Shown: positions 1 through 64,000 of the stretch, in pieces | How positions within the stretch are numbered: position 1 is the stretch's first letter | Layout of the letters: every line of letters starts with the position of its first letter | From: Tubulanus polymorphus | Lineage: Eukaryota; Animalia; Nemertea | Assembly: GCF_964204645.1 (NCBI RefSeq) | Contig: NC_134035.1 | Span: forward strand, 868,001-932,000 | DNA: 64,000 nucleotides | Direction of reading: 5' to 3' | Program-made: the position numbers and the translations under genes | Notes under the pieces: model-generated | What the model was told of the DNA's origin: nothing | Database searches by the model: none | What the model saw: the letters and a program-made list of their open reading frames with translations, nothing else

Positions 1-191
1 TTAGGTTTTATCTCAATTGAAAGGTGGCAGCACCTGTCAAACATATTGAAATATTAGTAATTAACGATACAGCGCACCGCGGTGTTGACGCACATAAGCG
101 GTATGCCCTCAATTCAACACGGAGGTGGAATTTTTTTGAATTTCAAATCATCTCCAGTACTCGGGGTGATAATTAGTCCGCACTGAAAGGG
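1..191 (-). mobile_element. piggyBac-type MITE (family B), truncated by window edge, reverse orientation
   Basis: Ends in GCACTGAAAGGG followed by TTTTAA; internal sequence (GGCAGCACCTGTCAAACATA) is the reverse complement of the copy at 39689-39975. Confidence 0.8.
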
Positions 192-801
192 TTTTAAGGT
201 GCACACTACTCTGCCATCTATTAGCTAACGCTGTAAACAGAGCTATTCAGTGCCCGCTGATGATGATGATGATGATGATTCTAATAAGCCGGTTGTGAGT
301 GTAGATATCATCGACGTAGATGTTTTATTCGTAGGTGTCACGTCTGTGATAGATACCCCGTTATTATCGATGACGACGCACAATACCCGCGCGCGCGCCC
401 GGATAATGACGACTAAATCGGCTAAGCCGGTTCCCGCCGATCATTTTCCGCTGTTTTGTTCATTGTACTGTAATTGTGTCGGTCACAATGGTTCGTTCGT
501 TCGTAAGCCGAGGTCTGACCGTATTCATAGTCGACGACGACGACGGTCGTTGTGTGAATGCGGGTATTGTGAACTCGCGCAGTACTGAGTGCAACTCTTT
601 TATTATATGAATTCTAGTATGACATGTATATAGTTCAGGGAATATGGAAATTTTTCATGACCCCGAGACTCGATTTGTCCTGATGGATGCGAAAGTGAAA
701 TATGGTGCGGAACGTAAACTTGACTGCACAAATATAAACCTATATCAGTTCGATCTGGAGCTAGCTTTCCCTACTGTTCTTCCCGCATTACGATATGAGT
801 C

Positions 802-1050
802 CACGGTGGCCACTTAGCTGGAAATATGTTAACCACGGAAGAGTCAGGGAATCTTGTAAAATAGCTGAAAATCAGGGAAAGTCAGGAAAATTTGTTGAGA
901 TTGTTAGATTTAAATCAAACAGTTCTGTCTATGTCTTACATATTTGACTGTGTTAATTGATTGGATACTTAGCAGATCAAGTCAGGAAAAACAACGTCCA
1001 CGTCAGGGAATAGTCAGGGAAAAAGGGAGTCAAATAAAAGTTATCATCTT
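802..1050 (+). mobile_element. hAT-like MITE family A1, degraded copy
   Basis: Starts CACGGTGGCCACTT; carries the diagnostic TTGTTGAGATTG, TATTTGACTGTGTTAATTGATTGG and GTCAGGGAATAGTCAGGG motifs and the AGTCAAATAAAAGT end. Confidence 0.8.
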
Positions 1051-1659
1051 TTTTAAGAGTTAAATTTAATAAATCAATTTAATTTTCTACTTGACAACAC
1101 CAGTAAACTGTCCTCGGTCTCAATTAAGACAATCTTCATGGACTGAAACGCGATTGGACATTGTTCGACGTAATAAACATCCGCGTATATGCGTTAGCCG
1201 ATCGAAAAAGCCATAAAAATAAGAGCTTCCTGAAATTTTTCCATTCGCTCGTGACAATAGGGACAAAAGCCATTTAATTCCAGGCGTGATTAGTGAATGC
1301 GCTGTTGTCGATAGAGAGCTTCAGTGCTTCTAAACTATAAATAATCTCCAACAATAGCTACGAACAATTGTCCCGTACTGAAAGTATTGTCATAAATATA
1401 TATATATCTATGCATGTGTGTGTTATGTGTTGTATACATACAACAACAACAACGGTTTCTCTGGTTTTATCGTAAATCTCTCGTATCCCTAACGACGACC
1501 GACGTTCGACCACCGGTTATTGTTGTCCCACGGAAACAGTGTTTCTGACGTTTTTCCGCATAAAAACATCGGTAAGTTTTTCTTTTTTCATTCTGACTTG
1601 TGAAATGATTTTCGATCGGATTTGTTGTTTTTTGATATTCATATCTACACTTTTTTGCT

Positions 1660-1831
1660 AGCTCTACTTCTTGTTCAGGGTCAAATTTTTTCAGTGCCGT
1701 TTTTCATTTTGTCAGCAGAGGAAATTGGTTTATTTCAATGCCGGAGTTCGCCTAACATTGCCTTTTCGGATATCAAAGTACCCTTTTGGTATGTGACAAG
1801 TTCTTAGAAATTGGCTTCTGGGTCCGTCCAT
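1660..1831 (+). mobile_element. Degraded MITE (family G, CAGGGGCGGATCC-type end)
   Basis: Co-linear similarity to 46556-46735 (CCCTTTTGRTATGTGACAAGTT...AATTGGCYTCTG); right end GGGTCCGTCCATG. Confidence 0.6.
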
Positions 1832-2664
1832 GTTGTTAGATGCCTGGACTTGGCTTACGACATGAGAGGGGTCAACTCTATTGATTCGTGGCAGTATCCA
1901 ACAGCGTACGGTCGAAATCTATTCGAATAGTTTCAACTCTGGTGGAAATAACCGGATGTTTTTGAAACGGTACCAGCTTTTAATTTGCCCTCGCTCCTAT
2001 AGAACCGGCTCGTCGATCAAATCTTGCGGCGTTGTCGAAGTTGAAATGTCGATGGTAAAGATTATCGTTTTCTTGTTTCTGTAATTCGCGTCCTGCATTA
2101 TGTAATCGTGGCTTAGAAATCGTCTGAAATAATTTCGAAAAACGGTGAAATATTTTCGAGAGGAAGACGCCTTCGCGGCGCCTTCGACTCGATCGGAGAA
2201 CGCCGGGATTTTAAGGGTCTTATCGTATTGTTCTGCGAAAGGCCTTGACGAGTTTTCGTGCGTAATCCTTTGACGTAAAAAGCCGGCGGCGTCGACGGCG
2301 AATGTCAACCTGGTGCTTCTCACTTTGACGGAGAAAATTTAATCAACTCGATAGAATTAAGTAGCAGTGGATTATTTATGAAGCCTTCGCCGCTTCGATT
2401 GTGTCTCTTTTTATTTCTTTGCCTCATCCTCGCCGAGGTAGATTTTGTAGAAGAATTTCGAATGGAATTCTTTTCCCCGGTGAATCTGCTTTTTGTTCGA
2501 GCAATTATTATTAGCAGGTCTAAGCCTCGCTCGGTGTATTGTTTGAACCTTAAATGTTTCACCACCTTGTTGTCGGCAGAATCGGGAATGATTGAAAAGT
2601 TTTTCTGAGAAAATACTTATGGAAGTCAGTCGAGTTTCGCCAAGTTTTGTGTGGAGTCTGTTTA

Positions 2665-3142
2665 CAGGGTGGCCACTTATTTGGAAATCAGGGAAACCAG
2701 GGAAAAATCAGGAAATTTCCTTTTCTTTAAAAAAGTTGAAATTTCGCGGAAAAAGAAGCTTAAAATCAGGGATTAGTCAAGGAAATTGTTGAGATTGCTA
2801 GATGGCGCGTAAAATCAAACAGTTTCTGTTTATGACATACGTATTTGACCTTGTTAATTGATTGGATTCTTAACAGTATATGTCAGGGAAAACAACGCGC
2901 GTGTCTGGGAATAGTCAGGGAATTTTGTAAAATAGTTGAAAATCAGGGAAAAGCCGTTGAAATTTGTTGAGATTGTTAGATGGCGTTTAAATTCATACAG
3001 TTTCTGTCTATGTCTTACGTATTTGACTGTATTAATTGATTAGATTCTGAGCAGAACAAGTCAGGGAAAACAAGGTGCATGTCGGGGAATAGTCATGGGA
3101 ATAGTTTAGAGAAAAAGGCAAGTCAAATAAAAGTGGCCTCTG
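2665..3142 (+). mobile_element. hAT-like MITE family A1 with internal ~178-bp tandem duplication
   Basis: Left TIR CAGGGTGGCCACTT, right end AAAGTGGCCTCTG; internal block TTGTTGAGATTG...GGAATAGTCA present twice (about 2786 and 2964). Confidence 0.9.
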
Positions 3143-3559
3143 TACTAAATACTTTATACTGTTTTCTCAGTTTTTCTTTATTCCTCATCGTCGTCGACCA
3201 CTGCAGTTCACTCCGGATTAAAACTTTGTCATTTTAAATAAAGCGAAGATTTGTCGAAGTTATCGCGATGTTGATCCGTCTGTCAACGGCCGGCTTACCG
3301 GGGCGCGATGATTTAGGGCCGCGTACTGACGTGCATCTCGTACCTACTCGATTTAAGTCAGATCGATCATCATATTATGATCCACTGTTTGGCATTCTGT
3401 ATAAAACGAACATCGGAACTGTGATCCCCGAACAGATTAGAAAAATGAAAATGTGATTCTTTCCTCGGGTCTTATGGTGAACTTTGTTGCGTCTGATAGC
3501 AAAATAACCTCTTATTGTGTTTTTGCCAATAGCCAAAAATCATTTACAGTGGTTCTTTA

Positions 3560-3752
3560 AGCTAAGCATACATCGACAAAGCGACTGGAGACAACTAGTT
3601 GCTGAAACTGGAGATAGATGGACGCTAACCAGTCGTAAGCTCGCTTACATCGACACGTTCGAGCAACTGATTGTATCCAGCCAGTTGCTCTCATGCGCAA
3701 ACTACCCGGCAACTAGTTGTCTCCAATCGCAGTGTCGATGTAGGTTAGGGCT
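3560..3752. mobile_element. Foldback MITE with ~40-bp TIRs (possibly PIF/Harbinger)
   Basis: TACATCGACAAAGCGACTGGAGACAACTAGTTGCTG pairs with CGGCAACTAGTTGTCTCCAATCGCAGTGTCGATGTA; TAA/TTA flanks. Confidence 0.75.
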
Positions 3753-3815
3753 TTACAGTGGCCTCCCTATCCGGGCAAATATTTGATATCGCATCTGGGT
3801 ACCCAGCCTACTATA

Positions 3816-3905
3816 GCTGCAATCACACGACTGTTTTTGGCATGGGCCAAATTTGACTCGGGGGCCTGATCTGTGCCAATTTGACCTGGGCCAGATTTGG
3901 TCACA
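3816..3905 (+). mobile_element. Harbinger-type MITE family D, internally deleted fragment
   Basis: GCTGCAATCACAC (CpG-decayed TIR) and GGCCTGATCTGTGCCAATTTG, shared with 7623-7907. Confidence 0.7.
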
Positions 3906-4715
3906 GGTTCAACATGCTGTACAGAATGATATGTTGATGCTATCTCGTTTGAATCCTTGTCAAGGGGACCATGTCAGGATATTGAGTCAAGCAATGTGAC
4001 TAGGTTTGAATCTCTGAACGACATATTTATCTTAGTCTTTTCGCCAACAGTACTTTGTCCAAGTTTCTCTAGTGTAAAACTGTGCCACTTAAAAAAAGTT
4101 AATTTCTCCAGTTTTTTTCTGCGTTTTGAACGTTAATATTTCCAGCTTGACTTACGTGAACCGCAGCGAAATTGTTCTATCGATCCGCTTGCCGCAGTCG
4201 GTTGCGAATTCTCGCGGCGTCGTCGGTACACGACACACGCGGCGACGAAATGTCAGAAATCTCATTATTTTCGTTCGATAATAACGTCTTCTATTGTTAA
4301 AGAGCAATTATAGTTTAAATCAACCGCGGAGCAGAGTTCAACGCTCGTCGTGAATAGAAAATCGTCGTCTTCGTCGTAGTAGTACGTCTGCTCGTACCCG
4401 CAGATGTCGTAATACGATTTACCACTGTCGTCGTCGGTGACGGTTTTTTATTCCGGGTGACGTTAGTCATTATTCTCCTGCGCCGTGAAATTTAATTGGT
4501 TTTTCGAAATATCGTTGAGCGAAATTTTGTTTTCAGGTCGCAACGCGATTTGTTCGTCGTAAACTGTACTGGGGTTAATTCACTTGTTAAGTTAACAGAA
4601 AGATGTTGCTCTACCCTGATTTTTGAAGCTTTGTCAGTACTGGATGGCTCATTGATTCAATGAACTGAGTTTAGAAGTTTGAAATGTTTTCGCCTGACAC
4701 CAGTTTGCACACCAG

Positions 4716-4869
4716 GGCTGGGTTTCATAGATGTGCAAGCAAAATAGTCCCTGGGAACATTTCGAAATATGTCAGTTATAGCCATGGTTTCTCATTGTTA
4801 CAAGTGTTAACCAGATTTAGGAGTTATCCCTAGGGATAACTTCGATACTCTAGTCTATGAAACCGGGCC
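4716..4869 (-). mobile_element. PIF/Harbinger-type MITE family C1, complete
   Basis: TIRs GGCTGGGTTTCATAGA / TCTATGAAACCGGGCC with a CAG target duplication on both sides; reverse-oriented homologue at 18484-18640. Confidence 0.9.
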
Positions 4870-4900
4870 CAGAAACTTCAGAACACTTCCGTATCTTAGG

Positions 4901-5106
4901 CAGGGTGGCCACTTAACCTGGAAATCAGGGAAACATCAAAGAATTGAGTTGAGATTGTTAGATCGTGCATAAAATCAAACAATTTCAGTGTATATTTGAC
5001 TGTGTGTTAACCGATTGGATTCTTAGCAGATCAAGTCAGGGAAAACAGCGTCTATCTCAGAGAATAGTCAGGGAAAAAGTGAGTCAAATAAAAGTGGCGC
5101 CACCTG
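4901..5106 (+). mobile_element. hAT-like MITE family A1
   Basis: CAGGGTGGCCACTT ... AAAGTGGCGCCACCTG; flanks TTAGG/TTAGA. Confidence 0.9.
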
Positions 5107-6029
5107 TTAGATTATTCACATAATTCATGTTAATGCAACGCCACATCAAACATCGTTATTGTTACCTTCAACAGTAAGTTTCTTAATTTGGCTTTGAAAA
5201 ATTCATTTTCAATTGATTTCGGATTTGTTTCATACGATTTTAATCCTCGTCATAAATTTTACCGGGGGACAACAATCAGTCTTTATGTGACAGTAATCTC
5301 TGATAATATCAGACGTGTTTATAACAGGTAGAACAAACGTCGAACGACCGGCGCGGAGGAGAATTAACGCGAATTACCCGCGTATTATCAGCGATCGGAT
5401 TGACTGAGTAATCCACTCGAGGTCACCTCCCGGTTCGAGCCTCGTCGTCGTCGTCGAAGCCAAAATCCGAAATATTGTCGTTGTAATAAGCGTCGGCGAT
5501 AAACCGCGCTGACAAGTGATCGCCGTTTGAAAATTAATCAGTTATTTCGAAAAGAGCTTTCGAGGGGGTTTTCTTTTCGCGTGATGAATTATGATTGGGT
5601 AAGCCGACCGCGCCGCCGATTTCGACTGTGTGGTTTTATAAAAACTGTTTGAGATGAACCGGCGCGCGCGCGCGAACCCGCGCGTCCATTAATCTTCGTC
5701 GTCACGGCGATGACGGCGTGCGGTTTGAAAGGAGTTTCGGCAGCGTCGTAATCTCCGTCCAAAAACAAGTGAAACTTCACTCACTTTTCATCGTCGGCGT
5801 CGATGGCGATTTATTAATGAGCGTCGCTTCTTTTCATCGCGTCTTAAAACCATGAATCATTATTAGCATGTAAATCTGTTTCTAAAAAGAAGATTTCGAT
5901 TTTTTTAGAATTGTAAAACTTTGTTGTGCTGCCTAATCAGTCAAAGTTTTAGTGGCGCCTGAGTTTACTTTTGTTGCTTCAGATTATGGCGTCCAACGTA
6001 ACACGGGTTTGAACAGGATTGCGTTTTGA

Positions 6030-6300
6030 GACTATGGCTTCTTACCTGGTAATCGGAGAAAAATCGGGGAATTTTCTTTTCTCTCAAATGTCGAGGAATT
6101 TTGTAAAAAAGCTAAAAGACAGGGAAAAGTCAGGTAAATTTGTTGAGATTGATAAATCGCACGTCACCAGCAAATCAACCAGTTTCCATCTATGTTTTAT
6201 GTATTTGATTGTTTTAATGATTGCATTCTTACAGCGTCTTACAACGTCCATATCAGGGAATAGTCTGAGAAACAGCAAGTCAAATAAAGTGGCCATCCTG
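6030..6300 (+). mobile_element. hAT-like MITE family A1, degraded left end
   Basis: Family internal motifs; right end AAAGTGGCCATCCTG. Confidence 0.8.
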
Positions 6301-6400
6301 AAGTACATATCCCTGTCCCGAGGCCCCATCGTTCATTGCTGAGATTGAACATGGTCACATCATGAAACTGCCATATTCCAAACCCCTATGATACTAGACC

Positions 6401-6880
6401 CTTTCCTGCTGATAGCAACGTTTCTCCTTTCTTGATGGCGTCGTGAGCCTCTAAAACATTCTTCCCTCCCTTTCCTACTGATAGCAACATTTCTCCTTTC
6501 TTGATGGCGTTGTGAGCCTCTAAAACATTCTTCCCTCCCTTTTCTGCTGATAGCAACATTTCTCCTTTCTTGATGGCGTCGTGAGCCTCTAAAACATTCT
6601 TCCATCCCTTTCCTGCTGCTAGCAACATTTCTCCTTTCTTGATGGCGTCGTGAGCCTCTAAAACATTCTTCCATCCCTTTCCTGCTGATAGCAACATTTC
6701 TCCTTTCTTGATGGCGTCGTGAGCCTCTAAAACATTCTTCCCTCCCTTTCCTGCTGATAGCAACGTTTCTCCTTTCTTGATGGCGTCGTGAGCCTCTAAA
6801 ACATTCTTCCCTCCCTTTTCTACTGATAGCAACGTTTCTCCTTTCTTGATGGCGTCGTGAGCCTCTAAAACATTCTTCCA
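6401..6880. repeat. Minisatellite, 69-bp unit, ~7 copies
   Basis: Unit CTTTCCTGCTGATAGCAACRTTTCTCCTTTCTTGATGGCGTCGTGAGCCTCTAAAACATTCTTCCCTCC; accounts for the 23-aa periodic ORFs 6360-6884 and 6386-6832. Confidence 0.97.
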
Positions 6881-7622
6881 TCACAGAAGTATCGCGATAA
6901 TGCAGCGTTCTTCCTATGACTGTTTTGAACTCGATGCCATCGTGAAAGTCTTGTCACGTTTTCTTGCCTTTTCAGCCATTCTGAAGCTGAAGTTCGAATC
7001 CCTGCTAAATATGAATTATGGCAGCTATTAACTGCACAAACCATATAAAAAGCCTTTCAATGATAATTAATGAACGATATTTATTATTTTCTATCTGAGA
7101 CAATACTACTATACTGGAATCTCTCTCTCTTTCTCGCTCGCAAAGTGTGTAGAGCTATTTATTACTGGATGACAATGATTTAGATGGTGATTTAACCGAG
7201 CTAACTTTGGTCAACAATGATGATTTATCATGAAATAATTCATGCATTGTTAGGCCACACGATGTGCGCGCATCTTTTTTGAGAAATAGTTTCTTTTCAA
7301 ATATAACTCGCAGCTTTCAATACATTCACTATATTGACTTATATCCGGCTTGGGCCTCATTTGGGGAAAGTAATGGCTATTTCCTCTGAACAATCAGTGA
7401 CAGGGGAATTTCTGCTGAGGATCCAAATATATCTGAAAATTACGAAAGATACGAAATCTAAGATTTCAATACTCAGTCATGATGTCTCCCTCTTTGTTTT
7501 GAGTTCATTATAATGTTAGCATAATTCTTTATTATAGATAGCTTAACAGCGAAAAAACAGTGAAAAAAGTGCCCCAGAACCTTATTTGTCTTGACTGCTT
7601 CAATTTCTAGATCGGGACATTA

Positions 7623-7907
7623 GCTGTGATCACATGGGTGTTTTTGGCCGGGAACAACTGTTCACATGGGTGCCAAATGGGCCCGTGCCTGTTTGGCCCA
7701 GGTCTGAGCCAAATTTTAGCACTGGTCAAATTATTGCATGTGAATTGCAGCTGGTTCCGGAAGTGACTCACTTAGCTTTGTTTAAACATTGTTTAGTATG
7801 GAGTGAGTGGATTACATGTGAACATGTGCTCTTAGGCACAGGCCAAATATTTGACACGTGGCCTGATCTGTGCCAATTTGCCCAAATCATCTCCGTGTGA
7901 TAGTGGC
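7623..7907 (+). mobile_element. PIF/Harbinger-type MITE family D, near complete
   Basis: GCTGTGATCACA ... TGTGATAGTGGC; core CTGGTTCCGGAAGTGACTCACTT...CATTGTTTAGTA; TTA left flank. Confidence 0.85.
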
Positions 7908-8535
7908 TTTTGTATATAAATTGTACTCAAGTCACGAAATGAAACAGTGAAATTAAAGTCCTTGTCCTGAAATAATGTCAGGTTATGATAGAATACGGCT
8001 TTATTATATGAAGAATGGCCTCATCAACGAGCAATTCATAACACATCTATTATAGACTCTCTTATTCTACATGATGCATGCGGTCTTTATTACGTGGTCA
8101 TTTGTTTCCGCGCTGATCAACTTAAAACCGATAAATTTCAACGCGCGCGCGAAGAGAGAAAGTTGTTCTTATTAATTTCCAGTGACGAGATATTTTTCAC
8201 GTCACTATTCTAATTGGTGTAATAACAGTGAAAAAGACTGCCCGGGATTTCTGTTTGTGCTTACCCCATGGGCGTCACCAGAGTGGGGTAAAGGGAGGTG
8301 CAAACATTCAAGCAATTCTCAACCCCTTTAAAAAATCCTTGTGAAGCCCCTGACCCTGTACTGCTTTTTATTAGGACGTCCCAATAAAGGCACCTATTAC
8401 TATTGATATAAGACAAATCACAAATGACAGGATAACGTCGTATTGAGACTCCGTAGTGTCCTGAAACTTGTTCAGGTTTCATGCAACGTTAGTCGTCTGT
8501 TTTGGATTGAATTCAAGCAATATCATCACAATCAA

Positions 8536-8650
8536 TATGGCTGACTGGTAGCCATATTGGATGGCTAAATTGTAGCCATATTGGATGGCTGAATGGTAGC
8601 CATATTGTATGGCTGGATGTTAGCCATATTGTATGGCTGAATGGTAGCTG
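8536..8650. repeat. 24-bp quasi-palindromic tandem repeat (~4.5 copies)
   Basis: TAGCCATATTGKATGGCTGAATGG units; a further copy at about 8768-8795 and related CAATATGGCTG motifs at about 39570-39610. Confidence 0.85.
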
Positions 8651-9763
8651 TATTTGATTCTCGAAGTACATTTCATGTTCTTGCTGGAAGTTTTTGACGT
8701 CGGGTCTTCATTTTTACAAATGAAAGTGACACAATACCTGTCGCTTTTAGTCATCTCGGTGTTCAAGATGGCTGACTTGTAGCCATATTGGATTCTTGAA
8801 CTACATTGTTCGAATGCCCTGCAGAATGCTGAATCTTCATTCAATAGTCAATTCAATTCAATAGTCCATTATTTAGTATCATCTAAACGATACTAAAATA
8901 ATGGCTAATGTCGACTGATGCCATCGTAAAGGGTCAAGTCTGTCATTGACTCGTGACCCTGTTTTTGGAATTCTGAGTCTCTGCTGGTGGTATTCATATC
9001 GTACCAAACATAATAGCTACATACCACAACGAGCGAATACAATACCATAACGTGGGTGTGTCGACTTTAGCGCGTATACCGCGCCATCGTCGTACTATTG
9101 GCGCGTTTGATGAAAGAGAAAAAAAAACGACGTTTCGACTCGCGTTGAATATCGAAAAAAAGTTGTCATTTATATTTTATATAACACAATCGACTGACGA
9201 TACATATAGTAAACTAATATTGTCGCTGCGTCGTAGACAAAAGCGACGTAAACGTCGAACGAGAAGACTATAGACAAATCGCCCGGTTTTGAAGTAAACT
9301 CATTATTCTCGTCGGGGCATTGTAACTTCATAATAATCGAGTCGACCTATATTAGTGTAGTATATTGTTATGCCAACCGCGCGTGGTAATTCGGTTACTA
9401 TTGTTGTTTAGGAGACACAATGTGACATCACGATCCCCGTCCTACGACAACGACGACGACGACAACACTATAGAGAGGATAATCATTTTTGAACAGTTTC
9501 GAACGGTTTTCTCGACGTTTTTTTGTTGCGTATCCCGGATAAACTGTATATACTTTAGTAGAATCTGTAACCGGGAAATTCTAGGTGAGGATCGTGATTT
9601 TAGTGATATTTACGTTTCAGTCGTAACAATAGCGGGGGTAAGTGTTTAATGAAGTGTGATAAAGTGGAGACTCCGCCTTAATCGCTACCGGTCAATTTCA
9701 TTTTGCCTTCTTGGATTTTTTTTCAAATGTTAATGAGCCCAACACTATCAGATAAGATGGTGC

Positions 9764-10212
9764 CAGAGCAGCCAACTGTTCCTGATTTTCAGTATTTGTT
9801 ACTGTTTTATGAAGAGAAATACTGATTTGATTTGTTTGATGCTTACAGAAATATGAAAGATGTTACTGAGGGTCTTACAGTTGATTACTGATTAATTTGC
9901 ACAGAAATATGAACGATGTTACTGAGGGTCTTACTGTTGACTACTGATTAATTTGCACAGAAATATAAAAGATGTTACTGAGGGTCTTACTGTTGATTAC
10001 TGATTAATTGGAACAGAAATATGAAAGATGTTACTGAGGGTCTTACTGTTGATTACTGATTAATTTGCACAGAAATATGAAAGATGTTACTGAGGGTCTT
10101 ACTGTTGATTACTGATTTATTTGAAAATTTTCTTATTTCATATTTCAATGAAATTTTACTGAAAAATTTCAATTTGCTACTGATAGCACTTTAGCAGAGG
10201 TTGGCAGCCCTG
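9764..10212 (+). mobile_element. hAT-like MITE family F containing a 56-bp tandem array
   Basis: TIRs CAGAGCAGCCAAC / GTTGGCAGCCCTG; right portion recurs at about 34415-34512 and 54060-54310. Confidence 0.8.
9845..10124. repeat. Minisatellite, 56-bp unit x5, inside MITE F
   Basis: ACAGAAAT starts at 9845, 9901, 9957, 10013 and 10069. Confidence 0.95.
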
Positions 10213-10999
10213 AGTTGTTATCGCTGTAATTGATTTATTCGTCAAAAACTGACCATAAATGTTGGATTTTTGTTTGTTGGCTTCATTCAATTGATGTTGA
10301 CCTTTCTGAAAGTCAAGCATCTGCAAAAACTGTTTGATAGAATGCTGAATGGAAAACACCGTCCGGTTAGGTGAAAAGGTTTTATGCTGTAATAGTACAA
10401 AGTTTGAATCCCCAGAGGTTTAACGACTACCCAATGTCGGGATAGTCATATAAACCCGTATACACGTATTGTAAGAAAAAGAGTTTCTTTTCTTCGTGTT
10501 CAATGTTTGTTTTCGATTTTTAGCCGTCGAAGACGCATTCCACAAAAACCGGAATAATTGAATCTACGCGTTTCTCGTCCTTTATATCGGCACGTTGAAT
10601 GCGCCTATTGTCAGTTATAAGGCTGAAATAACCACATTTCTGGCACCGCGATATATCTACATGTGTACCGGGGGTATATATAGAATAATTTAGTATTAGG
10701 GTTTTGTTTATTTGGCATTATCTGAAGAGAACAAGAGTGAGTGAGAGAAAGAGAGAGGTTTCTTTCTTCGTTTCGGAATGATTCTTCTTTCTATTCACGC
10801 GATATACGGCATTCTTGCGCTTTGTGATACACATTTTTTGACCCGCTATATTTCTCTATGACTCGCCAGTTTTGAATGTAGAAATTCCGTCATTATTTGG
10901 TTATTCGAACGAGGAAGTAACGCGCTGTGACGTTGATTGGGTTTTGGACAACAACAAAAAAACATTTAAAATCAGTGGAAGCTTATTTTGATTTTACAA

Positions 11000-11460
11000 G
11001 TTAAGACCAGTCTCAAGCCTAACTAAGGGTCACATCAAACGTGTTCTATCTCTTAAGATGGATCGGATCTGAACGGATCTTATGTGACCAGAGTGTCTAT
11101 TTAAGGCCGATCTAAAGGTCGTAGCCAATGAACGGCGATGTGCACATCACATGACCTACGTGTTCAGTTCAACATGATCGTGGGACTCAGTTGACCTGAG
11201 TGTAGCCGAGATCAGTTTTGGTCGAGTTGGCTCGACTCGACCTCGCGATACGACCTGAGCGTTCTTAGGAACAAATTGCAGACGATCAGATTGGATTGGA
11301 TCTTAGTGTTTGGCTTTAAGCTAGTTTTAGTTCTATACTCAATCTAATGACAAGGCCAGTATAGGCTCATTTTTGGTTATATTACCAATTTAACTACAAG
11401 ACTAATCTAAACTTAATTTTGTTCTATGGCGAATCCATCAATTTAGACCTGAATCTAGAG
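11000..11460. mobile_element. Degraded family C2 MITE apparently interrupted by a ~290-bp unrelated insertion (~11026-11318)
   Basis: TTAAGACCAGTCT and GTTCTAT...AATCTAA motifs, contiguous at 44414-44460, are split here by unrelated sequence. Confidence 0.45.
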
Positions 11461-12177
11461 CCAAAGTAACCAGTGGAAGCCTTTATAGTTTTATACCGTT
11501 ACACATCTCATGAACGTCTTAAGATTTAAAACCATTGCTGGGCAACTGGACTCATCTTCCCAGTCCGTCAGGTCATGGACTCTAAAACTACACAACTATA
11601 TCTGTACTTCGATTTCCGATTTCCAAATCAATCCCCGGGATGTTAGATAAGAAATGACATTCCTTCGGGTATTTGAGAAGGAATTCTCTCGTCCTTTCTG
11701 TTGATGATGAAAAAAAAAAACAGTAACGAGTTACGTAGAAGCGAGTGTACACTCGGTACACTCGCTGCGTGTGTCGTGTGTCACTTGTTTTACGACAGAA
11801 ACACACCACCCATTGTTGATTCAAATATTGTTACCGGAACAAAACAGGAATCCTGGGTAAACAGCTTGTCATCGGATTTATCAGTGCCGCCGTTCGCAAT
11901 ATTGCGTTTAGTGTTTTTCCTGCGTATACAGCACGTCGCGTAGAGATTCCTCTCGCTGCCCTAACCGGCCTTACCCCGTTTATAAAAATAGCAAGCTATA
12001 ACTCGTTTCTGAGATGACATCGTATGAAAAAAAAAGACGCTCGCAATCTGTGTTCGTGAGCAGTTTGTAAGTGTCTCGGCCTGTTGTTCAGATATCAACG
12101 ATTGATAGTTATTACACAGCTTCTTACACAGGCGTTCACAATGATCCATTAAAAATCCCTGAAACAAATTGTAAAAG

Positions 12178-12599
12178 CAGGCTGGCCACTTGTGTGGTAA
12201 TCGGGAACAATTTCTTTTATTTAAAAAAGTCAGGGAATAATCAGGAAATTTAATACAAAAAAGCCAAAAACTTAGGGGATAGGCAAATTTGTTGAGATTG
12301 CTAGATCACGCATAAGATCAAACAGTGTCCGTCTATGTTTTACGCATTTGATTGTGTTCATCGATTGGATTCGAAGCAGATCAAGTTTGGGAAAACAATG
12401 TCAGGGAATAGTCAGGGGCCAGTTCCATAGTCGAGACTTACGACCAAAAGTGGTCTTAAATCTTAAAACTGATCTGAAGTTATTAGATTGGCTATATATT
12501 GGAACAAAGTTTGTCTTAGACCGGTCTTAAGTCTAAGCCCTGTCTATGGAACCGGACCCAGGAGAATAGCTAGTCAAATAATAAAAGTGGCGCCCCCTG
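12178..12599 (+). mobile_element. hAT-like MITE family A1 carrying a nested Harbinger MITE
   Basis: CAGGCTGGCCACTT ... AAAAGTGGCGCCCCCTG; family sequence resumes after 12561. Confidence 0.88.
12416..12558 (+). mobile_element. PIF/Harbinger-type MITE family C2, complete, nested in A1
   Basis: 15-bp TIRs GGGCCAGTTCCATAG / CTATGGAACCGGACC; CAG duplication at 12413-12415 and 12559-12561. Confidence 0.9.
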
Positions 12600-13814
12600 T
12601 AGAGATTCTATATCTTCAATAACATTTTTATATATAGGTGAAAATGATCTGTTGATAATTTGAGTTCTCAAAACAAGTCGATGACGTGGTCTACCCATGT
12701 GTTTCATAGATATCCGCTTTCTAAGCGTAGTGTCATCCGTCCTCTTGTCCGCATACTTTTCTCGACCATTGTTATTCGTCCTGAGTTCGTTTTCGTCTTT
12801 CTATATTTTTTTTTCGTCGAACGACAATACCCCGCGCCTGCCCCGAACAATGCCCCGTGCCCGGCCCGAACAATACGGCGACTAGGATCGACTGACTGAT
12901 GACTACTGCACTTCACAACAGAGACATCGGCATCGGCGTGACAACAACAACAAACGACTACGAACTGAATAAAAAATGGAAAAAAAAATAAAAACTCCCA
13001 TTGTTACGAGAGAGGGAGAGACTTTACTAGTTTACTATGGACGGTTTTGTGTAGATTTGTATATAATAGATACAAATAGGGCTCGAATTAGGCCACGGGT
13101 TATTGTGGACGAGTTCGTTTGTTCGTTCAATTGTATTGTTCTGGTGCAGGTTTCCATACATCGTCGTCATTTGCGTCATCATTAAGCATTTAATCATTTT
13201 TTATTTTCTTTTTTCTACGTTGCGCGCGGTGTACGACAACAATAGCGCCGAGTGAGCGAGCGAGCCCCCGAGTCACGAGCTCGGTTGAAAAAAATGTCGA
13301 TTCAATAGAGAGAGAAGGCAGAGGGCGATGTAATTACTAATTCGGCGCGTTTGTTTTCGTCGAACATCATACTTATGAATAATAACAGCTCAGTTTTGAA
13401 AAGGGCGTAAAAATTTGCGCCTGATTTTTTTATTTTCATTCATTTTTTCGGTTTCATTCATTCGATTCGTTCGTTCGCTCGTGAGCTGCTCTCATTAATC
13501 TTGCGACGCCAACACTTTGGAATTTGTAACAAAAATACCAGTCGAGATTCCGCGATGGCGTTTTATCCTCAAATCTCTTATCGATAAGTTACTGATAAAC
13601 CGCAGGCTTCGATCATAAATCATCCATTGAACCGGTGAAAATTATTGGAAGACTCTTCGGTGTCGTCGGTGCGCTGACAGTCAGTTTTCACTCTGGTGGT
13701 GATTTTTGCGCCAATGAATGTATGTTGATGCGCAATATGTAGATTTGTTGCGCTGTTCAACTGGAAACCACTTAGTACAATGTGCGCCTCACCTTCCAAA
13801 TATAACCCCTTAAA

Positions 13815-13890
13815 CAGTGGCTTCCACTTGCCTTAAAATCAGTGAAAAGTCTGGTTAATTATTTCTTTTAAAAAGTCAGGGAATTTTAGT
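13815..13890 (+). mobile_element. Family A1 left-end fragment
   Basis: CAGTGGCTTCCACTTGCC...AATCAGTGAAAAGTCTGG...AAAAAGTCAGGGAATTTT. Confidence 0.65.
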
Positions 13891-13908
13891 GACGAATGAG
13901 GGATTTAA

Positions 13909-13990
13909 ATGTGAATGTGTTCTCAATCAGGCACAGGCCAAATATGAGTCTGGCCTGGTATGGGCTTATTTGACCCGGGCTTAATCGGCT
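13909..13990 (+). mobile_element. Family D right-end fragment
   Basis: AGGCACAGGCCAAATAT...TGGCCTG matches 7834-7866. Confidence 0.6.
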
Positions 13991-14162
13991 ACTGTACTCA
14001 TCAACTCATAGGAATATAGTCCCGAGTTTACTATTTAGAAACATATTATCTGCTCAGTTTTATCGCCTTACTTAAACCATGCTGAAAACTGTTTCTCTTT
14101 TTTCTCCAGTTCGATGAAAGCACAGTCATTCATGCTAAACACGCCACGATCAAGCTGAACAA

Positions 14163-14440
14163 CCTCCCCCTCTCACTGCCTCTCTCCCTTCTCACTGCCT
14201 CTCTCCCTTCTCACTCCCTCTCTCCGTCCCCTTCTCACTCCCTCCCCTCTCACTCCCTCTCTCCCCTCTAACTCCCTCTCTCCCCTCACTCCCTCTCTCC
14301 GTCCCCCTCTCACTCCCTCTACCCTCTCACTGCCTCTGTCCTCTCTCTCCCTCTCTCCCCTCTCACTCTCTCCCCTCTCTCCCTCTCTCCCCTCTCACTC
14401 TCTCCCCTCTCTCTCACTCTCCTCTCTCTCACTCTCCTCT
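14163..14440. repeat. Polypyrimidine CT-rich low-complexity tract
   Basis: CTCACTCCCTCTCTCCC-type degenerate units. Confidence 0.95.
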
Positions 14441-15919
14441 TGCTCCACCATCCGTCGTATAAAACCCCTGTGTGCGTTATTGATATGAATTGTCTGGCGA
14501 TGTTTGCGGCTAGTTCAAGCATCAAATATACGCAGGGAATTGAATTTCATCTCGCGCAACAATAGCCGTTCGGCGTTTTCTATAATTGCGATTGGTGAAC
14601 CGATCGATTTCGTTTTCTACTACAAAGCATTTGTTCGTTCGTTCATTCAACGCAGCTCGATCGGCATTTTTGTCTCGTTTTCTCGTGGAACGTCGCTGCA
14701 ATCTGGCATTTTTAGGATCAACTGCGTTCATCCTTATAGAATGATTCTGATAGTAGCTTTCCATTAGCTCTTGGTGGCACAAATTATAACCACTGAATAT
14801 AAACAACTGATATTTTGTCATTTGGAGGGAAATAGGTATTGGTAATAATACACACAGTTTCATCCATCAAACCGTTTGGGAATGTTGGGAGAAATTATGC
14901 AAAATTCCAGAGAATTTTTCCCCACTCTACTAATCGATGCTCGACCTTGTTACTTGATAATGACATCACAGGGAAAGCCCTTCAGAAGGACATCACTTGG
15001 AAGCCCGATAGAAGGGCTTTCCCAGTGACGTTCTTTTCGAGAACATGCCTAAAATGTTACCTACATCTGTTTTTTAATGCTCATGAAATTCTGCTGCATT
15101 GACAAAGGATAGCAGAGTTTCTATCTGGTAACACAGTAGTTAGAGTCGACCCATCGTATTTTGCTGGGATTTTGCCTATGATTATCTATGTGTGATACTA
15201 AAATCTCTGATTTGAAGACATCTTACAATCATTGATTTATTTACAGAAATCGAAAAGAAGACTGTTATTTAGCGGCTTTGGCACTGTAGCGACTTCAGTA
15301 ATTTACAGAATGACTTTTTTCTTTGAATGCCACGTTTTTGTAGAAATGGAAGTAAATTCACTACGGCAACATTAGAACTCGTTAAAAATCTGCGATTGGC
15401 CGCGTCAATTAAAAATTACTTCCAACACGGCCGTTATTGCTGCATTTTTGCTGCCTGGTCACGTTACTCGGTCAACATTCGTTCAGTTCGTTCGTCTTCC
15501 ACCAGGTCGCGCCACCGCCGTCGCTGGCCTGTTCCGCCGGCGGCCTTGCACTTATCCCGCGACGGTTTATTACGAAATTAAATGTCATTCTTCTGAGTGA
15601 ATTATCCGCTCTGGTCGAGTATTGTCTACGAGCGAGTATTAACGATGAATACGCCCGGATAGACAGTGAGAGAGAGACAGTAGAGTGTATTGTGCATTGT
15701 AATACTCCAATACATCCAATCATCTACGCTGCCAGGGATTGTTACACGCAGCGAACAAGTGTTTACACTGCAGCAATATGAAAAATTTCAACCTTGGCCT
15801 CATCTCGAGTACCCTATCTTCATCTTCCCTACAAGGTGTTGTCTCTTATTCTTTCATTTCTTAAACTGAATTGTCATGAATGATTTTTACCATCTTTTTG
15901 CTGAGAAAAAATTGCTGAC

Positions 15920-16125
15920 TAACTGATACCCTAAAGTGCTGTTGGTAATCTGAAATATTTTTGAAAATTCTGCCACAGTAAATTAAATATATCAGGCATA
16001 ATTCTATTGTTAATTACTGATATTTCGCTATGTTTGACTGGTGTTGCCATCTTTCATTAGAGATAAAAACTAATTACCTATTACATACATCGATACATGG
16101 CACTGTAGACGCGCTACTGAAAGGG
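15920..16125 (+). mobile_element. piggyBac-type MITE family B, degraded
   Basis: TATGTTTGACTGGTGTTGCCATCTTTCA core; ends ACTGAAAGGG|TTAA. Confidence 0.8.
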
Positions 16126-16286
16126 TTAAATGGAACAGTTCTAAGTTGACCAGTTTCACCATCTCAGAGCTGACTACGACTACTATGTAAGAGTAGTTAC
16201 TACTCTTTTCAGAGCTCGAATTACGACCAAAATCATCGAAATGCTATCATAATCAGAATGATTTCTTGTTCATTTATTCAACTCAG

Positions 16287-16391
16287 AACCTAGTTCCACA
16301 GTTGTCAGTTTAAGATTTGACTTGGGGTTCATTAAAAATGAACTAATTTTAAGTCAGAGTTAACTCTAACTCACGACTGTGGAACTGGGTC
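16287..16391. mobile_element. Short PIF/Harbinger-type MITE
   Basis: 19-bp TIRs AACCTAGTTCCACAGTTGT / ACGACTGTGGAACTGGGTC, flanked by CAG/CTG (CWG target). Confidence 0.8.
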
Positions 16392-18445
16392 CTGAACAAT
16401 ATTTTTCGCCGACAAATTACGGTCATTTTGTGCTGAAAATTACTATAAGGAGAGGTTATTTAAGGTAGACAGGTCTGCAATCAATTCAGGCAGGTTGAAG
16501 GTTGAATAAGTTATTCCTCAGCTTTGTCTTCGTAATGCTGGATTGACCTGCGAGTAGCGATACCCGATCAATCGCTTATTGCCTTTATATTCGAATACGT
16601 CTAATTTCATGAATGTCATCACGGAATATTGAGATAATACAGACTGTTATAGATGAATGGTTTATCGCGAGCAGGCCTCAACCAGTTTATAGTGGTTCTG
16701 ATGCTGGAATATTTTGTAATGGCAGACGTTTTGTTTGTGTAAAATGAATGTTCTATTGATAGAGGGGAGAGATTAATCAACTGTTGGATGATGATTCAGA
16801 GCTCAGTGATGGTGCTGGTAATAGTGCCGCCGATTCTGGTGTAGGCGCCGATGACTTGGAATCATTGAATGTATTTTTCTGGCTGATTCTTGGTTCGAGG
16901 TGAATTGATTAAAACGACAAAGCGGATGAAAGATTTAGATGAAAAGAAGTTAATAACGAAGTATATTTCCTTCAGTCTAGTTGACTGTTTCCATTGCCAT
17001 TTTAGGGCCATAGTTTGAAATTAGTATTATTTTATAGTCATAAATATAAGCTTAAACACTGACTGTAAAATGCCACAATTGTTTGAAAGACTTAAACAAG
17101 TTTATTCAAAATATTAGAAATATTTCTGATGTTTGCTACCACCCTTCTTCGGTCAAGAATGATGAAAGTCGGTAGGAACCCCCGGAAATATTTCTAGTAT
17201 TTTCTAATAAACTTTTAAAAGTCTTTCAACAGTTGTGGGATTTTATATTTATTGTTTCATCGCAGATATAGCGATCTCACTGATTCATCGGCTCAACGCG
17301 TTGTCTTATTAGAGAAATATGAACCACGATATCGAGTCCGTTTGATTTGGTCTGTTTGGTCTCTAAGGTTCATCGCGCTGTTTTTTCTCCTCTCCGTGCT
17401 TCAGTATGCGCGCGCACAACGCTGCTTTCATTCATACCATTCAACAACGCGATCATAAAAAACCTGAATCCAATTCATCGTTGCATGTTCGAGAATGCGG
17501 CGCTCGTCGTGTATATCGGTATGCGCCACTGGTCGCTCGTTCGTTCGTTCATTCTCGGTACGCCGTACAATACCCCGCGCCAACAATACCGCCGCGTCGT
17601 CGTCGGCGTGCTACCGATAATTACTTCCCAGCTCCGATCGATCGCGATCGGCTATTTTGATCGGCGAACGAACGGGTGACTGTCAATACAGCGTGCGTAA
17701 CAATGTGAGCTGATCCACGCGAGAGGTGTTTAATTATGTGACGACAATAGCGTCTTTTATCCTCGGTAAAAAGTCTATATTCTTATGTTTTGATCAGCGT
17801 TCGTCGTGCACAATGAACGCATTATCGCCGACTTAATTAAACTGCAAAATAATCATGAAGGACTTCACAGAGAGAGAGAGAGACGAAATAGAATCATTTA
17901 TATATGAACTGACGTGCCTTCATCGTGTTACATACTTTTTATGGAAATTCTGGAAAAAAAACCAATTCTTCCCCAGCTTTGGACCCGGTTCGACAATTTC
18001 TGACATAAATCCTCATTCGGCTTTGATTGGTTTACACTTTTCTGGGATAATTTGAATTGAGAAGTTGAACGGAAAAAAGAAAAATCGGCCATTTTGAAAT
18101 ATATATGTTTAGTTTTACGATGGTTAACCATTATTCATCGCAGTGAATGCAGTTCTGATAAGAATAGTTCGCGAATTAAGAACGTGCTATGAATTCTTGA
18201 TATGAACCAGTAGATTATATTCATAAGATTTATATCAATACGTAATATTGAATGTTGCGTGGTTGCACAGTGCTGCCACCGTTATCCTTCGTACGAACTG
18301 AATTGTCACGATCGAGTCCATGAATTGAATCTAGCTTTAAGAATAAGTACCATTTTAACCCACAGCTGCTGAACTGGGTCTTTCCCTGTGGTAGTCAGTG
18401 TCCAGATTTCAGGAAATTCGGTTTATCCACATCTATGTCATAAAA

Positions 18446-18897
18446 CAGGGTGGTGGCTGACCTGGAAAACCTGGAAAATTCTCGGCCCGGTTTCATAGAC
18501 TGGTTTCAAAGTAATCCCTAGGGGTAAATCTACAATTTGGGTGACAACCACCATAGTAGCAATGAGAAACCATGGTTATAACTGACAAATTTCAAAATGT
18601 TCCCAGGGACTATCTTTCTCCACATCTATGAAACCCAGCCCTGGATTTTAATGAAATCTAGAAAAAATCAGGGAAAACTCAGGAAATTTGACAAATTTTG
18701 CAAAAATAACCTGGAAAACTGGGTAATAATTGATAATGATAACAATGATTTTTTGTATCAGAACGTGACTCATGGTAAGAAAGAATGAATTGTAATATTT
18801 CAAACCTAGAAATTTCTCAGATTCACTCTGGGAATTTTGTGTAATCATCACATGGAAACTCAATGGATTTGTAAATGGGCGTAAAGTGGCCAACCTG
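18446..18897 (+). mobile_element. hAT-like MITE subfamily A2 carrying a nested Harbinger MITE
   Basis: CAGGGTGG ... AAAGTGGCCAACCTG; TAAAA on both sides; internal similarity to the copies at 19409, 37280 and 42505. Confidence 0.85.
18484..18640 (+). mobile_element. PIF/Harbinger-type MITE family C1, nested in A2
   Basis: GGCCCGGTTTCATAGA / TCTATGAAACCCAGCC; CTC/CTG flanks; reverse complement of 4716-4869. Confidence 0.88.
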
Positions 18898-19408
18898 TAA
18901 AACTGATTAGATTTTCCTCTATTCAGCACGGAAATATTTGTGGGTCTTTTTTCTCGTCGATTGTTTCTCGTTTTCTGTTGTTTGTTGTGATAACGAAGAA
19001 AAACTGCTACAAACGCCGGAGCACGCTCGTGCGTGCCGGCCGTGAAAAAATACATCCAATAACAAGAATATATTGTTCTCTTCTTTGATGCGTTACAATA
19101 CCGCCGCGCGAAAACAATGCCGAGATATGGCAACAATGGCGAACGCATCTCTCCTCGAATAGCGTCGTTATTCGACGAATTCGCCGCGCACAAAAAACGC
19201 TGCCTCGAACAAAACATCGAGAAATATATTGTCTCTTTGATCGAAGGCCGAAACGATGTCGATTATCTCAGAAATGGAATGTCGATTGTGGTATGGATGG
19301 AAAAATAGTGGCAAACGAAGGACAAAACGGCGCTCTGCGTGTTCGTAGAAGTTTCTGAAGACGAACGCGGTTTCATTGATTGTGGTTTAGGAATAAGTCC
19401 ATTGTAGA

Positions 19409-19680
19409 TCGCGTGGCCATTCATCTGGAAAACTCAGTGAATCGGAAAAATCTAGAAAAAATCAGGGTATTTGACAAATTTTTGGAAAAAAAACTCAGGA
19501 AATTTGGATATGTCATCAATTTGACCACGCATTTCTTTATCAATGCATAATTCATGAAAAATGAATAAATTGTATCATTTTATACCTCGCATTTATTCAA
19601 GGAATTTTATGTTATAACATGGGAAAAAATCAGGGAAAACTCGGGGAATTTGTAAATCGGCGGAAAGTGGCGCCACCCTG
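19409..19680 (+). mobile_element. hAT-like MITE subfamily A2
   Basis: GTGGCCATTCATCTGGAAAA ... AAAGTGGCGCCACCCTG. Confidence 0.85.
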
Positions 19681-19843
19681 ATGAAACAGGCGCTGGTATG
19701 GAATTTGCTCACCCCATACTCGTAAGCCGACTTCAGTCTATACTGTCTCGAAATGGAATTATGAATCCGGAACCTATGAATATTTTAACCATTTTAATAC
19801 CTCAATTATAAGATTAACGTTTTCTATTCATTCTTCTCCAGCT

Positions 19844-19882
19844 GTGAGTGTGTGTGAGTGTGTGTGAGTGAGTGTGTGTGTG
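19844..19882. repeat. (GT/GA)n microsatellite
   Basis: GTGAGTGTGTGTGAGT... run. Confidence 0.9.
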
Positions 19883-20547
19883 GTAACTAACAATTCATTC
19901 GTAACCCTCCAGCATTTCATATTGTTCCTCCTCGGTACCAGTCGACGTTCAATCCAACGCACGCGTGAACTGTAAAAATCCTATTTAACGAGAAAAGGTG
20001 TTTCGATCAATTGATCCGACCGCGACTGGCGAAATTGATAAAATCCTCCGACGACAACGCCGCAGCCGTCGTCGTCGTCGTCGTCGCCGCGGTGAATTCC
20101 TACCGACGATCGTTATCGATTCAAATCTCGGAAGAAAATCCTTTAAAAGCTTTCTAAGACGTTGATTCCGACGTGTGCATTAAGTTCGCTTTATTGTTTT
20201 TCGATTTCATCAATTTTAAGAATGCATCGTTTGTTTTCATGTAATAAACCGGGTAGCTATCGATTCAGGAGTGTATCACTGCGATGATCGCTTCAGTTGA
20301 CACCTATGGCTACGTAATTCTACTTTCTTAAAAAGCCCATTTCGTTGTCCATTAATCTACCAGTGCGTATCAGTTTTGGGTTTAAATATCCCCTGAAGGC
20401 CCAAATTGGCTTTCAGTACATTCAATGCTGTGTGTTGTCATCCGTATATCCCGCTTTATACTGTTTTATGGAACGGTTTTAACTTTTAACCTGGAACCAG
20501 TTTCTATGGACCTGTTCAGTTTCATAAAGTGAATAGTATCCATTTTC

Positions 20548-20771
20548 AGTTCTCAGGCTTCCATAAGACCCTTATTCTTGTACCACTGGTCTATCTGTCT
20601 GTGTTTGTTTCAGATACTTAGCTTCATAAATAGTGGGTTGATCTTGCTGAAACTTGGGTACGATGTTCGTATTGGGGTCAAGTTGTCACCCAGTGCACCA
20701 CCTAGCAGCAGAACTAGGCACTAAAAATTGATTGAGCCTGAGCCCAAGAACTGTTTTCGCCTATGGCTTGT
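20548..20771 (+). mobile_element. Helentron-derived/DINE-1-like non-autonomous element (family E), internally deleted
   Basis: Subterminal inverted repeat AGTTCTCAGGCT / AGCCCAAGAACT, 5' (TCTG)-like tract, GATCTTGCTGAAACTT, 3' mini-hairpin GCCTATGGC; homologous to 50834-51220. Family assignment is from structure only. Confidence 0.6.
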
Positions 20772-22087
20772 ATATCTCAAACTTAAATCCATCATTCTAC
20801 CACCAACTTTTTGGCCATTGAAATACTAATTTGACGTGTTGAAAGTATTACTGATGGTTTAACCCCATTGATTACTGATTGATAGAAAGGATTTCTTACA
20901 TTTCATGAAGATATTTCACCTTGATCAAATGCTGTTGAGGTTTGCAGTCCTGATGGGGGAAGCTTGAGTTTTAAGTCGAATGAAATTATATCAATATTGT
21001 GTAACTATTGTCGTGTAAGCAGAATAACCTATAGAATAAGTCTTGATGACATTCTAGCTTCCCTTTGTTAACTGTGTCTCCGTGGAACTTTTACGCAAGG
21101 TACACGCACCATTGTCACTTTCAGACAGAAAAACTAACCATCTAATGTAAGACGTTTTTGTTTTGATTTTCATTCCGACATTTCAAAGAAATCTCTAGTC
21201 AACCGGTTAGCGGCGTCTTATTTCTCAATTGTTCTGATCATTCGCGGGCTCGAGATCGTTTTTAGTTTTTCAATTCTCTGCAGGTTTGCCGCTATTGTCG
21301 TCGCGTTCGTCGGCTGCACAAAAGGAGGACATCTAATCGTGAAAACAATCTCGAAGAGCAGGCGGAACGACGCCCACAAAGACTCGTACAGCCAGCTTTC
21401 AGTCGACGGCGGATAGAATTCTGCGTCTGGAGTTTTTTCGCGACAATGTCCATGAATTATCTATGTCCTTTGCAGCTCGATGATAGATGAATAAAAATCG
21501 AAGACATCACCAGCGACGACGCGCGTAGCCTCTCATTCGGATCGGTGTGTGAATCTTTGAAACTTCTTTTATAGATACGAGCGGTTGATTATTCTCCGGG
21601 TGAAACCTCGACTCGGCCTCTACCCTCGGTAGTTATCAATCAATTGCGTTGTCGCGATTGTAGTTCGGTGGATTTTTCGAATATTTAATCGATAATATCT
21701 ACGGTATCATCGGTGTGTGTTTGTGTATCTATACCGCGGAATCCATAAATGGCGGTTAGGATTATTTCAACAAGACTAGCTGATCATTGGTTACATGATC
21801 GATGATCATTAATGCCTGGAATGAATGGTTTACATTTAAATGTGAACGATTTATATTGTTGGTCACAAAGTTCTGGTTCGATAAGAAAGAAATTACCAGT
21901 AAAACTTTCTGGTGCTCAGTGAAGTTTGCAATAATGACGTTCCCCTGTACTTATGTGACTGTTACTGTACTTACTGTTGACATAGTGACAATTGAAAGTT
22001 CATTGTTACTATAGTATTTATTTGTCGGATATTCTCAATGAACTTTTTAGCAAGGAACCCCAGGTTTTTCATTCCATGAATTCATTA

Positions 22088-22289
22088 GCAGCTACCATAT
22101 GAGCGTATTTTGCTCCGACAAAAAATGTCAGCCCAGGCCCAAGCCAAATTTTAGCATGGGTCAAATTATTACGAGTGAACTGCAACTGGTTCCGGAAGTG
22201 ACTCACTTCGCTTTGTTTAAGCATTGTTAAGTATCAAGTTAGCAATTTGAATCACGATCTGATCTGGTTCAATTTGGCCAGCATTTCCC
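22088..22289 (+). mobile_element. Family D MITE, degraded, abutting the next copy
   Basis: AGCCAAATTTTAGCA...CTGGTTCCGGAAGTGACTCACTTCGCTTTG core. Confidence 0.8.
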
Positions 22290-22292
22290 TTA

Positions 22293-22518
22293 GCCGTGAT
22301 CACACCAGCATTAACGGCCTGTACAAAACTAAGCCTGGAACTTTACACGGGTGCCAAATTTGGCCTGTCCAAAAACTCACTTCACTTTGTTAAAGCATTG
22401 TTTAGTATCGAGTGAGTGGTTTATGCGTGAACCCACTTCCTAATTAGTCATGGTCCAAATTTCGCTCTGGCCCGATCCGTGCCAATTTGGGGACTGATCT
22501 TCTCTGTGTGATCGCGGC
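22293..22518 (+). mobile_element. PIF/Harbinger-type MITE family D with intact TSD
   Basis: TTA|GCCGTGATCACAC ... GTGTGATCGCGGC|TTA. Confidence 0.92.
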
Positions 22519-23276
22519 TTATGTAACAGGGTTCCAGACACCAGACTCTCACTGAATTAATAACCTCTTGAGTGTCATCATTTCAGTTCATCTCTAGAAA
22601 CTAAAAATCCGCCGACGACGACGACGACGCTGCCATTCTCGAATCGACAAAAGGATGTAACACCGAATCTTCAACATCATCGAGATGACTTAAACACGTC
22701 GAATTATACGTTTAAAATGACACAAAGTTTCTTAAACCCTTAAACTCTCAGCGTGACAAAGATGAGAATATCGGCGCTGCGCGAGTCTCGCTTTTCTTCG
22801 ACGTTGACACTCGAAAAAGCGCCGATGCAATTCTCAATTTATTGACAATGTGACGTTTTATTACTTTACCGTCATCGAGTAAACAAAGTTCACACCTCGA
22901 CGACGAATTTTTTGACAGTTTTAAAGTTGTCTTCAGCCGACGAGAAGTCGAATGAGAATGAGTGGCGTTTATCAACAAGAACAACTAAGACGTCTTTTTA
23001 CCCGATGGAGTCTCGTGCTGCGTTGTTAACTCAGCGCCGCTGTCGTCATCGTCAACTGTCATAATCTGCTTTTTGAAATGTGCTCGTCGACGTAATTCAA
23101 ATTTTTATAAGTGCTGCGTTCTACGGAGGTTTTTTCACCGTCATCGCACTCGACGCTCGAACGGAAGAGAATTCATCCGCAATCGTCATAATAAGCCGCG
23201 TTAAGACAACGACGATGAAAGGACCGATAGTGACAAAGAATTTGAGAATTCCGCACAAATTATAACGAGAAACATT

Positions 23277-23426
23277 CGAAAAGTTTCCTTTAAGCTAATA
23301 ATTCATTGATTTGACGCTTCGACTATAACCTGGTAGTCATCTTCAAATCTTCAATCATGAAGATGACTTATAGAATATAGTCAAAATGTCGAATCAATAA
23401 ATTATTAGCTTATAGGAAACTTTTCG
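23277..23426. repeat. 150-bp foldback (~69-bp arms) with degenerate hammerhead-like motifs; probable Penelope-like element remnant
   Basis: Arms begin CGAAAAGTTTCCTWTAAGCTAATAATT from both outer ends; each arm reads TGAAGA-TGACT..AGTC-RAAR-YGTC from the centre outward. Confidence 0.75.
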
Positions 23427-23458
23427 GACTTTAATCTTTTGGCATTATATGCCGGATT

Positions 23459-23541
23459 GCAGGATTCTCTATAGTCATATGCAGGATTCTCTCTATAGTT
23501 ATATGCAGGATTCTCTGTACAGTTACATGCAGGATTGTCTG
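23459..23541. repeat. Short tandem repeat, 22-25-bp unit x4
   Basis: GCAGGATTCTCT..ATAGTYATAT units. Confidence 0.85.
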
Positions 23542-25730
23542 TATATCATCACAATACAGACACAGTGTTTCATCAATGGTGGTTAGTTAGTTTGGACTTT
23601 AATCTTTCCTCAAATTAGTGTGGGTTTCTGTATATGTATCGTCACAACATGGACGTAGTGTTTCATCAGTGGTTTGTTAGTTCTAGTGACGTCTGCCCGA
23701 ATCGCGAGCAGACACGTTTTGATATCGCACACTTTCACCGGCCCATATTTACACTCGGCGCTCATCTTTCGGCAAACGGTGCCGAATAGTACTTACCCTC
23801 TCCTCAACCGACCCTCCGTCCGCGTGAAACCGATCATCGAAATTTTATCGAAACGATTTTCAATTCACTCATCGACGATGACGACGACGATGAGAGAAAG
23901 GATGCCGTCCATTATAGAATCGAAGAGATGATAGCGGTTGACAGCACGCGCGTACACGACGGTTTCATCCACTTGAAGAAAACTTTTATCGTTTCTTTCG
24001 AGATTGTCATCGACCGGCGCTTAAAATGCAGCAGGTTTTATGTACACGGATTAATCTTTAATAATATCATTAACTCGCGTGAAGGTGGCAATAATTTCCA
24101 CGAGGTGTGTTTTGTTTGCTATGCGTTTATCTCACCGCTGAATTTCGCTGTTAAGATATCGTATTTTGTTTTGAGCGAGATTCGTTTTTTTTTTTGTCTT
24201 ACGATATTATAAGTGGATGAAATTTCATCTTACTTCGGCAGGGATTCAAAAGTGCACTCCTATCCACAGTAAGAACCCTTCCACTCAACAATATCTTCAT
24301 AACTATATCAACTTTTATCGCACAACTATATTTGTAATTCGATTTTTTTCGATTTCTAAATCATACCCCCTGTTTCGCTCCCGGCAGGTGTGGTGGGTGT
24401 GTAAAGGATACCAAATCAAAACGAATCGAACAAAATCTACTAGTTAAATAAATAACGGGTCAATCCCTATTCTAAGATTAAAAAAAAGAACCATTCCACA
24501 GTAGACCAATCATCAGGTATGAATCCCTGGGAGAATATGATTTAAATTGAGGTTAAATTCAAGGAGTTGACGCATTGAGTTAGGAAATGAGTTTTATTTG
24601 AGATGCGTGGAACTCGATGTTTGTTCTTGCTGTGCCGCAGTTTCTACCAGGGACAATTGGTAGTTATTCAACACATTCACCAACTTTTGAGCAACTGGGC
24701 CCTGGCGTTCGAAATCAACTTCGAAAAAAATCAATTTTTATTAAGATGAGCCTAAAAAGTGTTAGAAGCGGTCACGTCATCTGGGATGGAAGACCCCTAA
24801 TACACAAAGTAAGAAGCACAATCATTCCAATCATCGAAACATAACAACAACTAAATCTGCATTCTGCGACATCTCCACTATTTCCACCTGATTTAACGCG
24901 ATCACCGCTGTGATTGTTGGAAACCGAAGAAAAGCCATCGATCGCCGAGCGCCCGTATATTCACGATATCGCCGTCGAGGTCAATGGGTCAATAATAATA
25001 ATGATTCTACGATCCGCGCGCTTGCGTTTTCCTTTCTCGTCCGAATCGGGCGAATTTTCGAAAGAACCGAACCGTATCGCCGGTCTCTGTGAAAAAAATC
25101 AGATACCGCCATCGTCGTCGTCGTGTATCGGAATTTTGTTCGTGTGTCATTTTTCGACGCGTTTTAATATGCGGCCGAGCGTCGCGCAATGATTTCCTAT
25201 GAAAGGTTGTTCGCAAACAAGAGACACTGTTACGAGACGCGAAGTGTCGCAAATTTAGCCGCTCGATAGTTTCACTAATGCGATATTGAAAAATGTTCAT
25301 TTATTCCACCGACGAACGAACGCGCCCGGGTCTCTCGTAGCGTGCGCGCATGCCGGCGCAAAAGGTGATCGTTTTTGCGCGAGTCGCCGTGGCGGCGTTC
25401 TCGGGCGAAATAAAAAAAAAACTACAACACGGTTAACTGAACATCGGAGTCGATGGATTTATTCTTAAGGTAGTTTGACAAGCAATATCGCCGAAGAAAC
25501 AAATTATCAACGGCGCATCGCCGAGATAACTAGATATTATCCAAGAGAGAATCTCGCGGAGAAGTTCGATGATGATAATAGCGAGCGAATAATGACGTCT
25601 GCTGCGGGAACGGCCGAATCATCGTTTCTGCTCGTTCGAGTGTCGTCATCGTCGTTTTCATCGTTATCAGTGAAATACGATTTCATCGTCATTAACTATA
25701 AGTCTAGTTTAATATAAACTAGCGTGTTAA

Positions 25731-25905
25731 GGCTTGAATAATTTACCTGGTCAGCCGCCTATCTACCCTGTACATTACTTGATCAAGCTATAACAGACTA
25801 TAAAAATGATTACAGAAATAGACTATAGAAATGATTACCAAATTTTATTGCAATTTACAAAATGCCCGGCTGATTAGGAGAGAAGCGAGGTATCTTTTTT
25901 AAAGG
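25731..25905 (+). mobile_element. Interspersed element family H (possibly Kolobok-like), degraded
   Basis: GCCGCCTATCTACCCTRTACATTACTT shared with 63938-63966; TTAA|GGC start; right end GAGGTATCTTTTTT complements the left end of the 63877 copy. Confidence 0.6.
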
Positions 25906-25909
25906 GTAC

Positions 25910-26156
25910 TTAGGGTGACTAATTGTCACTCAAAAGTACTGGAGATAATTTGAAGATTTCGAAAAATTTTATCTGGTACCCTGTATCATGAGCATACCAA
26001 ACGCTGCGGTGCAATGTGTCGTTAGTTTCTTATATTTCGGCATGTTTGACAGGTGCTGCCATTTTTCAAGAGGTATCCATGATGCAGTGTTCTAGCTAAG
26101 ATCATCAATTCATACATTGCACTGCACCGCACCCGGGTGTAGATGCACTGAAAGGG
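25910..26156 (+). mobile_element. piggyBac-type MITE family B
   Basis: ATGTTTGACAGGTGCTGCCAT core; ends GCACTGAAAGGG|TTAA. Confidence 0.85.
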
Positions 26157-27277
26157 TTAATTTCGACTTAGAGTTCAAACAAATTCATATCATACATTTT
26201 TAAAGTGGACCATTGAAAACCTCCTCTCAACTCGAGCACCTTCAATTATCATTCTTATTTTCTCTGCATCAATTTCGACTTCATTCTGAAAAGTTTCCGA
26301 TTATTCCTCGAACTTAAGCGATTGCGAAAGGCATTCGTTCATTTCATTCTCAAAATTGAATTTCAGGCGTCGATGAAAATCGTAAAATACCCGTCCGTCG
26401 ATCGCGACGACGTTGATAATGGTTTTTTTTTCAATCGTTTAGTGTTCGTCGCCGCATCAGGAATTCTTGTATCGTTCGTTTCCACGCGGCGTCCGTCTGC
26501 TGATTGTAATAACTGCGCGCGATGATGACCAGGAAATAACCAGTTGAGTTTTAATAGTTTCTACTGGTCGTCTCGTAGGGACCGTCTACGCCAATACAGC
26601 TACTGCTGTCTTTCTTTTTGAATCAATTTGCGCCAAGTCGCATTCACAAATCGTAGCCTGCTGAAGGTGCAATCTCGCACCTGTAGCTCTGCCCAGGACG
26701 TGGAAATTTTGACAAATTCAATGAAAAAAGTTGATATTACTGTAAAAAGTAGGGGGAAAATGCGTTAAAAAAGTGAAAAATGATTATGCGGAAAAATATG
26801 AAAATTCTTCTAATATACACCAATCCTGTCCCTGATGTAGTCTTTTTAGAAAGAAACTTGAGCGCATACTCGTAGGTAGTGCATAGGGATTCAAAATAAT
26901 GTTGATTGTCTTTAGGCGGCATCTTGAGATTCAGACATTCTGGAGTATCTCAAATTGACTTAGCCCAATTGTACAACAATGTAAATTGAAGGCGTCTTCT
27001 GTCTTGTTCTTTCTTTGTCTTTGCTCTTGTTTTGTTCATTGCTTTATTTGATTACCACACGTAAACTTCACTTTCAACTATTTGTTATTTACATCGGAAA
27101 GTTGATTGCTTAAATTGTGTTTCGCGTGAAGGTCTTGAAAATTTGAGATTCTGCGGTATCGTAGGAAGTTTGTTAAGATTTGTGTCAATGATTGGCTTCT
27201 ATGGTTGTGAATTGAAATAAGTCTTTTAAAAGTAGAAATTATTGAGAACATACCAAGTTTGCCTGTTAAGAGATTAA

Positions 27278-27537
27278 ACCTGTTTAGTGGTGTCTAATTG
27301 ACACCTGAAAGTGCTGGAGATGATTTGAAATTCCACCCCAGTGTATTAAATAACTGGCATACTGCTTTAGTTTGTCTACATCACAGTGCGGTGTATCGTT
27401 AGTTACTTATATTTAACTATGTTTGACAGGTGCTGCCATCTTTCAATAGAGATAAAAACTAATTACTATCAGAATCAATGCACCGCAGTGCAATGTACTA
27501 GCACAGCCCATCTGATTTATACACCGCACTGAAAGGG
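27278..27537 (+). mobile_element. piggyBac-type MITE family B
   Basis: TTAA at 27274, family core, ends GCACTGAAAGGG. Confidence 0.85.
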
Positions 27538-29414
27538 TTTTAAGTTGAATCAATCGAAACTCCAGAGAATTAGTTCCACAGTAACGATTTGAATTTGAAT
27601 CTCGAATCAAAGCTGGCAAGCGTTCCAAGTCGGGAGACGGTCCCTCACTAGCAATAATCCACTATTCGACTAGGACGCGGCCGCAACCGACGCGGAGAGA
27701 AATACAGTTCGCGAGATTACATTGTTTGTCGAGAGAAAATCAAGCAAAAATGTTATATATCCATTCGGATTCGACGAGATGAGATTGGACAACTTTATTA
27801 TAAGAATTTTCAAAAGATACGTGTGTACACCGAGCGCTGTCTTCGGTCTTTTGTAATTCAATATCGTCGACGACGACTGCGGACGAGAACGGTGGCTAAA
27901 CACACACCGAAAATCATATTATTAAACTATCGCCGAGATGTTCAAACGTACTTGTTATTGCTATTGAGTTTATTCAGTCTTCTTACCCGAAACCTAACTC
28001 TCATCTTCCGCGTAGATCATCAACCTTTTATATCGCGCCGGTGAGACGCCGGTGAAGCGATCGCCAACTTCTCTTGAAGTTAATCTAGTTCGTTTGAACG
28101 CCGGTATTCTTTTTTCGTTACGAAAAACACGGTTTAAAGATATCTCTAATTCGCTATTTTTTGACTCGATGAAGTATGGCTCGATATTTTTGCATTTTCA
28201 AGAAATGATGAAAACTTGAAAATTTTAAAAACAAATTATATGTATTTTAAATTATTTACATCTCTCAAATAATTTGCATGAGCAATCCTTCGATTACCTT
28301 GCTCCTTGTCTTTATTAGCAATGGGATTTCCCCTCTCAAATTTATCTCTGGACCCTGAATCACAGGCTGATTTGTTAGATTTACAAAAAAACTCTCTGAC
28401 TATGAAAAAATCTTATTGTTTTATCATTCGTATCTTTTAGATTGGTAACTTTTCTACTGACAAGCTCAAGACAAAGATGGCCTGCTCGTAAAGCCGACCT
28501 CTGCATTATAGGAATGTTGAAAGGTGAGTGCTCGTTTGTCAGCTTTGTCCTTATCGTCAATTACCTCATCAGCAAGAACAAACAGACGACAATGAGAACG
28601 TGATTACGTAATCCTAGAAAAAAGACACATAAACGAGCCGATAAAAAACATGGATAATTTGTCGCCAAAATCTATATAGTATGGACCGGCAATAACCGGG
28701 TTGAGGGGGAACACAAATTCACTTATTGTGAAACTTTATGAGGTGGCATACGTTCAGCGACGGTGGTTAATAGTAATTATTGTTGGCAGCGTTAATCTCG
28801 TGAAAACCCCATCTCGATACGGTATACGCGGTGACAACTCGAACCACCCGACGACAGTACGTCCTTCGTTTGACGTCGACGAAACCGAGACCCACGAAAT
28901 AAAGCCCCGTTTTATAATGCATCATTCGAGCCGGTTATATCGCATTATGACGCTCGCAATCGGTGAAAAATCACCCGCGGCGACGGCTTATGTGTCCGAT
29001 TATGGGATAGCGTAACGACGCCGACGGCTCGACGCGTCTTGCAGCAATTCGGTAAGCTTGCATTGTCGTCATTCGATAGGCTTTCAACTCGTAATTAACG
29101 GCCGTTATTTTTTTGCTAATTGTCACTCGAATTTTGTCGTTATTACATTTATTCTCGTCGGTCGACAACGATGATGATGACGATGACGTCCTTGTCGATA
29201 TCGTGTATAGATTGATTTCGTTTCGGCCATTTTTTCCGAAATTGTCGTCGGCGCTATAGACGTGTGTCACTTGACCAACTGTTGACTGCCCTTATCCGAG
29301 CATCAGGTCATTAATTTTGCATGATTCTCTAAGACAAGCTACTGCTTATCTTTTGTCTGCTCATGTTTGATATATCAGTGCTTTCTCTGATGATAACTGG
29401 CAAATCATGTTAGA

Positions 29415-29623
29415 CAAGGGCAGATTTAGGGGTCGACCACTTCGATTGGTTCACCCTCTTCAAAATTTGAATTTGCCGAATTTTTTGCAAAGATAATTCT
29501 TCAAGAGACTAAGAATCCCAATCCATATGGGCCTCAATAAGGGCCAGGAAAGCTTTTTTAGTCCTAAATTTTCCGTGGGTCCATAACTTGTTTGCAGCCC
29601 TCGTAATGCCAAATCTGCCCTTT
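29415..29623. mobile_element. MITE with AAGGGCAGATTT TIRs (hAT-like)
   Basis: AAGGGCAGATTTAG / CCAAATCTGCCCTT inverted ends; no TSD recognisable. Confidence 0.6.
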
Positions 29624-31905
29624 ACAATTCTAATTATCGGATCCATACCCTTCAAAGCACCTTAGCTTCGCTCTTGTCAGTTAAATTCCTGGATAGTTCC
29701 AATGAATATGCTTGGTCGTCCAAACAAGATGAAATTTCAAGTGATTCATGTCAAATTGAACGCGTAGATACAAAATTCGAAAAAAATCATTTGTAAAAAT
29801 TAGTAATAATTCGTAGGGTATCAACAACAGCAGGATAGAAAACACGAGAGAGATTGATGCGATGTATTTGCCTAATGATAATAGCTCGTGGCCACATTGT
29901 GCCGATAATTAACCCCGAAAAGTGGCTTTTAGACGCGACGGATTGAGAGATAAGATACATCGCGCTGTCAATTGCGTACATCAGTCCGTTTACCGCGGTG
30001 AATGGTTCGTTGATTGCCGTCTACGCCGCATTGTAACGCTTTCCCATTATTTTGCGTCATTTATTATATTGTCTTTATGAATTAGCTCGTACGTCTTGTT
30101 GCCACCGGGGTGCGATAAATATTCGCGCGGACAATATTGCTGTCAGACGTCGGCGCGCTAAACCGTTTTCGAATATCCACTATCGCGATTTACTGCGCGC
30201 ACGGCGATGCCGCGTATGAGCCATGCTCGGTGACCTGACCTATGATGTTCGCGGTCGTAAATTTTCCGACGCCGGCTGTTCTGACGACTCGGGGAACGCG
30301 GAGAACGGCACGCCGTGTCTTATATCATTCCGTCGTCGTCGTTGTCGATGGTTTCAGATTCGTTGTATTGTTGTCGTTGCTCTATCCGTCGAATAACTGA
30401 CTCATTTTCTGTCATCGACAGATATTTGTTATGCGTCGAACTGAACCAAATTACCCGCTATTATAGAATTTGAATTATTACAATCGGCGACAGCAGTTGT
30501 AGAATTGTACGAGGAGGGAGTGTGAATCTGATAGCGGCGTATCGCGCGGTTCAGAACGATTCTATTTTTTGTTGGTGAATCTATGAGGTTTTCTCGTAAT
30601 TTTTCCCAAGTTAAAAACTCCTATCGAAAAGCATCGAGCGACTTGAATGTTGAGCCAGGGTCAGAGTTATCTGGTAGAAATACAACTGAAGATAATTATG
30701 TACATTGTGTCAAAATATGGAATTTGAGTCTTCATCTAAATCTAAGGCTTGTCCCAGACTTAGATTTAAGACAATTCATTTCTATTCTATTGCCAATCTA
30801 ATCAAGGTTAATCATAAGATTTGTGACTATTTTGGGTACGAGGTTGGCCCTGGACCTATTACTGTATTGTAAGGTTTGGATGTTTCAGTACTTGAAATAG
30901 ATGAATTCAACAGAGTGATTCAGATAATGACTGGTTAGTTCAATCTGTGTATGACATTCCTATGCTAAGAGATTCCAGCCCCAACTTGTAGCAGACAAAA
31001 GCGTTAACGAACGCGTTATTTCATCCCGGTCGGCGGCGTTACTGTTGCGATTATTGCATTATTGCTTTCTTATTCTTCATTCTTGTGTCGTCGTCGTCGC
31101 TTTACGTAATAAAAAAAACTTTTCAATTAATTAACCCCGGCGCGCAAACTCGACGAGGAGAGTGCCGTTGAAAAACGGTTGCGTTGCGTGTAAACACGTC
31201 GTATGATTAGTACGCGATGTAAAGGGGGACGAATATGTGTCGATGACTACGACTACGAGATGAGTTGATTCTCTACGCGCGGTGACTCAGGCCTTTGTCA
31301 CCGTCCCTGCGGGGTTACGCGTAACGAGCGACCGTCTTCATTGTCGAATGCTATGACTAAAAATTCTGCTGCATTATTTCACTGTAGTGTTTTACAACCT
31401 GTAGGTTTGATTAGCATTGCTGCTGCATTGAAGGTTGCGATGTTGCTGCGTTCCTGAACGTATGACCAGTAGAATATGCATTTTATGGCATTGTTATGGT
31501 ATATTCATGCATACTATCTCGAGTACATGTGTGGTACTGGCTTGATATGTTCAACCTATCTATTGGTTTAGCTCTTGTGGCCAAGATCAAAAGCTGCAAG
31601 GCAACTGTGCTTAAAACACAATAGTAGTGTGACCATTATGTGACCACGGCTATTGAAGGCTTCTTGATGTTCTCCTTTCTGCTTTTTAAAAGCATACTCC
31701 GTAAACCACTTAACCCACTAGATGGCGTGTGACAGTGACAAGGCGTGCTCATTAAATTACGTGCACAGAAAGTAGCTAAGCTTTGCTATTCTACAATCCT
31801 TATTTGACTTATCATTCTCAAGCTTATTATGGGTGAGACTTATTTAATTTCTACCAACTAATTCTTTATTTTCATAGTAAGGATTGTTCATATCTACCAA
31901 ATTGA

Positions 31906-32131
31906 CATCATCATCATCATCACACTGGTTGTGCATCCTCAGTAGCAGTGTATCGTCGCGATGCAATCAGTCCTCCAGCAAACACCAGGTCGCCCTGTCT
32001 AGTGCTGCCACCCTCACCGAAGCCAGATGGCTTTGAGTTATCAGTTGACCTCAGGCTTCTTATGTCAGCTGTCATTTGCTTCAGGAGATTGGAGCAGTGT
32101 CTTCCCAGGTGGGCTAGGTGCTTCGAGACAT
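31906..32131 (-). mobile_element. 5'-truncated 3' end of an RTE-clade LINE
   Basis: Minus strand encodes ..GRHCSNLLKQMTADI.. then, frameshifted, VRVAALDRATW (A-x-DR-xx-W C-terminal motif typical of RTE ORFs), followed by a (GAT)n tail; flanked by AATTGACRTCAYCAT direct repeats. Confidence 0.6.
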
Positions 32132-32495
32132 AATTGACGTCACCATGCTTAACATCATTGATATTGATATCAATACCATTATCACCGGTTTCGTTATCAA
32201 TATCATTGACATCAACATCATTATCATCATTGACGGCATTGAATCAACATTGTTATCTACATCATTTACATCAATATCATTGACATCTACATCATTATCA
32301 TCATTGACAGCAATGATATCAACACCATTGGCATTCAATGACAGCATTGATATCAACATCATTGGCATTTGTTGACATCTACATCGTTATCAGTAATATC
32401 AATGAAATCAACATCATTTACATCTATATCATGGACATCAATATCAGTTATAATCTGCATCATCAACATCATTGTCATCTGCATCATTATCATTG
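32132..32495. repeat. Cryptic (ATC/ATTGAC)-rich low-complexity repeat
   Basis: Recurrent ATCATTGACATCAAC-type words; produces Ile/Met/Asp-rich spurious ORFs. Confidence 0.9.
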
Positions 32496-32516
32496 CCCAT
32501 AACTGTTTATTATCAG

Positions 32517-32554
32517 CACACACACGCACACACACACACACACACATACACACA
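32517..32554. repeat. (CA)n microsatellite
   Basis: Direct reading. Confidence 0.95.
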
Positions 32555-33217
32555 GTCTATTATATGAATATGTATAGCCGATTAATTACCGTTCGGTACG
32601 GGTTTCCGCGCCTATTTTCTTTTCCATTGTCGCGAATAATACCGTTTCTGATTAGTCGAATGACTGAATGAATATAGTCAAACGCGAGCCTAATGTAGTT
32701 TTCTCATCGCGGTCGCCCGACGATGCTGTAATTACTACCTATACGTCTCGTAAAAAGGAACTGCATCGACTGACGGGTGAATGGTTGAAATTACGGGCTT
32801 TTGTCCGCCGGACAATGGACGCCGAGCCGGCCCGGCAATTCGCCGCGAATAGGAAATAGTATAGTTGCAGTGTTACGTCGTTGACGACATGCAATCATCG
32901 ACAACGCGAAAGAACAGTACCTCTTGCAGCGACAAAAAATTGCAGCCATCAACCGCTGATTCGGTGAACTATGTTCATTATGATGATTTACTTCGACATC
33001 AATTGATCCGACTTATAGAGACAGAACTTGAATACGGTAAAAGGTCGCAACCATTGTATAAAGGTTGCCGACAAGGTACGCGTATTGTTCTATAGTCATG
33101 TCAATTAGTTTTATAACCAATCTATCAATTTAAGACCAGTCTTTAAATTCAAGACCACATTTGGACTTTTTTGTCTGAAGTCCCTTTTTATGTGAGAAAT
33201 GTGAAATCACTTTCTTG

Positions 33218-33455
33218 CAGGATGGTCACTTACTTGGAAATCAGGGAAAAGTCAGGAAATTTTCTTCTCTTTAAAAAAGTCTGGAATAGTCGGGGAATTT
33301 TGTTGAGATTGCTAGATCGAACAGTTTCCATCTATGTCTTAGGTGTTTGAATGTGTTAATTGTTTGGATTCTTAGCAGATCAAGTTAGAGAAAACAATGC
33401 GCACGTCAGGGAATAGTTAGGAAAAAAACAAGTCAAATAAATGTGTCTTTTCCTG
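33218..33455 (+). mobile_element. hAT-like MITE family A1
   Basis: CAGGATGGTCACTTACTTGGAAATCAGGG ... AGTCAAATAAATGTG..CCTG. Confidence 0.88.
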
Positions 33456-34414
33456 AGAGTTTTCTGTTAAAGAGACCGCTCTGAAGCGGCTTGAAAATGA
33501 TGCCCATGTTGCTGAGTCAATATTATCCATTCATATTCGGTTCATGATTTTCCTACCTTTAGCACGAAAAAAAAGGCCCCCTCGGGGAACTGGCGTTTTT
33601 GTCACCGATGATATACGTGTAGCGATTGTTGTCGTTGCCGTGTGACGATCGTACGATGAGTGATTGTCACCGTCGACGACGGTTTCGAGTACGACTAAAT
33701 TAACAGGTTCAAGTAGCTCTAAAAGCAACTAGTTAGCGCGTAACGCCGGTTAATTGTAAAACAAGGCTCGACTTACAACGCCCGAGATAGCGCCATCGAT
33801 GGTAGACGAGTCGCTCGGCTAATGGTTCCAATAGGAAGACACGACGTAGAAACTGCCCGCGGGACAGGATGTGGCGTTCCGTCGCGGCAACGCTATTGTA
33901 ATCGCTAACTATAAAATATTGTGACATTTTTCGGCGTGCGCGTCGTCGACGACGACGAGAAAATTCACTTTCGACCGAAGAGTCATTTATTCGATCAAAT
34001 TCACGGATCGGCCGCCGGCTACAACGTATTGTAACCGTGGAATCAGGTGCCGGTGGCGCACGGCTGTTATGCGGTAATGTGAGATTCAATTTGCGTTTGA
34101 AATCCGACTAACTTTGAGAGCGTAGGTTTTTTCTTTCTTCAGTCGCCGAGATCAACTGTTTTCACTTGCTCTACGAGTTGTGGCTGGAAATACGATTCTG
34201 TACGAACCAGTCACTTTCATTCCTTTGCCGCCCGAATGGCTAATGTCTTTCAAGTTTGCTTTAGAGGGTGTCGGGTGGGGCCTAGCTCTGTCCGGTTTAG
34301 TTGTACATACCTGATATAGGTTTTTAAAGGACCAGCACAGATGGGCAGTTGAACTGGAACATTCTTTAAATTGATGTTTTAGTTCAACAGCCCGTCTGAG
34401 TCTTTTTGTTGATT

Positions 34415-34512
34415 ACTTATGAATGTGAACATTTTCTTTCATATTTCAATGAAGTTTAACTGAAAAAATTGAATTTGTTACTATTAGCACTTTTCAGAGG
34501 TTGGTAGCCCTG
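34415..34512 (+). mobile_element. Family F right-end fragment
   Basis: TTTCATATTTCAATGAA...TAGCACTTT..CAGAGGTTGGTAGCCCTG matches 10136-10212. Confidence 0.8.
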
Positions 34513-37279
34513 AACGAAGCCCAGCGTGCGTGAAATAAACAAAAAACTGAGAGTATTTTCTCGTTTGTTTTGTAACTGAGCCGTCTTCTGAAACAAGAAA
34601 CGTGGTTTCGATCGCTGTATTGACAATAAAGGAATAAGAGATACCTGATTTCATCCTAAACATTTCACCTACAACTGGCTGGGGACACAACAATCGCTTT
34701 CTCCGTTTGTCATCTGCTATCGACGACGATGATCGACACGACTGTTGAAAAACAGATATTCGATTTCATTCCAAAAAAAAAAACGAATTATGAATCAGTC
34801 CTCGATCGACGACGACGATGGCAACGATAAGAGAAACTAACAACGGACTACGACTGATAAATCTTACCGCAGGCAAAATTGAAAAACGCACTCATTCTCT
34901 GTGTGTGTCAGAGAGTGAATTGAAGAAGAGCTTAGTCATCTCTTGAAACAATGTTTTCTACTTCACACAAACGAGATCAAGACATTCTTATCGTCGTGTT
35001 GTGTCGAGTGATTTCAATTACAACCTGGTTAAATTCGCCCGATAATCAATCGTTCGTTCATTCATTTGCAGCTTGAGATAAAGTTCCATATTTTCCGGGC
35101 AGACAGAGGAGACCAGGATGTACTTCCATACATCCTTTGATATAGCATTGATTAATGCGACTCCGACATCTCAGATTTTTCCAGAAATCATGGGGACATG
35201 CCGTACCTAAATTTCCAAAATTTGCCAGAGTAGAGATCCTCGCTTGATAAGCCTGTTTCCTATTGGATTGTATGATAGAATTATTAGTGAAGGGTAACAA
35301 GAGGTAATGAAGTGTATAATCGACCTGAAAAGGCTGGTTTTTGATAGGGTTTTGTTATGCTGTAGACCTAGAAATTGGTGCATCAGTTGGGGGCGGGGGG
35401 GGGGGGGTAATAAGAAAGAGACCCTTAAAGTTTATGGCGTGAAGAGAGATAACGAAATTCATGTGAATTCACGAAAATTCTCCACCGAAAAGCATTTCAT
35501 TTACGATCGTCTAACGCACACGGCGGATAGTCCAGTTTATGTCAGGGGCATAAAACCGACTGAACTCGTCGGCAAAAATGATGCCTGATATTGAAATATT
35601 GTCGGAGATAACGGTTTATTGTAGGCGGGTATCTCGCGATGATTGTTTAATTTTTGTTGCCCAGCGAGGGAGAGAGATGATATTACAACGGCGCGGCCGC
35701 GTTGTTGCGGAATTTTACTACGCCGCGTCCGTTTGTATAACCGAGCAAATTACCGCCCGACCTGACCGACGTTCGAGCACAATACAACCACCAGGGGCGC
35801 AATTAAAACGTGATGTAGTCTTTGAACTGCGTGTATGCGTTCCCTCGAACACAAAACGCCCGTCGTCGTCGTCGTCGAATGGATTGTTTTGAAAACGTCA
35901 TAGACATAAAAACGTAATAAAGCGTCTTCGTGCAATTGGCAGTTTCTGTGGTATTCTTTAATAGCTGCGTTTCTGACTCTTCTATATATCGGATCCAAGG
36001 CAGTGCTGCCCCCCAAATGTTCATGATTTTCTGTATCGAGGTCGGTGGAAGCAATTCGGGATCGGTACCGGTGGAACGTTTTTCAAAAGGAGATGTGTCC
36101 ATCACCAGCGAGCCCAAAAAAAAATTGAAATTACAAGCTCATTTTGCCGGTATTTAGATTATACAATTCCGATGATGTTGAGTGAGAATTTCTTATTTGC
36201 GTGGAAATTAGAATGAAGAATTTGGGTTGAACTGATTTGGGAAATTATTGGTCCTCGGACCTGTTCCGTTGGCCCTGAATATTTGTAACTCGGGCCAATA
36301 AGAAAAATTTTATTTGAGCAGAAATGAGACGTGTGTAGCTGAGGGTCCAGCCCCTCTTGTTTACTGAACTTCAACTCATTCTCCGTGATTATTTTTGCAG
36401 GTTGACAATCTGATTATGATTATTAATATGCACTTCATCAAATAAGTACTCAGCTAGGTTATTGCGGGGTTTTACGTTCATGGGTTCGTTCTCGTTATGA
36501 GATGTTTGACCTCATCATTGTCAGGGCGCTGTTGACTGCGTAAGAATGCCACTTGTGACTGAATGCCTACGCAGAAGAAAGATTTGATGACTAATCTGTA
36601 AAACGTTTACGCTTCACATAACGTGACATTAACATTGAGCCGTATGCTGCTTGTGACGTGGCGCGAGCCGTTAGACAGTGAGTCTATTGTGATGTGAATC
36701 GATGACCTGCTCCGACCTACCCGCTCGGTTCACCCTGTAATTACAGCTCTACAGCAAAACACAATCATCATCATTATTATAAACTACTGTAAAGATTACG
36801 AATCCTTCCTCTATGGTATTTGTTTATGATCGTTTTGTTTTCCCCGAGAGGGAAAAATTGTATGATTTTCGTAATAAACGACGACGATGCCTACGCAAAA
36901 CTACGCGCAGGGGGTTCATTACCCTGTAGGCTTAACCCTGTACGCAGGATGAAACCATCCTACTGCCCACATTACTGAGTTGTGAACAGTACATCCATCA
37001 TTGGTTTCAAGCGAAAGTATTCATTTTACTTGAATTCAGCTTGTGGACGGCGTCAACTTAATCTTTTGATTATGAAGCCTTGTGGCTATGGTTGTTCCTA
37101 GGGGTATGGATGGATAGGCAAGAGTAACAATGATGGGGACCCCTCGTTCCGTGGTAGCCTGCTACTAAATCTAAATAAAAAATCTATATTGGTGTTTCAT
37201 TGATTGAGTTCTGATTGAAAGATCTTAGAATTGCCTTTATTTGGCTTTTATGCTAAGTCTTGTGGGTTAAGCCTCATAT

Positions 37280-37539
37280 TAGGGTGGCCACTGACCTGGA
37301 ATTCTCAGGGGATCAGTGAAGTTTAGAAAAACTCGGGGAATTTGAAAGATTTCACAAGAAACCTGAAAAATTCCAGGGAATGTTGATGTTATTGACCATG
37401 AGTTTCTTTATCACTTCGTGAGTAATAAAAAATGAATAAATTGTAATATTCTAAAACGGAGAGATTTACTCGGGAAATTTTGTGTTACAACTCGGAAAAA
37501 TCAGGGAATTTGTGTATGGTGGGGAAAGTGGTCGCCCTG
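37280..37539 (+). mobile_element. hAT-like MITE subfamily A2
   Basis: TAGGGTGGCCACTGACCTGG ... AAAGTGGTCGCCCTG. Confidence 0.87.
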
Positions 37540-39688
37540 GTGTGGGAAAAGCCTTCCGAGGATTCCCTTTTGTCGATATCATTTTCCATGGTGACAACTG
37601 ATATTGAATGACCATCCTTCACAGTTCATACACACACAGCACTGTCAGACGGATACATTCAACGTTCACACCACTTTTTCTTCCTGCGATTCCGCTTTGA
37701 GATTTCGTCGTGGTTATCGAAGTGTCTCGCGCACACTCTAAATTCAACAGGCGAATTCGTCAAATATTAGCATTCCAATCGACGACGGCAACGCAACTCG
37801 CGTACAATGCAACAATACTGACGACAACGACGACCGACCGTAACGGATGATGGTTATGGAATGGTAGAATTTCCCGTCACGTAATTCCGGCAGTTTTTGA
37901 TCGACGGCGCTCGCAGGCCTTTTGTGTTCGGTGTCTTAATTCGCGTATTGTGTGGCGTTGTATAATCTGATTGTAAAAGATTTCTTCGTCTTTTGTTACC
38001 TAATCAGATTTGAGGCAGTCGCTTCGCGGCGTTCTTAACCATTCAAACGCCGCGTCGGATATTTTCGTCGCCATCGAAATTCTGTTTTTATGCCATAACG
38101 CGCATCATTCTAAGGGTGATGCGCTCTGGGCTGTTCGGTATTCTAACGCTCTACATCGGGCTACGGACTTGCCTTGTCTCGATGCGTTTTTGGAACCATT
38201 TTCATGGCTTCGTACGATGGCGCCATCCGCGAAAAATACGCGCTTCGTGTTTTTTTTTTTGTCTTCAAGCATTTCTGCATTGATCGCAAATGTCAATAGC
38301 ACAAACAAGCGTCGGTCTTTGTGTCGGCTTTATTCCGTACGCGACAGTTCAATGCGTTTTGTTGATTAATTTTCTCGACTAAAAAAAAGAAAAGAAGTTT
38401 TTTCGCTGCGCCGCACGTCAAGAGAGGAAAAGTAGTAAAGTCAAGAGAGACGTGTTAGAGATTAAGACGTCTCGAATAGAAGGTTTTTGATGACGCCGTG
38501 AATAGATTTGAAACCGACTTCGCGTTCGTCGTGTAAATTGTATCCGAGTCTGGAACGAACAAAGCTTCGGTTTTGAGAAAATCTTCGTATTTCATTTTCA
38601 GAACGCTCTTCACTTTCTCGTCGAGGATGTGATTTTGAAATATCGTTTATTCATCGAACAAATAACGCGAACTCAGTTTAACGAAGTACTTCCTGTTCTC
38701 CGCAACAGTACCATATGATGTGGAGGGTCGGGCGGGGGGCAGACCTAGGATTCTGTTTGGGGAGGAGCAAGTGGAAAATGAATCCTGCATCCTAGCTCAT
38801 GGAAAGTGGGCTGAGGAATCCTTCAGAACGTTTGGAAAAATTAAGGCTTTCAGATGCATTCTGAAAGCATTTTTAAGACAATTAGAGCAGATACTGTAGA
38901 TATACTGTAGATCTCAAATAGACAACAATTTTCTTTCTCAAAGCTTTTTTTATACTTCAGCTAGAAAAAAGTCGGTCCTTTTTGGGTGCCACTTTAAGGG
39001 GGAGCACATGCCGCTGAGGGTAGATAGACTATGCAGAATGTAACTTAATTGCCATAAAGTATTTGCATTTTTATGTCGTCAATGAGGATATACTTTATAC
39101 TAATCCACACAAATTTACATATACACACGCATACGCACACTCGGGTGTGCTCAGTTTGACCATGTTGTGAACCCTATTAAATGACCACTCATCAAGAACG
39201 CTACAGTAATCTTACATCTGAACTGATCTGTCCTGAAGCGTCATGAGACGAGATGTTTGCTGCGATTGTTTCAACCACAAACGCCTGAAATGTGTGACTA
39301 TTGTCATTCGTCATGGCTATTACGACTATAAATGATATCGGAGATGGCCATTTTGACATGTTCTTATTCATCCGCTGTTAGATTGAGGTTTCAGTTCAAG
39401 ATAGCCCCGAGGCAGTCGTATCGATACTGGTTTTCCTATCAAAGTTTAGCAATATTATGGCCAAAATTGTGGTCAGATAGGATCTGGTCTTTCCCCTACG
39501 GCAGTCAACATTTGATGCAGGTTTCGCCACATTAAAACTTTGTCATCGACTTAGCTCAATATTTGTTCAATATGGCTGCTATGTGTTCAATATGGCTGCT
39601 ATGGCAGTCGTATATACATATTCAAGCAGTTTGTCTTAGGGTGTCAATTTTTAAGTGAGATGGATGTTAACAATAATGAACATGTTAA

Positions 39689-39975
39689 CCCTTTCAGTGC
39701 TGACTAGTTAATACCCTATAGTGCTAGAGATAATTTGAGAATTTGAAAAAATTCCACCCTAGTGTGTTGAATAACGGGAATAGCACTATAGTGCGTCTAC
39801 ACTGCGGTGCGGTGTATCGTTAGTTACTAGTATTTCACTATGTTCGACAGGTGCTGCCATTTTCAAGAGAGATAATTACTAATTACTAATAACATCAATA
39901 CACCGCAGTGCGGTGTACTAGCAAAATCCATCACCGATTCATACACTGCACTGCGGTGTAGACGCACTGAAAGGG
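39689..39975 (+). mobile_element. piggyBac-type MITE family B, complete reference copy (287 bp)
   Basis: TTAA|CCCTTTCAGTGC ... GCACTGAAAGGG|TTAA: perfect 12-bp TIRs, CCC/GGG termini and TTAA duplication. Confidence 0.95.
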
Positions 39976-40543
39976 TTAAGCTGGTATTTCAATACGGCCA
40001 CTATGGGAGTCAACTTGACTGATTTCCTCGATGTAAGCAAGAGAACCCTGACTCTGACTCTTACGCATACCGCGTGCGCACGTAGCCGGATTGAAGGCTG
40101 TAAAATAATAGCGTTATTAATATGCCGAGCATTTTCAGCGCGTAATGACCTGAACAGTCGGAACAAATGAAACCTACTCCGCCGAACAACGAACGAAAAT
40201 GATTCACGCCCGGACGTTTGATTATTCTCTCTCCGAGGCGACACAATAGCGACGCGGGTCCCGTTTCACGAACGCGAAGACGACCCAATCTCGACGAGTC
40301 GACAGCGAAGAATAGAAAGCAATTACAGCGGGTAAACTGCGTCGTAAACGATCGCTTGTTCTCGGCGCAACCGACTACGTTCCATCTTTGCTTTTAATCA
40401 TTGAGATATATTTTCTATCGGCCGGCGTTTAACGTATTCTCATGTACATAGTATGTACATAATGTACATATTATGTACATACCAGTGACCAAGTTATGTT
40501 TTTTGCATCCTATTAAAGTTAGAAAAGCCGCATATGATGTATA

Positions 40544-40770
40544 GCCGCGATAACACATAGACAATTTTACCAATCAGGGCCTAGTCAAATTTGGTCAATA
40601 CCTAATTAATGTGTTCACGCGTAAACCACTCAGTCAATGATAATAAACAATGCTTAGAACAAAGTGAAGTGAGTCACTTCCGGAACCAGTTGCGATAATT
40701 TAAGAGTGTGGACCGGGCCTGGTCCGATGTTTATGGTCACTCGTGTGAACAGTTTTTAGGCCCAAATACC
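40544..40770 (-). mobile_element. Family D MITE, reverse
   Basis: GCCGCGATAACAC; AAGTGAGTCACTTCCGGAACCAG core in reverse. Confidence 0.8.
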
Positions 40771-41404
40771 ATGTTGTTTATAAAAGCTGAATTGTGGACA
40801 AAAAAAAACCAATTTAGTTTTTTTTCATTTGATGAAATGAATATCTGATATATATTTAGGTGGTAAGTGCTTGTAGTTTTGATTGGCTGTAGGTTAGTAC
40901 TCAATAACTCATGGCGCGCGATAGATGGTATGTTAAAAGACATAGTGGAACTGCGCCAATGCCGCCGCCGGCGTATAATGAACGGTATTGTCATGCCTGA
41001 TGGCTGGTATAGACGCCGCTGATTGTTAAGTACCAGCACTTGACAGACAATGGACGTATTGTTGAGCTCGAATTCCATCGGATCTGATGATTGACCCGAT
41101 TGCAGTGCTCTCACGGCGAGCTGTTGTCTTCCCAGCAGTTCTTAACAGCAGCACACAGCGAATAATGATAATAATTGACCGTTTCATATACCAGTTTCTG
41201 TTCTCTATTGTCCAGTAACAGTTAGTCCCCAGGCCGTCCACATGTCGTTATCTCAATTGTGAAACTCTTTATATTCAGCGGTACTGTTCATTTTACCGAA
41301 AGTATATACTAGCAAGTCATCAATTGTGGTGGTTCTCCATTATCATCATCTATACTACATAACTAATATGTCAAGCTTATATTGTTACAATTATCTTACG
41401 TTAT

Positions 41405-41830
41405 AACAAGAGCTGATTGGTTATAGAGCTGTGATTGATCGATGATGCTGATCATAGTGCTGTGATTAGTTGAGCTGATTGGTCACTAGAGCCTTATAGG
41501 AGGCTGAATAGCTATTCACCTCTATGGTGTATGGCGCTCTCCGGTTATAGTGCTGTGAACGGTGGAGCTTATCGGTAATAGTCACTGGAACTGTGTTTTG
41601 TCTTTGGGGATGAACAGCTTATTAACTATGATCTCTAGAGCTGTATAGATGTCTTTGGGGCTGAATAGCTATTCACCTAAGGTGCTGTCTGGTTATAGAT
41701 CTGTGATCAGTGTTGCTGTCTGGTAAAATAACTGTGATCAGTGGAGCTGATTGGCTATAGCTATAGTCACTAGAGCCTTCTTTGGGACCGAATAGCTAAT
41801 CTGCCATGGTCAGTGGAGCCGGTTGTTTAG
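41405..41830. repeat. Degenerate tandem repeat
   Basis: Recurrent GAGCTGATTGGYTATAG, GCTGTGAT and GCTGAATAGCTATTCACCT words. Confidence 0.7.
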
Positions 41831-42504
41831 CTGTGTCGGGCTATGTTATTGAATTTCATATTCACAACACCTCTCCAGTTTCCGATACAACCCCGAACAA
41901 TCTCGGAAACAAAAGTAAATTAATTTCCCCGTTATAGAAAAACAAAAAAGAAAGATGTTAACAACATGCGTATTATACCGATCGGTGGTGCGTTAATGAA
42001 GAGGATTGCGGCATCATCGCAATGAGCGCGCATACCTTCACCTACAATAGTTCTAATATCATTGTTATCTGTTTATAATAGGTTAGTGAGATGAGGGATA
42101 CATTTCTCGGTGAGGTGTTTCGAGCTTACATCAACACTCGCACCCAGTTCAAACACACCACACTCTCTCTCTTTCGAGACCGAATAATCATAATAATTAA
42201 TGAAAGATATCTTTCACCGGCGTTTTTTATATTTTTCAAGCTAGTGAAAAAACGCGCCGTAGGCCGCGTTGCTTTGTTTACACAAAATTTCAAGGTGGAA
42301 TGTGGAAGGTTTTTCTCAACATCGACGATATCACCGCGCTGAGGGGCCGCTATGCTTCTAATTAGGGCTATTATCGCTATGCATGAAAATATATACATAC
42401 CTGTTTTTTTTTTCTTTTTCGATGATGGAAATACTTGGAGAAACCTGGAAGGTTCCTTGAAGAATACCCGCTTGATTTACACTTATTTCAGTAATGCTCT
42501 TGTT

Positions 42505-42749
42505 CGGGGTGGCTGCTGACCTGGATAACTGACGAGAATCAGAAAAATCCGGAAAAATCCAGGAAAACTCGGAGAAGGCGGACATTTTATTGACCATGTA
42601 TTTCTTTATCAGTACATGATTCATGAGAAATGATTTAGTTTTAACATTTTAATCTTAGGAATTCTTCGCTCAAGGAATTTTGTGTAATCACATGTAAAAA
42701 TCAGGGAAAACTCGGGCGATTTGTATATAGGCTGAAAGTGGTCAACCTG
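42505..42749 (+). mobile_element. hAT-like MITE subfamily A2
   Basis: CGGGGTGGCTGCTGACCTGG ... AAAGTGGTCAACCTG. Confidence 0.85.
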
Positions 42750-43724
42750 AATAGTTGTGTTCACACTATCGCTAGTCAGTCTGTTGTTGGAAGGTTGCTT
42801 TCTGGACCGAACTCGGATTTATCGGCGCTTTTAATACGAGACATATACGATCATCTATCTATTCATTATCGATGGGATGAGATTTTAAGAAATATTTGTT
42901 ATTCAATTTTGGGTGTGTTTCATGGTATCATCGCTAACACGTGGTATTAACGCCGATAATTAGAACGAATCCATTCAGCGCCCGTCGACACCGACCTCGA
43001 TTCAATCTCCTTCGCACTCGACTCTCTCCGGGAACTAATGTTATTAGAACAATTACGCGTTGTATATCGGACGGCTTTAATTAATAGGCGTTATATCACC
43101 GCCGAGTTCGTAGATACTTATGACAGATTGAAGCACCCGACGCCGGCGCCAACGGTACCATCTCGTACCGCCACCCGACCTCATTCATCATCGGCGCGCC
43201 GGCGTCCTTTTCAAAATCGAATTTATCTATCGATGATGTTAACATCGCGCGCGCGTGTGTTCGCGAGAGCATCCTTTGAATACCCGTATTGTTTCACGAG
43301 TGGTACTATTTACTTAAGTCATACAATCTGCTTTCTGTTGCTCTATTTAGCGCCGAGTCGGTTTCGCTCGTTTCGTTCGTCTCTCTCTCTCTCTCTCTGT
43401 TTCCGTCGTCGGTTCGAGGGCCCTTCGCGCCGAATTTGGTCACCCATAAATTAAGTTGAATGGGTTATCGATACAAGTTTCTAGAGACAATATCTTCTCC
43501 GATTTCTAATAACCATGGTAACTCGATAACGCGGCGGTCTTTGTGCGACTTCGAACGTGGAAATCTAGTCGAAACGCGTCGTCGAAGTGCCGCTCGCGTT
43601 CGATGCTTTTAATTGGGAATTAGGCCACAACCGTCGGCTGTTTAAACAGTTTTGAACGTTTCGAGTAATTAAGCCGCTAAGTTCGATGACTGTATCATTT
43701 CCCTCTCCAGCACCGGCCCCTGAC

Positions 43725-44218
43725 TTCCTTCTCTCTCTCCCCATCATCCCTCCTTCCTCTCTCTCCCCATCATCCCTCCCTCCCCATCATCCTCCCTCCC
43801 CATCATCCCTCCATCCTCTCCCCATCATCCCTCCATCCTCTCTCCCCATCATCCCTCCTTCCTCTCTCTCCCCATCATCCCTCCCTCCCCATCATCCTCC
43901 CTCCCCATCATCCCTCCTTCCTCTCCCCATCATCCCTCCATCCTCTCTCCCCATCACCCTCCTTCCTCCCCATCATCCCTCCTTCCTCTCTCCCCATCAT
44001 CCCTCCTTCCTCTCTCCCCATCATCCCTCCTTCCTCTCTCCCCATCATCCCTCCTTCCTCTCCCCATCATCCCTCCTTCCTCTCTCCCCATCATCCCTCC
44101 TTCCTCTCCATCATCCCTCCTTCCTCCCTCTCCCCATCACCCTCCCTCCCCATCATCCCTCCTTCCTCTCTCCCCATCATCCTCCTTCCTCTCCCCATCA
44201 TCCCTCCTTCCTCTCTCA
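43725..44218. repeat. Pyrimidine-rich minisatellite (CCCCATCATCCCTCCTTCCTCTCT variants)
   Basis: Direct reading; source of the Pro/His/Ser-rich ORF 43686-44237. Confidence 0.95.
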
Positions 44219-44299
44219 CACACAATCTCATTTGTAGAGCTGTGTCTTTTAGCAGTGTCGGTTTACTCAATTATTTTGTAAGTGTTGCTCAAGGTCGAG

Positions 44300-44525
44300 T
44301 CGCGCAGTCCGTCATGGCTTTTAAGCCTTAAGATTTAAGACCTAGTCTAGGCCAACTTATGTTCTATTATCAATCCAACAACTTAGTCTAAACTCATTTT
44401 GTAGCCCCACAACTTAAGACCAGTCTGAGCTGACTTTTGTTCTATAACTAATCTAACAACTTAAGATCAATCGTATGAATCAAAAGGCCACGATTGGACT
44501 AATTTACTGACTGGAATTGGGCCCT
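44300..44525 (-). mobile_element. Family C2-related Harbinger MITE, degraded
   Basis: TTAAGACC..TCT..GTTCTAT..AATCYAACAACTT occurs twice, reverse-complementary to the 12416 copy; right end GGAATTGGGCCC. Similar remnants at about 30720-30855 and 33095-33180. Confidence 0.6.
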
Positions 44526-45636
44526 TGTTTTATAGCACATCGACAATCGGCAGTGCTGTTATTCGTATCACTGGTGGTAGGGTGTCATCAACAGTACTTT
44601 GAATATTTGCAAATTGTTACAAAATAGAATCGTCCGTTCGTTCTGCTAATGCTCGTTTTAATCATTATATCTATTTCATTCGATGAAATAACGACGAATT
44701 TTAACGAAAACATTTCTTGAATCGAAATTCAAACGAAACCTTTTAGCAGCAGCAGCAGCAGCAGCGGTCGGTGTCAACCGATTTAACCGCGTTTGTGTCG
44801 CGCGTTTCCACATCATCGTCCGTCATCAATTCCGAATCACTGCGTTTCAGACTTCAAAACTACGCGTATAACTTCTTTGAGTGCTTTGCGCGAAAACAAA
44901 TATTTTCATCGTGTCGTCGATTTTCGGTTTTCTGATCCGCGTTCGCTGTTTCTGTCGTTTGTTTTTAAATCGACGCGATTCGCGTCTCGTCTCGCGTTCA
45001 CCTTCTCTTCGTTTTCCGTCGTCGAAGTCTCGTTCGTTCGAGCGTGAATTTACACAAATGTTTTACCGAATTGAACACGCGTCTGAACCGTTTCAGTCGC
45101 GTTCACGGAGTTTCGCACGAGATCAACGTCGTACGGTATTCACGCGACGAAGTTTGACACGATGAGAACATGTGCATCGACAAACGGTTTGCGAAGCTGT
45201 GATGATCGAATTCATTTGATCACTCGATTCTTTTAAATTCGCTAAACGACACGTTTTCAAGTTTTTGAATTCGGTCGTTTCTGTGTTTGAGTGAATCGAC
45301 GACAGCCATTGAAATCACACTTTCATTGATTACTGTACCGATTAAACGTAGACCTCTTGTTAGTTACCGGATGACTAGCGAGACAGCTCCGTCGATCAAA
45401 GTTGGTCAATTTAGCGAAGAATCTTCGCATTTCCATGATCCTTAATTCTGAAACTCACTCTTTTGGAATATTTACATTCCAAATTCTACAAGGTACAGTC
45501 AACTAAAGATTTTTAGGTGAATTACATGCGATTTTGGGGTAAAACAGTTATTTCCCTAATAGACCGCCACTCTGCCTAACGCCATGTTTTGTTTCTAAGA
45601 AGAAATATGTGTAAGTTGTCCTTATTACCTCCATGA

Positions 45637-45921
45637 GCCGCGATCGCGCTGAGACGATTTGGCCAGGGCCGAATCAACACGGATCAGCGGGCCCTAGTCA
45701 AATTTAGCTCATGACTAGTTAGAGAGCGCGTTCACATGAAAACCACTTACTCGATACTAATCCATGCATGAACAAAGCAAAATAATGGTCTGGAACCAGT
45801 TACAATTCACACGCAATAATTTGACCCATGATAAAACTTGGCTCAGGCCTGGTCTGATATTTCTGGTCGGGCCAAACAGGAACGGGCCCATTTAGCAAAA
45901 ATGCTTGTACGATCACACGGC
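45637..45921 (-). mobile_element. Family D MITE, reverse
   Basis: GCCGCGATCGCG start; GGAACCAGTTACAATTCAC..ATAATTTGACC core. Confidence 0.82.
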
Positions 45922-46555
45922 CGTACTCTCTATACCGCCATAACTAAATCATGATGGGCTGTTTATGATAGGTCGACTGTTGGCTGAAACTGCTTGCTTA
46001 ATAAGTAAACGTTCTTTAAGTTTCTAATACCGGTAATCTGATAAACTCTGGTAAACTCAAAGTTTTCGTCTTTTTCTGTTCTACTCAATAACCGTTAGCG
46101 AGAACTTCTAAAGTACATAGCTCCGCTGCGAAGGATTGTTCAATGGTTTGTATCGACGAATGACACGATTGCCTGGACACACAAATTTGTCTTTCACTAG
46201 CGCCGACACGCAGTTTTTCATTGAAAAAACGCCGGACTCTGATTAGAGTAAAATACCCGCAATACGTTTTACGGTTACGGAATTAATTACTCAATTCATT
46301 GTAGCGTATTCCGCGACGACGAGCGCGGGTTTCGCTGGAACGGTTCCGAATCGGTGTCAAATTGGTTCAATTACGAACGAACGAATTAATTGTGAAAAAG
46401 TTCTTCCCGGACTAGTGTGCCGTTAAAACAGGAAAAACCACGATCGGTTTTCTTTTTTAGCTTCTTTGAACTGAAATTTAAGATTGAAATTTTTGAAATT
46501 TCATCTAATTTGGGCAAAACTCATGACAATTTCAGGTTACAGTTTGCATCACGTA

Positions 46556-46735
46556 CAGTGGTTGATCCAAGGGGACCTTTGAGACTTGTACAAGTGCATC
46601 AGATTTTTAAGTGCCCTTTTCCATTTTTTTAACAAAGAGGGTATGGGAGTATGCTTAATATTGCTTTTTTGAACATCGAAATGCCCTTTTGATATGTGAC
46701 AAGTTTTTCACAATTGGCCTCTGTATCTGCCCCTA
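46556..46735 (+). mobile_element. MITE family G
   Basis: CAGTGGTTGATCCA / TGTATCTGCCCCTA degenerate TIRs; homologous to 1660-1831. Confidence 0.65.
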
Positions 46736-49497
46736 ATGTACATCTTCCATTTCTAGAAATACTATAAGAAACAAAAACTGCACGCAGCATCTGAAGAATT
46801 CCAAATCAGGACCAGTTTCTCTCTGCACATACCCAAACAGTAATTGACCATCTTATAGGACACCCGTGAGCTGAAAGGGCCACCATGTAAGGAATATGAC
46901 AGGTTGAGAGTAAAATGGGGGCAGCAGTTGTATCTGGAATGCAGCCCTAGAATTTTAGTCAACAAAATTATTGAGGGAATCATCCCAAAATTTATATCAA
47001 TATACGCCTTTGATTGTGTCCCTGTTGGTGTTCATTAGATTTATGTTTTGTCGATGATCATCCGTTTTGGCGTTTTTCGATAATAATTTCGCGAGTTTAA
47101 TTCTGTCGAGTGCCTGTCGGTATCCGTAGTAACGAATTGATCAAATATTTGCCGCGATTCCGCTCGGGATTCCACCCGGATTCCACACCCACGTTGCATA
47201 CAAAAACATTGTTTTGCATTATTACGAAATCCCGGTGAATCGTTCGTACTACGCGAGACGTTCTCGAGCGAATCGGCGTATCGCCCCGCGAATCGTTGAT
47301 TGAATTAAATCCGTGTCGATTCAACCGTGTACGATCCCACGGGTGATTGTGTTTTTCGTACGGGAAAAAAATCACGATACAAACGTTTCGCGTTTTTTTT
47401 TTATTTTCTTTTTTATGAATGATTCCAGCGTAACTGTCGAGAATGTGTAAACACGCGTTTGTAAATATATGATATTTGGACACGTTTTTCAACTGACGCG
47501 AATTTGATAAATTTAGTCGATTGCGTCATCGTTTTTGCCTCTGTTGTTGATCAGCAGACGCGATGTTTGAAATTTGTTTTATGTTCCGTAAATAAATGGT
47601 TAATACGTGTAAGGCGTGTGTAAGAGAATGTTGATGAATAGTTGTGAAGTTTGTCGACGACGACGTTCTAATGTTTACCCCTCTGGACGCGTTTCCCGTC
47701 TCACGTTGACGGTCAATAGTCGTGATATTTTACTCCAGATTTCGCGATGTATTTGATACTAACGATTAGTTTGTGTATAGAAATTTCTGAACTCGCCCCC
47801 TGTAAATGCAGAAATCCTGTGTACCCGATAACCTTGAAAATAAAGTATATTGTAGGTGGCGCTGGTAGATGTCTCCGCGCGCACTAGTCCTCGACTTTTT
47901 CAACGAATTTGATTGAAAAGTTCGTTTGGTGTACGGATGAAAACGAAGCCCGATTTTATCGATCGGAAATTGTGGGCAGTTGATTTTTCATTGTAGACTG
48001 TGTGGCTGTATGTGTCGGAGAGTGTCAGGTGTGTGCGAGTGTCAAGAACGTCGTCGTCGTCGTCTGTGATTTGGTTTCTTTCGTTCGTTTGTTGATTAAA
48101 CGAGAACTTCGTTCCGTACAAATGAACGCCGTCGACGTTCGACTACAGACGGTCGTCGACGACGGGGACAATCCTAATTACTCGTTCGTCCGTCGGGGTT
48201 GTGGCGAGTGATTGTCCGTCGCTCTGATCACAGGGTCGAAACCAATCGCGTCGTCTTTTTCTACTAATTGTAGTGCCATCGTGGCGTCTTTCATCTCGGC
48301 GTAAATACACACCGATAATAACGCGCTCCGTGACACAACAATGCTCTAAAAACGCGATCCTAAGCGACCGTATTAGCTTAGTTGGACCGGCGTTCGTTTT
48401 TCCGCCAGCATCGCGTATAAAAAATTGTTTATTTCATAGGAAGAAGGAAAGAAGCGTTCTATGAAGTAGCGCTGGTGCTCTTGGTTTTTATTTTCGTCGG
48501 TAGTCCTAGATTACTACCACATTCTCCTCGTCCTTGTCGTGTTCGCCTGATCCTTCTTCATCTCTTCCCCTTTGCTCTAATCCCTCTCGCTGTCCGACCC
48601 ATTTCTCTGTGAATCTCGGTTTTAGGAGATAATTTTGCAAAAACCACATTTCATGACTTAGTAATTTATTCTAATTTTGGCAGTTTCTCCAAAGTTCATC
48701 TGACTCCATCAGAGAAACAAATGATGTAATTTATTTTTCATTTGAAGATAACAATGAAGTGAACAATATAAATGCCGAGCTAACATCAATAAGTGAGGGT
48801 ACAGTCACAGAGCTCAGGCTGTATCAACTTTGGACCAAGCCAAGTGGTGACTGTACATAAATATTACACGAATTATTAGAAATTATTAAGTCATCAACCG
48901 TGAGTTTTGCTAATTAACCTTTACGCTTTGTTGATCCGGTCTCTCACTGTCCACTTCTGTTTCTCTTCCTTTGATAAACCCTTTTCCCATTGTCGTCTTC
49001 CCCTACGTTCCTCATACATATTATGCAGGAAAGATGAACCGCTCTCTGTGGACTGTTTATACATGTTTTTATGCATTTTATTGATGCGTTTTGTTTTTCT
49101 ACGACGACGACGGCTGTAAATGCGGCTCCCTAATATAGAATAGATAAGCTAGATGTTTAAAATTCATCATCCAACCCTGCGGCTGTATCCGAGTTACTTT
49201 TCATCAGCGACTACTTGAAGTTTAATATAACTCAAGAGGCAGTGTATTCGAAAACAGCCTGCGGGCGCGCGCATGATATATCTATGAAATTCATAGCGCT
49301 TGTTTTTCTTATATCGGCGTTTCACCTTTCATTTCATAACAGTAGATATTCCTGTATGTGATGTATCGTATGACATCGATATGTATCAATTGTTCGTCGT
49401 CGATTCATAATCAAACCATCGTTTCATTTTGCAAACTTTCTAATAGAGGTAGAGAGTCGAGACCCGATGACTCAATTGTAGTGCCTTAATCTAAAGA

Positions 49498-49608
49498 GCC
49501 GTGATCGTATGGAGATGATTTGGTCCGGGCCTAATTTGAGAGCGCGCTCACACGTAAACCTACGAAACAATGAGCCAAATTTTTCAAAAACGCAAGTGTG
49601 ATCTCGGC
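49498..49608 (-). mobile_element. Family D MITE, internally deleted with both TIRs
   Basis: GCCGTGATCGTA ... GTGTGATCTCGGC|TTA. Confidence 0.75.
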
Positions 49609-49659
49609 TTAGTTTCATATTGTCATATGGGCTGCAGTACCAAAAAAGACAGCTGGCCC

Positions 49660-50312
49660 TAAATCTAAGCCTTGACTGTGCCACTGACCCCTGGAGGTCT
49701 AAAATCTAAGCCTTGACTGTGCCACTGACCCCTGGAGGTCTTAAATCTAAGCCTTGACTGTGCCACTGACCCCTGGAGGTCTTAAATCTAAGCCTTGACT
49801 GTGCCACTGACCCCTGGAGGTCTTAAATCTAAGCCTTGACTGTGCCACTGACCCCTGGAGGTCTAAAATCTAAGCCTTGACTGTGCCACTGACCCCTGGA
49901 GGTCTTAAATCTAAGCCTTGACTGTGCCACTGACCCCTGGAGGTCTTAAATCTAAGCCTTGACTGTGCCACTGACCCCTGGAGGTCTTAAATCTAAGCCT
50001 TGACTGTGCCACTGACCCCTGGAGGTCTTAAATCTAAGCCTTGACTGTGCCACTGACCCCTGGAGGTCTTAAATCTAAGCCTTGACTGTGCCACTGACCC
50101 CTGGAGGTCTTAAATCTAAGCCTTGACTGTGCCACTGACCCCTGGAGGTCTTAAATCTAAGCCTTGACTGTGCCACTGACCCCTGGAGGTCTTAAATCTA
50201 AGCCTTGACTGTGCCACTGACCCCTGGAGGTCTTAAATCTAAGCCTTGACTGTGCCACTGACCCCTGGAGGTCTTAAATCTAAGCCTTGACTGTGCCACT
50301 GACCCCTGGAGG
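49660..50312. repeat. Near-perfect minisatellite, 41-bp unit x16
   Basis: TAAATCTAAGCCTTGACTGTGCCACTGACCCCTGGAGGTCT; only a T/A variant in two units; no spacers. Confidence 0.98.
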
Positions 50313-50833
50313 TTATAGAATGAAAATGGGTTCAGACATCTGCCCCCTCCCCCCGAATGGTTCAACATTGAGCGATTCTAGCGACCAAAAGACACGAAAT
50401 CTAGATGGCGCTCGGGAATGACATATCCGCTCGCGTATTTGCGACGAGAGAATATTTCGCAAAAATCCGTACGTATTCATTCGCGGTTGAGCGGGTAATG
50501 CAACTGATTTATTGTGAGTAATAGTGCCTTTATTGGTCCAGTGTGATGAAGTCATGTGTAAAATTGCGCGCGGATTTGTTGCAGACTGTTGTGCCAAACA
50601 AAGGTCATCATACGTGGTCTAAGTAGTCGGTGTGTTTGTATGGATTGTCATCGCTGACAGGGACCTTATTAACAAAATCTTTTGCTCAGCCATCTCTCTT
50701 CAGAAGAAACCGATTTGATGGCCACAGAATTCTAGAAATTCATCTCTCTCCGACTTGTCATTCTGGGAACCCGACTTGAATGGCATTTGAAAATCTTAGA
50801 AATAATGTTTCTCTGGTTCAATTTTCTCATATT

Positions 50834-51220
50834 GGTTCTAAGGCTTCCGTTATGAGACTCTTATGTTCATCATTGTCTGCCTATCCGTCTATTTGTATAT
50901 GTGTCTTTCTCAGCTTCGTGAATAGTGGGTCGATCTTGATGAAACTTTGGTACAATGTTAGTATAGGGGTCTAGTTGTGCAGTGTAAAGGATGATGCTCC
51001 ACCTAGTGGCAGAACTAGGAACTTAAAAATGTTTTTCAGTGACATAACCTTCTAAATGAACTGATAACGAAGGAATAGATTCAAAAAGTTGTCTTGACAA
51101 AATTCAACTATTGCCAGTAGATACGATATATTTGAAATGCAATGGGAACTAGCCTCATGCATACGTCGGAGACAACAGATACGAGCCTGAGCCCTAGAAC
51201 CATTGTCGCCTATGGCTTGT
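50834..51220 (+). mobile_element. Helentron-derived/DINE-1-like element (family E), longer copy
   Basis: Subterminal IR GGTTCTAAGGCT / AGCCCTAGAACC, GTCTGCCTATCCGTCT tract, 3' GCCTATGGC hairpin followed by a T-run. Confidence 0.62.
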
Positions 51221-51869
51221 TTTCTACTCATATTTCACAAACTTTTCCCCCATTAAGCCGCAAATCATGACTATATCCGAGTTTGTCGGCTTTGTGACAA
51301 CGACTATCAGAATGCTAGGTTACAGTTTTTCATCATAAACAGCCGACGATAATAAAAGATTTTCATGTACCGTGTAAAATTATGAACGCTATTTCGCAAA
51401 AGTACACGGTTGTGGCGGGGACGGTTTTTTTTTTTTTGTAGCGGGTCACGTAGAGTGTTTCCTGCGCGAGGACTCCGGGCATTCAGCCGACGAACAATCG
51501 TCGACGTGGCGACACGCTGAAAATGACAATCCCGCATTGACCCGCGATAACAACCGCCGCATTAAACTCGGCGCGCACACAAAAAAACATTTCATACCCG
51601 CACAAAAGGTTAACGCCGACGAACGACGTAATAATATAACGAAATTCCAGCGCGTAAAATCCACGCTTTATTGGTAACACGATAAACCAATCGCTACGCG
51701 ACTTGCATGCGTAATTCGCTTTTGTCCGCGGCACAATGGTCGTAAAGAAATCGTACAGATTGACACTGAAATAACGGCCTAATGTACAATCGTGTATAAT
51801 AGTTCCAACGAAATTCAAAGCGTATCCTGTTTTGTATTCGCGGCGAGATGCGGTGGTACCCGTATAGAA

Positions 51870-52062
51870 TGGGTCGACCGGTTACACAACGCGGGTCGAC
51901 CGGTTACACAACGCGGTTCGACCGGTTACACAACGTGGGTTGACCGGTTACACAACGTGGGTCGACCGGTTACACAACACGGGTCGACCGGTTACACAAC
52001 ATGGGTCGACCGGTTATATAATGCAGGTCGACCAGTTGCAAAACATCGAGTTGACTGGTTGT
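51870..52062. repeat. Minisatellite, 22-bp unit, ~8 copies, decaying rightward
   Basis: GGGTCGACCGGTTACACAACRY units. Confidence 0.95.
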
Positions 52063-52064
52063 AG

Positions 52065-52200
52065 GGTTTTAACAATCTCCCTCTTGACTTAAGGGGCTTC
52101 CTCAGTAGGAAGGCCATCCTCCCCTGGCAGAGATTTGAACCTGATGGCTTCGAAACCCTGCCACACTCGTCCGGATGCGCAGTTTAGATGATGTCATAAT
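52065..52200 (-). mobile_element. Possible tRNA-derived SINE head fragment
   Basis: Minus strand GGTTCAAATCTCTGCCAGG (Pol III B-box-like) at 52123-52141; no convincing A box. Confidence 0.35.
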
Positions 52201-54059
52201 TAGCCAATCAGATATTCCATTTCATTTGAGCCTGTTCAGTATTCGATGTGAACTTTTTTGAATGTTAGAAATTAAGTTTAGAAATCGCGCTTTTCCTCCT
52301 CGTGCGTTTCGACGGATTCTATTTCCGTTTCGGGCGCGCTTTGTTACTGAGGTGTTTTGTTCTGTCCTCGATTGTGGACAGTAAGTTGGCGACGACGACG
52401 AGGACGACTTCGTCATTGTTGACCAATCATCCATCATAATACTTGTCGACCGATATTTGAGTAAAGATGGAGCCGACTATCGTCTATCGCGCGTAATCGG
52501 TCAACGTTCATTCGATAATCGTGTTTGTTTTATGATCACGTCTCCTCTCTCTCTCACGTGTCCATTTAGACTGACAAGTTCGTCACATGAATTATTCTAT
52601 CTCGATACTGTATATGAACTCAGTTCGCTCGGTTGTCACTTTGTAAATTGTAGCCAAAATGATGGATCCATCTCTTGATCTCTTTTCTACACAAACTATC
52701 GCGCTCTCCTCCACTGCGAAAACACCGTCTGCCCACGAGATTCGCGAGTGCCGATTTAGTTCTACCATATGAGTTATATTTCTACTCCAGTATTGTTGAA
52801 GGATATTATATTTTGCACAAAGTTTGGGCTGCTGCTGATGCAACTGAATCTCGGGCGCGTTTGCAGAGTAAAATACATTTTTATATTGTAGAAAATCCCA
52901 CAACAACTAACAACGAAAAAATGATATTTAGTCCGAAAATGTTTCCTTGTTAGTATGTGAGCTTTAGATATTGTAATGATAATCTTCAGGAATACTGAGT
53001 TACAACAGAAATTATGGAATATATAAAATCCTGAACAGACGATACTGATCAAGTATTCAAAAGCGATACAAACTAAGGGGAAATTAACATAGAACATAGT
53101 TACAAGCTAAACAGATTAAAGAGGAGCAAACTAGGGGGGGGGGGTGGGGTAATACAATAGTGAATATAGATATGGATTTAAATCAAATGATAGATATCAA
53201 AGTGACGATTCGAACTAAAAACAAAAATTGAATTTCAATTCATCGAATGAAACTTCGTTTGATGATAACCAGGAGTCGATAGATTATAGTCGATCAATCA
53301 AACGACTTTAGTCAAAGAAAAGATCATTGATTTTGTATAAAAAAAAGAAACATTTCTCAACAACTTCAATAAATCTGCAGCCCGCGAACCACTCCACCCC
53401 ATTCAGACTGGTTCACGCATTATTACGTCGCATATTATGACAACTACAATTATTAAATAGAATTGTATATATCGGTGGTGGTGTTGGTACGAGCTGTATG
53501 AATAATCGTTTGTCGTCGTTCTGCGAGAGACTGGACAAGTACCGGAATCGGGTAAGTATTATGAATCTGTCAACCGGGGCCCCATCGACTCGGCGTCGTA
53601 GCCGCGAGCGATCGTGGTCAATTGTTGGCCGGCGTCCATTCTTGCGCGCTCGTTCAAAATGATAGATAGCGTACAATGAGACATTGTTGAGTGTCGAACG
53701 TGTAGATTTTCGGCGTTTCGACGACGAATTGACGAACACTTGAACGACGACGCCGCCGTCAACTCATTCCGCGTCGCGCTATTACTATATGTACATAATC
53801 GTGAGGCCCCTCGAGTCTCGGCGCGCCGTGTTTGGCGTGTGTACATTTCATTGTGCGTTCGTTGTTGTAAAAGCCATCTCGCGCCATCGCTCGGTACCGG
53901 TACCCGTCGCCTAGTATTAGAACGATGACAAGTGCTTATTGTCTGAGATCGAATACATTTCAGTTTCGTTAACTGTTCTTCATTATCACAGTCAGTCTAA
54001 TGTTAGTCAGGTTTTGTGCAAAAGTTCCCCCCGAAATTGTGGCTTCCCCGTTAAGACTG

Positions 54060-54310
54060 CAGTTACATCAATCAATTTTATTTGTGGGTTTAGAAATATG
54101 AGGTGTTACTGAAGGTGTGATCCCTTCATAACTGATTCGAATAAGTTAAAGTTATAAGTTAGGTAAACTTGTTTATTTGCGCTATAATAATGTATAGTAG
54201 CTTCATTCACCTTGATAACTGGAACATTTTCTTTCATATTTCAATGAAATTGTTTTGCGAATATTTCATCTTGTTACTGATAGCACTTTATGGAGGTTTT
54301 ATTGAATAGC
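54060..54310 (+). mobile_element. Family F degraded copy
   Basis: AGAAATATGAGGTGTTACTGAAGGT (single unit of the 56-bp repeat) and TTTCATATTTCAATGAAAT...TTACTGATAGCACTTTA. Confidence 0.7.
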
Positions 54311-55239
54311 CTTGAAAATACCCTGTGTCTACCCCCGCACCTGTCTGTGGTGCCGTCATTTTAGCAATGTAAAACTTCATTCAGTGTAGATCGAGTTGAA
54401 AAAGTTGTAGCCGAAAATAACGCAAACAACGATGTCGACGCCGTCAATGGCTGTCTAGTAGTGTTTGTTGGGAAAGTTGTAGCACGCGGCGGAGTTGTAG
54501 AGTTCAACTTATCATCGGCATCAACAATACCGAGTTATGTCCATTGTCAGTTATAGACCGGCGGTTTGCCTCTAAAAAGTTCTGTTTAGCGCATGTGGTT
54601 TTGTTTATCTTCTTGTAAAGATATTCCCCGCATGAGATTTGATATAATCGCAAAAATTGCTTAGTCGCTCCGCGCGCTTCCGTGTGCTCGCAGCGATCTA
54701 TGAGGTGAGCGCGGTTTTTTTGCGATGCGAGGCATTTTAGCGTGTTTTTAAGCGGCTCTCTCGTGCGCCACGGCAGGGTCTACGCGGAACACAATTGGCT
54801 AAGGAGGAGCGCTCAGTTAGAATATCGGTTTACCGCAGCAGCGGCTAGCATTAATTGACATCTGTAAAACCTTTTAGTCGACAGTAACTGAAGAAGCCCC
54901 GGTAACACAATGAGCATTAACTGATATTCATTACCGTCTGTTTCTCGACTTTTGTTGTTGAATATGTTCCATTACCAACAATGAGAGATGAGAATAACCC
55001 GTAATCAAGATCACTTTCCTCGTTCCGGCGCTGCGGGTCAAAAGTTTTTCATAGGCCGTTTTATCGATAACAAAGTACGAGATACAAGGAGATACAAGGC
55101 GTATAGGCCTAGTTGACTGAATATTTGTCAGACATGATGGGAAATTCTTATTCATATTATTTGGGATTTACATCTCCATCCATTCGTGGGTCATTGCATC
55201 CATCTGAATGTTGATGAAAGTTGATGAACATTTCAGGAG

Positions 55240-55528
55240 CGCATGCAGGTGATTTAACCCAAGTCAAATTTGGCCCATGACTAATTAGAGAGTGCAGTAA
55301 ACCTCTCACTAAATACTAAACAATGCTTAATCAAAGCAAAGTGAATCACTTCCAGAACCAGCTGCAATTCACATACAATTCTTTGACCCATACTAGAATT
55401 TGGCTCTGGCCTGGTCTGACGTTTTTGGTCAGTCTAAACAGAAAAGATACGGACCCATCTGTGGGTCTGTGGTGCGAGCCGCGTGAATGAGTGGCGCCGG
55501 CCCAATTTAGTCCATGCGTGATTTTGGC
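55240..55528 (-). mobile_element. Family D MITE, reverse
   Basis: TACTAAACAATGCTTAA..AGTGAATCACTTCCAGAACCAGCTGCAATTCACA core. Confidence 0.82.
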
Positions 55529-56053
55529 TATCAACCGATTTGAAACCCTGGTATAGGAAGCTCTTCCATCAGCACAATGCGCTGTCTGTTCAACCATTGG
55601 ATACACCACATGGTGTAAATATTGTTGTGTAAGAATTACCCGTAGTAAACACAGGTAAGAGAGAAGAGTTTATAGAAGACAACTGCGTTGTGTATGTGTG
55701 TGTACTGGGGCATTAGTCAGAAGTTGTTTACTACACTTCACCTGCCACATCAAAAGCCGTTCCCATTCATCTGCCCTGAATTCATTGTCGTCGAAGATAA
55801 ATGAAGTTCCTGTTCTGAGGGGCCCAGAGAGTTGAGAGGCGAATATAAAAATGAAAGGTAGTTTAAAGTTCTTTGTTTATTCTAGACGTTTATGGTCTTG
55901 AGATAATAGAAGTTAGATCTGTAAACATTCTTAGGATTTCTCTGGGATTTTCGAAGTGAAGGGTCCTAGAACTGCAAGCCATCATCTCTCGCTGATTATG
56001 CAATCTTGTGTGGATAAAAGTACAACATTCCTGAACATAGATGACTGCACAAA

Positions 56054-56305
56054 GCCCGTGATTGCCGGGAGATGATTTGGCCCGATCTCTAATTTGGCCC
56101 GGATTCTGCCCGAATCAGGCCACACAGACCACTCCATTGATACTAAACAATGCTTAAACAAAGTTAAGGGAGTCATTTCCGGAACCAGTTGCAATTCACA
56201 AACGCAATCATTCGACCCTTACTAAAATTTGGCTAGGGCCTGGTATGGGCATATTTGGTTGTTCTTGACCAAATTTGGACCGGGCCAGAATGTGCTATGG
56301 CATAT
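56054..56305 (-). mobile_element. Family D MITE, reverse
   Basis: GATACTAAACAATGCTTAAACAAAG..GAGTCATTTCCGGAACCAGTTGCAATTCACA core. Confidence 0.82.
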
Positions 56306-58452
56306 TGTATGGACATATTTTGACCCAAGTTACCATCCGTCAACGGATCAGGTCAAGGTATTCAGTATCAAACTCTGCGCTCGTACCTGTCTCTCTCCTC
56401 ATTTTTCGAAGGTATTCAGTACCAGTTTACAGTTTACAGTTTTGCTCAACGATAAATACAATTGAACAGCACAAAATGTATAAATTCAGTTCATATTATA
56501 CAAATACTAATAATTAATATGATAACAATAATTTCAAGCGAAGGCTGGTAAGCATTTGTTTAAAAAATATAGATAACTTGATCAAAGTTTTTCTGTTTGA
56601 ATTAAGTCGCAGCTGTAGGGTAAGATCAGTTGGGTGTCGCCAATACTTACTCCCCGCTCGTACTGTCTCTCTGTCCTCGACTGGGCTGCGATGTTGAATG
56701 AGACTGTTTTGTTTTAGATCAGTCGTGTAATCGCTCGTAGTAACACTGGTGTGTATAGTTGTTGTAACAATGTTTTCATGCACAATGACGACAACAACGA
56801 CAATGCGATTAACCGACGAATCCAAACTCGATTAAGTCGACGAATGTTCGTAGTTTTTATGCGTCTGTTCCGTCCAAAAATTGAATTAACGACCGACAAC
56901 GTATCGTTGGCTCGTTAATCGAATTCCGCGATGGCCGCCGTTTTCGACGCTTTGTCCGTTGTTGTGTTCGGAGAGGAGTTTTTATTTATTTCTCGTTTTA
57001 GAAATTCGATCCTCGTTCAACGTTGTTGTAATTTTTAGATGATCCAAGAATGTTTGCAGGTCGAAATTTTAAAGTGCCTTTTTATTTTTTTTCTCTGTAT
57101 CAAAATTTTCCTGTAGTTACCACCCCAAATACACAATAGCTATTTTTCCTAAATATATAACCTATGTTTCTTGACTAAATGCCTCTCAGAGATGCTCTAA
57201 AAGGATAGTGAAATTTCAGAATTTTGCTGATACGCCTTTCCGCCCTAAATTAAGAATATACGCCCTTTTTATTGGTCGACATGGTCACAACATGCCCCTG
57301 GATCACCCCTGTTTTGTGAGACGAAGTCAGGTGTATACTTCAAGCAGTCCCCACGCCAGCAGGCCTAAAGTTTACCCCAAGAAATATCTGAAATATCATC
57401 CAATAGAATTGCCCCCCACCAAGAATGAAATAATAGGTATGTCGTATTAAATGTTCAGATCGTCGGTCTTTATAAAATTGTGAATGTGCGAAGTGGTGCG
57501 AGTTCCAGGCTGCAAGTGATACTTTCATTACAAATACGAATCCATTATTCGACTCTCATTTCAGCTCGGCACGTAGGAGTGAATAACAGAACGCTCGTAA
57601 CGAAAGAAATCTCACTTTCCCACTCTCTTGTTAAGTCGTAGTCGACAGCGACGATGGAGAGGGGAAAAAAAAGAAAAACTTTTCAATTAAAATTCGAGCG
57701 CAGCTGAAAGCGTATTATCACTCCTTTACGGTAAACAAAGGCAATTAAAACGCGTCGTGGAAATCTGGCGGGAGATAAAGCTCCCCCATTGAAAACGGTA
57801 ACTATACAGCTCATTAAAACGCTACAATAATAATGACTTGTTCGACGATGTTTAAAACGCGCGCGGGTGCGAATCGGGAGAAAAATTGAAAAATCTGCGC
57901 GGAATCATAAAACGTGCGAATGGTGCGATTTCGCGGCAGATGCGTTCGCGGCGTAATTGCCTAAATCGACTGATGTTCCGTGTCAAATTTTACGAAGCGA
58001 ACCCCGGTCGACTCGAACGACGACGATAGAATGCTTTTACTGTTAATTGTACGGAAGAATAACGGAATAACGGCCGCCGTGGTAACGTTTCCGAAACTAC
58101 GAATTTAATGAGCGTCGGGTTTTTAAATAATCGTTCGTTCACGATCGAGTCGCGGCGATATTGAAAACGAGCGTCGCTGCGACGACGACGTTTTAGGTTG
58201 AATTGTTCATTAAGCGACGAGGACGAACAAAACGAGGTGTCGTTTACTGCGACGGTGGCAAAGTTTTTACGACGATCGCGATCGTTTGTCAAGAGTACGT
58301 ACTTTTACTACTCTACGTGAGAGAGAATGAAATCATCGCCTGCGCTCTGAATTAAATAATTGCCGCGATGTAATTATCTCTGATTTCGAACTGAACGCAC
58401 CGTAGAAAGATTCGTCCATAAAAAACTACTGATTTTGTTTTGTTAAGTTAAA

Positions 58453-58708
58453 GCCACGACGATCGTATGAGCATTTTTGTGGCCCATGCCAAAGAACATC
58501 GGACCAGGTCTGAGCCAAATTTCAGCTTGTGTCTGATTATTGCGCTTGAATTGCAACTGGTTCCAGAATTGATTAACTTCGCTTTGTTTAAGCATTGTTT
58601 AGTATCGACTGAGTGGTTCACGTGTGAATGCCTTCTCTAATTAGACACGGACCAAATTTTACTCAGGCCTGATCCGTGCCAATTTGGCCCGTCTCTGTGT
58701 GTTCACCT
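58453..58708 (+). mobile_element. Family D MITE
   Basis: GAATTGCAACTGGTTCC..CTTTGTTTAAGCATTGTTTAGTATCG core. Confidence 0.82.
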
Positions 58709-59126
58709 CTTTTTAGTTCTTCGAGATCCACCCCCTTTTAAAAAATTCCCCCCTAACATTAACTTCTATTACGTTTGTTTTATGGTGCGTTATTTTATTT
58801 GAAAGACCGCAAACGGTGTCCATTAAAAAGTATCTCGCAGCTGAATTTAGAATTAGAGGTAACATTACCTTCTCATCTCATTCAGCTGATGAGATGTTAT
58901 TGCAAGGTGTTACTGGTAATTTCTGTTATTTCATTAGCGAGACCGATGAGTAGTGCACCGCGAGAGCAATAGAAATGTTTATTACTTTTGAATAAAGAAT
59001 AGTCGAGCTGTTAAAACTAATGCTATTTTTTTTCCGCCCATCAAATTCCCTTACATTTACGGTGGAATGACTCACAGTCCCACTTATCTATTTCCCAACT
59101 GCCATTATTTGGCCAAAATCTAGTAA

Positions 59127-59409
59127 GCCGCGATCACAAGAGTGTTTTAGTGCCCCAGGACTAACTTGGCCCGGAACAACTGTTCATACAGGTGCCAAAT
59201 GGGCCCGTGTCTGTTCGGCCCAAATTTAGCTTGACCAAAAACTTTTGACCAGTCCCCAGCCAAATTTTAGCACTGGTCAAATTATTGACTGGAGGTGACT
59301 CACTTTGTTTGAGCATTATTATTTAGTAATGACTGAGTGGTTTACGTGTGAAATTTGATCGGGGCCTGATCCGTGCCAAATCGTCTCCGTGTGATCATGT
59401 GATCGCGGC
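59127..59409 (+). mobile_element. Family D MITE with perfect TIRs
   Basis: TAA|GCCGCGATCACA ... TGTGATCGCGGC|TAT. Confidence 0.9.
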
Positions 59410-59475
59410 TATAGAAAAAAGATAAAAAAGCAGTTTTTCAGCTGGCTTCTGTCATCCAATCTCCTTTCACTTGCG

Positions 59476-59513
59476 TGCTAAGATTGTGTTTTTATTTTCT
59501 TTTTTAGGTAAGC
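59476..59513 (+). promoter_or_regulatory. Candidate recursive splice site (ratchet point) AG|GTAAGC
   Basis: TGCTAAG (branch-like), then TTTTTATTTTCTTTTTTAG immediately followed by GTAAGC; junction 59507/59508. Motif evidence only. Confidence 0.4.
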
Positions 59514-59894
59514 ATAGTTGAAGTAGATCATATGAAACACGGCTAAAAGAACTAACTGTGTTTTGAAACAGAAAAAATGAATGAGTTATGAAAGCAAGGA
59601 GAAGGCAGATAAGTCGGTTCTGTCCTTGCGGAGATGTTTCCGTAAGTTTTTGAATAGATCGCAGGTTTGTAAACAACAATGATCCCATGGCCAGGTATAA
59701 CATAAAAACAGGGTATGGAATTTTTTATTTCTTAGTTTATTTTTATTTTTTTTTTATTTTTTATTTCATTATTACCTAGTAGCTCTTCATTTCAAGCCAA
59801 GTGTGCTAGCCACTAGACTGCCAAGCTACTCTAGCTGACAGTTGTAGTAAGGAAGTTTGATTAGAACGGGAGTGAGCCGCAAAACCTTGAATTG

Positions 59895-59963
59895 TGAAAC
59901 CCTGCTCGAATCACAAGCCTCTGGCATGCCACCCCTCTGTCCTAACCACTAGTTCGCCGAGCT
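59895..59963 (-). mobile_element. Possible tRNA-derived SINE head
   Basis: Minus strand AGCTCGGCGAACTAGTGGTTAGG (A-box-like) ... GATTCGAG (B-box-like); a similar A-box segment at about 59800-59827. Confidence 0.35.
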
Positions 59964-62314
59964 GTGACTGATTTTGCTTACAATACTCTATCATTCTCTG
60001 AATATGTGAGTTTCAATTCCGTAAATTTAATACCTCATATCCGCAAGTCTACAATAAGTGCGCACACTTTCGAACAAATAACAGAACTTGTCAATAACTG
60101 ATTTATGTGTAGCTTATGTTTTCCGAAACAGATGCAACAAGCTATATTCCAACAATGAGTGCCAGTTGGCGGCAGGAAAGGCGCGATTGATTTATGAGCA
60201 TTGTTTGGTCATTATGACGTCAGAATTAGAAAAAAATTCAATCTCCAACATTGCGGAACAACATACTTACCTGTACCTACACCCACAATCATAAAATAGA
60301 AGAAAATACTTCTAAGTTGTTTGACATCTCTGTATTTTGATGCGTCTTCTATTACTGACATTGAACGATTAGTTTCTACTCTTAATATACGAAAGACTCC
60401 AACTTATTCATCCAATGTAAAATAACAATTAGTTTATCTTTGTCGTCTTGAGTAAGTTTTGATCTCAAAATAGGGATTGACCTTGTTATTTATTTGATTG
60501 ATAGTTTTCATTTGAATGTTGTTTTGATTTAGCGTCCCTTACAATCGCACCACACCTGCCGAGAGCAAAACAGGGTTTGATTTCGAAATTTGGAAATCGA
60601 AGTATAGATGTATAGTTGTGTGATCGGCGGTCAAATTAACAGAATTTTTTGTTGAAATCGAAGTTTGCAATTGGTAGTATAGGTTCAGGTTCATTCAAAC
60701 AATCTTCCAATCAGCGTGACCCGGCAAGCGACTGATCGCGGTCGTTTTAGATGGAGGGCTGATATTGATATTTTGGTCGTGAATATTATAGCTCTCAAAT
60801 TAGATAACTACTATTACACTACTTAATTCTCCTTACAATGATAGAAATGTCGGCCTTGACTGACTGGCGTTAATTTCATCGCCTGGCTACTGAAATAGCC
60901 GACTCTTGATTGTCTTCTTGTTCTTCTTCCTTCAAATCTCGGTCACCGAATTTAAATACATCTTCAGATCATTAACGAACATTAACAACAGCAAGAGGAA
61001 AGTATTGCAAACACTCTGCGCTCGCTCGTTGTTGCTGCACCGTGTATTGTTTAGATAATATTACACCCGGTAACTTCTATGCCTCTCGCTGGCTCGCAGC
61101 GGCAATCTTTTAATTGTAAGTTCACCTAATTAATCTAAAATTACAAGGCGTATTATGATGGGAACATTTTATTCGCTGCTTTCGTTGTTGTTTTCGGTTA
61201 CGGAAAACGCACTGAACCATTTAATTGCCATTAAGCAGAAACGCCGTCGAGGAGGACCGCGTAAAAATTTTCTTGCCTGATAAAAATTCGAGGAATGGTT
61301 TTTAACCATGATACCACCACTGCTAACTTCAATTGCTTGATGTGAAGCTGGTACTTAACAGGGGCAGAGATAGAAAATTTGGAAGTCCCGGGTCCAGAAG
61401 AAAAGGCTTTTTTCAGTTCAAGCAGCTATGTTAAAGGCCACTAACAGGGTCCCACCCTCGGTATGAGATATTCCGCGAGGATGATTGTCAAATTTGCAGG
61501 TTTTATACAATCATTGTCTTGACAAATAGGGCAATTCTTGCATTAAACCTCGTCGAAAATGATGAAATCGCGTTAGGTATATGTTGTCCCTTTTAAAAGA
61601 TTTAGCGTGAAAAATTCCGTTTATGGCATGAAAAAGGTGGAAAATGGCAATGTGAAAAAATATGAAAATTTCAGAAACTTTTGTCTAATCGCTGTAAGAG
61701 TGTATATTGTCTGTATTTGAATTTAGAAGGTCGAACTGAGGACGATCTTCTCTCAAATTCCATTATAACCGACTAAAAATGGCTTCGTCGAGATATCCGG
61801 TATTTTCCGGCCGTATCCAATTTATACCCGGCCGTTGTGTGACTGCTTTCATCGCCGGAGGCGACGGCAACAACGACGTCATCCGTCCGTATGTTAAAAA
61901 CATATCTATTTAAAACGATCAAAAAGTTTCGCGGGTGAAATTCAATGAAGCGATCATAAATTGCGGTGGTCGGATTTTCGTTGTCGCTCGAGAAACAAAA
62001 CCGTAATCGTCTTTGCCATCGCCGTCGACGACGCGGAGACAAAGCGCGCTGGTTGACAATACGCGCGCGCGAATGCCACAAGTTGTCGGCGTTAATGCGA
62101 TGAAATGTCCCGCGTCGTGTGAAGATAAACGTCTTACGGTGAGAACGAGAGACAGAGAGCTGAACGTTACCGGCGCTTATACTTGTAGCGCTTGATCGGT
62201 AAGCTGTTGTCTGATGATGCTACTACACCGGCATCAAAGCTTATTACGTACATATCAACCTCTCTGTTCTACACTTGTCACTTGAATTTGACTCAAAAAG
62301 TAATTATAACGTTA

Positions 62315-62622
62315 CAGGGTGGCGCCACTTACCTGGAAATCAGGGAAAAGTCAGGGAATTTTCTTTTCTTGGAAAAAAGTCAGGTTAGTCATGGAATTTG
62401 GTGAAATAGCTAAATATCAGGAAAACTTTGGGGAAATTTGTTGAGATTGTTAGGTCGCGCTTAGTTAAATAATTTCTGTCTATGTCTTACTTATTTGACT
62501 GTGTTAATTGATATTTGACTGTGTTAATTGATATTTGACTGTGTTAATTGATTCGATTCTTAGCAGATCAATTCAGGGAAAACAACGTGCATGTCAGGGA
62601 ATAGTCGGAGGGAAAAGGCAAA
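62315..62622 (+). mobile_element. hAT-like MITE family A1, right end truncated, with internal 20-bp triplication
   Basis: CAGGGTGGCGCCACTTACCTGGAAATCAGGG; TATTTGACTGTGTTAATTGA x3 at 62492-62551. Confidence 0.9.
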
Positions 62623-63876
62623 AATGTTTTGAGATTTTAAGATTTTGTTCATATCCTCTGTTGATATCCCTTCGGGAGAGGTTCCTGGTGTGACATAGCA
62701 ACCCCTTATAGTTTGTAAACTCTGAAGATGGAAGGAAGGAAAGAAACGAGAACGGTTGTGTAAAGTGATATTGTGCGTTTTTGCCCGATAATTTCAAACC
62801 TTAGCTGAATAGCCACATCAAGTGACACGAGTTTCCCTAACTTAAGGTTCGTCTTCATCAAAAACAGTCATAATAGATTTTGATGAAATATGTAGTTGTT
62901 TGAGTCATCTTTTCTTGCAATAAACACTATTGGTGTATTTGCCTCTACTCACCACATGTCATTGGCTTCGAAATAATATATACGGCCAAGTGTAAGTGGA
63001 ATGATAAAGTTTTATACGCCGCTGTCAAGAATGATTGTTTTTAAATGGAATTCTCTCTCTCTATCTCTAGCTCGCTCTACTTCATAAACGTTAATGCATA
63101 ATGCATAAAATGAGAAAATAATCGCTTGTGTTATTACTAGTATATTAAATAACGTTATTTTTTCAATGCGGGACTCCTCCCCCGACGAGACGAACGAAGA
63201 AACTCATTTCTTTTCGCATTCCGTGAACTCATTTCCATACTACGACGACGACGACTGAACGACCGAGTCCTCGAAATCGGCCATCGTTTATGCGACGTAC
63301 CATTTTCGCGGCAGCCTTTTAATTCTCTGTCTCACTCTTCTCTCCGTCTGTCTCTCTGTCGGGCGTGTGACAACAAGGATCCAATCGCAAACAAATCGGA
63401 CGTATTTCGTCGCATATAAATATATGTATGAAAAGTTTGTTATCGGCGCGTTGTTGTTGTTCGTCGTCGAACGTTCTTGAGGAAACTTGTTCTAGGGCTC
63501 TCGGCGGCGTATTTCAGATCGGTCCGCGTTTATGTAAATATCTGGCTGCTGAATATTTGCCTCAAATGTGTCACTGAATGACGCAGTCGATGACATTGTC
63601 ATCCGCCACCGAGAATTCGGCATATATATATATATATATATATTCATTTGCATCTCCGACTACAAAAGATATTTGAAATCAGGAGCCGCTGAAAAGTGGT
63701 TCTTTCTCTATTGATTGTGTTATTTACAAGTCAAGTTCTGCCTTGTAACTTGTCAGCCGGAGTTTGGAATTTCACCGGGAACTGAAGCCAAGTTCCAAGG
63801 TTATGACGAGAAAAACTAAGTCAAAGAGACTTGAATCTTAAGAGGGAAAAATGAACGACTTCTAAAAATCGTGATG

Positions 63877-64000
63877 AGGCTAAAAAAAATCGATACCTTG
63901 TTTCTCCGCTCTGATGAGCTTAAAACTTGACCCGGCCGGCCGCCTATCTACCCTATACATTACTTTTTTTAAATCGTGATCAATTTTACCATAACAGACC
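63877..64000 (+). mobile_element. Family H element running off the window end
   Basis: Shares GCCGCCTATCTACCCTATACATTACTT..GATCAA..ATAACAGAC with 25754-25798. Confidence 0.6.

Follow-up and report, generated by a model that had tools for sequence, protein, structure and literature searches.

Organization of the 64-kb window

The window, by which we mean the whole 64-kb stretch of DNA that was analysed, is a mosaic of two alternating kinds of non-coding DNA (Table 1). A two-state Poisson HMM of CpG counts per 25-bp bin improved on a one-state fit of the whole window by 447 log-likelihood units and divided it into 49 CpG-rich blocks (23.3 kb in total, mean 476 bp, GC about 45.5-45.6%, CpG observed/expected ratio [o/e] 1.95) and 50 CpG-poor blocks (40.7 kb in total, mean 814 bp, GC 38.8%, o/e 0.68). 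This segmentation demonstrated that the kilobase-scale alternation described in a first-pass annotation is real: of the 33 rich-block starts listed there, 30 fall no more than 150 bp from an HMM boundary and none falls more than 250 bp away, and its hand counts were reproduced exactly (11 CpG in 4201-4260, 0 in 4561-4680, 9 in 30121-30180 and 0 in 30661-30780). The boundaries are as sharp as had been claimed, with a step from about 1.2 to about 5 CpG per 50 bp inside one 50-bp bin, and the edge profile is indistinguishable from that of simulated step data. Contigs from a public independent run are colinear with the window over several block boundaries, which rules out an assembly artefact as the source of the mosaic.

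Table 1. Features of the window (positions count from its first nucleotide)
Feature	Position	Details
Whole mosaic	1-64000	49 CpG-rich and 50 CpG-poor blocks alternating; HMM, edge profile, band power, autocorrelation
Most regular stretch	17251-35925	about 14 successive periods from rich block to rich block, each 0.75-1.6 kb and averaging about 1.25 kb
Typical CpG-rich block, single copy, non-coding	4151-4575	(CGT/GAC)n runs
Typical CpG-rich block	29901-30550	whole-genome search: no second copy
Longest CpG-rich block, 1.5 kb	47051-48550	no repeat within the window or in the sample
MITE-like element, 165 bp, terminal inverted repeats	4710-4875	within poor block 4576-5325
Second dispersed repeat of poor block 4576-5325	4915-5113	translated open-frame matches
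Most abundant repeat of window and sample (depth 19)	7595-7919	translated open-frame matches
Dispersed repeat in poor block 8151-9025	8371-8523	about 20 copies, 72-83% identity
Two adjoining repeats	11034-11470	dispersed family 11034-11321 and tandem-forming unit 11315-11470
Polypyrimidine (CCCTCT-type) low-complexity array, in a poor block	14163-14440	similar array at 43733-44217
Old dispersed repeat in poor block 29276-29900	29414-29629	66-81% identity over most matches
Dispersed repeat in poor block 31351-32575	31905-32124	about 22 copies, 68-85% identity
Tandem array, 41 bp x 16, 99% matches, CpG-free	49660-50313	makes up most of a poor block
Dispersed repeat	52888-53206	at least 203 candidate copies, 71-82% identity
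Single-copy CpG-poor block	28176-28750	whole-genome search: no second copy; repeat-like dinucleotide profile
Single-copy CpG-poor block	30551-31000	whole-genome search: no second copy; dinucleotide profile as repeats
Single-copy CpG-poor block	34876-35450	genome-wide: no second copy; dinucleotide profile as repeats
Single-copy portion of poor block 31351-32575	31351-31904	31360-31900 in the first-pass annotation

CpG-rich blocks are single-copy, non-coding DNA

Both intra-window comparison and a genome-wide search showed the rich blocks to be single copy. Neither Pfam nor Rfam gave a match in them. One way to account for their regular spacing is that they are homologous units of a diverged tandem array or the exons of a large gene, a reading to which the open frames, slightly longer in rich than in poor blocks, and a constant AT skew along the window, hinting at one long transcription unit, lend something. 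Yet blastn, nhmmer and blastp of translations detected no similarity between rich blocks; composition accounts for their open frames (z 1.5-2.0 against the Markov-shuffled expectation), codon periodicity is not sustained, and the longest of these frames lack Pfam hits, two of them looking in translation like Arg/Ser-rich noise. We therefore regard this reading as scarcely credible.

The short (GAC/GTC)n runs noted earlier are also real, with CGACGACG-type 8-mers in 29 of the 49 rich blocks, and the distances between successive CpGs peak at 3, 6, 9 and 12 bp. No motif common to the rich blocks was found beyond such short, CpG-bearing, microsatellite-like runs. Alongside their CpG o/e of 1.95 the rich blocks have CT/AG at 0.65, and high-CpG windows on two other chromosomes display the same coupling of CpG excess with CT/AG depletion, a coupling that is partly arithmetic. 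Lack of methylation alone does not account for unique DNA reaching a CpG o/e of about 2.

CpG-poor blocks carry old dispersed repeats

Matches within the window cover 28.6% of poor bases versus 0.8% of rich bases. When a 200-kb genome sample was added, matches to other loci reached 32-33% of poor and 1% of rich bases, with only 264 kb of comparison DNA (window and sample) behind this figure; the poor blocks are enriched about 30-fold for repeats relative to the rich. A recognised repeat was present in 39 of 50 poor blocks by window and sample. With whole-genome searches, another five poor blocks proved to contain dispersed repeats, four of them blocks in which none had been recognised, so that at least 43 of 50 hold an old short repeat. 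With these searches included, the demonstrably repeated share of poor-block bases is only about a third to a half.

Repeat copy numbers range from tens to more than 1000 candidates genome-wide. The MITE-like element has 580-1600 candidate copies of 84-90% identity, all with the same end positions. In its neighbour at 4915-5113, the translated open frame matches 914-1060, a repeat whose own frames match 12276-12527 and 62532-62690. The most abundant repeat, in which no Pfam domain was found, has open-frame relatives at 22051-22227, 45803-45943, 55284-55433, 55985-56218 and 58452-58637. Read depth at the 29414-29629 repeat is about ten times that of its flanks. A query covering the two adjoining repeats as a whole returned more than 1000 first-look candidates; the tandem-forming unit builds arrays on other chromosomes, and its dispersed partner overlaps a small, marginal rich call (11101-11275). 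Repeats sit inside the poor blocks with about 100-250 bp of poor flank on either side: recognised-repeat ends did not coincide with block edges above chance, and the edges showed no target-site duplications.

Not all poor DNA has a recognisable repeat. Among the poor stretches first listed as free of any element, 28176-28750 and 31351-31904 are indeed single copy, while 52900-53200 proved to be part of a dispersed repeat. The block that holds 31360-31900 does contain a repeat, immediately beyond that stretch. The unrecognised poor DNA has the dinucleotide profile of the repeats, with CC/GG and AG/CT near 1.0; rich DNA after simulated CpG erosion shows CC/GG of about 0.8, AG/CT of about 0.77 and TG/CA of about 1.45. 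This mismatch led us to reject the idea that poor DNA is CpG-eroded rich DNA. Because the unrecognised poor DNA matches the repeats and not eroded rich DNA, dinucleotide composition argues that the rich and poor blocks are DNA of different origin, and not one DNA in two methylation states.

Repeat copies bear a methylation-type footprint

Across 14 repeat families, transitions were found at 21.5% of copy-sites for C in CpG versus 7.3% for other C/G, so that the loss of CpG to TpG/CpA has run at about three times the transition rate of other C/G sites; the products are mainly TG and CA. Gains of CpG from TpG (3.3%) equal the background T>C rate, without any excess, and the loss/gain ratio is 6.5. 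Among the repeats, no relation was seen between copy identity and CpG o/e. The genome encodes DNMT1, with RFD and methylase exons on one locus, and has MBD protein genes; DNMT3 was not detected in an exon-wise genome search of limited sensitivity.

These data bear on a purely compositional reading, in which the repeats arrived CpG-poor and the blocks do not differ in germline methylation. The family consensus o/e of about 0.5-1.0, far under the 1.95 of unique DNA, agrees with it, as do the several dinucleotides besides CpG that separate poor from rich DNA and the detection of DNMT1 but not DNMT3. However, the CpG-specific loss in the copies is the classic signature of 5mC deamination, and an RFD-bearing DNMT1 and MBD genes have been retained; we consider this reading improbable. 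Judged from the mutational footprint and from the presence of DNMT1 and MBD genes, germline methylation of repeat-derived DNA is plausible. The earlier proposal of a methylation footprint is supported in part, for the CpG-poor state, though not in the form of a fixed lattice.

Spacing of the blocks

CpG autocorrelation peaks at about 1.2, 2.4 and 3.8 kb, with troughs at about 0.6, 1.8 and 3.0 kb. The 800-2000 bp band holds a power of 0.295; a geometric-duration HMM null gives 0.13+-0.02, and random redrawing of the observed block lengths 0.206+-0.026. The spacing of 1.0-1.4 kb first estimated by eye is borne out, and quasi-periodicity near 1.2 kb exceeds chance. Against a geometric null the block lengths are more regular than random, gamma-like (shape 2.7 for rich, 3.6 for poor) and not exponential: rich-block length has a CV of 0.58 versus 0.84+-0.11 expected from random insertion, and 13 of 49 rich blocks measure 450-600 bp where an exponential predicts 5. 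Since the rich blocks are under-dispersed and the order exceeds that of a renewal process with the observed lengths, block spacing is shaped by something beyond random insertion.

The first-pass annotation had attributed the pattern to a long-lived methylation or chromatin lattice, fixed in position and repeating about every 6-7 nucleosomes, that eroded CpG in alternate blocks of otherwise similar DNA. Besides the characteristic period and its several autocorrelation peaks, such a lattice could claim the very regular 17-35 kb run (12-14 periods, spacing CV 0.13-0.165, permutation P 0.002-0.007), the raised band power in all seven overlapping 16-kb sub-windows (peak period 1066-1230 bp in six of seven), and the three poor blocks, with part of a fourth, that lack any repeat. 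However, a Rayleigh test on block centres found no window-wide phase coherence (P=0.37), and quantisation of block lengths was looked for and not found (P about 0.5). The poor blocks follow the repeats, as the 30-fold enrichment shows, and their DNA did not arise from rich DNA by erosion. Two 100-kb controls on other chromosomes, both with fewer repeats than the window, display the periodicity weakly or not at all (z of 2.9 and -0.6 versus 7.5 here), and a local regularity of P about 0.003 is not compelling in a window selected from more than 1200. A fixed lattice is accordingly very unlikely; the spacing is more probably the local order of an alternating process.

Polymorphism and possible constraint

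A second haplotype showed 11 SNPs in rich versus 22-29 in poor blocks, and 1 versus 9 indels (combined P about 0.014), counts from a tiny sample (5.5 kb of a single other haplotype, with 15 SNPs left unlisted and the reads retained only as contigs) in which low-complexity and paralogous DNA inflates the apparent differences of poor blocks. Non-CpG diversity was several-fold lower in rich blocks. Because 7 of the 11 rich-block SNPs are CpG<->TpG/CpA changes, the CpGs there are not obviously protected from mutation.

Such differences would be expected if the rich blocks were functional units of about 0.5 kb under selection, for instance regulatory or non-methylated-island-like elements bound by CpG readers, with neutral DNA and transposons surviving only between them. 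Spacing and narrow sizes would then reflect the size and packing of the units, and CpG would be kept high by selection or biased fixation. The narrow rich-block sizes, the almost complete freedom of these blocks from repeats and the nesting of repeats in wider poor DNA whose edges they do not set all fit, and common CpG/TpG polymorphism at an o/e of 1.95 is what removal or non-fixation of CpG-losing alleles would give. On the other hand, the limits of the haplotype sample weigh against it, constraint on 36% of a non-coding 64 kb would be unusual, and the rich blocks share no motif apart from the short runs described above. We hold this reading to be unlikely, if less so than the compositional one.

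Comparison with known systems

The 'Xenopus pattern' of Davidson and Britten in the 1970s reportedly consists of short-period interspersion of repetitive and single-copy DNA, in which, according to reassociation kinetics, repeats of a few hundred bp are said to alternate with about 1 kb of single-copy DNA over long distances. The window shows that anatomy of short repeats and single-copy stretches. However, the classic description is silent on CpG, in which the two components here differ about 3-fold in o/e, and the single-copy segments here measure about 0.5 kb, less than in that pattern, and vary less in length than random insertion predicts.

Mosaic ('fractional') methylation and gene-body methylation of invertebrates are reportedly known from Bird and colleagues and from work on Ciona and sea urchin. 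As in such genomes, compartments of low and high CpG o/e adjoin in the window; mosaic domains, however, have the size of genes, several kb and more, and go with transcription units, whereas the present blocks of 0.2-1.5 kb follow repeats in DNA without recognisable genes. DNMT5 of marine algae produces nucleosome-linker methylation with a one-nucleosome period (about 170-200 bp) genome-wide, likewise a periodic pattern able to leave a sequence footprint; here the period is 1.2 kb, regional, tied to repeats and without phase coherence. Vertebrate CpG islands, or non-methylated islands, resemble the rich blocks as sharp-edged, CpG-dense blocks of 0.3-1.5 kb in a CpG-poorer surround, but the o/e here is about 2 instead of about 0.6-1 at a GC of only 45.6%, the blocks occupy 36% of the region instead of 1-2%, and no association with genes is detectable in the window.

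Targeting of DNA methylation to transposons has been documented in cnidarians and other invertebrates, where the youngest elements are the most methylated (Ying et al. 2022, PMC8857917), and CpG o/e has been used to survey repeat methylation (PMC8857923). As in those systems, repeats in the window are CpG-depleted relative to their surroundings, and DNMT1 and MBD are present; unlike them (PMC8857917), the repeats are old (65-90% identity) and the pattern is known here from its sequence footprint. CpG excess with CpT/ApG depletion has been noted in large DNA viruses of invertebrates and for their hosts (PMC4219779). The rich blocks show both properties, but in single-copy non-coding host DNA and at sub-kilobase scale, and no viral genes were found in the window.

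Interpretation

We consider it likely that the window is single-copy, CpG-rich, non-coding DNA interrupted at intervals of about 1.2 kb by short, CpG-poor segments that are old and derive from transposons. The host stretch would be gene-poor, with a CpG o/e of about 2, and the interrupting segments would be non-autonomous, MITE/SINE-like repeats of 150-500 bp, 65-90% identical to tens to more than 1000 copies elsewhere and flanked by DNA of like composition, probably of repeat origin but no longer recognisable as such. DNA of this type would have arrived with less CpG and then lost more of it to TpG/CpA, at the threefold rate given above, which is what germline methylation of repeat-derived but not of unique DNA, two states that we infer, would produce. 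The sharp edges would be junctions of two kinds of DNA, and the quasi-regular 1.2-kb spacing would follow if segments of either type cluster around a characteristic size, as their under-dispersed, gamma-like lengths with modes about 0.5 kb suggest. The weakness or absence of the pattern in the repeat-poorer controls was counted for this explanation. Several findings weigh against it: the incomplete repeat coverage of the poor blocks, three of which, with part of a fourth, are single copy; the mismatch between repeat ends and block edges and the lack of target-site duplications there; the under-dispersed rich blocks; their CpG o/e of about 2; their CpG<->TpG/CpA SNPs; and the non-detection of DNMT3 in the exon-wise search. 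Taken together, the window presents a vivid example of an otherwise ordinary type of feature.

Sharp alternation of CpG-rich and CpG-poor blocks

The window has a GC content of 41.2% and a CpG observed/expected ratio (o/e) of 1.25 as a whole. Segmentation with a two-state Poisson HMM of CpG counts per 25 bp (log-likelihood gain over one state, 447) resolved this average into 49 CpG-rich blocks (mean 476 bp, GC 45.5%, CpG o/e 1.95) and 50 CpG-poor blocks (mean 814 bp, GC 38.8%, CpG o/e 0.68), which bears out the alternation described in the first-pass annotation: 30 of its 33 rich-block starts lie no more than 150 bp from an HMM boundary, and its hand counts of CpG were exact on recount. The boundaries are as sharp as had been claimed. 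After base-level refinement of 98 boundaries, the mean CpG profile was a step from ~1.2 to ~5 per 50 bp that could not be distinguished from simulated step data. Because contigs from a public independent run are colinear with the window over 27601-30659, 30865-32511 and 32561-33100, the mosaic is no assembly artefact. Segmentation, step edges and hand counts together confirm the observation as a whole. Poor blocks combine their CpG deficit with a corresponding excess of TpG and CpA, the footprint expected of methylation (o/e: CG 0.68, TG 1.20, CA 1.11); the rich-block values are CG 1.95, TG 0.85 and CA 0.79.

Poor blocks harbor short, old, dispersed repeats

In a self-comparison, repeats within the window covered 28.6% of poor bases versus 0.8% of rich bases. 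With 200 kb from two other chromosomes added to the window, repeats covered 32-33% of poor bases versus 1% of rich bases and were present in 39 of the 50 poor blocks. Whole-genome searches found dispersed repeats in further blocks (see table), so that at least 43 of the 50 now hold one; candidate copies range from about 20 to more than 1000 and are spread over all large contigs. Among the intervals occupied in this way is 52900-53200, which had been taken to be free of any element. Altogether 30-50% of poor bases are recognizably repeated, three blocks are single copy, and the remaining poor DNA is repeat-like in composition. At 150-500 bp the repeats are short, and an identity of 65-90% marks them as old; Pfam found no protein domains in those of their open frames that were tested. 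One is a MITE-like element of 165 bp that carries terminal inverted repeats and whose 40 scored copies have sharply defined ends.

We found that recognized repeats nest inside poor blocks, flanked on either side by roughly 100-250 bp of poor DNA, and that their ends coincide with block edges no more often than chance. The simplest picture, in which one block is one insertion, is weakened because repeat ends do not track block edges. No target-site duplications were seen at poor-block edges, where paired junctions were no more alike than unpaired ones, a comparison of low power in such old, composite blocks. These results leave room for a different, less probable explanation, namely that constraint or biased fixation may preserve the rich blocks, with repeats persisting only between them.

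Coordinates of features in and outside the window (unprefixed positions are those of the window; C5, C7, C8, C10 and C11 are contigs of the assembly)
Feature	Coordinates	Observation
Window	C11:868001-932000	Part of a 267.8-Mb assembly
Poor block	8151-9025	Dispersed repeat found by whole-genome search; previously repeat-less
Poor block	10651-11100	As for 8151-9025
Poor block	11276-11725	As for 8151-9025
Poor block	29276-29900	As for 8151-9025
Poor block	31351-32575	Dispersed repeat found by whole-genome search
Poor block	52751-53375	Dispersed repeat found by whole-genome search
Dispersed repeat	52888-53206	At least 203 candidate copies
Poor block	28176-28750	No second copy in whole-genome searches
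Poor block	30551-31000	No second copy in whole-genome searches
Poor block	34876-35450	No second copy in whole-genome searches
Part of a poor block	31351-31904	No second copy in whole-genome search
Stretch in a single-copy CpG-poor block	28420-28530	Lies between acceptor-like ttttag and donor-like AAG|GTGAGT; may be a small exon or chance
Tandem array	49660-50313	41-bp unit x 16, 99% identity, without CpG; resembles a young minisatellite
Tandem array	6399-6879	69-bp unit x 7 (96% matches); two - strand open frames (164 and 197 aa)
Repeat unit	11315-11470	Matches tandem arrays elsewhere, successive copies ~94 bp apart in offset; a solitary member, in the window, of a satellite family
Array related to the 11315-11470 unit	C8:2181872-2183160	Whole-genome search
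Array related to the 11315-11470 unit	C8:848492-848957	Whole-genome search
Array related to the 11315-11470 unit	C8:14365608-14366167	Whole-genome search
Array related to the 11315-11470 unit	C10:12792615-12793330	Whole-genome search
Tandem repeat in a rich block	51871-52044	22-bp CpG-bearing unit, 7.9 copies; the sole sizeable repeat found in a rich block
DNMT1 locus	C7:2911642-2923862	RFD and methylase exons
Control region	C5:8000001-8100000	100 kb

Poor DNA resembles repeats in composition and carries a methylation-type footprint

GC arithmetic would allow poor DNA to be eroded rich DNA (45.5 - 7.2 ~ 38.3, versus 38.8 observed); this reading was rejected on the mismatch of the other dinucleotides. 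Simulated CpG>TpG/CpA erosion of rich blocks gave o/e values of ~0.8 for CC/GG, ~0.77 for AG/CT and ~1.45 for TG/CA, whereas unrecognized and single-copy poor DNA has 0.94-1.06, 0.97-1.08 and 1.13-1.22, respectively, which is the profile of the recognized repeats. Because the poor dinucleotides fit repeats and not simulated eroded rich DNA, the two block types are different kinds of DNA, and the unrecognized poor DNA would most simply be older repeat-derived material. A fixed lattice would entail block positions independent of repeats and one kind of DNA in both states, which is contradicted by this mismatch and by the 30-fold enrichment of repeats in poor blocks.

To follow CpG decay within repeats, we counted substitutions relative to majority states in 14 short non-coding repeat families, with copies from the window and the two-chromosome sample (the one member scanned with Pfam showed no domain). 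Transitions affected 21.5% of copy-sites at the C of CpG versus 7.3% at other C/G. TpG>CpG gains (3.3%) equaled background T>C (3.6%), with no excess of CpG gain, and the ratio of CpG loss to gain was 6.5. Family consensus sequences have a CpG o/e of about 0.5-1.0 and copies of 0.55-0.95, and copy age was uncorrelated with CpG o/e. The genome contains a DNMT1 locus, the sole C5-methyltransferase locus found, and three MBD hits, on contigs C11, C5 and C6; neither DNMT3 nor DNMT2 was detected in an exon-by-exon genome search limited to exon-level sensitivity. The genome also lacks the arthropod cuticle domain. Given the CpG-loss spectrum together with the DNMT1 locus and the MBD hits, germline methylation of repeat-derived DNA is plausible, and published invertebrate data agree with it (PMC8857917). 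Judged from these substitution patterns, methylation-type erosion in poor DNA is likely.

Rich blocks are unique and anonymous

In the window and sample, matches to other sequence cover about 1% of rich bases, and the rich blocks included in one whole-genome query have no second copy. We found no similarity among rich blocks beyond compositional noise with blastn, with nhmmer run on each rich block or with blastp on every open frame of 45 aa or more, and a diverged tandem array was rejected on this lack of homology. Coding exons were rejected on frame length, codon periodicity and Pfam: open frames in rich blocks are as long as Markov-shuffled expectation (z 1.5-2.0), the period-3 signal is mostly about 1 with codon periodicity not sustained, and a Pfam scan of 20 open frames, 10 from rich blocks and 10 chiefly from poor ones, gave nothing above threshold. 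Translations of two rich-block open frames resemble noise. Rfam at gathering thresholds found no structured RNA in the window. Shared motifs in rich blocks are confined to short microsatellite-like runs that contain CpG, namely (CGA/GAC)n and (AACG)n.

A separate compositional feature is an AT skew of about -0.06 (T>A, + strand) across the window, negative in 33 of 49 rich and 41 of 50 poor blocks; in control regions (two 100-kb stretches on other chromosomes, contigs C1 and C5) the skew changes sign. Such a skew could reflect the direction of replication, or a single long transcription unit or intron on the + strand.

Regular spacing is local and does not form a lattice

The spacing of mostly 1.0-1.4 kb reported in the first-pass annotation is present in the CpG autocorrelation, which is negative at ~0.6 kb, recovers at ~1.2 kb and then alternates further. 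Power of the CpG signal in the 800-2000 bp band was 0.295, compared with 0.13±0.02 for a geometric-duration HMM, 0.188±0.025 for shifted-exponential durations and 0.206±0.026 for the observed block lengths redrawn randomly. Block lengths also depart from the exponential expectation of random placement, being under-dispersed (rich-block CV 0.58 versus 0.84±0.11; gamma shape 2.7 for rich and 3.6 for poor). Under random insertion, unique segments should be exponential in length, and the gathering of rich-block lengths near 0.5 kb leaves room for rich blocks maintained by constraint or biased fixation. Band power was raised in all seven overlapping 16-kb sub-windows (0.20-0.36), and from 17 to 35 kb we observed 12-14 periods in a run with a CV of 0.13-0.165 (permutation P 0.002-0.007), a P-value that is not compelling alone because the window was chosen out of more than 1200. 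Quasi-periodicity is thus above chance locally.

This regularity does not extend to a window-wide lattice. Rayleigh folding of block centers at every period from 0.7 to 2.6 kb gave a maximum R of 0.35, not above shuffled block orders (P=0.37); the long-range phase coherence at constant period that a fixed lattice entails was not seen, and a window-wide fixed lattice was rejected on this result. Successive block lengths in the window are uncorrelated, and a test for quantization in nucleosome-sized steps favored no unit in the range 250-900 bp (P about 0.5). The proposed methylation lattice is supported in part: methylation-type CpG erosion of poor DNA is likely, and a fixed lattice is not, since coherence is lacking and repeats track the poor blocks.

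Band power in the control regions was 0.03-0.23, and overall periodicity z was 2.9 and -0.6 in the two regions versus 7.5 in the window. The C5 control has few recognized repeats (6.5%) and near-Poisson CpG counts (o/e about 1.25); the bimodal mosaic is therefore regional and not genome-wide.

CpG excess and reduced variation in rich blocks

A CpG o/e of about 2 requires more than the absence of methylation, which again leaves room for constraint or biased fixation. The CpG excess is coupled with a deficit of CT/AG and CC/GG, and the same coupling is found in control-region windows of high CpG; its CpG-excess and CT/AG-deficit component is similar to one reported for viruses of invertebrates and for invertebrate hosts (PMC4219779). 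Variation leaves similar room: over 27601-33100, where rich and poor blocks have similar total length, comparison with a single second haplotype, from run X1 and diverging by about 1%, listed 11 SNPs in rich versus 22-29 in poor blocks and 1 indel versus 9 (SNPs and indels combined, P about 0.014). Of the 11 SNPs in rich blocks, seven are CpG<->TpG/CpA changes.

We consider it improbable that these properties belong to a bistable landscape, confined to certain chromosomal domains, in which unmethylated unique DNA would be driven to and held at a CpG o/e of ~2 by biased fixation, in transposon-resistant, low-diversity islands of ~0.5 kb (~3 nucleosomes), with methylated repeat-derived DNA decaying between them. 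Biased fixation would here be GC-biased gene conversion or selection for CpG-reader binding, and two self-reinforcing states would account for the sharp edges as well as for a quasi-regular array at 1.2 kb. If true, this would be a sub-gene-scale epigenetic and mutational landscape not yet described for animals.

Taken together, the feature is a short-period interspersion of repeats combined with a repeat-associated footprint of CpG decay; the very high CpG content of the region's unique DNA makes it conspicuous. As in short-period interspersion, a many-copy dispersed component alternates with a single-copy one, and the mosaic is an especially clean case of two known things combined in an invertebrate. 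A practical use follows for the T. polymorphus genome, in which CpG density alone flags repeat-derived DNA with a resolution of about 50 bp, and does so also for old insertions that escape similarity searches. Three residual oddities, the CpG o/e of ~2 in non-coding unique DNA, the under-dispersed block sizes and the lower polymorphism of rich blocks, bear on the upkeep of unmethylated CpG-dense DNA outside vertebrates.
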